Origin: Clostridia bacterium
Lineage (GTDB): Bacteria; Bacillota; Clostridia; Christensenellales; Aristaeellaceae
Length of the DNA: 32,000 bases
Direction of reading: 5' to 3'
Assembly: GCA_030526225.1 (NCBI GenBank)
Contig: JAUNDF010000007.1
Coordinates: 4,863 to 36,862 of the forward strand
Part shown: piece by piece, positions 1 through 32,000 of the stretch
Position numbering within the stretch: position 1 is the first letter of the stretch
Layout of the letters: every line of letters starts with the position of its first letter
Position numbers and translations under genes: made by a program
Notes under the pieces: model-generated
What the model was told of the DNA's origin: nothing
The model's input: the letters and a program-made list of their open reading frames with translations, nothing else
Database searches by the model: none

Positions 1-1
1 G

Positions 2-1189
2 CTTCAGCGTATTCCCGTGTATACCGCGGAGACATGGACCGGCACGAGCGATTGTGCCGCCATGGTGGATGCATTGTTCGGCACGGGCTTGAGCCGCGCA
101 ATTGACGGAATAGCCGCTGATTTGATTGATATGGTCAACCGCAGCGGCTTGCCGGTTGTTGCGGTGGATATCCCCTCGGGCCTGTCCGGCTTGACCGGCG
201 AGGTGCTGGGCTGTGCCGTGAAGGCGGAGGAGACGGTGACCTTCCATCGGCCCAAGCCGGGGCTGTATCTGCGGCAAGGCCCTGACCATACGGGCAGGGT
301 AACGGTACAGCCCATCCTGATTCCTAAAGATTACGGCCACACGGAGGGCCTTCGAGTGATGGAGGCCGGTGACCTGACGGGTATCCTGCCTCGGCGCAGT
401 CCTGTGTCCCACAAGGGGACCTACGGCAGGGCGGTCATTTTTGCCGGCTCCATGGGTATGTGCGGCGCGGCGGCGTTTGCGGCAAAGGCATGCATCAAAA
501 CAGGGGCCGGATTGACCACCCTTCTTTGCCGGGAGAGCATCGCCCCCATTCTGCAGACCCTTGTGCCGGAGGTGACCTGCACCATCCTGCCGGAAAAAGA
601 CGGCAAGCTGACGGACGAGGCGGTCAGCATCGCGGCATCAGCCTTTGCCGGGGCGGATGCGGTCGCGGCGGGCTGCGGACTGGGTCAGCAGGCGGATGTG
701 CTGCCCGTGCTGGCATGCATCCAGTCACTGCAGTGTCCCGCTGTCTGGGATGCGGATGCGCTGAATCTGCTGGCGAAGCATCCGACGAAACTGATGCCGC
801 ATCATGTGCTGACCCCGCATCCCGGAGAAGCGGCCCGCATGCTGGGCATCTCCGCGGCGGCTGTCACCGCAGACCCGATATCTGCCATGGAAAAGCTTCA
901 TCAGCAGTACGGCGGCACGGTGCTGCTGAAGGGTGCGCGTTCCCTGATGACGGACGACACCCATCACGCCATCAACGGCTGCGGCACACCGGCGCTGGCC
1001 AAGGGCGGCAGCGGTGACATCCTCACCGGCATTCTGTGCGCACTGCTGGCCATGTACAGGGACATCGATTCTCTCACGCTGACACAGGCCGCGTCCCTCA
1101 TCCATGCCAGGGCGGCTATATCTGCCGCAGAAAAACGCGGCGAACACAACGTGCTGCCCGGGGACATCATTGAGGAAATCCGGATATAA
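2..1189 (+). CDS. nnr: Bifunctional NAD(P)H-hydrate repair enzyme (YjeF_N epimerase fused to ADP-dependent dehydratase). It is 5'-truncated by the window edge.
   Basis: The frame is open from base 2 with no start context. The N-terminal part carries DALFGTGLSR...VVAVDIPSGL (YjeF_N). The C-terminal part carries HKGTYGRAVIFAGSMGMCGAAAFAAKA...GDILTG (carbohydrate-kinase-like dehydratase). Stop codon is TAA. Confidence 0.9.
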   Translation, partial: LQRIPVYTAETWTGTSDCAAMVDALFGTGLSRAIDGIAADLIDMVNRSGLPVVAVDIPSGLSGLTGEVLGCAVKAEETVTFHRPKPGLYLRQGPDHTGRVTVQPILIPKDYGHTEGLRVMEAGDLTGILPRRSPVSHKGTYGRAVIFAGSMGMCGAAAFAAKACIKTGAGLTTLLCRESIAPILQTLVPEVTCTILPEKDGKLTDEAVSIAASAFAGADAVAAGCGLGQQADVLPVLACIQSLQCPAVWDADALNLLAKHPTKLMPHHVLTPHPGEAARMLGISAAAVTADPISAMEKLHQQYGGTVLLKGARSLMTDDTHHAINGCGTPALAKGGSGDILTGILCALLAMYRDIDSLTLTQAASLIHARAAISAAEKRGEHNVLPGDIIEEIRI

Positions 1190-1195
1190 GCAAAG

Positions 1196-1236
1196 AAAAA
1201 CGCTATGCCCCAATCGGAGCATAGCGCATTTTGTTT
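1196..1236. terminator. Bidirectional rho-independent terminator between the convergent nnr and fba genes
   Basis: The stem is CGCTATGC (1201-1208) paired with GCATAGCG (1219-1226). It is preceded by an A-run (GAAAAA) and followed by CATTTTGTTT. Confidence 0.6.
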
Positions 1237-1267
1237 GGAAAGAAACGGGAAAGGCGGGAAACGAAGA

Positions 1268-2206
1268 TTAAGCCTTGCCGTTGCAGCCCAGCACGTTCAC
1301 GATCTTGTGAGCCACCATTTCCTTCACAGCCTGACGGGCGGGCTTGAGGTACTGACGGGGGTCAAAGTGATCGGGATGCTCGGCGAAGTACTTGCGGATG
1401 CTGGCGGTCATGGCCAGACGGATGTCAGAGTCGATGTTGATTTTGCAGACAGCACTCTGGGCAGCCTGACGCAGCTGTTCCTCGGGGATGCCGATGGCGC
1501 CGGGCATGTTGCCGCCGTACTGGTTGATTTCAGCCACAAAGTTCTGGGGAACGGAGGAAGCACCGTGCAGAACGATGGGGAAGTTGGGCAGCTCCTTGGT
1601 CACGGCATCCAGCACGTCGAAGCGCAGCTGGGGCTTGGTGCCGGGCTTGAACTTGTAAGCGCCGTGGCTGGTGCCGATGGCGATGGCCAGGGAGTCGCAG
1701 CCGGTGCGGGTAGCGAAGTCAACAACTTCCTCGGGACGGGTGTACATGGCCTTGTCGGCATCAACGGAAACCTCATCCTCAACGCCGGCCAGGGTGCCCA
1801 GCTCGGCTTCAACCACCACGCCGTGGTCATGAGCGTACTCAACCACCTTGCGGGTCAGGGCGATGTTTTCTTCGTAGGGCTTGCTGGAAGCGTCAATCAT
1901 AACGGAGGTGAAGCCGCCGTCGATGCAGCTCTTGCACAGCTCGAAGGAATCGCCGTGGTCCAGATGCAGAGCGATCGGGATGTCGGGGTTCTCTTCGGCA
2001 GCGGCCTGCACCAGCTTCACCAGATAGGTGTGGTTGGCATAGGCACGGGCGCCCTTGGAAACCTGCAGGATCACGGGAGCCTTCAGCTCGCCGGCTGCCT
2101 CGGTGATGCCCTGAATGATTTCCATGTTATTCACATTGAAAGCACCGACAGCATAACCGCCGGCATAAGCCTTTTCGAACATTTCTTTCGTGGTTACGAT
2201 AGCCAT
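1268..2206 (-). CDS. fba: Class II fructose-1,6-bisphosphate aldolase
   Basis: 312 aa. MAIVTTKEMFEKAYAGGYAVGAFNVNNMEIIQG...LHLDHG...HGASS matches the class II FBA family end to end. AAGGAGG ribosome-binding site upstream. Stop codon is TAA. Confidence 0.95.
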   Translation of the reverse strand: MAIVTTKEMFEKAYAGGYAVGAFNVNNMEIIQGITEAAGELKAPVILQVSKGARAYANHTYLVKLVQAAAEENPDIPIALHLDHGDSFELCKSCIDGGFTSVMIDASSKPYEENIALTRKVVEYAHDHGVVVEAELGTLAGVEDEVSVDADKAMYTRPEEVVDFATRTGCDSLAIAIGTSHGAYKFKPGTKPQLRFDVLDAVTKELPNFPIVLHGASSVPQNFVAEINQYGGNMPGAIGIPEEQLRQAAQSAVCKINIDSDIRLAMTASIRKYFAEHPDHFDPRQYLKPARQAVKEMVAHKIVNVLGCNGKA

Positions 2207-2243
2207 TGGAATGACCTCCTTAACATTATGGATGTTCCGGTAC

Positions 2244-2273
2244 AGTATATCACAGAATCACGAAAATGTGAAA
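2244..2273 (-). promoter_or_regulatory. Candidate SigA-type promoter for fba, with an extended -10
   Basis: Minus strand reads TTTCAC-N18-TATACT, with a TG two bases upstream of the -10 (TGaTATACT). It lies about 40 nt upstream of the fba start. Confidence 0.4.
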
Positions 2274-2317
2274 CCTTTTATCGTAAAATTTTTCACAATC
2301 TTTGAAAGCGGACACAA

Positions 2318-3439
2318 TCAGCCGCCGTACAGGGCCACATATTCCTCAAGGCACAGGTTTTCATCCCGCATGATGAGGGCATGCTCCCGCCCCACATAGC
2401 GGAAATGCCACGGCTCGCCGGTGATGCCGGTCAGCTCCTTTTTGTCATCCTGATAGCGGAGGATAAAGCCGTAGTCCCAGCAATGTTCCGCCAGCCATGC
2501 GGCCTGCTTTGTGCCCTTGAAGGCGGTGCCGGGGACGGTGATATCAAAAGCGAGCCCGGTGTGATGCTCACTGCAGCCGGGCTCGGCAATTGTTTTCTTT
2601 GTGGCGGCCTTGGCCTTGGCGGCGGAGTAGCCGTCCTTGCGGTATTTGTACACCTGATTGTCAAACAGCTTCTGCTGATAGGCCACCGAGCGCCAGCCGG
2701 CGGATATCTGCCAGGTGGTGATGCCGTCCTCGTGGGCGGCCCGGAGCATCTCCATCAGCGCATCCACGGCAATGCGTTCGCCCTCGATGCCATTGGCCTT
2801 GATGGTCACAAGCTTCCGGTCGCAGTAGTCGGTCATGTTGACCAGCTCCCGGGGCGTGTAGCCCTCGGGCAGGGGGTGCGTTTCGTTGACCAGCAGGGGA
2901 AAGCCGGGGAAATCACCCCCATCGGCGGTGAGAACCTCTTCCTCTTCCACAGGCATGGCGGCGGCAGGCTCGGCCGTTTCCGCGGGCGGCACGGTGGGCG
3001 TGGGGGTGGAAACATAGTTGGCGCTCTTGGCGTAGGGGGAGTAGAGCAGCTCGCAGGTCTGGCTGCCCGCAAGGCCGTCGGCGGGGATGCCGTTGGCCTG
3101 CTGGAAGGCGTACACCGCCTCCCGGGTGCCGTTGCCGTACTGGCCGTCAATCACGCCGCTGTAGTAGCCCAGCGTCTGCAGACGGGACTGCAGGTTCCTG
3201 ACCTCTTCGCCCTGGGAGCCCACCCTGAGAATCTGCGGGGCAGGGGTGGCGTTGGGGTCGGGGGTGATGAGCATGGCGTTGCCGTAGGGCGGCACCGGCG
3301 TGGGGGTGGAGGCGGCCTCCTCTGCCGCCTGATGGGCCAGATTGCTGACCTGTACCCCCAGCACCGCGGTGACGGCCAGTAGAATCACCAGCAGAATCAG
3401 GCCGATGACCAGCCTTGGGTTAACGGAATCCTTTTTCAT
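2318..3439 (-). CDS. Membrane-anchored D-alanyl-D-alanine carboxypeptidase (M15B/VanY family) with a peptidoglycan-binding domain
   Basis: 373 aa. N-terminal transmembrane helix. PG_binding_1 motif (LQSRLQTLGYYSGVIDGQYGNGTREAV). VanY-type motifs SEHHTGLAFDI and EPWHFRYVG. Stop codon is TGA. Confidence 0.85.
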   Translation of the reverse strand: MKKDSVNPRLVIGLILLVILLAVTAVLGVQVSNLAHQAAEEAASTPTPVPPYGNAMLITPDPNATPAPQILRVGSQGEEVRNLQSRLQTLGYYSGVIDGQYGNGTREAVYAFQQANGIPADGLAGSQTCELLYSPYAKSANYVSTPTPTVPPAETAEPAAAMPVEEEEVLTADGGDFPGFPLLVNETHPLPEGYTPRELVNMTDYCDRKLVTIKANGIEGERIAVDALMEMLRAAHEDGITTWQISAGWRSVAYQQKLFDNQVYKYRKDGYSAAKAKAATKKTIAEPGCSEHHTGLAFDITVPGTAFKGTKQAAWLAEHCWDYGFILRYQDDKKELTGITGEPWHFRYVGREHALIMRDENLCLEEYVALYGG

Positions 3440-3458
3440 AAATCAATGTATCTCCTGT

Positions 3459-3752
3459 TTAGTGGGAAGCAATCATTGCCCTGACGGAAAAAACAATGCG
3501 GAGGCCGAGAAAGAGCATGGCCACAATGCAGGCCACCAGCAAAGTCAGCATGATGATGCAAAACACCAGCCGCCCGGAAATCTTCCCGTTTTTTCTGTAC
3601 TTCCGGTATTCCTTTTCGGCTTCATCCTGCAGCAGCTTCAGATCCTGATACAGCTCGTATACCTTGTAAATGCCGTACCCGATGAAACAGACAGCAATGA
3701 TGGCAACGGGGATACCGATAATCAGGGCCAGTATGCCGAGCGCCTGCTTCAT
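3459..3752 (-). CDS. Small integral membrane protein of unknown function
   Basis: I chose the internal ATG at 3752 (MKQALGILALIIG...) because AGGAGGAA lies about 8 nt upstream of it. The longer ORF that starts at 3821 lacks a ribosome-binding site. Two predicted transmembrane helices. Stop codon is TAA, 20 nt before the VanY-like start, so the two genes probably form an operon. Confidence 0.5.
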   Translation of the reverse strand: MKQALGILALIIGIPVAIIAVCFIGYGIYKVYELYQDLKLLQDEAEKEYRKYRKNGKISGRLVFCIIMLTLLVACIVAMLFLGLRIVFSVRAMIASH

Positions 3753-3890
3753 AGCCGCATTCCTCCTGTCAAGGGAATACCCATAGTATACCCTTGATTT
3801 TCCAAAGCTGCAAGCTTGCATTTTCCGCCGGGAAAAGCTACAATGTAAATTGGATTAATATCGGTAGAAATCATCCGGAGGCGAGGAAGA

Positions 3891-4622
3891 ATGCAACTGA
3901 CCATCCTTGGCAACAACGGTCCGTATCCCGTGCCCGGCGGCGCCTGCTCCGGCTATCTTGTGTATGATGATAAGTCCTGCGTGCAGCTGGATCTGGGCAC
4001 CGGAACGCTTGCCGCCCTTGGCCGCCGCATGGACCCTGAAATGCTGGACGGCCTGCTGTTTTCCCACTGGCATCACGACCATTCCAGCGATGTGCTGCCC
4101 CTGCTTTACCGGCTGGCAGATACCCTCGGTGCCGACGGCAGACAGCTGCAGATCTACGCTCCGGAGGACGAGACCTCACCGGAATACAGGGCGGTGATGG
4201 CTTGCCCTGCCATCCGCCTGACGCAGGTAACACCCGGCATGACCTTTCAGGCGGGGGAACTTCGCGTAACGGTGCATCAGGCGCGGCATCCGGTGCCGGC
4301 GGTGATGTACCGGCTGGAGGATCAGGCGGGCAAGGTGCTGTGCTTCACCGGCGATACCAACACGGTGGCGGGCCTTGAGGATTTTGCCCGTAATGCCGAC
4401 CTTCTGCTGGCGGACGGCTTGTTCCCGGAGGCGGTCTGGTCGGAGGAAAAGCCCCATCTGTCTGCGGCGCTGGCTGCAAAGCTGGCAGCTGATGCAGGGG
4501 CCAAGCAGCTGGTGCTGACCCACTTCAGCCCCCGCTTCAACCAGAAGCAGCTGCTTCAGGAGGCACGTGCCTTCTATAAGAATGTAAAGCTGGCACAAAT
4601 CGGCGATACCTACACGGTGTAA
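3891..4622 (+). CDS. MBL-fold metallo-hydrolase (RNase Z/beta-lactamase-like)
   Basis: 243 aa. Contains the HWHHDH zinc motif and the downstream GDT and H residues typical of the metallo-beta-lactamase fold. GGAGGCGAGGAAGA ribosome-binding site before the ATG. Stop codon is TAA. Confidence 0.8.
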   Translation: MQLTILGNNGPYPVPGGACSGYLVYDDKSCVQLDLGTGTLAALGRRMDPEMLDGLLFSHWHHDHSSDVLPLLYRLADTLGADGRQLQIYAPEDETSPEYRAVMACPAIRLTQVTPGMTFQAGELRVTVHQARHPVPAVMYRLEDQAGKVLCFTGDTNTVAGLEDFARNADLLLADGLFPEAVWSEEKPHLSAALAAKLAADAGAKQLVLTHFSPRFNQKQLLQEARAFYKNVKLAQIGDTYTV

Positions 4623-4629
4623 TGCAGCC

Positions 4630-6891
4630 ATGACCAGGGAAAGATTCTTCAAAACGCTGCATACCTGTCTGCTGCCGCTGTGTGCCCTGACCTTTGCTGC
4701 GGGCATCCTGCTGGGCCGCGCAGGGGGCAGCATGTTGTACGGCTGGCTGGCCCTGATTCCCGCGGTGCTGGCGGTTATCGTGATGCCGAAGAAGCTCCGC
4801 TTTATCGGCGCCGCCTCGGTGATGCTGGTGCTGGGCTTTCTGTGGGGCTATCCGGCATTCCATCCGGCTATGCAGGAGGAAGGACTGTACCGTGTGCAGG
4901 GTGTAATGGCGGATGTCATCACTGTCAAAGGACAGCAGCACAGAACGGTGCTGTGTGATGTTACGCTGAACGGTCAGCCGGCGGGCAGCGATGTCTACTG
5001 GACCTTTTACGCCGAGGAAATGCCGGAAGGGCTGGCCCCGGGCAGACAGGTTTCCTTTGAGGGGGAGCTGTATCATCCGTCAAGCGCGGAGAATCCCGAG
5101 GGCTTCAACTTCCGGGAGTATCTTTTGGGCAGCGGCATCAGCTGTGCGCTGTACGGCAATACAGGGCTGGAGGTCCGTCCGTGCCCCTATTTTTCCCTGC
5201 GGGCCATGGCTGCTTCTGTGCGCCAATCCCTCAGCGATACCATGGCACAAGCCATGAGCCCATAGGCCGCCGCCTTTGCATCAGCCATGCTGCTGGGTGA
5301 CCGGAGCATGATTGATGCAGAGGACAGGGCCGCCTTCAACCGGCTGGGTATTGCCCACATTCTGTCCATGTCGGGCTTTCATGTGGGCATTCTGGCGGCA
5401 ATGCTGATGCTGGTGCTGAAAAAAGCATCGCCGCGCTTCCGGCTTTGCGTGACGGGGCTGGTGCTGGCCTTCTACTGCCTGCTGACCGGCGGTCATGTGC
5501 CGGTGATCCGCGCCGGCTGTCTGGTGCTCATCAGCCAGTACGGCAGGATGAAAAACAGGCGCGTGGATACCCGCTGGGTGCTGTGCGCCGCCTTTATCAT
5601 CACGCTGATGCTTTGCCCGGCGCAGCTTGTTTCCGCAGGCTTCCACATGACCTATGGCGCGGTGCTGGGGCTGAGCATTGTGAGCCGTGCACTGCAAAGG
5701 CTGTCCCCGCTGGGCAGCCGCCCTGTGGGCAAGGCGGTGTGGCAATCCTTCGCGGCCTCTGCGGGCGCGCAGTTCGGCATTCTGCTGCCCCAGCTGTACT
5801 GGTTTCAGCAGCTGCCGCTCATCAGCCTGATATTGAACATGGCGGTGATTCCCTTCGGCAGTCTGCTCATCGGCTGCCTGTGGGTCAATCTCCTGCTGTG
5901 CCTGTGGATGCCTGCGGCGCAGCTGTTCGGCCATGTGACCTCCTTTTTGACGGACATCCTGCTGGGTGCCGTGCGCCTGACGAACACATGGCCGGTGATG
6001 ATGCTCTGGACCCGCCGTGCAACGCTGCTGACGGCGCTGATGTGGGCGGGGATGCTCCTTGTGCTGTGCGTGTCATGGCGGGGGAGGAAAAAGCGGATGG
6101 GCTGCACCTTTGCCGCCATGGCGATGGTGCTGTGCCTGTCCCTGTGCCCGCTGCCCCATCATGGGACGGAATACATCCAGCTGTCTGTGGGCAATGCCGA
6201 TGCCGCCATCCTGCGGGATGAAAATACGGTCACCGTCATTGACACCGGCGAAGACGGCAGTGCAGTCAGCGATTATCTCCATGCCGGACGGCTGTCTGTT
6301 GACCATTTGATTTTGACACACCTGCACATGGACCATCTGGGCGGCGCAGCAGCACTGCTTCAGGACGGCATCCCCATCCGGCGGGTGTATATCCCCGAGG
6401 GCGCGGAAACGGCTGGCATCAGCGACGATGCACGGGCTGTGCTGGCTGCCCTGCGGAACAGCGGGGCGGAAATCGTTGCCGTCAGCCGGGGGGATACGCT
6501 GATGCTGCCCTCCGGCACACTGCAGGTGCTTTGGCCGGAGAAGGGCCGCGTACGCCCGGGGCAGGATGCCAACAGCTCTTCCCTCGTCCTGCGGGCAGAG
6601 CTTCGCGGCAGCACCATGCTGCTCACCGGCGATGTGGACGGCGATTACGAGCATTACGCCGCCGCACCGGCGGATATCCTGAAGGTTGCCCATCACGGCT
6701 CCTACAGCTCCACCGGACCGGCGTTTGTACAGGCTGTTTCGCCCAGAGCGGCGATTCTTTCCGGAAAGACCGCGGGCAGGATTGAGAAAACGAAGGAGCG
6801 GCTGGGCTGCCCTGTGTATGCCACGGGGGAGCGCGGCGCCGTAACGGTGGTGCTGGAGGAAGGCGGCTTCCGCATCAGCACGGTAAAATAA
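4630..6891 (+). CDS. comEC: DNA internalization competence protein ComEC/Rec2 (DUF4131 + Competence + MBL domains) with one in-frame TAG at 5263-5265. Under code 11 it would be a pseudogene or two fragments (4630-5265 and 5287-6891).
   Basis: Both ORFs are in the same frame (4630 and 5287 are each 1 mod 3). Reading through gives ...AQAMSP[TAG]AAAFASAMLLGDRSMIDAEDRAAFNRLGIAHILSMSGFHVGIL, which is the conserved ComEC core. The C-terminus carries HLHMDHLGG (MBL domain). holA is immediately downstream, as in Firmicute comE loci. No Shine-Dalgarno sequence precedes ATG 5287. Confidence 0.85.
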
Positions 6892-6912
6892 GCAATTTTT
6901 GTGAGGAACAGT

Positions 6913-7914
6913 ATGAATCATCGTGAATTGCAGCAGGCCATTGCAGCGGGGAAAATCGGGCGGCTGTACCTGCTGGACGGCACCGAGGAAAACCTGAAGG
7001 ACGAAGCGCTGCAGCTGCTGCGCAAGCAGGTGCTGCAGGAGGGGCTGGAGGACCTGAACGAGGCCGTGATGGACAATCCCCCCACGGACCAGATTATCGC
7101 CGCCGCGGAAACCCTGCCCTTTATTGCAGACAGGCGGCTGGTTATCGTCCGGGATCTGCAGTGCCTGACAGGCCGCGGAGAGACCGATGACCGGCTGAAG
7201 GACTACATGGCCCATGTGCCGGATACCACCGTGCTGGTGTTCTTTACCCGCGGCAAGGCCAACGGCACCAAGGCGCTGTACAAGCAGATTAAAAAGCACG
7301 GCCAGATTGTCACCTTTGAAAAGCTGAAGGGAGCGGAGCTGACAAGGTGGATTGTGGAGGAATTCCGCAAAAACGGCAAGACCTGCTCCAATCAGGTGGC
7401 GGACAGGCTGTCCTTTACCACCGGCACGGATACGGGGCTGTTGACGGCGGAAATTGCGAAGATTTCCTCCATGGCCGATGACCGGGACAATGTGGACCCG
7501 GAGGACATCGACAGGATGGCCACCCGCTCCATTGAATGCACCGTGTTTGAAATGGTGGATGCGGTGGTGGCCGGTCAGCAGTCACGGGCCTTCCGGCTGA
7601 TGCGGGACATGGTCACTGCCGGCGAGGACCGGCTGGGCATCCTGGCCATGCTGCTGCGTCAGTACCGGATGCTGCAGCACGTGAAAATCATGCAGTACGA
7701 AAAAAAGAGCGTGCAGGCCATGCAGCAGAGCCTGGCGGTGGCACCCTTCGTGATGGAGCGGTACCTGCGGCAGGCCAAGAGCTACACCGGCGGTCAGGTG
7801 AAGCGGGCGGTGGACATCTGCCTTGATACGGAATACCGTGTCAAGTCCGGCCGGATGAATCAGGAGGGCTCGCTGGAAGCCGCCATGTTAAAAATCTTTG
7901 CCCTGCGGCAGTAA
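6913..7914 (+). CDS. holA: DNA polymerase III delta subunit
   Basis: 333 aa, counted from the ATG at 6913 (GAGGAA ribosome-binding site at 6903-6908). Delta-subunit-like N-terminus (LYLLDGTEENLKDEAL) and C-terminal domain. Conserved position after comEC. Stop codon is TAA. Confidence 0.85.
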   Translation: MNHRELQQAIAAGKIGRLYLLDGTEENLKDEALQLLRKQVLQEGLEDLNEAVMDNPPTDQIIAAAETLPFIADRRLVIVRDLQCLTGRGETDDRLKDYMAHVPDTTVLVFFTRGKANGTKALYKQIKKHGQIVTFEKLKGAELTRWIVEEFRKNGKTCSNQVADRLSFTTGTDTGLLTAEIAKISSMADDRDNVDPEDIDRMATRSIECTVFEMVDAVVAGQQSRAFRLMRDMVTAGEDRLGILAMLLRQYRMLQHVKIMQYEKKSVQAMQQSLAVAPFVMERYLRQAKSYTGGQVKRAVDICLDTEYRVKSGRMNQEGSLEAAMLKIFALRQ

Positions 7915-7929
7915 GAAAAGAGGAAACCC

Positions 7930-8502
7930 ATGAAACGCAAGGAATTTCTTGATTTATACCAAACGGTGATGGTCACCGACCCCAAAACCGGCAAGCAGAA
8001 GCGCCGGGCCAAGTACATCGGGCCGTATTATGAAACGGACATGGCTTCCAAGCGGAAGCTGGTGCCGCTGCTGTGGGTGCTGTTTGTACTGCAGGCGGCG
8101 GTATACGCCGTCCCCGGGCTGATGTTTTCCACCATGATGACTGCATGGTATGTGCTGGTTCCGTACCTCATCTGCCTGCTGCCCATGCTGTATGCGCTGA
8201 TGGCCATGTTTGAAATCTCCACCATCAAAAATCCCCTGACCCGGGTGAAGCTGGCGGAAGGGCCGGAGAGCGCGAAGAACATGACCACCGCATCTGCCGT
8301 GGTGGGCATCATCTGGCTGGTGTGCGACATCATCTTTGCATTTGCCGGTGCCTTTGGCGCAACGCTTGCAAGCAACATCATCTGCATGGTGTGCGCGGCG
8401 GCCTTCAGCGGCCTGAACGCCATGATGGCAGTGAAAATCCGCACCATGGTGATTACGGAAAAACCGCAGGAGACGGAGGAGCGGCATGAAGGAGAAGCGT
8501 GA
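7930..8502 (+). CDS. Hypothetical multi-pass membrane protein
   Basis: 190 aa. AGAGGAAA ribosome-binding site. About four hydrophobic helices and an acidic tail. I do not recognise a family. Stop codon is TGA. It overlaps the next gene by 17 nt. Confidence 0.55.
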   Translation: MKRKEFLDLYQTVMVTDPKTGKQKRRAKYIGPYYETDMASKRKLVPLLWVLFVLQAAVYAVPGLMFSTMMTAWYVLVPYLICLLPMLYALMAMFEISTIKNPLTRVKLAEGPESAKNMTTASAVVGIIWLVCDIIFAFAGAFGATLASNIICMVCAAAFSGLNAMMAVKIRTMVITEKPQETEERHEGEA

Positions 8503-9790
8503 ATATACCCCCAGAGGCAGGGCAGACAAGGGCGCAAAGTTCCGCGGCTTTTCTCAGCCAAAGCGCCCCTGCGCCGCCAAACAGGAGACCGGTGATACCA
8601 AGGCGAAGACCGGCAAGCCTTCGCAGAAAAAGCCTGTGAGCAAGCTGGCCTGTCCTGTGGCCCACAAGTGCGGCGGCTGTCAGCTGACGACCATGACCTA
8701 CCGCGACCAGCTGGCGCTGAAAAAGAAGCAGGTCACGGAGCTTTTGGAGGGCATCTGTCCGGTGGAGGATGTCATCGGCATGGAGAAGCCCTTCCACTAC
8801 CGCAACAAGGTGCACGCCGTGCTGGGCGTGGATAAGCGTGGCATCCCCGTCAGCGGTGTGTATCAGGAGGGCACCCACCGGCTGGTGCCTGTGAAGTCCT
8901 GCCTGATTGAGGACCGCCGCGCCTCTGCCATCATCCAGACCATTGTGGCCATGCTGCCCCGCTACAAGCTGCGCATTTACAACGAGTACACCCATCGGGG
9001 CTTCCTGCGGCACATTCTCATCCGCACGGGCGAAAAGACAGGGCAGATCATGGTGGTGCTGGTGGCAACGGGCCGTGAATTCCCCGGCTACCGTGCCTTT
9101 GTGGAGGAACTGACGAAAAAGCACCCCGAAATCACCACCGTGGTGCTGAATGTCAACACCCGGGAGACCAGCATGGTGTTGGGGCAGAAGGATTATCCTC
9201 TGTATGGCGACGGATATATGGAGGACATTCTGTGCGGCAAGCGCTTCCGCATTTCGCCCCAGTCCTTCTTTCAGGTGAACGCCAAGCAGTGCGAGATCCT
9301 GTACAGCACTGCCCTTGATATGGCCGGGCTCACCGGCAGGGAAACGGTGCTGGATGCCTACTGCGGCACGGGCACCATCGGCCTTTGCGCCGCTGACAGG
9401 GCCAGGCATGTGCTGGGCGTGGAGCTGAACAGCGCCGCCGTGCGGGATGCCAAGGAAAACGCCCGCATCAACGGCATCAAAAACGCATCCTTCATCTGTG
9501 AGGACGCGGGCCGGTTTATGGTCAAGGCAGCCAGAGAGGGCTCTGTGCCTGATGTGGTGCTGATGGACCCGCCCCGGGCAGGCAGTGACGAGAACTTCCT
9601 CAAATCCCTGCTGACCCTTCAGCCGCCGAGGATTGTGTATGTATCCTGCAATCCCGAAACCCTGGCCCGGGATTTGCGCTATCTTGTGGAAGGCGGCTAC
9701 CGCGCCGAAAAAGCCATTCCCGTGGATATGTTCCCGTGGACGAGCCACGTGGAGACGGTGGTGGCGCTGTCCAAACCCTCTGCGGAGTAA
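8486..9790 (+). CDS. rlmD: 23S rRNA (uracil-C5)-methyltransferase, RlmD/RumA (TrmA) family
   Basis: 434 aa. Fe-S cluster cysteines (CPVAHKCGGCQL), SAM motif (DAYCGTGTIGL) and DPPRAG. Lys/Arg-rich N-terminal extension. GGAGGAG ribosome-binding site. Stop codon is TAA. Confidence 0.85.
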   Translation: MKEKREYTPRGRADKGAKFRGFSQPKRPCAAKQETGDTKAKTGKPSQKKPVSKLACPVAHKCGGCQLTTMTYRDQLALKKKQVTELLEGICPVEDVIGMEKPFHYRNKVHAVLGVDKRGIPVSGVYQEGTHRLVPVKSCLIEDRRASAIIQTIVAMLPRYKLRIYNEYTHRGFLRHILIRTGEKTGQIMVVLVATGREFPGYRAFVEELTKKHPEITTVVLNVNTRETSMVLGQKDYPLYGDGYMEDILCGKRFRISPQSFFQVNAKQCEILYSTALDMAGLTGRETVLDAYCGTGTIGLCAADRARHVLGVELNSAAVRDAKENARINGIKNASFICEDAGRFMVKAAREGSVPDVVLMDPPRAGSDENFLKSLLTLQPPRIVYVSCNPETLARDLRYLVEGGYRAEKAIPVDMFPWTSHVETVVALSKPSAE

Positions 9791-9832
9791 CCAAACACAG
9801 GACACAAAAAACAGAACGGCAGGTGAAAAAAT

Positions 9833-10381
9833 ATGAAGATTGAGAGAATTGTCTGCGACCTGAACGGACACACGCTGGTGCTTCGGAGCGCCGAAAAAGA
9901 GGATGCACAGATGCTGCTTCCGTACCTGAAAAGAGTGTGCGGAGAAACGCGGTTCCTTCTCCGTGAGGCGGATGAATGCGGGGATATGACGCTGGAGCAG
10001 GAAGAATCGTTCATCGTCAGCCATATGGAGGATGAGAAGGCCTGCCTGCTGCTGGCAGAGCTGGACGGCGAATACGCGGGCAACGCTTCCTTCCATGCCG
10101 CGGGTGCAAGCAGGAGAAATGCCCATCGGGCAGACCTCGGCATTGCGCTGTATCAGGCGTATACAGGCATGGGCATCGGCAGAAAGCTGTTTTCTACCTT
10201 GCTGGACATTGTCAAGCAAAGCGGCTTTGAATCGGCATAGCTCACCGTGGTGGAGGGCAACGACCGGGCCATCAGCCTGTACAAGTCCTTCGGCTTTGTG
10301 GAGACGGGTCGAATCCTCAAGGCAAACAAGTACGATGACGGGACGTATTCCGATGATATTTTCATGATGAAGAAATTGTGA
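9833..10381 (+). CDS. GNAT family N-acetyltransferase with one in-frame TAG at 10238-10240. Under code 11 it is truncated at 10240.
   Basis: The same frame continues through the TAG: ...GMGIGRKLFSTLLDIVKQSGFESA[TAG]LTVVEGNDRAISLYKSFGFVETGRIL...MMKKL, then TGA at 10379-10381. The segment after the TAG is the indispensable GNAT motif B / beta-strand region (N..AI.LY...GF...G). Without it the 135-aa product would lack half of the fold. Confidence 0.8.
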
Positions 10382-10405
10382 TACAATGTGCAGGAGGTGC
10401 GGCCC

Positions 10406-10606
10406 GTGAATCAGTCGGAGCGCATGGAAGCCTTTGAAAAAATGCTGGCGGATATACAGGAGCGCGCCGCCTTTGAGCAGCGCAAAATGGAGGAACTGAA
10501 GGCCGCGGGCAAGGAGAAATCCGCCACCTATCGCCAGTACTTCGGCAACAAAATGCTCTACAAAATGATGCTCGATCAGTACCGGGCCTACGGACTGATG
10601 GAATAA
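10406..10606 (+). CDS. Small hypothetical protein, predicted helical/coiled coil
   Basis: AGGAGG at 10392-10397 is followed by GTG at 10406. The ATG at 10424 is an alternative start. The charged heptad-like sequence is MEAFEKMLADIQERAAFEQRKMEELKAAGKEK. Stop codon is TAA. Confidence 0.4.
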   Translation: MNQSERMEAFEKMLADIQERAAFEQRKMEELKAAGKEKSATYRQYFGNKMLYKMMLDQYRAYGLME

Positions 10607-10629
10607 ACCGACAGAAAAGAGGGATTGTC

Positions 10630-11310
10630 ATGAAGATTCCCGCAGGGTTTCTGACGCCCACGGACTTGAATGCCGTGGCATCAAAGGACAGCGGCTACAT
10701 CAACAACAAGGGCGCAAAGCTGTACGCCATGGAGGAGTACCCCGCCGCGGTGGAATACTACCGGCTGGCGGCGGCCATGGGGGATGTACACGCGGTGTCC
10801 AATCTGGGCTACTGCTATCTGTACGGCCGTGCCATGGAGCCGGATGTGCAGCTGGCCATCGCCTATTTCCAGACCGCAGCCATGAAGGGCGATGTGGATG
10901 CCGCCTACAAGCTGGGCGATATCTACGGCAGAGACAAATGGGGCGTGATGGACACGGAAATGTCCCTGTACTACTACCGGATGGCTGTGGGCCTGATTGC
11001 CCCCGACTTGGGCAATGATGCCCGGAGCGTGGTGTTCTGCGACCGGCTGACTGACTACCCCAGCCTGTGCCTTGCCATGGGCCGTGCGTTTATGCCGGGC
11101 GGCATGCTGAATACCGATGTGGAGACGGCCTTCTGCTTCCTGAAAAAGGCGGAGGAGGGCTACGCAATCCAGCTGGCCAACGGACAGAAAATGTATGAAA
11201 AGTCCATGGAGCAGGTACAGCAGCTGCTGGACAACCCTGTTTTTGATTCCATCGGCTTCAAATTCCGGGACATGTTCGATGATGACATCGGGGAGTTTGA
11301 GGACGAATAA
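10630..11310 (+). CDS. Sel1-like (SLR/TPR) repeat protein
   Basis: 226 aa. Repeated A..YY..AA..G...A...LG.CY..G units, for example AVEYYRLAAAMGDVHAVSNLGYCYLYGRAM and AIAYFQTAAMKGDVDAAYKLGDIYG. Acidic tail. Stop codon is TAA. Confidence 0.75.
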   Translation: MKIPAGFLTPTDLNAVASKDSGYINNKGAKLYAMEEYPAAVEYYRLAAAMGDVHAVSNLGYCYLYGRAMEPDVQLAIAYFQTAAMKGDVDAAYKLGDIYGRDKWGVMDTEMSLYYYRMAVGLIAPDLGNDARSVVFCDRLTDYPSLCLAMGRAFMPGGMLNTDVETAFCFLKKAEEGYAIQLANGQKMYEKSMEQVQQLLDNPVFDSIGFKFRDMFDDDIGEFEDE

Positions 11311-11347
11311 GCTGTCAATCATCCAATCGATTAAGGAGGAATGACCC

Positions 11348-12022
11348 ATGTATTTTGACCCTACCTACATTCTCGTGATTATCGGTGCCGCCGTTTGCGG
11401 TCTGGCTTCCATGCACGTGAAGAACACCTTCAACAAGTACAACGACCTGTACAGCAGCGTGACGGCGCAGGAGGTGGCAGCCACCATGCTCCGCGATGCC
11501 GGCATTGACGATGTGCGCATCGAGTCCGTTTCCGGCAGCCTGACCGACCACTATGACCCCACCCAGAAGGTGCTTCGTCTCAGCGAAAGCGTGTACGGCT
11601 CTTACTCTGTGGCTGCCATCGGTGTGGCGGCCCACGAATGCGGCCATGCCATCCAGCACAAGGAAGGCTACATGCCCCTGAAGCTGCGCTCCCTGTCTGT
11701 GCCTGCGGCCAACTTTGGCTCTGTGCTGTCCTGGCCGCTGATGGTGCTGGGCATCATTCTGGGCTACAGACCCCTGACCACCATCGGCATTTTGCTGTTC
11801 AGTCTGGTGGTGCTGTTCCAGCTGATTACCCTGCCTGTGGAGTTCAATGCCTCCAGCCGCGCGCTGGCCATCCTCGACGGCAAGGGCGTTCTGCGCGGTG
11901 AACAGCTGCAGGGCGCAAAGGCCGTGCTCAGCGCCGCCGCCATGACCTATGTGGCCGCTTTGTTCAGCTCCATGATGCAGCTGACCCGCCTGATTCTGAT
12001 TTCCAAACGCAACGACGATTGA
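11348..12022 (+). CDS. Membrane zinc metallopeptidase, YugP/Zn_peptidase_2 family
   Basis: 224 aa. MYFDPTYILVIIGA..., LTDHYDP, AAHECGHAIQH (HExxH) and TLPVEFNASSRAL match this family throughout. AAGGAGGA ribosome-binding site. Stop codon is TGA. Confidence 0.85.
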   Translation: MYFDPTYILVIIGAAVCGLASMHVKNTFNKYNDLYSSVTAQEVAATMLRDAGIDDVRIESVSGSLTDHYDPTQKVLRLSESVYGSYSVAAIGVAAHECGHAIQHKEGYMPLKLRSLSVPAANFGSVLSWPLMVLGIILGYRPLTTIGILLFSLVVLFQLITLPVEFNASSRALAILDGKGVLRGEQLQGAKAVLSAAAMTYVAALFSSMMQLTRLILISKRNDD

Positions 12023-12052
12023 TTTCAACCGACCATCCGAAAGGAATCAGCC

Positions 12053-12511
12053 ATGATTACACTGCACAAAATCGACGAATCCAACTTCCTTTCGGCCTTC
12101 CGGCTGCAGCTGGGGGAGGGGCAGGAGAAATACGTGTCCGGCCCCATCCGCAGTCTGGCCCAGGCATATGTGTACCGCGACCAGTGCCAGCCCTTCGGCA
12201 TCTTCCACGGGGAGGAAATGGTGGGCTATGTGATGGTCATCTGCGACTACGATGTGCCGGAGTACGATATCTGGCACATGATGATTGACAAGGCGCATCA
12301 GGGCAGGGGCTATGGCCGCAAAGCCATGGAGCAGGTGCTTGCGTACATCGGCACAAAGCCCTTCGGTGATTACAGCCGGGTGTGCCTCACCTGCCACGAG
12401 GAAAACGAAGCCGCCCTGCGTCTGTATCGCAGTCTTGGCTTTGCCCCCACCGGCAGCCGGGACGAAGAAGAAATTGAACTGGTGCTTGATATTGCACCGA
12501 CGGAGGCATAA
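12053..12511 (+). CDS. GNAT family N-acetyltransferase (diamine/spermidine acetyltransferase-like)
   Basis: 152 aa. Contains HQGRGYGRKAMEQVL (acetyl-CoA motif A) and NEAALRLYRSLGF (motif B). Stop codon is TAA. Confidence 0.8.
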   Translation: MITLHKIDESNFLSAFRLQLGEGQEKYVSGPIRSLAQAYVYRDQCQPFGIFHGEEMVGYVMVICDYDVPEYDIWHMMIDKAHQGRGYGRKAMEQVLAYIGTKPFGDYSRVCLTCHEENEAALRLYRSLGFAPTGSRDEEEIELVLDIAPTEA

Positions 12512-12514
12512 CCT

Positions 12515-13660
12515 ATGGAACAACAACGCAGGCGTCTGGCAGCCACCGGCTACCTGGCCTTCCTCTTCAGCGGCCTTTGCGCCATTTCTGCCGGTGTGGT
12601 GGTCAGCATCCTGAAGGAAAAGTACCAGCTGTCCTTCGGCATGTCGGGCACGCTGCTGTCGCTGATGAGCGTGGGCAACATGGCGGCATCCTTTGCCGCA
12701 GGACTTCTGCCGGGAAAAATCGGCACGAAGAAAACCGTGGCACTGCTGTGCATCGGGTACTTTGTCGGGTATCTGCTGACGGCCTTCTTCAGTCAGGTGG
12801 GCATCCTGATGGGCGCATTTTTGCTCATCGGCATTGCCAAGGGCTGTGCCATCAACAACTGCACGGTGCTGGTGGGCAACAACGCCGCCGACCGGGCCAA
12901 GGGCATGAGCCTGATGCATGCCTTCTACGCCGTGGGTGCCATGGTGGGTCCCTTTGTGATTACTGCCCTTGCCATGATTAACAACACCATGCCCATGCTT
13001 GGCCTCGCGTTGGGCGGTCTGGTGATGTGGCTGATTTTCATGGCGGCCGGGCTTGACAACAAGCCTGCCAAGAAGGCGGACGGCAAGACCACGGACTTCT
13101 CCTTCCTCAAGGACCTGCGCTTCTGGCTTTTGACAGGGCTGATTTTCTTCCAAAACAGCGCCGAAACCGCCGTGACCGGCTGGCTGGTGACCTACTACAA
13201 GGACAGCGCCATCCTCAGCGGCACACTGAGCACCTACACGGTGACCATCATGTGGGGCGCAACATTGGCGGCTCGGCTTCTGATTGCCTTCGTGTTCCCG
13301 ATTAAGAACACCTTCAAGGCGCTGGCCATCATGGGCGCGGGCTGCGTGGTGCTGTACTTCGGGCTGGTCAGTGCGGTGACGCCGGTGATGGCCATCGTGA
13401 TGCTGGCAGGCTTTGCCTTTGCCATGGCGGGGGTCAATCCCGTGGGCATGGCCGGTGTTGGCAAGCAGATGAACGCCACCACCGTAGGTGTGCTGATTCC
13501 TCTTGCCGCCCTCGGACAGATTGTGATGCCCTGGATTATCGGCATCGCTGCTGACGGCATCGGCCTGCAGGCCGCCATGTGGCTGAACCTGATTCCCTGC
13601 GTCGGCATCGTGGTGATGAGCATCTGGATTATGATGCTGGATAAGAAAAAAGGTATATAA
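12515..13660 (+). CDS. MFS transporter
   Basis: 381 aa with about 12 hydrophobic segments in a 6+6 organisation. GGAGG ribosome-binding site. The start is 4 nt after the preceding GNAT stop. Stop codon is TAA. Confidence 0.85.
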   Translation: MEQQRRRLAATGYLAFLFSGLCAISAGVVVSILKEKYQLSFGMSGTLLSLMSVGNMAASFAAGLLPGKIGTKKTVALLCIGYFVGYLLTAFFSQVGILMGAFLLIGIAKGCAINNCTVLVGNNAADRAKGMSLMHAFYAVGAMVGPFVITALAMINNTMPMLGLALGGLVMWLIFMAAGLDNKPAKKADGKTTDFSFLKDLRFWLLTGLIFFQNSAETAVTGWLVTYYKDSAILSGTLSTYTVTIMWGATLAARLLIAFVFPIKNTFKALAIMGAGCVVLYFGLVSAVTPVMAIVMLAGFAFAMAGVNPVGMAGVGKQMNATTVGVLIPLAALGQIVMPWIIGIAADGIGLQAAMWLNLIPCVGIVVMSIWIMMLDKKKGI

Positions 13661-13677
13661 TTGATTTCATCAAAAAA

Positions 13678-13705
13678 GGGACTGTGAAGCAATTTTCACA
13701 GTCCC
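13678..13705. terminator. Bidirectional rho-independent terminator (CTGTGAA/TTCACAG hairpin family)
   Basis: GGGACTGTGAA (13678-13688), loop GCAATT, TTCACAGTCCC (13695-13705). An A-run lies upstream and a T-rich stretch downstream. It sits between convergent genes. Confidence 0.75.
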
Positions 13706-13723
13706 TATTTGTATACAGAAAAA

Positions 13724-14089
13724 TTACTTCCCGCCCCGCAGCTTCCGGGCGGCGTTGGTGTAGATGGCTACGCCCACCACGATGCCAACGAAATTGAGCA
13801 GCATGCCGGCGGTGACGGTGGTGGCACCGGCGGTGAACAGGGGCAGGGGCAGGTAGCACAGGCAGATGAAGCTGGCACCAATGATGGCCAGGGCCATGCC
13901 GTAGGGGAGGGAGAACTTCTTCAGGGATTGGGCGGAATACCGGGCGCCGCTTCTGCCAAAGCCGATGGGCTTGCGGCGAATCATGGAGGATACGCCGGTG
14001 CAGATGAGCAGGATGGCCAGCACCACCAGAATAAAGTTCTTGCTGATCATCAGGTTGTTGGCGCTTTCAGTCACAGCGGATGCGAACAT
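13724..14089 (-). CDS. Hypothetical membrane protein
   Basis: 121 aa with 3-4 hydrophobic helices. GAAAGAAGG ribosome-binding site about 8 nt upstream. Stop codon is TAA. I do not recognise a family. Confidence 0.5.
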   Translation of the reverse strand: MFASAVTESANNLMISKNFILVVLAILLICTGVSSMIRRKPIGFGRSGARYSAQSLKKFSLPYGMALAIIGASFICLCYLPLPLFTAGATTVTAGMLLNFVGIVVGVAIYTNAARKLRGGK

Positions 14090-14135
14090 GGTCGGAACCT
14101 TCTTTCATTGGAGCTTTGGGAATTGTGATACTGAC

Positions 14136-14165
14136 AGTATACAGAACAGAGCGGGCAAAAGTCAA
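14136..14165 (-). promoter_or_regulatory. Candidate SigA-type promoter for the 13724-14089 gene
   Basis: Minus strand reads TTGACT (14165-14160)-N18-TATACT (14141-14136), about 45 nt upstream of the start codon. Confidence 0.45.
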
Positions 14166-14190
14166 ACTGGAATTTGATGATGCGCTGCAT

Positions 14191-14227
14191 AACAAAACCG
14201 GGAAGCCGCTTTGCAGCAGCCTCCCGG
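14191..14227 (-). terminator. Rho-independent terminator after the lipoprotein gene
   Basis: Minus strand reads CCGGGAGGCTGC-TGCAAA-GCGGCTTCCCGG (imperfect 12-bp stem) followed by TTTTGTTAT. Confidence 0.6.
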
Positions 14228-14245
14228 GGAAAGGGGCAGGGGTTA

Positions 14246-15736
14246 TCAGTTCTGGCTGTTGACCAGCATGCCGAAGGTGGATTCGGGCAGGGAGAAGAGC
14301 ACGCCCAGATAGTTCTGGATGGCGGAGCTGGAGATTTCTTCACCAAGTGCCTCCAGCTCTTCACCGGTCATGCTCAGGGGATGCACGGCATCGGCGATGT
14401 TGATTTCGGGCAGCTTGATGTCATCCACCAGCGTGTTGGCGGTAACGGTCACATAGTTGGTGTCCTTGCCGTCGGTCACGGAGAAGGAGGTCACGTTTTC
14501 AGCCTTGTCGCCCTTGTAGTCGGTGACGGCGCTGTAGTTGATGCCGAAGGTGATGACTTCGTCGCCGTCCATGGCCTTCCATACGGTGTCAACAGCGGTG
14601 GCCTTTTGAGCTTCGGTATCGGTGGTCTTCACCGTGCCGGTGATGTCCATGCCGTCGGTCAGCTTGTCCTCGGCATCCACAGCGCCCATGATGAAGTGCC
14701 AGTCGGCGATGTTCAGGCCGATAACGGCGTTTTCAGTGCCGTTGGTCAGCACAAACAGGACATCGTGGTTCACCTTTTCGCCATCGGTCAGGCGGTTGTA
14801 GGTCAGGGTGCACTTCAGGTCGGTGGTGGTGTCGGCCCATGCATCCACAGCCACGGATTCTCCCTTGTCATTGATGTAGGCAACGGCATTCAGGGTCTTC
14901 ACGGTCTTGCAGGCAGCGGATACCTGGGTGCGCAGCTCGGCGAAGAACTCTTCCACGGTCATGGGCTTTGCTTCGGCGGGAGCTTCTTCCTCACCGGTAG
15001 CCAGCACATTGGCGGCAGCGCCGGAGACGGAGGATTCAGCACCGGTCACCTGCAGGGTCACATTCTGGGATTCCAGCAGGGTCTTTACATAGCCGGAGAA
15101 GGCTTCGTTGTTTTCCAGCATGTTGATGACGGCGAGAATCAGCTCTTCGTATTCTTCACCGGTGATGACCAGGGTGGCCTTGACGATGGCAGGATCGTGG
15201 CTGTCAGAGGTGAATTCACCCTGCTCGGACTCAACCTTCTGTACCCACTTGGCAATGATGTCAATGATGGGCTTCATTTCTTCGTCGGTGATGGCGCCGG
15301 TCTGCTGGCCGGCACCGTTCAGGAAGGCCTGCAGCTGGGCCATGGTTTCCTCGGGAATCATCTTGATGATGGTTTCCAGCAGCTGCTGCAGTTCCTTTTC
15401 GGAAACGGCAACGGTCTTTTCGCCCAGCAGGGTGCTGGTCAGGTACAGGGAGTCGCCCTCGGTCTTGAAGTCCGCGGTGACAACCTCCTCACCCTGCAGA
15501 CCGATGCCCAGGTGAGCCTGTTCCTTGTTGCCGGTCATGTTCAGGGTCAGGGCGTTGAACAGGTCGACAATGGGCTTTGCGTCTTCACCGAAGTCGCCCA
15601 CGGTGAAGGAAACGGTGGTGGATACCTCCTTGCCTGCAGCCAGGGCATCGGCAAGGAAGCCGCCTTCTGCGCAGCTGATGACGGGGAGAACCAGCATCAC
15701 CAGAGCGGCCAGAACGGACAGAATCTTTTTCATCAT
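14246..15736 (-). CDS. Putative lipoprotein of unknown function, last gene of the GntR-ABC operon
   Basis: Start is at the MMKKILSVLAALVMLVLPVISC motif (lipobox-like VISC), with GGAGG 10 nt upstream. 496 aa, acidic, Thr/Val-rich. Stop codon is TGA. The longer ORF that starts at 15805 lacks a ribosome-binding site. Confidence 0.7.
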   Translation of the reverse strand: MMKKILSVLAALVMLVLPVISCAEGGFLADALAAGKEVSTTVSFTVGDFGEDAKPIVDLFNALTLNMTGNKEQAHLGIGLQGEEVVTADFKTEGDSLYLTSTLLGEKTVAVSEKELQQLLETIIKMIPEETMAQLQAFLNGAGQQTGAITDEEMKPIIDIIAKWVQKVESEQGEFTSDSHDPAIVKATLVITGEEYEELILAVINMLENNEAFSGYVKTLLESQNVTLQVTGAESSVSGAAANVLATGEEEAPAEAKPMTVEEFFAELRTQVSAACKTVKTLNAVAYINDKGESVAVDAWADTTTDLKCTLTYNRLTDGEKVNHDVLFVLTNGTENAVIGLNIADWHFIMGAVDAEDKLTDGMDITGTVKTTDTEAQKATAVDTVWKAMDGDEVITFGINYSAVTDYKGDKAENVTSFSVTDGKDTNYVTVTANTLVDDIKLPEINIADAVHPLSMTGEELEALGEEISSSAIQNYLGVLFSLPESTFGMLVNSQN

Positions 15737-15860
15737 TTTCAATACACCTCCAAATGTATTTGTTCTTGTTGCTTTCATCAGCATTGCGATGTGCAATGCA
15801 TCCATCTGTTAATACAACGATTGAGCGGGGCGGGTTCATCCGCCGGTAAGAAAATTTGTC

Positions 15861-16604
15861 TTACACGCTCAGGTAACGGTCCATCATAAAGGCGGTGGCG
15901 AAGTACATCACCGCGGTGATGATCAGGGACACGCCGCCGGAAATCAGCATGGCGGCAACGAAGGTACCGGCAGGGGGAATCAGACCGCTGATCCAGCCGA
16001 AGACCATGTTCAGTACCACGAACAGGGCGAAGGCGGCGAGACCGGCAAACTTCTTGCCGTTGAGCAGGGAGCAGGCAAACACATCGGAGAAGGCGGCGGT
16101 CACCACCGTGGCCAGCCAGCTGCACAGCAGCATGCCGCAGAAGGAAATGATTTCAGGGCTGGTGAAGTGAATCTGATCGGTGAACTGCTTCATCACGGAA
16201 CGGAAGAACTCCAGCAGCTGGTCCAGCTGACCGAACTTGCCGAACAGCAGCGTTACATCCAGGAAGCCCAGCGCGCCGAAGAAGACGGCCATCAGCAGCA
16301 TGGAAAGACTGCATTCAAGAACCTTTGCGCCGAGGATTTTGTAGGAGCTGTTGGGGGTCATAAAGAGCATGTAGCTCTGCTTGGTGCTCATGTCCTTGTG
16401 CAGCGTCAGCAGGCTCTGCAGGCCGATGATGATGACGCCGAAGGTGGCTACAAAAATCAGCAGGCCGGCGCCGGTGGACATCCATTGTTCGTTGTTGCCG
16501 TACAGACCAAACATGAACATGATCTGCAGCAGCAGGGTCAGGCCAACAACCACCAGCTTGGTGGTTCTGGTTTTGCGGAACTCATATTTCATCAGCTGAA
16601 GCAT
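15861..16604 (-). CDS. ABC-2 type transporter permease
   Basis: 247 aa with about 6 transmembrane segments. The start is 2 nt after the stop of the ABC ATPase gene. Stop codon is TAA. Confidence 0.7.
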   Translation of the reverse strand: MLQLMKYEFRKTRTTKLVVVGLTLLLQIMFMFGLYGNNEQWMSTGAGLLIFVATFGVIIIGLQSLLTLHKDMSTKQSYMLFMTPNSSYKILGAKVLECSLSMLLMAVFFGALGFLDVTLLFGKFGQLDQLLEFFRSVMKQFTDQIHFTSPEIISFCGMLLCSWLATVVTAAFSDVFACSLLNGKKFAGLAAFALFVVLNMVFGWISGLIPPAGTFVAAMLISGGVSLIITAVMYFATAFMMDRYLSV

Positions 16605-16606
16605 GA

Positions 16607-17308
16607 TTAAATCGCCTCCGTATGTCCGAAAATTTCGCGGTATCTGTCTGCCATGGATTTGCCGTCGTTTTCGCGCATTTCCTCCAGGTCGCGGACCTCA
16701 ATCAGGTTGCCCTGGGAAATGAACACGGCGCGGTCGGCGATGTTTTCCATCTCCTCCACCAGGTGGCTGGACAGCAGCAGCAGCTTGTTGTCGGCGGCTG
16801 CGTTGAGGATGCAGGCGCGGATGTCATCGCGGGCCAGCAGGTCAATGCCGTTGAAGGGCTCGTCGAGCATGTACACCTTGGCATCACGGGCCAGTGTCAC
16901 GGCGACCTTCATTTTGGCGGTCATACCGGAGGACAGGCTCTTGATTTTGTCCTTGGGGTTCAGGTTCAGCTGACCAATCAGCTTGTCGTACACGGCCATG
17001 TCGAAGTCCTTGAAGAAATCGGCATAGTACTTGCCGGCATCGCCGATGGTCATCCAGTCGTAGAAGTAGGGCTCGGTGGACAGGTACGCCACCTGAGCAC
17101 GGCTTGCGATGGATACGGGCTCGCCGTTGAAGTAAACGGTACCGGCGGTGGGCTTAATCAGCCCGGCGGCCATTTTCATCCAGGTGGTTTTGCCGCTGCC
17201 GTTGGGGCCCATCATGGCGTAAATGTGGCCGGGCTCCAGCTTCAGGGTAATGGCGTTGACAGCCGTTTTGCTGCCAAACTTTTTCGTCAGCTCTCTGCTT
17301 TCAAGCAT
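16607..17308 (-). CDS. ABC transporter ATP-binding protein
   Basis: Walker A (GPNGSGKTT), signature (LSSGM), Walker B (VYMLDEPFNGID). I chose the ATG at 17308 (MLESRELTKKFG). It overlaps the GntR stop as ATGCTTGA, which implies translational coupling. Confidence 0.9.
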   Translation of the reverse strand: MLESRELTKKFGSKTAVNAITLKLEPGHIYAMMGPNGSGKTTWMKMAAGLIKPTAGTVYFNGEPVSIASRAQVAYLSTEPYFYDWMTIGDAGKYYADFFKDFDMAVYDKLIGQLNLNPKDKIKSLSSGMTAKMKVAVTLARDAKVYMLDEPFNGIDLLARDDIRACILNAAADNKLLLLSSHLVEEMENIADRAVFISQGNLIEVRDLEEMRENDGKSMADRYREIFGHTEAI

Positions 17309-17666
17309 TGCTGTGTTCCTCCTCAATCATAAGCATATGGATGGCTTCCTCCTTGGTGAAGCCGAGGGTCCGCATGGCGGTCAGGCAGGCGGTGATGGCC
17401 TCCTGTGCCATGGCGATGCGCAGGGCGGTGATGTGGTCTGCATCCTGGGTGACGAAGGTGCCGAGGCCGCGCCGCGTTTCGCAAACGCCCTCCCGCTCCA
17501 GCTCCTGATAAACACGGGCGGCTGTGTTGGGGTTGATGGCGTAGCGCACGGCAAGATCGCGGCTTGACTGCAGCTTCTCACCCGGCCGTAAAGCACCGGA
17601 TGCGATATCACTCTTGATTTCATTGGCAACCTGCAGCCATATGGGTGCGGTTGGTTTAAAATCCAT
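17301..17666 (-). CDS. GntR family transcriptional regulator, YtrA subfamily
   Basis: 121 aa. Winged helix-turn-helix (LQSSRDLAVRYAINPNTAARVYQELEREGV) with a short C-terminal tail typical of YtrA-type regulators that precede ABC genes. Stop codon is TGA. Confidence 0.9.
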   Translation of the reverse strand: MDFKPTAPIWLQVANEIKSDIASGALRPGEKLQSSRDLAVRYAINPNTAARVYQELEREGVCETRRGLGTFVTQDADHITALRIAMAQEAITACLTAMRTLGFTKEEAIHMLMIEEEHSNA

Positions 17667-17697
17667 CGAATGCCTCCCTTGGTGCTTTGGTGATATA

Positions 17698-17719
17698 GTG
17701 TACGATGTGAAAAGTACAC
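17698..17719. promoter_or_regulatory. Candidate GntR/YtrA operator (inverted repeat) in the operon leader. A TTGACA box lies nearby at 17734-17739 on the minus strand.
   Basis: GTGTAC (17698-17703)-N10-GTACAC (17714-17719), located 30-50 nt upstream of the GntR start and just downstream of a minus-strand TTGACA. Confidence 0.35.
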
Positions 17720-17847
17720 CAGTACGGCGGGATTGTCAAGGGGTTTGTGAAAGTTTTTTTACATTTTGTGGAAGCTTCTTTCGCAAGCTTCACATCTGTT
17801 CATACATCCGAAGTGGAGGGGAGGGCCGATGGAAGGGAAAATAAAAA

Positions 17848-17871
17848 AGCTGTGAAGCAAAATTCACAGCT
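17848..17871 (-). terminator. Rho-independent terminator after the YoaP-like GNAT gene (CTGTGAA/TTCACAG family)
   Basis: AGCTGTGAA-GCAAAA-TTCACAGCT. On the minus strand it is followed by TTTTTTAT. Confidence 0.75.
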
Positions 17872-17881
17872 TAAGTACACC

Positions 17882-18628
17882 TTACCCTTTCTTCAACAGT
17901 TTCTCCAGCGCCGCTGTTTCCAGCAGATTGACGCTGATGAACTTCCCCTTGTAGAACGCGCCGAAGTTATTAAACACGCAGGGGAGCGCCTTGGCCTTTT
18001 CCAGCGTATCCACATGGTGCAGCACCAGCGGAACATCATGGGTGCGGCAGTATTCCTCCAGCGCCGCCACCTTCATGGGGATAAAGGGACACTGGTCGGA
18101 GTAGTACACGGTCAGCGCTTCGTCATCAATGTGCTGTGCCTTGGCGGCGGGGGCAAACCGGGGGAGGGTGCCGTCAAAGGAGAGGGCCAGCAGCAGGTAG
18201 CTGTCATCCGTTTCATCCACCGCTGCAAAGCCGTGCTTCATGGCAAAGGCCTGATTGGACAGCCAGTTCTTCTGCTTTCTTGCACCCAGCATGCAGATGC
18301 CGGATTTCCCCTCGGCTTTGGCCTGATTGATGCAGTCCTCCAGCAGTCTGGTGGCATAGCCGTTCCCCTTCAGGGCACCATCCACCCAAAGGCAGTAAAT
18401 GTACAGGTAGTTGTCGCCGAGGACGGGCACCCACGCCTTTTCCAGCGGCGCATATTCGATAAAGCAGCAGCCCTTGTCATCCAGCTTGCGGAACACATGC
18501 CCCTCGGGGATGCGGCTTTGCAGCCAGCGGCGCTTTGTATCCACACCGGGATGCGCCTTCTTGCGGATGATACAGCACAGATGCTCCGTCTGCACGGTGC
18601 TTCCATCAAGGGTGATAAACTCGCACAT
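17882..18628 (-). CDS. GNAT N-acetyltransferase with a YoaP-like C-terminal domain
   Basis: 248 aa. The N-terminal half has a GNAT core (LKGNGYATRLLEDCINQAKAEG...AFAMKHGF). The C-terminal half (LTVYYSDQCPFIP...FNNFGAFYKGKFIS) resembles the YoaP-like domain. Stop codon is TAA. Confidence 0.75.
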   Translation of the reverse strand: MCEFITLDGSTVQTEHLCCIIRKKAHPGVDTKRRWLQSRIPEGHVFRKLDDKGCCFIEYAPLEKAWVPVLGDNYLYIYCLWVDGALKGNGYATRLLEDCINQAKAEGKSGICMLGARKQKNWLSNQAFAMKHGFAAVDETDDSYLLLALSFDGTLPRFAPAAKAQHIDDEALTVYYSDQCPFIPMKVAALEEYCRTHDVPLVLHHVDTLEKAKALPCVFNNFGAFYKGKFISVNLLETAALEKLLKKG

Positions 18629-18664
18629 GGGGCAGCTTCCTTTCCGATTGATTGGGCGAACGGG

Positions 18665-19357
18665 TCAGTCCTGGGGCACTTTGCCGTTGAGCAGCGCCTT
18701 GATTTGCGGCCATTGGGGCATGAAGCGGGTCATCATGGCCTTGAATTCTGCGCCGTGGTTGGGGATGCGGATGTGCATCAGCTCGTGCAGAATCACATAG
18801 GACAGGCATTCCGGCGGGTGCTTGGCCAGATGCAGGTTCAGGGTGATTTTTCTGGTGTCGGGCCTGCAGCTGCCCCAGCGGGAGGTCATGGCCCGAATCT
18901 GCCACGCGCTGCACTTCAGCCCCGTGGTGCGCTCCCATTGGGGCATCAGCCGGGCGATGGCATCCGTCAGCTGGCGGCGGTAGAAGGCATTCAGGACCGC
19001 TTCCTTCTGCGGCAGTGCAGCATCCTTGGGAACGGACAGAATCAGCCTGTCGCCCTCCAGCCGCACGCTGCTGCGCACCTTTGCCTCGCGGATGGTCAGT
19101 ACGCAGGGTCTGCCCCAAAGAAGGATTGTATCCCCGTCCTCCAAAGCGGCGGCTGTCATGGGTGCGCCGGCGTATTTGACCTGCTGGGCGCGAATCCAGT
19201 CAGCGCGGGATACAATGAACGATTCGATGTCCTTCACGCTCATGCGCAGGGGCGCGGAAACACGGATGTGGCCGTCCGGTGCGCATACATACAGGTGGAG
19301 TCCCTTTATTTTTTTCCGAAGCAGGTCAACCTGGAAACCGGCAATGATTTGCTGCAT
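18665..19357 (-). CDS. YgjP-like/DUF45 (M48 superfamily, SprT-like) metallopeptidase
   Basis: 230 aa, counted from the ATG at 19357 (AAGGAGA ribosome-binding site). Contains the HELMHIRIPNH zinc motif. The 299-aa ORF that starts at 19564 is an unsupported extension. Stop codon is TGA. It lies 36 nt upstream of the GNAT gene. Confidence 0.8.
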   Translation of the reverse strand: MQQIIAGFQVDLLRKKIKGLHLYVCAPDGHIRVSAPLRMSVKDIESFIVSRADWIRAQQVKYAGAPMTAAALEDGDTILLWGRPCVLTIREAKVRSSVRLEGDRLILSVPKDAALPQKEAVLNAFYRRQLTDAIARLMPQWERTTGLKCSAWQIRAMTSRWGSCRPDTRKITLNLHLAKHPPECLSYVILHELMHIRIPNHGAEFKAMMTRFMPQWPQIKALLNGKVPQD

Positions 19358-19496
19358 GGCTGTCTCCTTGTTTGCTGTTTCTGATACCAAAATTATAGCC
19401 TGCGGTGGCGGCGGTGTAAATGGCATTGCAGGCAGGAAAAATGACCGGGAAAGTCGAATTTCTTTTCCGGAAATGATGATAATGGAGGAATCCGCC

Positions 19497-20453
19497 ATGA
19501 AAATCGCTTTGCTGGAGCCCCTGGGCGTTGCCCCTGAAATGATTGAGGAACTGAGTGCCCCCATCCGGGTGGCCGGTCACGAATTTGTATATTATGCTGC
19601 CAAAACCACCGATCCCGAAGAGCTGATTCGCCGCAGTGCCGGCTGTGAAGCCGTGATGATTGCCAACAATCCCTTCCCGGCACAGGTGGTCAAGGCCTGC
19701 CCCGAGCTGAAGCTGATTAATGTTGCCTTCACCGGCATTGACCATGTGGCACAGGATGCCTGCCGGGTACAGGGCATCACCATCTGCAATGCCGCCAATT
19801 ATTCCAACCAGACCGTGGCGGAAATGGTCATCGGGCTGGTCATCGGCCTGTATCGCCATCTGGATGCCTGCAACAAGGCCGTCCGCACCGGCGGCACCTC
19901 TGCAGGGCTTATGGGCCGGGAAATTGCGGGGCGCACCGTGGGCATCATCGGCACGGGAAAAATCGGCCTGATGACGGCACGGCTGTTCCAGGCCTTCGGC
20001 GCAAAGGTGATTGCCTATGCACCCCGGCCCAAGGAAGCGGCGCTGGCCATGGGCATTGAGTATATGTCTCTGGAGGATGTGATGGCAAAAAGCGACATTG
20101 TGTCCGTGCATACGCCCAACATCCCCTCTACCCGCGGGCTGATCAGCCGTGAGATGATTGCGCTGATGAAAAAGGATGCGGTGCTTATCAACTGCGCCCG
20201 CGGCCCCATCGTGGACAGCGCCGCGCTGGCGGATGCTCTCAACGAGGACCGCATTGCCGGTGCGGGTGTGGATGTGTACAACGTGGAGCCGCCCATCCCC
20301 GACAGCGAACCGCTGCTCCATGCCAAAAACACGCTGCTGGCTCCCCATGTGGCCTTCCTCTCCGAGGAGGCCATGGTGCGCCGCGCCCATATCGCCTTTG
20401 CCAACATGAAGGCGTATCTCGACGGCAAGCCGGAAAATGTGGTTGCGTACTGA
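19497..20453 (+). CDS. D-isomer-specific 2-hydroxyacid dehydrogenase (phosphoglycerate/glycerate dehydrogenase-like)
   Basis: 318 aa, counted from the ATG at 19497 (GGAGGA at 19484-19489). NAD-binding motif GIIGTGKIG. Catalytic region NCARGPIVD...APHVA. Stop codon is TGA. Confidence 0.85.
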   Translation: MKIALLEPLGVAPEMIEELSAPIRVAGHEFVYYAAKTTDPEELIRRSAGCEAVMIANNPFPAQVVKACPELKLINVAFTGIDHVAQDACRVQGITICNAANYSNQTVAEMVIGLVIGLYRHLDACNKAVRTGGTSAGLMGREIAGRTVGIIGTGKIGLMTARLFQAFGAKVIAYAPRPKEAALAMGIEYMSLEDVMAKSDIVSVHTPNIPSTRGLISREMIALMKKDAVLINCARGPIVDSAALADALNEDRIAGAGVDVYNVEPPIPDSEPLLHAKNTLLAPHVAFLSEEAMVRRAHIAFANMKAYLDGKPENVVAY

Positions 20454-20477
20454 TTGGTGACGGATGAGGTTCCCTTC

Positions 20478-20510
20478 AGGAGGTGTGAAAGGAGTTTTTC
20501 ACATCTCCTT
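20478..20510 (+). terminator. Rho-independent terminator after the dehydrogenase gene (TGTGAA/TTCACA family)
   Basis: AGGAGGTGTGAAA-GGAG-TTTTTCACATCTCCT (one G-U pair) followed by TTGCTTT. Confidence 0.65.
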
Positions 20511-20563
20511 TGCTTTATCCTGTAAAATACCTTTTATCAATGCAGAATCCACCGCAAATGCCA

Positions 20564-20592
20564 TTGCCAACCGGCAGTGAATATTGTACAAT
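20564..20592 (+). promoter_or_regulatory. Candidate SigA promoter for the SBP-kinase operon
   Basis: TTGCCA (20564-20569)-N17-TACAAT (20587-20592), about 45 nt upstream of the ATG at 20639. Confidence 0.5.
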
Positions 20593-20638
20593 ATATATTG
20601 GTAATTTCTGTGATGACAAATCTCGGGAGGTTGTAAAC

Positions 20639-22093
20639 ATGAAAAAATTTGTTGCAATGCTGCTGGCAGTTGTTCTGCTGCCTGTGATGGCCTTTGCCGC
20701 CGACGGTACCAAGACCGCGCAGCTGGACCCCAGCAACCCCGTATCCCTGACTGTATGGCACTACTACAACGGTGCCCAGCAGGCTGCTTATGATGAACTG
20801 GTGGAGCGCTTCAACACCACCGTTGGCAAGGAGATGGGCATCTATGTGCAAAGCTTCTCCCAGGGCTCTGTCCGCGATCTGGAAACGGCTGTTATCAATG
20901 CCGTGGACGGCGTGATTGGCGCTGAACCCCTGCCCAACATCTTCTCCACCTATGCCGATACCGCTTCCGCTGTGCAGAAGAAGTGCGACCTGGTGGACCT
21001 GAAGGAATACTTCACCGAGGAAGAGCTGTCCGCTTATGTGGATTCCTACATCGGCGAGGGCTATTTCAACAATGACGGTCACCTGTACCTGTTCCCCGTG
21101 GCCAAGAGCACCGAAATCCTGATGATCAACGCCACCGACTGGGAGGACTTTGCCGAGGACACCGGCAGCACCCTGGAGGAGCTGAGCACGGTGGAGGGCA
21201 TCGTCCGCGTGGCTGACCGCTACTATGACTGGACCGATGCCAAGACCCCCGATGTTGCCGATGACGGCAAGGCCTTCTACGGCCGCGATTCCGTATCCAA
21301 CTACTTCATCCTCGGCACCAAGCAGATGGGCGTGGACATCTTCACCGTCAAGGACGGTCAGCTGACCATCAATGCCGACAAGGAACTGATGCGCCGCCTG
21401 TGGGAGAACTTCTACGTTCCCTTCGTCCGCGGCCGCTTTGATGCCCTGGGCAAGTTCCGCTCCGACGACGTGAAGACCGGCGATCTGCTGTGCTACACCG
21501 GCTCCTCTTCCTCTGCCATGTATTTCCCCGATACCGTGGAAACCGATGACGACAGCATCGACATCGACCACATCATCCTGCCCGCCCCCATGTTTGAAAA
21601 CGGTGACAACTACATCGTGCAGCAGGGTGCCGGCATGGTGGTCACCAAGAGCGACGACAAGCACGAGTACGCCGCCGCTGTGTTCCTCAAGTGGTTCACC
21701 CAGCCCGAAAACAGCCTGCGCTTCGTGGTTGAATCCTCCTACATGCCCGTCCGCAAGGATGCCCACAGCATGGAAATGCTGGACAAGGTTATCGCCGACA
21801 ACAACCTGCGCGTCAATTCCAAGAGCTATGACTGCCTGAAGGTGGTTATCGAGCGCACCCACGATGTCCCCGGCTACTACACCGCTGTGTTCCCCAATGG
21901 CAGCAAGGCCCGTTCCATCCTGGACTACAACCTGCTGGACCAAGCAAAGGAAGACAAGGCCGCTGTGGATGAACAGGTTGCCTTGGGCGTAAGCCGTGAG
22001 GATGCCGCCGCTCCCTACATCACCGACGAAGCCTTTGAGGCATGGTATGAGCAGTTCGTTGCCGCTCTTCATGCCGCTGCCTTCAACGAATAA
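20639..22093 (+). CDS. Extracellular solute-binding protein (ABC-type, family 1-like), secreted
   Basis: 484 aa, counted from the ATG at 20639 (GGGAGG ribosome-binding site). Signal peptide MKKFVAMLLAVVLLPVMAFA|AD. SBP-like body (LTVWHYYNG...). No ABC permease or ATPase genes are adjacent. It is followed by the sensor kinase. Stop codon is TAA. Confidence 0.8.
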   Translation: MKKFVAMLLAVVLLPVMAFAADGTKTAQLDPSNPVSLTVWHYYNGAQQAAYDELVERFNTTVGKEMGIYVQSFSQGSVRDLETAVINAVDGVIGAEPLPNIFSTYADTASAVQKKCDLVDLKEYFTEEELSAYVDSYIGEGYFNNDGHLYLFPVAKSTEILMINATDWEDFAEDTGSTLEELSTVEGIVRVADRYYDWTDAKTPDVADDGKAFYGRDSVSNYFILGTKQMGVDIFTVKDGQLTINADKELMRRLWENFYVPFVRGRFDALGKFRSDDVKTGDLLCYTGSSSSAMYFPDTVETDDDSIDIDHIILPAPMFENGDNYIVQQGAGMVVTKSDDKHEYAAAVFLKWFTQPENSLRFVVESSYMPVRKDAHSMEMLDKVIADNNLRVNSKSYDCLKVVIERTHDVPGYYTAVFPNGSKARSILDYNLLDQAKEDKAAVDEQVALGVSREDAAAPYITDEAFEAWYEQFVAALHAAAFNE

Positions 22094-22160
22094 GCTGAAC
22101 CGGCAGAATCAGTAAAGTCCATTGAATACCGCGAAAAAATCTTTGAGAGGAGAAAACCGG

Positions 22161-25100
22161 ATGAAGCGTAAACGGTCATTTTTGTCCATATTTCTGGTGC
22201 CGCTGATGATCGTTGCATTTATACAGGGATTTCTCCCTTTTGCCACGCTGGTTGTCAGTGATGTGAAATCCATCATGGAGAACAACATCATCAGCATGGA
22301 CCAGAACGCTGTGGAAAACCGGCGGCTCACCCTGGAAAACGCCATGGTGGACCGCTGGAGCAGCGTGCTGGGCGAGTCTTCCAGTGTGGCGGAGCATCTG
22401 CAGCAGGTGCTGAAGGACAACGGCGCCGACATCGATGATTTCATTGCCTCGGATGAAATGCAGCAGCAGCTATTGGAAGCCATTTTCCCGGAAATGGTGC
22501 TGGCGCTGCAGAACAACACCACCAGCGGCCTGTTTCTGGTGCTGGACAACGGCAAGGACATGATGCAGCCGGCCAAGTACAACGGCTTCTTCCTGCGGGA
22601 CTCCGACCCCACCAACAAAATCAGCAGCAACACCGACATTCTGCTGGAGCGCGGCAGCAAGCGGCTGGCCCGCCAGCAGAACATCCCCATGGACAGCCCC
22701 TGGGCAACCCGCTTCAAGCTGGAGGGCTTCGGCTACCGCAAGGCGGACGATTTCTTCTACCAGCCCCTGAAGGCCGCAAAGGAAAACCCGGGCGTTGAAC
22801 CACGAATCCTCGGCTACTGGTCCCCGGCCTTCATTCTGGAGGACCACTATCTGGATACCCATCAGATGATTACCTACTCCGTGCCGCTGGTGTATCAGGG
22901 CCGGGTGTACGGCGTGATGGGTGTGGAGGTCTCCACAAGATACCTGGCAACCTATGTCCCCGTCCGCGATCTGGACCAGGGCCTGAACGCCGGCTATGCC
23001 ATTGCCGTCAGCAAGGGCGACGGCGTGTATGAGGTGGTCATGGGCACCGGCTCCCTGTACAAGTCGGTGGTGGGCAACAGCTCCGCCTTCCGCGTGACCG
23101 GCGAGCGCAAGGAACACCTGTACGAGCTGGAAAACGGCGTGGTGGGTGAGCAGAGCGTTTACGCCCTCATTTCCCCCATGAAGCTGTACAGCAACAACGT
23201 TCCCTACGAGGGCACCGAATGGGCGCTGGTGGGCTTTGTAACGGAGAACTCCGTCTTTGCCCCCGGCAATCTGGTGTACGGCCGAATCCTCACCACCATT
23301 CTGGTCTGCTCTGCGGTGGGTCTTTTGATGATTATCCTGCTGGTGCGCAAGGTCACCCGGCCTGTCAACCGGCTGATGGAAAGCGTCCGCCGGGGCTACA
23401 AGGGCCTGAAGGAATACGAACCCTCCTCCGTCCGTTAGGTGGAGGAGCTGCACGATGTGGTGCTGGAGCTGACGGAGGCACAGCAGACAGCCGCAGACAA
23501 GCTGAACGAGGAAAAGGAACGCTACCGCGTTGCCATCGACTCGGCAACGGACGTATTCTTCGTGTACCGCCGCGAAGAGAAAATGCTGGAGATTGTGAAT
23601 GACTCAATCAACAGCGGCGTTTGGTCTCTGGGGGATGAAGAGTGCAGTATCGTGCGCGAGTCCATCCATCCCGAAGACCGGCAGATGTTTATCGACTACA
23701 TCAACAACCCGCAAGGTGACATGGAGATGGAGCTGCGCGTCCGCAGAAGACCCGAGCACCCCTACATGTGGGTAGAGGTCAGCGGCCATCTCTTCGGCGG
23801 CACCGGCGGCGAGCATCTGCGCGTGGTAGGCTATATCCGAAACATCAACCAGCGCAAGCAGCAGGAGCTGGAGCGGGAAATGCGCCAGGTCCTCGACCCG
23901 GCCACCAGCCTGTACCGCGCCGCTGCCGGCTTCAACCGCATGGCGCAGATGCGAAAGCTGAACCCTGTGGGTACGCTGCTGCTGGTGGATATCAACAGCT
24001 TCTCGACCATCAACGAAAAGTATGGCATCGTTTTCGGCGATGTGGTGCTGGATGAACTGGCCAAGCTGCTGCGCGGTGCTGTCAGCGTGCTGTGTCCCGA
24101 GGAAGCACTGCTGATTCGTGCCGGCGGCGACGAGCTGCTGGCATGGCTCCCCGGCGTTGCGGAAGGCCAAACGGCAAGCGTGATGCCCGAACTGGAGCGC
24201 CGCTTTGCTTCCCTGATTCACTCCGCCTCCGTGCCCCTGCGGCTTGACTGGGCCACTGCCCCCGCAGACGGGGAGGTCAGCGATCAGGCACTGGTGCAGC
24301 GCACCAAGCAGAAGCTGGCAGGCGCCTACCATGGCGGCAGCACAAGGGACTTCTCCGAGCCGGTTTCCATCGGCTACAACACCAGAGCCGATATTGCCAC
24401 CCTGGCCCGCAACATGTTTGAGCGCACCGATGATATCGGCGCTGTGCTGGATCTGGTGGCGCTTCGCCTTAAGGAGCAGTACGGCATCACCGATATGCTG
24501 ATTACCGACTTCCGCTACGACAGCCTCTCCAGCACGCTGGAATACTCCTGGCGCAAGGGACCGCAGGCAGATATGCACGAGGTTGTCAGCCACTGTAAGG
24601 AAGAGGAATACCGCCTCTTCTGGCAGCATGTGGAAAACAAGCAGCTCCATGCATATGTGGATGAGCTGTCAAAGCATCCGCTCTTTGCCATGATGGGGCA
24701 GCTTGATGCCGGCATTACCTATCACATGATGGATAACGGCAGCTACTCCGGCAGCATCGTGTTTGCAGGCGCTTCCACGGCCATCCTCGATAACGAGGCC
24801 GACCGCACCCGCCTGACTGAGGTGGGCCGCGCCATCCAGAACCGCATCAATCAGGAGCGTCACGACCAGTCGGCACAGGCCAAGTCCGACTTCCTTGCCC
24901 GCATGAGCCACGAAATCCGCACCCCCATGAACGGCATCATCGGCATGACGGAAATCGCCCTGAAGCCCGGCCAGACCGAAGAACACCGCATCGAGTGCCT
25001 GAAGAAGGTCCGCAGCTCCTCCAACTATCTGCTGGGTCTGCTCAATGACATTCTGGACATGTCCAAGATTGAAAGCGGCAAGATGCAGCTGGTGGAAACG

Positions 25101-25997
25101 GACTTCAATCTGGATAAGCAGCTGCGCGAGCTGCATGTACTGCTGGATGCAAAGTTCCGCGAAAAGAACCAGACCTTTGTCACTTCCTTCGACCTGAAGC
25201 ACAAGTTTTTCCACGGCGATTCCCTGCGCATCAATCAGGTGCTGATTAACCTGATTGGCAACGCGGTCAAGTTTACCGGGGAAGGCGGTCATATCTACCT
25301 GACCGTGAAGGAAACCGTGCTGGACAGCAGCCGCTCTCAGCTGTCCTTCTCCGTGCGGGATGAAGGCATCGGAATCTCTGCCGAAGACAGGGAACGCATC
25401 TTCCTCAGCTTTGAGCAGGTCAATTCCCCCGAAGCCAACCGTCAGGGCACCGGCCTTGGTCTGGCCATTTCCAGCCGTATGGTGCACATGATGAACGGCG
25501 AAATTCAGCTGGACAGCGAGGTTGGCCGCGGCAGTGACTTCCACTTCGACCTGATGTTGTCCCCCGTGGACATGCAGGAAGAGGCCGCTGAAGAGCGCGT
25601 GGACTTCGACTTTACCGGCGTGAAGGTGCTGGTGGCCGAGGACAACGAGCTGAACATGGAAATCATCTGCGAGGTGCTGGGTGACTACGGCATGCTGGTG
25701 GATGGCGCCACAGACGGCCGCAAGGCAGTGGAGAAATTCGCCGCCGCCGCGCCGGGCACCTATGATCTGGTGCTGATGGACATTATGATGCCCAACATGA
25801 ACGGCATTCAGGCCACCAGAGCCATCCGCTCGCTGGACCACCCCGACAGCAAGACCGTGCCCATTGTGGCCATGACCGCCAACGCCTTTGATGAGGATGT
25901 GAAGCGCTCTCTGGCCGCCGGCATGAACGAGCACCTGTCCAAGCCCATCAACATCCCCGAGCTGGAGAAAACGCTGGCAAGGGTGCTGAAAAAGTAA
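22161..25997 (+). CDS. Hybrid sensor histidine kinase/response regulator with one in-frame TAG at 23436-23438, inside the HAMP-like linker. Domain order is TM, extracellular sensor, TM, HAMP, PAS, GGDEF-like, HisKA, HATPase, REC. Under code 11 it would be two fragments (22161-23438 and 23439-25997).
   Basis: Both ORFs share a frame (22122 and 23439 are each 0 mod 3). The junction reads ...LLVRKVTRPVNRLMESVRRGYKGLKEYEPSSVR[TAG]VEELHDVVLELTEAQ. Downstream are PAS, a GGDEF-like segment (VDINSFSTINEKYGIVFGD...RAGGDELLAWL), the H-box SHEIRTPMNGIIG, the G-boxes GTGLGLAIS, and REC (VLVAEDNELNMEI...DLVLMDIMMP...KP). Start is the ATG at 22161, preceded by GAGAGGAG. Stop codon is TAA. Confidence 0.85.
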
Positions 25998-26006
25998 ACA
26001 AAAAAA

Positions 26007-26037
26007 CAGGGACTGTGAAGCAAAATCACAGTCCCTG
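26007..26037. terminator. Bidirectional rho-independent terminator (CTGTGAA/TTCACAG family)
   Basis: CAGGGACTGTGA-AGCAAAA-TCACAGTCCCTG, with AAAAAAA upstream and TTTCG downstream. It sits between convergent genes. Confidence 0.75.
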
Positions 26038-26046
26038 TTTCGCATC

Positions 26047-27180
26047 TTACCGGCAAATCAGCCACTGGGGAACAACCACAATGAGGAAGAAAATCAGGCA
26101 AATTTTTTCAAAGGCAAGCATAAACTTTTTGCCGTTGCCGGGGTACTCGCGCAGGTAAATCCGCATGTTGATGACAGAGGCCAGCGAGCCGATGACCGTC
26201 AGCAGACCCGCGGTATCAAGGCCGTAAATCAGCGCACGAAGGTTGGTGCAGAAGGGCCACAGCACGATGGAGGCGGGCACATTTGAAATCACCTGACTGA
26301 GGGCAAGGCTCCACCAGTACTCGTTGCCTGCAACGCTCTTGTGCAGGAAGGCGCTGATGGCAGGGTGTGCCGCAATGGAGGAGGAGAACACGAAGAAGCA
26401 CAGGAAGGTGAGCAGCAGCACATAGTCCACCCGACGGAACACACTGCGGTCGAAAATCAGCAGCATCGCCGCCACAAACAGGGTGACATAGGGCCACAGG
26501 GTGGTGCGGGTGACGATGGTGGTCACAATCACCGCGAACAGGAACAGGTACACAGCGCGCTTGGCGCGGTTCTCCTTCTTCCATTCCCCTTCGGTGCTTT
26601 CGCCGGTGAGGATGATGGTTTCCCGCAGATTCTTCCGGTGCAGGAACAGGATGAACAGGGACAGCAGCACCATGCTGCCCAGCCACAGGGGCAGCATCAT
26701 CAGCATAAAGGAACCGGCACTCATGCCGCTTTTGCCGAAGAGGAACAGGTTCTGCGGGCTGCCGAAGGGGGTCAGCAGACTGCCTCGGACGGCGGCGATG
26801 TTTTCCAGCACCAGCACCGGCACGATGTACTGCTCCTTGTTTCCGGCGCGGAAGAGAATCATGGTCAGGGGAACGAAGATAATCAGCGACACATCGTTGG
26901 TGACAAACATGGAGGAGAAGAACACCGCGAACACCAGAAAGAAGCTGAGCCCCACCTGATTGGGCACCTTTGAGGCCAGCCGAATCACCGGACGGAACAG
27001 GTTTTCATGCTTGAAGCCATCCAGCACGGACAGCAGCATAAACAGCGTGGCCAGCGTTTTCCAATCGATGGAGGACAGCAGCGCGGCGCTGGGCGGCGTA
27101 ATCACAAGGGATACAAGCGCCGCCAGCAGGGACACGGTGAGCATGGCTTCCTTTTTGAAATAAGCGAGGATTTTGCGCAT
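26047..27180 (-). CDS. Anion permease of the ArsB/NhaD (CitMHS-like) superfamily
   Basis: 377 aa with about 10-11 transmembrane segments. The N-terminal pattern (IDWKTLATLFMLLSVLDGF...NDVSLIIFVPLT) is typical of this superfamily. GGAG lies 8 nt upstream. Stop codon is TAA. Confidence 0.7.
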   Translation of the reverse strand: MRKILAYFKKEAMLTVSLLAALVSLVITPPSAALLSSIDWKTLATLFMLLSVLDGFKHENLFRPVIRLASKVPNQVGLSFFLVFAVFFSSMFVTNDVSLIIFVPLTMILFRAGNKEQYIVPVLVLENIAAVRGSLLTPFGSPQNLFLFGKSGMSAGSFMLMMLPLWLGSMVLLSLFILFLHRKNLRETIILTGESTEGEWKKENRAKRAVYLFLFAVIVTTIVTRTTLWPYVTLFVAAMLLIFDRSVFRRVDYVLLLTFLCFFVFSSSIAAHPAISAFLHKSVAGNEYWWSLALSQVISNVPASIVLWPFCTNLRALIYGLDTAGLLTVIGSLASVINMRIYLREYPGNGKKFMLAFEKICLIFFLIVVVPQWLICR

Positions 27181-27232
27181 AAAAAAACTCCAATCAAATG
27201 AATATAGAAAACAAACATTTCTACTATAGCCA

Positions 27233-27260
27233 TTTGACCGGAATTGTCAAGCGGAAGAAG
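27233..27260 (-). promoter_or_regulatory. Candidate SigA promoter for the permease gene
   Basis: Minus strand reads TTGACA (27260-27255)-N16-TATAGT (27238-27233), about 50 nt upstream of the ATG at 27180. Confidence 0.5.
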
Positions 27261-27292
27261 CACTTCACGCGGTTCATCAAGACAGAAAAATA

Positions 27293-28177
27293 TTAATCGT
27301 TCTCGTCCTCAAAAACGTGGGCGTATTCGGCGGCGTGGCAAACATTCAGCGGACTGACAAGTCCCTTGGACTGGGCTACGGTGCGGGCGTATTTGCCGGG
27401 GGTGGTATCGGCGAATACCTTGAAGGTGCGGATGAAGTGTTCGATGGAGGCAAACCCCGACAGGGTGCAGGTGTTCTGCACGGAGTAGCCGTTGCGAAGC
27501 AGCACACAGGCGTGGCGGATGCGCTGCAGGTTGATGTAGGAAATGACGGTAAAGCCGGTCTTGCGCTTGAAGGTGTGGCACAGGCTGCCCTTGCTGATGC
27601 TGAAACGGGAACAGAGGTCATCGAGGGTAAAGGGCTCCGTCAGGTGATTGTCGATGTATTCCAGAATGGGCAGCAGCCACTTGTCTGTGGTGGTCAGGGG
27701 AGACGGCTGAACAGCACCCTGACTGCGGAACAGCCGGGCAGATTGCAGCAGAATCGAACCGAGGGTGAGAATGTTGCTCAGTTCGCTGTCCTCTTTTTTG
27801 TTGTCTCCATCCAGCTCGTTAAACATCATGGTGAACATGTGGAGGGATTCCGGCGGGAGCTGCAGGCATGCGTTCAGGTTGGAAAACAGCAGGTGCATGT
27901 TGGTCTGCGGGGTGGAAAGTGCGTTCAGCAGGGAAGAGGGGTAGTGAATCAGGCGGGTGTCAATCTGCTCCCCCTCATGATTGATTTTCAGGTGGATGGT
28001 ACCCGGTGAAATGAACACAAGCATACCGCTGCGCAGCTGATACGTTTCGTGGCCGATGTACAGCGTGCAGTCATCCCCGGTATGAAACAAAATCTCGTTC
28101 ATATCGTGGAAGTGCGGCGGCCTTTGATATCCGTTCTGCGATACAATGTGTTGAATCGCAAGCTGTTCTGTAATCAT
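27293..28177 (-). CDS. AraC family transcriptional regulator (cupin sensor domain + HTH_18)
   Basis: 294 aa, counted from the ATG at 28177 (GAGAGGAAA ribosome-binding site). The N-terminus has a cupin-like PPHFHDMNEILFHTGDD. The C-terminus has the AraC helix-turn-helix (ISKGSLCHTFKRKTGFTVISYINLQRIRHACVLL...GFASIEHFIRTFK). The 428-aa ORF extension lacks support. Stop codon is TAA. Confidence 0.85.
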   Translation of the reverse strand: MITEQLAIQHIVSQNGYQRPPHFHDMNEILFHTGDDCTLYIGHETYQLRSGMLVFISPGTIHLKINHEGEQIDTRLIHYPSSLLNALSTPQTNMHLLFSNLNACLQLPPESLHMFTMMFNELDGDNKKEDSELSNILTLGSILLQSARLFRSQGAVQPSPLTTTDKWLLPILEYIDNHLTEPFTLDDLCSRFSISKGSLCHTFKRKTGFTVISYINLQRIRHACVLLRNGYSVQNTCTLSGFASIEHFIRTFKVFADTTPGKYARTVAQSKGLVSPLNVCHAAEYAHVFEDEND

Positions 28178-28402
28178 ACCAGTCGGTTTCCTCTCTTCGT
28201 TCTTGCCCTCATTATAAATGGCGATACCAGAAAATACAAGGGAATTGCAAGGCATAATGTGAAAAATATGGCAAACGGCACGATTCCTGCATTTCTTGTT
28301 ATTTAATGGAATAATTGATAAATCGTACAAAACAGAGAGGAAAATGGCCTGCGACGGCGAATGATAAGCATTGTTAGAACATGAAAAACGGAGGAAACGA
28401 CA

Positions 28403-28570
28403 ATGCTGTGGTATGTGATTGTGACCAAACTGGAAGGCGATTATGCATATTTGAAAAACGAATCCCAGCCGGATGCAGAGCCGTACATGGTGGCGCGCTT
28501 TCTGCTGCCCGATGAAATTGAAGAGGGCACCCGCCTGAAGTGCGAGAATCTGGAGTATTCTCTGGCGTGA
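28403..28570 (+). CDS. Small DUF3006-like protein (55 aa). It is not in the supplied ORF track.
   Basis: GGAGGAAACGACA precedes the ATG. The translation is MLWYVIVTKLEGDYAYLKNESQPDAEPYMVARFLLPDEIEEGTRLKCENLEYSLA, then TGA. The pattern (hydrophobic start, EGD-A-L, LP-EGT-L) resembles DUF3006 proteins as I remember them. Confidence 0.45.
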   Translation: MLWYVIVTKLEGDYAYLKNESQPDAEPYMVARFLLPDEIEEGTRLKCENLEYSLA

Positions 28571-28652
28571 ACAGACCATAAAAAAGGGACTGTGAAAAAA
28601 CCGTAAATATATTATGCCCCGGAAGACTTCTTCCGACTTCGCTGCGCTCAGC

Positions 28653-28743
28653 CACCTTCCCCAGAGGGGAAGGTCACGATACGCATGTCACATATGGTTG
28701 AAGTTTGAAACAAATTAAAAAACCTTCCCCTCTGGGGAAGGTG
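28653..28743. repeat. Pair of 22-bp inverted repeats, each internally palindromic, flanking an AT-rich core
   Basis: CACCTTCCCCAGAGGGGAAGGT (28653-28674) is the exact reverse complement of ACCTTCCCCTCTGGGGAAGGTG (28722-28743). Each contains a 9-bp stem (ACCTTCCCC/GGGGAAGGT). The 47-bp spacer is AT-rich, in contrast to the GC-rich surroundings. Confidence 0.7.
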
Positions 28744-28771
28744 CCCCGAAGGGGCGAAAGAGGTCCTTTGT

Positions 28772-28802
28772 GAGGCTGTGAAACGCGTTTTTTCACAGCC
28801 TC
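28772..28802 (+). terminator. Rho-independent terminator (CTGTGAA/TTCACAG family), plus-strand orientation
   Basis: GAGGCTGTGAAA-CGCG-TTTTTTCACAGCCTC followed by TTTTGTTTTG. On the minus strand no T-run follows the hairpin. Confidence 0.7.
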
Positions 28803-28819
28803 TTTTGTTTTGCCTTGAT

Positions 28820-29254
28820 TTACAGCCGCACAACACCCTTGCGGATGATGATGTTGCCGTACAGCGCGGTTTCGCCGGTCTGAACCACCGCATAGGCATT
28901 GCGGGCGCGGTCCATAAAAGCGTCGTGCTCCATCATGTCAAACTGGGCGGTGGGGAGATCCTTGTCGGCGGCGGCGCGGAACTTCTCCCAGATGGGCGCC
29001 TTGTTGCCCTCGAACATGCCGTCCGGCACGGCCATCACGGCCAGGGGGGCGGGGACGAAATCGTCCAGGGGGAACAGGGTCATCAGCGCTTCCATTACCT
29101 CGGCACAGCCGTGGCCGTCACAGCGGATGCACGTTTTGCCGATGGAGGTGCCGGGGAAGTTGCCGTCTGCCAGAACCAGCTCATCACCATGACCCATTTC
29201 GGCGATGGTCTTCAGCAGCTCCGGGGGAATGATGGGGGAAATGCCCTTCAGCAT
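28820..29254 (-). CDS. fucU: RbsD/FucU family mutarotase (L-fucose mutarotase-like)
   Basis: 144 aa. MLKGISPIIPPELLKTIAEMGHGDELVLADGNFP...YGNIIIRKGV aligns along its whole length with E. coli FucU as I remember it. Stop codon is TAA. Confidence 0.85.
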   Translation of the reverse strand: MLKGISPIIPPELLKTIAEMGHGDELVLADGNFPGTSIGKTCIRCDGHGCAEVMEALMTLFPLDDFVPAPLAVMAVPDGMFEGNKAPIWEKFRAAADKDLPTAQFDMMEHDAFMDRARNAYAVVQTGETALYGNIIIRKGVVRL

Positions 29255-29323
29255 ATCAGATACACTCCTTTGTGTGCGCAGACATATGCCTGCCTATTCT
29301 CATCAAAAATCGGCTGAAAGCCC

Positions 29324-30253
29324 TTATGCCAGACTGAACACGGCAATGGCCGCAAACAGCACCACGGTGACCAGCGTGCCCATGGAAAGGGTGGTGGAAA
29401 CATACTCGCTGTCATCACCCAAATCGGCAAACAGGGGGATGATGAAGGGTGCGGGCAGGGAGTACTGCACCAGCAGGGCAAGGAACAGCATCTTGTCGTA
29501 GGGGATGATGGCGAACAGCACAGCGGATACAGCGGCCATGATGCCGGCCATCACCACAAGGCGCATGGCGATTGTGGTGAACACGGGCTTCATCAGCTTC
29601 TTTGAGAAGCGCAGCTCGTAGCCCACCACAATCAGAATCAGGGCAGAGGTGGGGGCGGTGATAAAGGAAATCAGGCTGGTGATGACGTTGCCGAAATCTG
29701 TGCCGGCAATGGCCTTGTAGCAGCCCGTGGCGCCCAGCACAATGCCCAGCGTCATGCCGATGCAGGCACGGTTGGTGACCATGTTCTTCACAATCTGTGC
29801 GGGCTTCAGGCTCTGACCTTCAGCGGCCTTCAGGGTTGCCAGATACACGGTGTAGGCGAACACGGTCTGACCGATATCCACCATGGCGTAGTGGCTGGTT
29901 ACGCCGCCGGAGATGAGGGAAAAGAGCGCATAGCCCAGCATACCGCCCTCCGCGCCGGACATCAGCAGAGGCATAAACCGGCCGTAGGGGGATACGAAGC
30001 GCTTGAGCAGGAAGGCAAGACCCAGTGCAACACAGAAGCCCGCAAATACCAGACCGAATACCAGCACAAGGCTGGCGGAATACTCGGCGGTAAAGAAGGC
30101 GTTAAACAGCACCACAGGCAGCAGAATGTCGCCGATGATGCCCTTCAGGCCTGCGTGACGGTCATCATTCAGGATGCCGCTGGAGGCGCAGTAGCGGCCC
30201 AGCAGTATCATGACCAGTACAGGGAGAACCATGCTGAGTACCTTGGAAACCAT
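29324..30253 (-). CDS. AEC (auxin efflux carrier) family permease
   Basis: 309 aa, counted from the ATG at 30253 (GGAGGAG 6 nt upstream). The track's earlier start at 30268 is a TTG. About 10 transmembrane segments in 5+5 AEC-like topology. Stop codon is TAA. Confidence 0.8.
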   Translation of the reverse strand: MVSKVLSMVLPVLVMILLGRYCASSGILNDDRHAGLKGIIGDILLPVVLFNAFFTAEYSASLVLVFGLVFAGFCVALGLAFLLKRFVSPYGRFMPLLMSGAEGGMLGYALFSLISGGVTSHYAMVDIGQTVFAYTVYLATLKAAEGQSLKPAQIVKNMVTNRACIGMTLGIVLGATGCYKAIAGTDFGNVITSLISFITAPTSALILIVVGYELRFSKKLMKPVFTTIAMRLVVMAGIMAAVSAVLFAIIPYDKMLFLALLVQYSLPAPFIIPLFADLGDDSEYVSTTLSMGTLVTVVLFAAIAVFSLA

Positions 30254-30315
30254 GGGAATCTCCTCCAATCAAAAAATGCTGCGGCTGCACATGGCATCCG
30301 CAGCACGGTGTGTTA

Positions 30316-31200
30316 TTACTTGCTGTTGATTGCGTCGGTGTAGAACTCCAGAGCTTCCTTGTCGGTAGCATTGTGGTGCACAATCATGCGGATGGCCTTG
30401 GCCATTTCCACGGGATGCTCACTCTGGAAGATGTTGCGGCCCATGTCCAGACCGCGGGCACCGCCCTGCATGGAACGATAAGCCAGAGTCAGGGCTTCGT
30501 CCTCGGGCAGCTTCTTGCCGCCGGCAACAACGATCGGGACGGGGCAGGCAGCCACGATTTCTTCGAAGTTGTCGCAGTAGTAGGTCTTCACCAGCTGTAC
30601 GCCCATTTCGGCAACGATACGGGTAGCCAGCTTGAAGAAGCGGTCGGTGCGCTCCATGTCCTTGCCAACAGCCACAACGCCCAGGGTGGGGATGGAGTAG
30701 CGCATGCCGGCATTGATGCAGCGGGACAGGTTGTCGATGGAGGACAGCTGACCGTCAGCACCGATGAAGGTCTGCACAGCCAGGCAGTCGGCGTTCATGC
30801 GGATGGCATCCTCGATGTCCACAGCCAGCACTTCGTGGCTCAGGTCATCGTTGAGCATGGAGGAGCCGGAGGAAACGCGCAGGGCAACACCCTTCTTGTA
30901 GGCGGGGGATACGCAGGTGCGGATGGCGCCGCGGGTGCCCATGAACACGTCAACTTCGTTCTGCAGCTTGGGGATGACCAGGTCCAGACGCTCCAGACCG
31001 GCGGTGGAACCCATGAAGTAGCCATGGTCGAAGGCAAACATCACGGTGTTGCCGCTGACCGGGTCAAAGATGTTGGACAGGTGGCGCTTCATGCCCCAGT
31101 CCAGGTTGTTGGCGCCCTTTACGTGGAAAGAGCCCTGATTTGCGAAGGGTTCAGAGGTGTGATAATCTTTTGCTACCTTCAGTCCGTCCTTATCAGCCAT
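30316..31200 (-). CDS. lsrF: 3-hydroxy-5-phosphonooxypentane-2,4-dione thiolase (LsrF; class I aldolase/DhnA superfamily)
   Basis: 294 aa, counted from the ATG at 31200 (MADKDGLKVAKDY...). DWGMKRHLSNIFDPVSGNTVMFAFDHGYF, KTYY, CPVPIVVAGGKKLPEDEAL and DMGRNIFQSEHPV closely parallel E. coli LsrF as I remember it. Stop codon is TAA. Confidence 0.85.
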   Translation of the reverse strand: MADKDGLKVAKDYHTSEPFANQGSFHVKGANNLDWGMKRHLSNIFDPVSGNTVMFAFDHGYFMGSTAGLERLDLVIPKLQNEVDVFMGTRGAIRTCVSPAYKKGVALRVSSGSSMLNDDLSHEVLAVDIEDAIRMNADCLAVQTFIGADGQLSSIDNLSRCINAGMRYSIPTLGVVAVGKDMERTDRFFKLATRIVAEMGVQLVKTYYCDNFEEIVAACPVPIVVAGGKKLPEDEALTLAYRSMQGGARGLDMGRNIFQSEHPVEMAKAIRMIVHHNATDKEALEFYTDAINSK

Positions 31201-31344
31201 TGGAATCATACTTCCTTTCGTTTTCAATTGGGATAACGATTGAATGCGCCTTGGGCGCAGGGGGTGATGGCAGGCTCATGCGCCCGCTTTCACCACAAGA
31301 GGAGGGGCCCTGTGGGGCTCCTCCTGATTGTTCCTTACAAAGGA

Positions 31345-32000
31345 TTAGAAGGGATAGTTAGCTACGTTTTCAGCGGTGAAGACTACGCGCTCGGGCAGCA
31401 GCACAACGCCGTTGTTTTCGGGAGCGGTCTCCTGGCCTTCCACCAGATCGCCGTTAGCGAGGATCTCAACGTCGCCGATGCCGGGAACGCTTACGATGTC
31501 ACCAACATGCACGGTGTTGCCGGCGGAAACATAAGCAGCCAGATAGCAGCCCAGAGCGCCCTGGATGCCGCAATCCCACAGACCCCAACGGGTGCAGATG
31601 CCGGCTTCCAGATAGGTGGTCATGCCGGAGGGGGGGCAGAAACCGGTGATGGTCACGTCAGCAGCGGTCAGGCCCTTGTTCTGAGCGGCAGCGCACTGGC
31701 CGGGCAGAGCGGTGGAGTCGTTGCAGATGATCAGATCAATGTCGGGATAAGCTTCGAAGATAGCTTCGCCGGTGGACACGGACTGAGCGGGATCCTGGTT
31801 GGAATAGAAGGGCTCGGAAACGGCTACCCAGGAAGGATACTTTTCCTTGATGTATTCGTCGCCGGCAACGTACCAGGAGTTCTGGTCAGCAACGGAGGGG
31901 TTGGAGAAGTGCCATACATACTTCACTTCGCCGTTTACGTCAACGCCGCGTTCGGTCAGGGACTCAACGCCCATGTCAACCAGCATCGGGCCCAGAACAG
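31345..32000 (-). CDS. lsrB: Periplasmic-binding-protein type I sugar/AI-2 binding protein (LsrB-like). The N-terminus lies beyond the window edge.
   Basis: The frame stays open to base 32000. The C-terminus ...GIGDVEILANGDLVEGQETAPENNGVVLLPERVVFTAENVANYPF parallels the LsrB C-terminus (...[21 protein letters not shown]) as I remember it. lsrF is immediately downstream. Stop codon is TAA. Confidence 0.75.
   Translation of the reverse strand, partial: VLGPMLVDMGVESLTERGVDVNGEVKYVWHFSNPSVADQNSWYVAGDEYIKEKYPSWVAVSEPFYSNQDPAQSVSTGEAIFEAYPDIDLIICNDSTALPGQCAAAQNKGLTAADVTITGFCPPSGMTTYLEAGICTRWGLWDCGIQGALGCYLAAYVSAGNTVHVGDIVSVPGIGDVEILANGDLVEGQETAPENNGVVLLPERVVFTAENVANYPF

Follow-up and report, generated by a model that had tools for sequence, protein, structure and literature searches.

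Three protein-coding genes in a 32,000-nt stretch of DNA from an uncultured, gut-type Clostridia bacterium are each interrupted by an in-frame TAG codon, and homologous proteins mostly or always have Glu at the interrupted position. The coding sequence downstream of each TAG is intact, there is no other damage, and none of the 31 genes in the stretch ends in TAG. The three in-frame TAGs are a real anomaly. From the sequence comparisons, UAG may be read as glutamate, at least part-time, in this organism; we narrowly and tentatively prefer this explanation to its rivals, at less than even confidence. Reassignment or suppression of UAG is a live candidate, with roughly one chance in three, and not a demonstrated fact. 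To our knowledge, UAG otherwise serves as a sense codon in bacteria only for pyrrolysine, or in their phages only (as Gln).

Sequence data

The stretch analysed, hereafter the window, comprises 32,000 nt of contig JAUNDF010000007.1 in assembly GCA_030526225.1, which derives from sequencing run SRR24915835. The evidence base is one genome and one sequencing run. This metagenome-assembled genome (MAG) is absent from the 185,579 GTDB species representatives that we searched, its proteins were found in a single run only, and searches of the published literature for the run or for the locus-tag prefix Q4C54 gave no matches.

By Pfam, the genes of the window are chromosomal (fba, holA, rlmD, nnr, and comEC among them), and they include no phage families, no prfA (RF1), no pyl genes, and no methylamine methyltransferase genes. 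There are no tRNA genes within the 32 kb, and likewise no Rfam matches. A release-factor motif was not found in any fetched locus.

Three genes interrupted by TAG

An earlier note on this DNA had reported three TAG codons in coding frames, all other interruptions and frameshifts being absent. We confirmed the three codons (Table 1) and found neither a frameshift nor a TAA or TGA interruption in any of the 31 supported genes; housekeeping genes such as fba, holA, rlmD, and nnr are uninterrupted. As the note had also stated, the frames stay open past the TAGs and encode the rest of each protein; they end at the terminators given in Table 1, and Pfam identifies the domains that remain.

Table 1. 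Interrupted genes, in-frame TAG codons, and annotated downstream starts in the window
Feature	Position	Strand	Remarks
ComEC/Rec2 gene	4630..6891	+	753 codons with TAG read through; ends TAA
In-frame TAG no. 1	5263..5265	+	DUF4131-Competence linker of ComEC; context CCA TAG GCC
ATG, NCBI start of the 534-aa downstream ComEC fragment MDO4483238	5287..5289	+	7 codons past TAG
GNAT N-acetyltransferase gene	9833..10381	+	182 codons with read-through; ends TGA
In-frame TAG no. 2	10238..10240	+	Within GNAT domain, motif A-E-L-T-V-V; context GCA TAG CTC
Hybrid sensor histidine kinase gene	22161..25997	+	1278 codons from ATG 22161 with read-through; ends TAA
In-frame TAG no. 3	23436..23438	+	Juxtamembrane linker motif E-(V/I)-D-E-L right after TM helix; context CGT TAG GTG
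GGAGGAG (23441-23447), then GTG 23457 after 9 nt	23441..23459	+	Two Glu codons resembling Shine-Dalgarno; NCBI start of the 846-aa MDO4483259

When the TAG is read through, ComEC contains DUF4131, Competence, and metallo-beta-lactamase (Pfam Lactamase_B) domains, the last two of which lie downstream of the TAG; full-length homologues are 740-790 aa long. Glu occupies the TAG column in 93 of 119 homologues (T in 13, D in 6, S in 4, and others in 3). The nearest homologues (L083 and L084; 53% and 50% identical) keep the MBL-ComEC-HolA order and are uninterrupted.

In the GNAT gene, the truncated product scores 32.6 bits against Acetyltransf_1 and the read-through product 56.1 bits, with the profile then covered to its end (116/116). 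Glu is found at the TAG column in 112 of the 118 homologues. The segments past the TAG in both ComEC and GNAT are conserved within the range of their homologues. The earlier claim that the TAGs lie within conserved domains holds for GNAT; in ComEC the codon falls in a linker between Pfam domains.

The kinase consists of an extracytoplasmic sensor, a TM helix, a linker, and PAS, GGDEF-like, HisKA, HATPase_c, and receiver modules, and homologues of equal architecture have 1270-1340 aa. Past the TAG, Pfam finds the GGDEF-like, HisKA, HATPase_c, and Response_reg domains, and 136 of 138 conserved columns are kept, which is better than in most homologues. All 68 homologues have Glu at the TAG column. 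The site had been labelled a HAMP domain, and Pfam does not confirm this label: a 203-aa segment across the site gave no Pfam HAMP match at E<=1, and its only match was a weak one to PAS_3. In the alignment, the TAG falls in a juxtamembrane motif specific to this kinase family. A search for paralogues of the kinase in the same genome yielded ten candidates by accession, none of which came from the MAG; one of them, P0244, is a frameshifted kinase homologue of another organism, found in two samples.

It is conceivable that UAG terminates translation in these genes and that translation restarts downstream, at ATG 5287 and GTG 23457, giving partly functional proteins in two pieces. The ComEC break between Pfam domains, the proximity of the ATG there, and the good Shine-Dalgarno-like GGAGGAG ahead of the kinase GTG fit such split genes. 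This GGAGGAG also corrects the earlier statement that the downstream fragments lack Shine-Dalgarno sequences, which is true of ATG 5287 in ComEC and not of the kinase. However, the absence of the motif before ATG 5287 itself counts against a restart, and GGAGGAG is merely two Glu codons. The GNAT break lies within the fold, and its 46-residue remainder has neither a start site nor a family match of its own; in the kinase, the cut between the membrane sensor and the cytoplasmic modules would abolish signal coupling. Glu at all three breaks would also be left unexplained. We regard split genes as very improbable.

Glu in homologues at the interrupted positions

The assignment of the TAGs to Glu positions had been made from family consensus, and the alignments strongly bear it out, with Glu frequencies of 78%, 95%, and 100% in ComEC, GNAT, and the kinase, respectively. 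Gln, in contrast, occurs at the ComEC or GNAT column in at most one of 119 or 118 homologues. A sense codon occupies these columns in all homologues examined (119, 118, and 68 sequences).

Given the codon usage of the window, GAG>TAG accounts for 11.7% of all one-base changes that create a stop codon, so that three of three such events have p = 0.0016. Its share is 20.6% among the changes that create TAG (three of three, p = 0.0087) and 29.5% if every mutation is G:C>T:A (p = 0.026). GAA and GAG are used 268 and 296 times in the window, and no stops of the GAA>TAA, TAC>TAA, or TGC>TGA type were found in its genes. By these estimates, Glu at all three columns would be hard to obtain from random pseudogenisation. 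The Glu columns hit by the three TAGs are also unusually conserved (p about 0.017).

The main rival to glutamate decoding is that UAG terminates normally and that three dispensable genes were recently inactivated by separate nonsense mutations, each of them GAG>TAG. The downstream frames would then still be open as the events are young, perhaps with G:C>T:A mutation raised by a MutY- or MutM-type defect, or with selection relaxed. We consider this quite possible, with a probability near one third. Its prior is favourable, since nonsense alleles are common biology and a bacterial UAG sense code would be unprecedented (PMC8629427). The genes affected are non-essential ones (competence, an accessory acetyltransferase, and one of many sensor kinases), housekeeping genes are untouched, and NCBI has entered the split products as separate proteins (MDO4483238, MDO4483242, MDO4483258, and MDO4483259). 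Among the homologues examined, the TAGs are specific to this genome, and the frameshift in P0244 means that the same kinase family is split in another organism. Among private single-step changes at conserved columns, 8 of 27 fit G>T/C>A.

On the other side, nonsense alleles would require about 10% of the genes in the window to be hit without any frameshift, and they would have to overcome the three-of-three bias toward GAG>TAG, which is improbable under both the uniform and the pure G:C>T:A model, together with the absence of the sister GAA, TAC, and TGC events. When the TAGs are excluded, missense changes of the G>T/C>A type at conserved columns of the same genes number 2 of 36, against a 5% baseline, which is no significant excess. 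No downstream decay is visible, although the same is expected of a very young mutation. Stops in ordinary pseudogenes usually arise through transitions and mimic Trp (Codetta paper, PMC8629427), whereas each of the three TAGs in the window needs a transversion (G>T).

As a control, a background rate of stop-split genes was sought across some 80 loci of related MAGs. All three forms of this control (coding-score flanks, spanning tblastn, and both) were dropped, and no rate was drawn from them, because antisense or off-frame alignments and adjacent same-frame genes swamped them all. One locus, L058, has a TAG at a Trp/Phe column and is a candidate ordinary pseudogene stop.

Rarity of TAG as a terminator

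The earlier tally of stop codons covered 32 genes (23 TAA, 9 TGA, and 0 TAG). Our recount gave 31 genes, with 23 TAA and 8 TGA; the zero for TAG stands. In the nearest relatives, TAG terminates 10 of 165 genes (6.1%). Because TAG ends only about 6% of the relatives' genes, its absence here is not significant: at this clade rate, the chance of 0/31 is P about 0.14. The argument that TAG never terminates a gene therefore carries almost no weight. Of the two pillars on which reassignment or suppression had been proposed, this one falls, and the Glu columns hold, also under the mutator spectrum.

Correctness of the TAG letters

The Logan assembly of SRR24915835 is 100% identical to the NCBI assembly across the ComEC site (contig L081) and the GNAT site (contig L082). 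The two assemblies agree without mismatch over 7.4 kb, and the contigs are unbranched through both sites. They come from the same run, hence they are not independent in their reads, and no second assembly was found across the kinase site. The Logan contigs recovered by exact-protein look-up (L081, L082, L085, and L086) are short, at 1.4-5.9 kb, and all lie inside the window. The nearest ComEC is 53% identical. One scan of genome contigs with RlmD as the query gave relatives at most 74% identical in RlmD, in which synteny with ComEC or GNAT is not conserved. A sequence motif common to the three TAG contexts, as methylation or a systematic error might leave, was not found.

G>T changes on the same strand are the classic signature of oxidative damage. 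In a sequencing or assembly artefact of this kind, 8-oxoG would have been read as T and fixed by low coverage or PCR duplicates, the true codon being GAG. All three changes are indeed G>T on one strand, the short Logan contigs suggest modest coverage, and both assemblies go back to one run, with the kinase site seen in one assembly only. However, two assemblers are concordant, with unbranched contigs, and three stops of this origin would correspond to some 50 wrong G>T/C>A consensus calls in the 32 kb, many more than assemblies normally contain. The missense excess of this type that it predicts is not seen at conserved columns, and a TAG-only, Glu-only pattern is improbable here as well (p = 0.026). 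We consider an artefact improbable, though less so than split genes.

Possible glutamate decoding and known systems

If UAG is read as glutamate, the agent would be a CUA-anticodon tRNA charged by glutamyl-tRNA synthetase. Its simplest origin would be a copy of tRNA-Glu(CUC) with a C to A change at anticodon position 36. Such a tRNA would compete with or replace release factor 1, and decoding may be partial (suppression) or complete (reassignment). A GAG>TAG change would then be almost silent, and TAG could drift into the Glu positions of intact genes. As TAG is rare as a terminator in the clade and absent as one in the window, the suppressor would be cheap to carry. In its stronger form, UAG would have been captured as a Glu codon through a tRNA-Glu-type CUA tRNA, with RF1 weakened or lost; this form is quite possible too, though less likely than not. 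The accompanying proposal that the capture is at an early stage, with TAG making up about 0.5% of Glu codons, is part of the same reading and equally probable. The high conservation of the Glu columns hints at a more speculative variant, in which TAG would be placed preferentially at functionally critical glutamates.

Several observations count against glutamate decoding. Neutral drift under a suppressor predicts no bias toward unusually conserved Glu columns, such as we find, and all three genes are of a dispensable, accessory type that is often lost. A search of the JGI metagenomes and IMG/VR with a narrow pattern for the anticodon arm of a tRNA-Glu-type CUA tRNA gave one chance match in each, neither to a tRNA; given the narrowness of the pattern, this negative carries little weight. 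In a survey of over 250,000 genomes, no sense reassignment of UAG was reported in bacteria outside pyrrolysine (PMC8629427), and the bacterial reassignments recorded as of 2026 concern UGA only (PMC13462651). The prior for a bacterial UAG sense code is very low because no case outside pyrrolysine is known.

Pyrrolysine is the only established natural sense decoding of UAG in bacteria, through the pylTSBCD system of some Bacillota and Deltaproteobacteria, and its users tend toward few TAG terminators. ComEC, GNAT, and the kinase, however, are not methylamine methyltransferases, and the window lacks pyl genes. A bulky lysine derivative is also unlikely at an invariant Glu such as that of the kinase, and the pattern indicates an origin from GAG rather than AAG. 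Pyrrolysine is the least probable of the explanations considered, with hardly any chance of being correct. Gene content and the predominance of TAA as a terminator led us to reject it, and likewise to reject phage recoding and contaminating DNA from a recoded organism.

The closest bacterial parallels are the UGA-to-Trp and UGA-to-Gly codes (codes 4 and 25) of Mycoplasmatales, insect endosymbionts, Absconditabacteria/Gracilibacteria, and some Eggerthellaceae. There too, an in-frame stop codon occurs at conserved sense positions of chromosomal genes and always matches one amino acid; the codon is also unused as a terminator, like TAG in the 31 genes of the window, where chance may suffice. Those codes differ in that the codon is UGA, a tRNA is mutated, and RF2 is lost; they are also clade-wide, with hundreds of sites (PMC13462651, PMC8629427), whereas the present case involves UAG, Glu, and three sites in one genome. 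The TAG-to-Gln code of gut phages (code 15), which is driven by phage suppressor tRNAs, belongs to phage genomes, affects mostly late genes, and inserts Gln; the window is chromosomal (fba, holA, rlmD, and comEC), has no phage genes, and points to Glu.

The only known natural precedents for a stop codon meaning glutamate are the eukaryotic nuclear UAR-to-Glu codes, which use tRNA-Glu with stop-complementary anticodons (PMC12153298). Peritrich ciliates (code 30) and Blastocrithidia nonstop resemble our case in this respect; they differ in being eukaryotic, in reassigning both UAA and UAG, and in having eRF1 changes, whereas the main terminator in the window is TAA (23/31). Laboratory amber suppressors (supE, supF, and others) and RF1-deleted E. 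coli indicate that one anticodon mutation can give a CUA tRNA, that amber alleles are tolerated, and that the cost of suppression is tolerable, amber being the least-used terminator (PMC4434889; PMC11848022). Unlike the case considered here, they arose by laboratory selection.

Ordinary nonsense pseudogenes share with the window a single in-frame stop that is missing from homologues and its occurrence in dispensable genes. Their stops typically come by transition, from TGG, CAG, or CGA codons, with frameshifts and decay alongside (PMC8629427); the window has three G>T transversions at conserved Glu and no further stops or frameshifts.

Implications

Classical amber suppressors insert Gln, Tyr, Ser, Leu, Lys, or Trp, and we know of no wild bacterium in which a natural suppressor inserting Glu has been described. 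Wherever TAG is naturally rare, a lack of TAG terminators is weak evidence of recoding. If instead the three TAGs are nonsense alleles, they caution that three mutations with the same codon and the same residue can occur in a single window.

If glutamate decoding is correct, the organism would set two precedents among known cases: a bacterial chromosome in which UAG encodes a standard amino acid, and a stop-to-Glu code in a prokaryote. Such genomes would represent a blind spot of MAG pipelines, as they seem fragmented under table 11 and quality filters may discard them. Such decoding would mean that a bacterial GluRS accepts a tRNA with the anticodon CUA, which would give genetic-code engineering a natural component. 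The organism would have either a genetic code not described before or a natural "ambiguous intermediate", and would bear on how genetic codes change.

In-frame TAG codons in three genes

Translation of the window confirmed that ComEC, a GNAT and a hybrid sensor histidine kinase each contain one in-frame TAG, after which the frame stays open to a TAA or TGA, as the earlier note had claimed (see the table). No further TAG was found in a credible coding frame of the window, the other TAG-containing ORFs being low-scoring antisense shadows, and no sequence motif shared by the three sites was found. The feature is real and statistically odd. In ComEC, the Competence and metallo-beta-lactamase domains lie downstream of the TAG, and in the kinase the TAG comes directly after a membrane helix and precedes GGDEF-like, HisKA, HATPase_c, and receiver domains. 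The TAGs had been placed inside conserved domains. This holds for the GNAT, whose Acetyltransf_1 score increased from 32.6 bits (truncated) to 56.1 bits (read through), the profile end being reached only on read-through, but not for ComEC, where the TAG falls in an inter-domain linker outside the Pfam domains. The HAMP domain assigned to the kinase site was undetected across it with Pfam.

Likewise, the downstream fragments had been said to lack Shine-Dalgarno sequences, which is correct for ComEC but not for the kinase, where GGAGGAG lies 9 nt before the GTG annotated by NCBI as the start of MDO4483259. That each gene functions as a split gene is nevertheless very unlikely in our judgment.

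Coordinates of the features discussed (window numbering unless a locus or contig is named)
Feature	Coordinates	Strand	Remark
ComEC, read through	4630-6891	+	TAG 5263-5265; 211 codons before, 541 after
GNAT, read through	9833-10381	+	TAG 10238-10240, after 135 of 182 codons
Hybrid sensor histidine kinase, read through	22161-25997	+	TAG 23436-23438; 852 codons onward
ComEC linker	5230-5290		residues 205-216
GGAGGAG of kinase fragment	23441-23447		
GTG start of MDO4483259	23457		
Logan assembly break	9730-9754		just upstream of GNAT
Logan contig L082	9730-11192		over GNAT site
ORF of 72 codons	10388-10606		after GNAT stop, same frame
Stretch without supported gene	28175-28819		about 645 bp
Frameshift-split kinase homologue	L088 9559-12587; L089 1605-4426		runs SRR30770020, SRR30769937
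In-frame TAG of L058	L058 ~5182		

The residue at the TAG positions

The Glu favoured in the earlier note at all three sites agrees with our alignments. The ComEC column, from 119 full-length homologues, contains E in 93, T in 13, D in 6, S in 4, and R, K, and Q in one each; the GNAT column contains E in 112 of 118 homologues (G in 3; Q, R, and C in one each); and all 68 kinase homologues of the same architecture have E, within the family motif E-(V/I)-D-E-L. At each site, a single G>T transversion separates TAG from GAG.

These Glu shares (78%, 95%, and 100%, respectively) are unusually high. Of the GAG codons in the same gene, a fraction of 0.235 in ComEC, 0.667 in the GNAT, and 0.107 in the kinase occupies positions where Glu makes up 75% or more of the column; the product of these fractions, a post-hoc figure, is 0.017. 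Placement on highly conserved Glu is expected neither if GAG drifts neutrally to TAG in the presence of a Glu suppressor nor if nonsense mutations fall at random, and may be due to chance. The ComEC linker by the TAG also differs from its homologues at residues that hardly vary (L205M; G210S, G in 118/119; G214A, G in 119/119; Y216F, Y in 115/119), a pattern that reads as local remodelling or relaxed constraint adjoining the stop.

As the chance baseline, we took the codon usage of the window (GAG 296, GAA 268, CAG 287, AAG 362, TAC 224, and TGG 89, among others). Among the one-base changes that create any stop codon, 11.7% are GAG>TAG, so that three such changes in three have p = 0.0016. Among those that create TAG the share is 20.6% (p = 0.0087), and even with mutation restricted to G:C>T:A it is 29.5% (p = 0.026). 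No GAA>TAA change was seen in the window, though GAA is as frequent as GAG. According to the Codetta authors, in-frame stops in pseudogenes arise mostly from transitions and mimic Trp (PMC8629427), whereas the three TAGs studied here follow another pattern. An in-frame TAG in L058, an unrelated low-GC MAG locus, stands at a Trp or Phe of two homologues; it probably represents an ordinary TGG>TAG nonsense pseudogene, in contrast with the Glu pattern.

Three genuine nonsense alleles are nearly as likely as the reading preferred below. All three genes are dispensable, a very recent triple inactivation would be compatible with intact downstream sequence, and another organism carries a member of this kinase family that is split by a frameshift. 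The split homologue (43% identity) is broken at query residue ~663, at the same point in both L088 and L089; either the pseudogene or split gene is genuine, or the two assemblies share an error.

Decay, mutational bias, and artefact

Comparison of conserved columns with homologues revealed no degradation downstream of the three TAGs. Departures from consensus were found at 2 of 138 columns in the kinase, fewer than in almost all homologues, at 2 of 32 in the GNAT, and at 14 of 145 in ComEC, which is high, yet inside the homologue range and as expected of an outlying lineage. Leaving out the TAGs, we counted 36 private departures at columns at least 85% conserved. Two can be made only by G>T or C>A (5% in pooled homologues, p = 0.55) and 11 could be made by them (23%, p = 0.21); therefore, these 36 departures carry no mutator or oxidative-damage signature, at low power, as only one or two extra events were expected. 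In the Logan assembly, the window DNA is present in a single run, SRR24915835, whose contigs over the ComEC and GNAT sites (L081 and L082) are 100% identical to the window over 7.4 kb. We consider it improbable that the three G>T changes are an artefact.

Genomic context

The window (G+C 55-62%) contains about 31 tightly packed chromosomal genes, including those for NAD(P)HX epimerase/dehydratase, class II fructose-bisphosphate aldolase, VanY, an MBL hydrolase, ComEC, HolA, an RlmD-like methyltransferase, several GNATs, transporters, a GntR-ABC module, a solute-binding protein with the hybrid kinase, and an AraC regulator with sugar genes. NCBI proteins from these genes (locus tag Q4C54_) include MDO4483238, MDO4483242, MDO4483258, and MDO4483259. 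No tRNA, Rfam match, or tandem repeat was found in the 32 kb. The closest genomes among 185,579 GTDB species representatives are Christensenellales-like animal-gut MAGs, with RlmD identity of at most 74%, and the closest ComEC in the whole protein collection has 53% identity; therefore, the organism is a lone representative.

The GNAT shares 70-79% identity with homologues in many Clostridia, including Agathobacter, against at most 53% for the neighbouring ComEC, and a Logan assembly break lies beside it; horizontal acquisition of the gene and strain variation at the site are both possible. The 72-codon ORF that follows has a high coding score and no Pfam match, and is probably a real small gene. 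The stretch without a supported gene, which separates the FucU/RbsD-like gene from the AraC regulator, may serve regulation or be what is left of a decayed gene. The AraC frame is open for another 135 codons before its likely start, a segment that matches no family.

Terminator usage

Our recount gave 23 TAA, 8 TGA, and no TAG in 31 genes; the earlier tally had one more TGA. The absence of TAG, formerly taken as evidence, carries little weight, because only 6.1% of genes in the closest relatives end in TAG (9/145 from rough self-trained gene calls and 1/20 from the collection's own calls), at which rate none in 31 has a probability of ~0.14. TAA ends 74% of the window genes, whereas the relatives favour TGA (TAA 60, TGA 76, TAG 9; n = 145; TAA versus TGA, Fisher p ~0.003). 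Former TAG stops turned into TAA would be too few to explain this excess.

Possible decoding of UAG as Glu

The earlier proposal of reassignment or suppression is partly supported, and partial or complete Glu-inserting amber decoding is the reading we tentatively prefer, at less than an even chance. TAG is the sole interrupting codon, Glu is the matching residue throughout, other lesions are absent, and the sequence downstream is intact; random pseudogenisation makes this combination less likely than such decoding does, by orders of magnitude. UAG-to-Glu decoding in bacteria nevertheless has a very small prior, because the known bacterial stop reassignments concern UGA only and no UAG case was reported from 250,000 screened genomes (PMC8629427; PMC13462651). 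Narrow pattern scans of JGI metagenomes and IMG/VR yielded no tRNA with a tRNA-Glu-like anticodon arm and CUA.

UGA reassignments (codes 4 and 25) share the working principle of the proposed decoding. Phage TAG-to-Gln suppression works alike, but the window differs from it in gene content and residue identity; on the same two grounds, UAG as pyrrolysine is scarcely credible. Stop-to-Glu precedents are confined to eukaryotes, namely peritrich ciliates and Blastocrithidia (PMC12153298). Beside codes 4/25, the phage systems, and the eukaryotic ones, which are defined by tRNA and release-factor features, the present case is at most a candidate.

Under UAG-to-Glu decoding, anticodon position 36 of a tRNA-Glu(CUC) copy would have changed from C to A, and a GluRS tolerant at that position would still charge the mutated tRNA. 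The non-discriminating GluRS of GlnRS-less bacteria accepts both Glu and Gln anticodons. UAG would then be partly read as Glu, at a small suppressor cost because TAG ends only ~6% of clade genes; GAG>TAG changes, being almost neutral, would build up, and genes once ended by TAG would come to end in TAA.

Follow-up and report, generated by a model that had tools for sequence, protein, structure and literature searches.

Does the TAG at positions 5263-5265 end one gene, or does it interrupt a longer one, and if so, how is it read? We examined the window, that is, the whole 32-kb stretch of DNA analyzed, which belongs to a metagenome-assembled genome (MAG; locus tags Q4C54_) in whose NCBI annotation both comEC and a kinase gene are split. 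The features surrounding this TAG are as follows.

4630..6891, + strand: comEC, 753 sense codons and a single internal TAG, with DUF4131, Competence, and MBL domains (Pfam)
5263..5265, + strand: in-frame TAG no. 1, with glutamate at the aligned column in 24 of 32 orthologues
6913..7914 (start at 6901 or 6913), + strand: holA, DNA polymerase III delta subunit, intact, ending in TAA (Pfam)

The open reading frames 4630-5265 and 5287-6891 lie in the same frame, and the codons at their junction are ATG AGC CCA TAG GCC GCC GCC TTT GCA TCA GCC ATG CTG CTG GGT GAC CGG AGC, giving the joint translation AMSP*AAAFASAMLLGDRS. Same-frame adjacency was rejected as evidence for a single gene; comEC, holA, and the next gene share one frame by chance, as do the Zn-peptidase, GNAT2, and MFS genes, and therefore only homology across the junction counts. 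Pfam assigns DUF4131 (2e-16) to the part before the TAG and Competence (9e-50) together with Lactamase_B (4e-16) to the part after it. If the TAG is read through, a single polypeptide thus carries the N-terminal OB/DUF4131, the Competence (channel), and the C-terminal metallo-beta-lactamase domains in the collinear order that defines ComEC/Rec2. The best 120 ComEC homologues, bar the MAG's own fragment, are all unsplit, are 738-794 aa long, and span the TAG site. Moreover, an alignment of 33 ComEC sequences has 77 invariant columns, all of which are retained before and after the TAG, and identity to full-length ComEC proteins is 43-53%. The nearest orthologues carry GAG (locus L082) or GAA (locus L083) at the TAG site.

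Because unsplit homologues span the site and the TAG is present in a second assembly, the two reading frames are one stop-interrupted gene and not a chance pairing. comEC is a single gene broken by an in-frame TAG just ahead of its LLGD motif, as the original prediction had held; the window reading, Pfam, and the unsplit homologues agree on this point. The intact comEC-holA synteny, which had also been claimed, was borne out, since holA adjoins comEC directly downstream, and the same order is found in L082 and L083. It had further been argued that ATG 5287, seven codons past the TAG, lacks a Shine-Dalgarno sequence. We found no such motif upstream of it; however, the argument carries little weight because the genuine start at 4630 is itself preceded by only a weak motif (GGTG). 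The proposed affiliation with Oscillospirales was unsupported, as ComEC is only 22-27% identical to Oscillospiraceae proteins and 33-53% identical to those of Clostridia MAGs, including Aristaeellaceae bacterium, Christensenella sp., and Candidatus Limiplasma sp.

The sequencing run SRR24915835 provided an independent view of the assembly. Its Logan contig L001 is 100% identical to positions 3834-9754 and contains the comEC TAG, so that this codon does not stem from a single assembler. A second contig, L087, is 100% identical to positions 9730-11192 and contains the TAG of a GNAT gene, so that two of the three in-frame TAGs of the window are reproduced in independent Logan assemblies and thus have read-level support. 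At 1.5 and 5.9 kb, these contigs are short, this is the only run from which the organism is known, and a literature search on that run, the accession, and the locus tag found nothing.

The other two in-frame TAGs lie in the following genes.

9833..10381, + strand: GNAT N-acetyltransferase gene, 182 codons, one internal TAG (Pfam, homologues)
10238..10240, + strand: in-frame TAG no. 2, with glutamate at the aligned column in 36 of 40 homologues
22161..25997, + strand: sensor hybrid histidine kinase, a single gene whose juxtamembrane linker contains one internal TAG (Pfam, homologues)
23436..23438, + strand: in-frame TAG no. 3, with glutamate at the aligned column in 30 of 30 homologues

In the GNAT gene, the TAG falls between motif A in the N-terminal part and the N..A..lY..GF segment in the C-terminal part. 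The N-terminal part alone matches Acetyltransf_1 with 32.6 bits (profile 19-94), while the fused sequence reaches 55.4 bits (profile 20-116 of 116). GNAT homologues are 180-184 aa long and unsplit, and homologues in the PDB align across the TAG site. The kinase is built of two transmembrane segments with a PDC-like extracellular sensor, followed by the linker and then by PAS/GGDEF, HisKA, HATPase, and REC domains. Its TAG occupies the glutamate column of the motif S-x-I-x-E-[ILV]-D-E-L-H, and homologues of 1000-1100 aa, the closest about 45% identical, cover 100% of the TAG-spanning query. In another organism, a related kinase gene is likewise broken by a stop codon, in that case TGA (L084-L086).

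Taken over the window, in-frame stops occur in 3 of about 30 genes, exactly one in each, and all are TAG; the 9943 codons include no TAA or TGA in frame, and frameshifts are absent. In the three genes, no invariant alignment residue has been lost before or after the TAG, the remaining genes match their domains over the full length, and coding density is high. Glutamate occupies the TAG columns in 24/32, 36/40, and 30/30 unsplit homologues, a comparison of three codons and hence of low statistical power. The genes of the window end in TAA (23) or TGA (7), and none of the 30 ends in TAG. In relatives, TAG terminates 19 of 188 genes, 68 of 649 in a broader set, and 3 of 61 in the closest eight loci, a usage of about 5-10% at which zero of 30 has a probability of about 0.04-0.2. 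Since TAG ends only about 5% of genes in the closest class II FBA relatives, its absence from gene ends is only weak evidence. Three TAGs that replace conserved glutamates in otherwise intact genes, together with the lack of any gene ending in TAG, suggest that this uncultured Clostridia bacterium may read TAG as glutamate.

None of the three TAGs lies on a glutamine column, despite 291 CAG codons that are one C>T transition away; this disfavors TAG as glutamine or near-cognate reading, since new TAGs should then arise mainly from CAG and on glutamine columns. The surroundings of the three TAGs have no motif in common; this speaks against programmed readthrough through a gene-specific signal as well as against a systematic base-calling error. 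Rfam gave no matches in the window. The GC content is 58%, and GC3 is about 0.76. The window also contains a gene for an NAD(P)HX repair enzyme.

We consider it about an even chance that UAG is decoded as glutamate here, either by reassignment or by an efficient tRNA-Glu-like amber suppressor. From three codons in a single 32-kb window of one MAG and one run, we infer that UAG is decoded at all, that the residue is glutamate, and that a tRNA and release factor 1 (RF1) are involved. UAG would then not be a stop, or not an efficient one, and would be translated, most likely as glutamate, probably by a tRNA-Glu-derived tRNA with the anticodon CUA, while RF1 would be lost, weakened, or narrowed to UAA. 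Under this model, the comEC, GNAT, and kinase genes would be intact and yield full-length proteins, the three TAGs would be synonymous GAG>TAG changes, and TAG would have been purged from gene ends. In a partial-suppression version, an amber-suppressor tRNA would act beside RF1, and only genes in low demand could tolerate a TAG. The stricter proposal, that UAG means glutamate genome-wide through tRNA-Glu(CUA) and that RF1 is lost or confined to UAA, is less likely than not. Recoding usage would be very low, at 3 of about 560 Glu codons, and none of the 14 tRNAs in the fetched loci (ARAGORN, 2.4 Mb) has a CUA anticodon; the window itself contains no tRNA genes. No code that assigns UAG to a canonical amino acid is known in cellular bacteria, although more than 250,000 genomes have been screened (PMC8629427; bioRxiv 10.64898/2026.05.24.727570), and the prior for UAG read as glutamate is therefore low. 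All three affected genes are also of dispensable types (competence, signaling, acetyltransferase), as nonsense pseudogenes would be, which speaks against recoding.

The strongest rival, to which we assign a substantial probability short of even, is that three independent and recent GAG>TAG nonsense mutations hit comEC, GNAT, and the kinase, leaving young pseudogenes or truncated products with TAG as an ordinary stop. A G>T-biased mutation supply, for example from a defect in 8-oxoG repair, and/or relaxed selection would account for them. A single G>T step separates each TAG from the GAG or GAA found in orthologues, and coding-strand G>T changes make stops only from GAG, GAA, and GGA; because first-position G>T yields stops only from Glu or Gly codons, the glutamate columns need no special code. 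The essential genes of the window are untouched, and no TAG was found in its essential or conserved genes (holA, class II FBA, RlmD-like methyltransferase), of which only a handful are present. Broken copies exist in the kinase family, as the TGA-interrupted relative illustrates, pseudogene stops can mimic reassignment according to the authors of Codetta (PMC8629427), and the search for a tRNA(CUA) in the window and the fetched loci was negative. However, about 10% of the window genes would have been hit without a single frameshift, second lesion, or lost invariant residue, and TAG ends none of 30 genes. All hits gave TAG, although GAA>TAA (266 codons), TAC>TAA (225), and TGC>TGA (138) were comparably available (P about 0.02-0.12). 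With the codon usage of the window, GAG>TAG makes up 11% of the one-step routes to a stop under a uniform spectrum, and three of three has P of about 0.0014. If only G:C>T:A changes occur, its share is 29% (P about 0.024). The share rises to 49% when the spectrum is confined to coding-strand G>T, and three TAGs without TAA or TGA are then expected in about 12% of cases. Pseudogene stops typically arise by transitions (from CAG, TGG, or CGA), which explain none of the three, and a GC3 of this height argues against a long-standing GC>TA mutator. At 370 conserved columns, we saw none of the radical replacements that a G>T process should leave (no Gly>Cys/Val, no Asp>Tyr), and G>T was not clearly enriched when the deviations of the query were sorted by mutation type, a test of little power.

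The remaining explanations are far less probable. A sequencing or assembly artefact, in which true GAG codons are hidden, for example by a chimeric consensus or, where coverage is low, by oxidative G>T damage, is very unlikely: while all three changes match the G>T signature of 8-oxoG damage, the short Logan contigs hint at modest coverage, and the organism is confined to one run, the NCBI MAG and Logan assemblies are 100% identical across 7.4 kb that contain two of the TAGs. Damage errors are of low frequency per read and would have had to win the consensus three times, and because about 94% of errors are missense or silent, roughly 40-50 errors would be expected in the window, with TAA and TGA arising as often as TAG. 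It is more improbable still that these are functional split genes under the standard code, whose downstream parts retain function through reinitiation after the TAG. Possible restarts exist at ATG 5287 and at GTG 23439 directly after the kinase TAG, a Shine-Dalgarno-like GGAGGAG precedes GTG 23457, and a soluble GGDEF-HisKA-HATPase-REC protein could conceivably be active alone. However, ATG 5287, GTG 23439, and GTG 10247 have no Shine-Dalgarno sequence, whereas one precedes 21 of the window's 27 ordinary starts. In addition, the GNAT fold would be severed after motif A and before the C-terminal strands, and the resulting tail of 44-46 aa is implausible as a separate protein, close homologues of the three families show no natural split at these points, and the all-TAG, all-Glu character of the junctions would go unexplained. 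Least probable of all, and extremely so, is pyrrolysine or another noncanonical residue. UAG is the pyrrolysine codon, and genome-wide UAG>Pyl is reported in Archaea (bioRxiv 10.1101/2024.09.30.615893), but the three proteins are unrelated to methylamine methyltransferases, the window lacks pyl genes, and conserved acidic glutamate sites, one of them invariant in 30/30 homologues, are implausible for the bulky basic residue. We rejected pyrrolysine on the nature of the sites and genes.

The closest ComEC in a 5.8-billion-cluster protein database is only 53% identical, and the database holds no strain- or genus-level relative. A TAG at the same site in sister genomes, which the original prediction had proposed to look for, did not appear in these relatives, and neither the nearest ComEC relatives (48-53% identity) nor the FBA relatives (87-93%) contained any credible in-frame TAG, so there is no sign of a clade-wide trait. 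Metagenome relatives selected by FBA (up to 93% identity) share no synteny with the window, and the sole long reading frame with an in-frame TAG among them was rejected as an antisense shadow. The original prediction had also named two signs of pseudogenization: GAG or CAG in orthologues whose genomes use TAG as a terminator, and a comEC that is frequently degraded in the lineage. The former was found, as GAG and GAA in the orthologues and TAG terminators in relatives, and by that logic it points to simple pseudogenization. The latter was not, because all the homologues listed are full length. That prediction, however, considered comEC alone. The amber-as-glutamate reading is reopened by the two further TAGs (10238 and 23436) on conserved glutamate columns and by the lack of any TAG-ended gene.

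All stop reassignments known in bacteria concern UGA, with UGA>Trp (table 4) in Mycoplasmatales, Hodgkinia, Zinderia, Nasuia, Stammera, and some Eggerthellaceae and UGA>Gly (table 25) in Absconditabacteria/Gracilibacteria (PMC8629427). As in those codes, which are likewise recognized from DNA (PMC8629427), the stop recurs in frame here on one type of amino acid column, and it ends none of the 30 genes in the window. However, UAG, glutamate, and RF1 are implicated here, whereas UGA and RF2 are involved there. Known bacterial stop reassignments lie almost all in small, AT-rich genomes, whereas this DNA is GC-rich with a high GC3 and normal coding density, neither AT-rich nor reduced, and the pattern is seen in one genome rather than a clade. 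UAG as glutamate would resemble the UAR>Glu nuclear codes of peritrich ciliates (table 30) and Blastocrithidia nonstop (table 31), which rely on a tRNA-Glu with a stop-complementary anticodon (PMC5304391, PMC12153298). Those codes are eukaryotic, operate with eRF1, and reassign UAA too, whereas TAA is the main terminator here (23/30), and there is no evolutionary connection between these eukaryotes and this bacterium. TAG is reported to be read as Gln in crAss-like, Lak, and other gut phages (bioRxiv 10.1101/2021.08.26.457843). In these phages and in the pyrrolysine-using Archaea, UAG is sense in many genes and TAG terminators are depleted (bioRxiv 10.1101/2021.08.26.457843; 10.1101/2024.09.30.615893), a pattern that our case would share. 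Unlike phage DNA, however, the window is chromosomal bacterial DNA (comEC, holA, class II FBA, NAD(P)HX repair enzyme), and the residue we favor is glutamate rather than Gln or Pyl.

The partial-suppression version has its parallel in amber-suppressor strains (E. coli supE/supF) and RF1-deficient E. coli, where one anticodon change gives partial UAG decoding and RF1 may persist. Under amber suppression, nonsense alleles in nonessential genes are tolerated, and readthrough selects against natural TAG terminators. Those strains, however, are laboratory or strain-level variants, and we know of no natural bacterial lineage described with fixed Glu-inserting amber suppression. In E. coli, tRNA-Glu(CUA) is largely mischarged with Gln. 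Nonsense pseudogenes and presumed readthrough cases, as collected by Belinky et al. 2021, likewise have in-frame stops in genes that appear to be still constrained (PMC7918605). Those cases are scattered and involve all three stop codons, for example a TAG/CAG polymorphism (PMC7918605), whereas here three occur in 32 kb, all TAG and all on glutamate columns, with no TAG terminators.

If the nonsense-mutation explanation is true, G>T nonsense mutations have struck the window in an unusual burst, which is of modest interest. If UAG indeed means glutamate genome-wide, this would be a new natural code: cellular bacteria would gain their first amber codon assigned to a canonical amino acid, and stop-to-Glu codes would for the first time extend beyond eukaryotes. 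Such a code would moreover have arisen in a GC-rich, nonreduced genome, against the pattern of AT pressure and genome reduction of the known bacterial stop reassignments. A natural amber-decoding tRNA/GluRS pair would be of direct interest to genetic-code engineering, and translation table 11 would mis-call about 10% of the organism's genes as split genes or pseudogenes. Such a code would also demonstrate that nature can dispense with RF1-dependent termination, here in a Clostridia bacterium of a free-living type.

The window sequence at 5257-5268 reads AGC CCA TAG GCC, which places an in-frame TAG (5263-5265) inside comEC, represented by the following features.

4630-5265, plus strand, comEC 5' ORF, DUF4131 (Pfam)
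5287-6891, plus strand, comEC 3' ORF, Competence and metallo-beta-lactamase domains (Pfam)
5287-6891, ComEC C-terminal part in the NCBI annotation, listed there as a complete protein (ComEC/Rec2, 534 aa)

As originally predicted, Pfam and translation place the two ORFs in the same frame, the N-terminal DUF4131 preceding the other two domains (...AQAMSP(stop)AAAFASAMLLGDRS...), and holA directly downstream leaves the comEC-holA order intact. A Logan contig from run SRR24915835 (L001) matches window 3834-9754 at 100% identity, TAG included, confirming that the comEC TAG is real. The best ComEC homologues share only 43-53% identity, and those listed are all single proteins of ~740-790 aa, except this MAG's own fragment; the TAG thus interrupts a single comEC gene. 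ComEC similarity points to relatives of Aristaeellaceae and Christensenella, instead of the Oscillospirales affinity initially proposed.

In a 33-sequence alignment, 77 columns located on both sides of the TAG are invariant, the query included. The TAG column holds Glu in 24 of 32 sequences, Thr in five, and Arg, Asp or Gln in the rest. The segment 5245-5280 around the TAG is unusually divergent, while neighboring segments are well conserved: relative to the TAG, Ser stands at -2 where 31/33 sequences have Gly, Pro at -1 in place of Glu, and Ala at +2 where 32/33 have Gly. The loop may be under locally reduced constraint in this lineage.

Stop-to-stop ORFs with high GC at the third codon position were listed across the window, and only three "genes" ended in TAG, each followed by further in-frame coding sequence. 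The second is a GNAT acetyltransferase, whose ORF (9833-10240) runs on past the TAG at 10238-10240 to a TGA at 10381 (...SGFESA(stop)LTVVEGNDRAISLYKSFGFVETG...). Against Acetyltransf_1 (Pfam), the N-terminal part alone scores 32.6 bits (profile positions 19-94), whereas the joined parts score 55.4 bits (20-116 of 116) and have a length matching the homologues (180-184 aa). At the TAG position, 36 of 40 homologues have Glu, and PDB homologues carry Glu or Gln. Because of the joined score, the length and the Glu column, the two parts are regarded as one gene. A second Logan contig (L087) is identical to window 9730-11192, including this TAG.

The third is a histidine kinase, separated solely by the TAG at 23436-23438 into abutting ORFs.

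22122/22161-23438, kinase 5' ORF, signal/TM segment, PDC-like sensor, second TM
23439-25997, kinase 3' ORF, GGDEF, HisKA, HATPase, REC
22263-23438, kinase N-terminal half in the NCBI annotation, "hypothetical protein Q4C54_02135", 391 aa
23457-25997, kinase C-terminal half in the NCBI annotation, "ATP-binding protein", 846 aa

Homologues of 1000-1100 aa span the junction at 100% query coverage, and the TAG column is Glu in 30/30 of them, within the motif S-x-I-x-E-[ILV]-D-E-L-H. The closest kinase homologue, from a 34% GC organism, has an in-frame TGA of its own (L084, 11825-11827; ...KKFRE(stop)KEDIILFLVDID...) between its PAS and GGDEF parts. This TGA-split product is present on six contigs, three of them (L084, L085 and L086) from different samples. 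No amino acid can be inferred for that TGA because its column sits in a variable linker; TGA also terminates other genes in that organism.

Across the window (30 genes, 9943 codons), terminators comprise 23 TAA, 7 TGA and no TAG, and in-frame stops comprise 3 TAG with neither TAA nor TGA. Glu is encoded by 291 GAG and 266 GAA. Domain matches are full length in all other window genes, and no frameshifts were seen in window genes. Relatives' loci found with ComEC have 58 TAA, 111 TGA and 19 TAG terminators; 80 loci found with the window's class II FBA gene have 309, 272 and 68, and the closest eight of these 31, 27 and 3, respectively. Neither set contained a credible TAG-split gene. TAA is favored over TGA in the window compared with the ComEC relatives (23/7 versus 58/111; odds ratio 6.3, Fisher P = 3e-5), despite a window GC of 58% (terminators lie at, e.g., 1187-1189, 4620-4622, 6889-6891 and 7912-7914). 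This preference is possibly tied to the in-frame TAGs.

Decoding of UAG as Glu in this organism, as judged from sequence, has roughly an even chance of being correct; full reassignment is a more tentative proposition, partial suppression making up the remainder. Glu decoding would jointly explain three TAGs on Glu columns, the lack of other lesions and the absence of TAG terminators, as well as why none of the three TAGs falls on a Gln column despite 291 CAG codons one transition from TAG. Against it stand the small evidence base of three codons, the dispensable type of all three genes and a trait common to no relative. The prior is low, since known bacterial stop reassignments are all of UGA (PMC8629427); genome-wide UAG recoding has been reported only in phages (bioRxiv 10.1101/2021.08.26.457843) and, as pyrrolysine, in some Archaea (10.1101/2024.09.30.615893). 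A rough Bayesian estimate for recoding spans ~0.3 to 0.9, depending on the prior. ARAGORN found no tRNA or tmRNA in the 32 kb, and no Rfam family reached gathering score there.

Three GAG-to-TAG nonsense mutations in comEC, GNAT and kinase genes are a serious contender, short of an even chance. The original prediction held that GAG or CAG in close relatives that terminate with TAG would speak against a special role for the comEC TAG; the two nearest relatives indeed have GAG and GAA there, and TAG ends 19 of 188 genes at relatives' loci, but two further TAGs lie on Glu columns. In isolation, the comEC TAG would be an ordinary, textbook GAG-to-TAG mutation. However, this explanation has ~10% of window genes struck without any other lesion, and the zero TAG terminators must be chance (P about 0.04-0.2). 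With window codon usage, GAG-to-TAG makes up 11% of one-step stop routes if all substitutions are equally likely (three out of three, ~0.0014), 29% if only G:C>T:A changes occur (~0.024) and 49% if only coding-strand G>T occurs (~0.12); no clear G>T excess was found at 370 conserved columns, a low-power test. Pseudogene stops usually arise by transitions at CAG, TGG or CGA (PMC8629427), whereas none of the three TAGs did. Artefact, split genes and pyrrolysine share the little probability left. Reinitiation downstream of the TAGs appears unlikely: an SD-like GGAGGAG lies upstream of GTG 23457, but no Shine-Dalgarno sequence precedes GTG 23439, GTG 10247 or, as first noted, ATG 5287, and splitting a GNAT fold is not plausible. 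The sequences around the three TAGs have no motif in common. Same-frame runs with only a stop between genes also occur at 4588-8502 (comEC-holA-membrane protein) and 11345-13660 (Zn-peptidase-GNAT-MFS transporter). Both runs are attributed to chance because their members belong to different families and each has its domains complete; same-frame adjacency alone is therefore no evidence of a split gene here.

If UAG is decoded as Glu, a duplicated tRNA-Glu could have gained the anticodon CUA, one change from CUC, while still being charged by GluRS. RF1 would have been lost, weakened or limited to UAA, and TAG terminators swapped out, mostly for TAA. GAG-to-TAG changes would then be neutral and build up slowly, to ~0.5% of Glu codons to date.

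At 18665-19600, the 5' ends of divergent genes for a YgjP-like metallopeptidase (minus) and a 2-hydroxyacid dehydrogenase (plus) seem to overlap; the domain match suggests a dehydrogenase start ~25 codons upstream of 19590. Were TAG a sense codon, split gene models would probably occur throughout the annotation of this MAG (locus tags Q4C54_, e.g. protein MDO4483238.1). Three ambers on conserved Glu positions, together with no TAG terminators in the window, constitute a credible lead to a bacterial UAG-to-Glu code or natural amber suppression.

Follow-up and report, generated by a model that had tools for sequence, protein, structure and literature searches.

Does the in-frame TAG that divides a hybrid sensor histidine kinase gene in an uncultured gut Clostridia bacterium end translation, or is it read as sense, so that one long protein is made? 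The analysis covered a window of 32 kb (32,000 nucleotides of contig JAUNDF010000007.1), in which all positions given here are counted. The TAG, at 23436-23438 on the forward strand, is in frame with an ORF spanning 22122..23438 and, as the original prediction had stated, separates a membrane sensor ORF of 425 codons from an output ORF of 852. The best candidate for the kinase start is ATG 22161, which gives the sensor ORF of 425 aa and is favoured because the N-termini of homologues match there (MKKK..IFLIP..). GTG 23439, directly 3' of the TAG, opens the 852-codon ORF, which ends at 25997. The features of the locus are as follows.

20630..22093, forward strand: extracellular solute-binding protein gene (SBP_bac_8), directly upstream of the kinase gene
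22161..25997, forward strand: hybrid sensor histidine kinase gene, 1,278 codons given read-through of the TAG (single-protein homologues, Pfam)
22161..23435, forward strand: sensor module, with TM1, an extracytoplasmic domain of ~340 aa, TM2 and the first linker helix
about 22179-22256, forward strand: TM1 of the kinase
about 23286-23345, forward strand: TM2 of the kinase
23436..23438, forward strand: in-frame TAG no. 1, in the juxtamembrane linker, at an invariant Glu column (Glu in 22/22 homologues)
23439..25997, forward strand: output module, with the second linker helix, coiled coil, PAS, GGDEF, an uncharacterised region, HisKA, HATPase_c and REC
23440..23459, forward strand: SD-like TGGAGG(AG) formed by the V-E-E codons, with an in-frame GTG (23457) 11 nt downstream
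about 23652-23834: PAS_3, a weak Pfam match on the joined kinase product
23955-24212: GGDEF, Pfam on the joined product
24879-25079: HisKA, Pfam on the joined product (E=6e-18)
25215-25559: HATPase_c, Pfam on the joined product (E=5e-26)
25626-25976: REC (Response_reg), Pfam on the joined product (E=2e-24)

With the TAG read through, the HisKA, HATPase_c and C-terminal receiver matches all exceed the Pfam cut-offs, and the PAS-GGDEF-HK-REC order proposed earlier was borne out on the joined product. The extracytoplasmic sensor has a weak match to the MCP-like PDC_1 family. The peptides RKVTRPVNRLMESVRRGYKGLKEYEPSSVR and VEELHDVVLEL flank the TAG as had been quoted, and the read-through peptide at the junction would be ...EPSSVR-X-VEELHDVVLELTEAQQ..., where X is the TAG position. 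A stop at this codon would indeed separate the sensor from every output domain. The solute-binding protein is likely, judging only from its adjacency, to be a functional partner of the kinase.

The annotation deposited at NCBI treats the two pieces as separate proteins: one of 391 aa (P0001), which begins at an internal GTG and is without TM1, and an 'ATP-binding protein' of 846 aa (P0089), whose length places its start at 23457. The pyrimidine-rich run CCCTCCTCCGTCCGT does precede GTG 23439, and the claim that the downstream ORF has no ribosome-binding site holds for that codon. It does not hold for GTG 23457, which has TGGAGG 11 nt upstream; this SD-like motif and GTG may form a chance re-initiation site.

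Comparison with homologues showed that the two ORFs belong together. The full-length kinase homologues (42-49% identity) are all single polypeptides that pass through the TAG position, and a 665-aa query spanning the junction was covered to 100% by >60 homologues, each a single protein. Because of this coverage, and because the TAG column is Glu in 22/22 homologues inspected, the junction is more than a chance apposition. All homologues long enough to reach the junction are continuous across it, and a natural division into two genes was seen in none. Short homologues of 450-510 aa were considered as natural split forms and rejected, since all pass the junction with Glu and end beyond it, at contig ends or frameshifts. 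These alignments support the view that a single ancestral gene gave rise to both ORFs. The sensor and kinase parts, which form one chain in every homologue extending to the junction, share a frame here with the TAG between them, and whether they are joined in the host depends on how UAG is decoded.

The linker itself had been predicted to be a HAMP domain, and this part of the original prediction failed the test proposed with it, since no Pfam HAMP match lies over the junction. PF00672 gave no match on the whole kinase at E<=1, nor at E<=10 on the linker of the window kinase and three homologues; HAMP is absent from the precomputed Pfam lists of 120 kinase homologues, and a 14-sequence linker profile (alignment A4) matched no HAMP-containing PDB chain. 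In this alignment, which shows the pattern of a Pro in the first helix and a Glu where the second begins, P6, G17, G20 and E31 are invariant, E31 being the TAG position. Judged by sequence, the linker is HAMP-like only in its position and in its P...G...E-x-x-E-L pattern.

What had been missed is that, from the sequence of the window, the TAG is not specific to the kinase: two more stand at conserved Glu positions, in genes for ComEC and a GNAT acetyltransferase. The question therefore becomes one of how the host handles UAG in general, and not of read-through at a single site. The additional features are listed below.

4630..6891, forward strand: ComEC/Rec2 gene, 753 codons, split by in-frame TAG no. 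2
5263..5265, forward strand: in-frame TAG no. 2, between the DUF4131 and Competence domains of ComEC
9833..10381, forward strand: GNAT acetyltransferase gene, 182 codons, split by in-frame TAG no. 3
10238..10240, forward strand: in-frame TAG no. 3, in the middle of the GNAT fold

Pfam places DUF4131 at residues 38-177 of ComEC, Competence at 220-484 and Lactamase_B at 521-711, and its homologues (about 120) are all full length (about 750 aa). The column of the TAG holds Glu in 55/80 of them. The codons of the 80 relatives at this site are GAA (29), GAG (26), GAY (13), CAR (4) and others (8), and none of the 80 has TAG. The GNAT homologues, of ~182 aa, align over residues 1-181 and have Glu at the TAG column in 55/60 cases; the closest one (P0241, 62% identity, from an organism of 26% GC) has Cys. 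A GNAT gene beside ComEC-holA in the nearest relative (L094) was also considered and is not an orthologue of the one in the window. No SD-like site precedes the downstream piece of either gene and the GNAT gene is cut in mid-fold, so these pieces are not credible as separate genes.

Three in-frame TAGs in 32 kb, each at a position where relatives have Glu, suggest that UAG may encode an amino acid. In our estimate there is about a 50% chance that UAG is read as sense, most likely as Glu, and that the kinase is thus made full length. A genome-wide change of UAG from stop to Glu in this Christensenellales-like lineage, by means of a putative CUA tRNA derived from tRNA-Glu together with a lost or disabled RF1, is proposed more tentatively, at somewhat short of an even chance. 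We infer the decoding of UAG itself, the residue inserted, the tRNA and the weakening or loss of RF1. Under this proposal UAG would not be a plain stop in the host, and a UAG-reading tRNA would insert an amino acid, Glu being the most probable and Gln the second. The simplest such reader would be a tRNA-Glu with anticodon position 36 changed to give CUA. In the kinase, the TAG would take the place of the invariant Glu codon where the second linker helix begins, within a predicted order of TM1, extracytoplasmic sensor, TM2, two-helix linker, coiled coil, PAS, GGDEF, HisKA, HATPase and REC. The products would be a kinase of 1,278 aa, a full-length ComEC and a full-length GNAT enzyme. Neither a tRNA gene nor prfA lies in the window.

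The pattern expected of a reassigned codon, in-frame stops in several unrelated genes at columns where one residue dominates, is seen here in three genes only. These three TAGs occur in the 9,571 codons of the 29 genes in the window. In relatives, targeted tblastn of three syntenic genes gave a baseline of 1 internal stop in 108,194 aligned codons from 93 loci. The rate in the window is about 34 times this baseline, and at the rate of the relatives the Poisson probability of at least three internal stops is about 1e-4. Two screens of relatives for in-frame stops by ORF-to-ORF BLAST were discarded, as they returned off-frame 'shadow' alignments in GC-rich DNA. With the codon counts of the window and a flat mutation spectrum, GAG>TAG makes up 277/2,467 one-step routes to a stop, and three of three by this route has P about 0.0014; under pure G>T it makes up 277/963 stop-creating routes, with P about 0.024. 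Two other measures say less. The 29 gene ends in the window are 21 TAA, 8 TGA and 0 TAG, and since TAG makes up only ~7% of stops in relatives, this absence (P about 0.12) is weak and not significant. When Glu columns are ranked by conservation, those of the TAGs fall in the top 12-19%, but the combined P of about 0.07 is such that no claim is based on it.

A decaying genome would look different: apart from the TAGs the window is intact, and it is compact, with 58% GC. No frameshift and no in-frame TAA or TGA lesion was found anywhere in it, nor any second lesion in the 2,213 codons of the kinase, ComEC and GNAT genes. Among 20 other genes scanned, 17 have Pfam matches, all with full or near-full coverage of the profile. 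The gene content (fba, holA, ComEC, transporters) and the MBL-ComEC-holA synteny shared with relatives identify the DNA as bacterial chromosome and not a recoded phage. The contigs of the nearest relatives (L094, L095) carry ordinary genes, with no sign of a clade-wide TAG trait. No close relative was found in GTDB representatives, JGI metagenomes or the protein database, the best ComEC identity being 53-55%; the JGI metagenome scan with ComEC gave nothing >47%, and a single-protein scan of GTDB representative genomes gave no relative of the kinase junction. The host organism is known from one sample, one MAG with the locus-tag prefix Q4C54, and one run.

Sense decoding has to be weighed against three independent GAG>TAG nonsense mutations, a serious contender that we nevertheless hold to be doubtful, in which UAG terminates normally and the kinase, ComEC and GNAT genes are recent pseudogenes or null alleles. 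From the kinase gene would then come an orphan sensor of 425 aa, with no more than some soluble kinase of 846 aa re-initiated at GTG 23457. The SD-like TGGAGG before this GTG and the annotation of the pieces as separate proteins at NCBI speak for this explanation. A single G>T change would turn GAG into TAG at all three sites, exactly the appearance of a nonsense mutation, and relatives use GAA or GAG at the ComEC site; the events are only three, all in dispensable genes (competence, acetyltransferase, sensor kinase). A relative known from a MAG of 3.6x coverage (L046) also has an in-frame TAG in ComEC, so such lesions do arise in MAGs, and the authors of the Codetta study caution that in-frame stops in pseudogenes are non-random. 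Moreover, that study screened >250,000 genomes and found no bacterial UAG reassignment, and the prior for it is low for this reason; nor did we find in the literature a report of bacterial reassignment of UAG to a standard amino acid. Nonsense mutation has, however, to account for the excess over the baseline of relatives, for lesions that are all TAG with no second one in any affected gene, and for an otherwise intact window. A G:C>T:A mutator bias (a mutY or mutM defect) or strong drift could perhaps be the cause, but even pure G>T makes three GAG>TAG changes improbable, and the G>T load needed, about 1% of GAG codons, would disable ~1/10 of genes.

The other explanations are less probable. 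It seems unlikely that the true codons are GAG and that sequencing, assembly or binning put the TAGs into the consensus by error or as minor alleles. A single MAG from a single run, with the organism in only one sample, invites such a suspicion, and oxidative damage in library preparation characteristically leaves G>T changes; errors of the damage type are, however, of low frequency and would not enter the consensus of two assemblers, and other signs of error, such as frameshifts or broken domains, are absent from the window. Logan contigs, an independent assembly built from unitigs of the raw reads (SRR24915835), are 100% identical to the window over 7.4 kb and reproduce two of the three TAGs, that of ComEC in L001 and that of GNAT in L093; the kinase TAG was not recovered in the Logan assembly, and exact-protein look-ups with the kinase halves (846, 852 and 425 aa), with fba and with two start variants of the DeoC-like gene gave no match. 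Programmed read-through or regulated suppression at particular sites, with UAG still the stop of the genome and some genes carrying a leaky or conditional amber, is a more strained explanation. Such a regulatory device would have parallels in Streptomyces, where bldA and the rare TTA codon exert control, and in phages that supply a tRNA; it would suit the confinement of the TAGs to accessory or regulatory genes, and G follows two of the three. Yet the three sites have no sequence or structure motif in common, and the window contains neither a suppressor tRNA nor phage genes. Where near-cognate read-through of UAG occurs, the residue put in is normally Gln, Tyr or Lys and not Glu. Pyrrolysine, inserted as in bacteria that use Pyl or as in archaea for which genome-wide use was recently reported, has the merit of being the only natural sense decoding of UAG known in prokaryotes, and is still the least plausible: three conserved acidic sites in unrelated genes are a poor fit for a bulky lysine derivative, and no pyl genes or methylamine methyltransferases are present in the window.

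If UAG is indeed read as Glu, no earlier natural case of a bacterium reassigning amber to a standard amino acid would be known, and ciliates would no longer be alone in having a UAG=Glu code; the new genetic code would have arisen in the GC-rich, non-reduced genome of a free-living gut bacterium. Such a code would challenge the need for genome reduction or AT pressure in code change, and genetic-code engineering would gain in the host an interesting natural chassis, either RF1-free or with a suppressor. Standard pipelines, including the NCBI annotation of this MAG, would split or truncate part of the host genes. If the TAGs are nonsense mutations, the locus is a warning case, an unusual cluster of null alleles of the same type within a single strain, and a pseudogene would be the right annotation for the split kinase in place of two proteins.

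Among known systems, the read-through product matches end to end, at 42-49% identity, a family of uncharacterised Clostridia hybrid kinases (P0002-P0120) with a PDC/Cache-type sensor and PAS-GGDEF-HisKA-HATPase-REC, in which only the present member has a stop at the invariant linker Glu. To our knowledge, the nuclear code of peritrich ciliates (table 30, TAA/TAG to Glu) is the sole established code in which UAG means Glu; these are eukaryotes with both UAA and UAG reassigned, whereas TAA is the main terminator here (21/29). Gut phages with code 15 (TAG to Gln; crAss-like, Lak) also use amber as a sense codon in the gut microbiome, decoding it by a suppressor tRNA, but here the DNA is a bacterial chromosome and the aligned residue is Glu, not Gln. 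More generally, UAG is known as sense only in pyrrolysine decoding, in phages (Gln) and in eukaryotes. According to the gTranslate preprint, which cites Kivenson et al. 2025, some archaea read UAG genome-wide as pyrrolysine; as described there, this barely lowers coding density and is therefore missed by standard pipelines. That case resembles the one proposed here as a genome-wide sense reading of UAG in prokaryotes and differs in being archaeal, in needing the Pyl machinery and in the residue inserted. In amber suppressors of the supE type and RF1-deleted recoded strains of E. coli, a CUA tRNA competes with or replaces RF1, as proposed here, but these strains are of laboratory or engineered origin and their natural genes do not depend on suppression. 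The known bacterial stop reassignments in the literature all involve UGA (tables 4 and 25; Trp in Mycoplasmatales and others, Gly in Gracilibacteria/Absconditabacteria). They have in common with our window an in-frame stop where unrelated genes conserve one amino acid; the reassigned codon is absent as a terminator there, as is TAG from the 29 gene ends here, where the absence is not significant. The difference is that here the codon is UAG, the supporting tRNA and the release-factor loss are putative, and the host is a gut Clostridia of 58% GC, neither reduced nor AT-rich.

The kinase gene is split by a stop codon in frame, as follows.

22161-25997, + strand: hybrid sensor histidine kinase gene, with an in-frame TAG at 23436-23438

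This TAG ends an ORF that opens at 22122. Its true start is most likely ATG 22161, giving 425 aa, because the homologues start with the corresponding MKKK...IFLIP motif. The protein annotated by NCBI for this half begins at an internal GTG and is without the first transmembrane helix (window 22122-22302). Directly after the TAG comes GTG 23439, followed by 852 open codons up to TAA 25995-25997. Both halves have coding-type composition (GC3 0.80 and 0.78; GC2 0.37 and 0.36). The joined product matched the Pfam profiles HATPase_c, Response_reg, HisKA and GGDEF above cut-offs, with weak matches to PAS_3 and an MCP-like PDC. The original prediction of an in-frame TAG between a 425-aa sensor and an 852-codon output ORF is thus confirmed. 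The GGDEF match (window 24060-24110) is limited to profile positions 28-109 of 161. Its signature is GGDEL here and a degenerate RAGADQ in homologues, so that cyclase activity is doubtful.

A search with 665 aa across the junction retrieved the two pieces themselves, which NCBI annotated as 'hypothetical protein Q4C54_02135' (P0001, 391 aa) and 'ATP-binding protein' (P0089, 846 aa). In addition, more than 60 homologues with 42-45% identity covered 100% of the query in single proteins. Since the junction is gap-free in these alignments, the TAG column is Glu in 14 of 14 homologues and in 8 of 8 further shorter ones, and no retrieved homologue is split there, the ancestral kinase was, judging from the alignments, a single polypeptide whose gene had GAR where the TAG now is. 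The two ORFs are thus halves of one ancestral gene, as had been proposed. The shorter homologues were considered as natural split forms and rejected: they continue past the junction and stop further on, where a contig ends or a frameshift occurs. Many homologues from metagenome assemblies, including P0037, P0040 and P0104, are of odd length (987-1160 aa), and their tails, which lie within the HisKA/HATPase region, look out of frame; this suggests assembly breaks or frameshifts in this conserved, multi-copy part.

The linker was also expected to be a HAMP domain, and this was not borne out. Pfam HAMP gave no match at E<=1 over the whole kinase protein, nor, at E<=10, to the linker sequences from the window and three homologues. 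Precomputed HAMP matches were found in 0 of 120 homologues, and a 14-sequence linker profile found no HAMP chain in PDB. The linker is HAMP-like in its position, directly after TM2, and in its P...G..G...E-x-x-E-L pattern. Just behind the TAG, the codons for V-E-E contain TGGAGG, which lies 11 nt before GTG 23457, an in-frame codon that NCBI took as the start of the output half. Re-initiation at GTG 23457 is possible, because most real genes in the window carry a comparable SD-like site. The original prediction therefore holds for a single gene, fails the profile tests for HAMP, and is right about a missing ribosome-binding site for GTG 23439 but not for GTG 23457. If UAG terminates, the sensor is orphaned, and the sole kinase that could arise is a soluble one re-initiated at GTG 23457.

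The window was scanned for long open stretches separated by just one stop, and all TAG-terminated ORFs were then listed. Two more in-frame TAGs were found:

4630-6891, + strand: ComEC/Rec2 gene, TAG at 5263-5265 between the DUF4131 and Competence domains
9833-10381, + strand: GNAT acetyltransferase gene (182 codons), TAG at 10238-10240 in mid-fold

All of the approximately 120 ComEC homologues are full length (~750 aa). The codon at the ComEC site in 80 relatives' genomes is GAA in 29, GAG in 26, GAY in 13, CAR in 4 and another in 8 (Glu in 55 of 80), and never TAG. Of 60 GNAT homologues, 55 have Glu in the TAG column, and PDB GNATs aligned over it show E or Q. The closest homologue has Cys and comes from an organism with 26% GC. 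All three in-frame TAGs of the window's coding sequence thus fall in Glu-dominated columns. Ranked by conservation against other Glu columns they lie in the top 14%, 19% and 12.5% (combined P ~0.07), from which we draw nothing. No SD-like site precedes the codons at which translation could restart behind the ComEC and GNAT TAGs. The TAG of the kinase gene does not stand alone; it belongs to a wider pattern of UAG in this organism.

An independent Logan assembly of the raw reads of run SRR24915835 gave two contigs that match window 3834-9754 and 9730-11192 with 100% identity, and two of the three TAGs, those of ComEC and GNAT, are reproduced in them. The contigs overlap by just 25 nt, so the read graph branches at 9730-9754, possibly because of strain variation or a repeat. 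The gene content (fba, VanY, holA, rlmD-like, transporters, regulators) and the MBL-ComEC-holA synteny common to the window and its nearest relatives show that this is a bacterial chromosome and not a TAG-recoded phage. No close relative of the lineage was found in GTDB representatives, JGI metagenomes or a 5.8-billion-protein collection, and no available relative shares the window's in-frame TAGs.

The window is otherwise intact. Neither frameshifts nor in-frame TAA or TGA codons occur in its genes, and 17 of 20 other genes scanned had Pfam matches, all with full or near-full profile coverage. One overlap is an ordinary arrangement:

15861-17326, - strand: ABC ATPase and permease pair
17301-17666, - strand: small GntR-type regulator gene, overlapping the start of the pair by 26 nt

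The syntenic MBL, ComEC and holA genes of 93 loci from relatives contained one internal stop in 108,194 aligned codons, in a MAG of 3.6x coverage. The window has 3 in 9,571 codons, ~34x this rate (Poisson P of at least 3 ~1e-4). The relatives' single stop (L046, a contig of MAG SIG357, 11042-11044) is also a TAG in ComEC, but it lies elsewhere in the gene, within a hydrophobic segment. The 29 window genes terminate with 21 TAA, 8 TGA and no TAG. This absence is only weakly informative, because TAG makes up only ~7% of stops when genes are roughly called on the loci of 80 relatives (P ~0.12). TAA accounts for ~72% of window stops at a GC3 of ~0.78, while the pooled relatives favour TGA (482 TGA, 401 TAA, 66 TAG).

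We consider that UAG is decoded as sense, most probably Glu, with a probability of about 0.5; its strict form, UAG=Glu throughout the genome, is somewhat less probable. With one assumption, the sense reading accounts for the frequency of TAG, for TAG being the only stop type involved, for the Glu columns, and for the absence both of other damage and of TAG terminators. The less favoured but serious competitor is that GAG mutated to TAG three times independently, each time inactivating a dispensable gene, perhaps in a lineage with a G>T mutator bias. Each event is ordinary taken singly, but the conjunction is improbable on rate and route figures: by window codon counts, GAG>TAG represents 277 of 2,467 single-step stop routes under a flat spectrum (three of three, P ~0.0014) and 277 of 963 under a pure G:C>T:A spectrum (P ~0.024). 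The implied mutation load would also cripple the genome, yet the rest of the window is sound. Artefact, regulated or site-specific suppression and pyrrolysine share the small remainder, and pyrrolysine fits conserved acidic sites poorly and is supported by nothing in the window.

If UAG is read as Glu, the simplest mechanism would be a copy of tRNA-Glu in which a change at position 36 turned the anticodon into CUA, which would make GAG>TAG changes neutral. No tRNA is present in the window. Many Firmicutes are without GlnRS, so that a CUA tRNA-Glu would not be mischarged with Gln as in E. coli. The kinase product would be a 1,278-aa membrane hybrid kinase, in which TM2 and a two-helix linker would carry the signal from the extracytoplasmic domain to PAS, GGDEF, kinase and receiver modules. 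The full-length protein would belong to an uncharacterised Clostridia family, and its gene lies just downstream of a solute-binding-protein gene.

The wider TAG pattern deserves follow-up on the full MAG. To our knowledge, UAG=Glu occurs in peritrich ciliates only. All known bacterial stop reassignments involve UGA, according to the Codetta screen of >250,000 genomes, the gTranslate preprint (2026) and a 2026 Actinomycetota report. Sense decoding of UAG is on record in eukaryotes, in gut phages (TAG=Gln) and as pyrrolysine, including a recent genome-wide case in archaea described in the gTranslate preprint.
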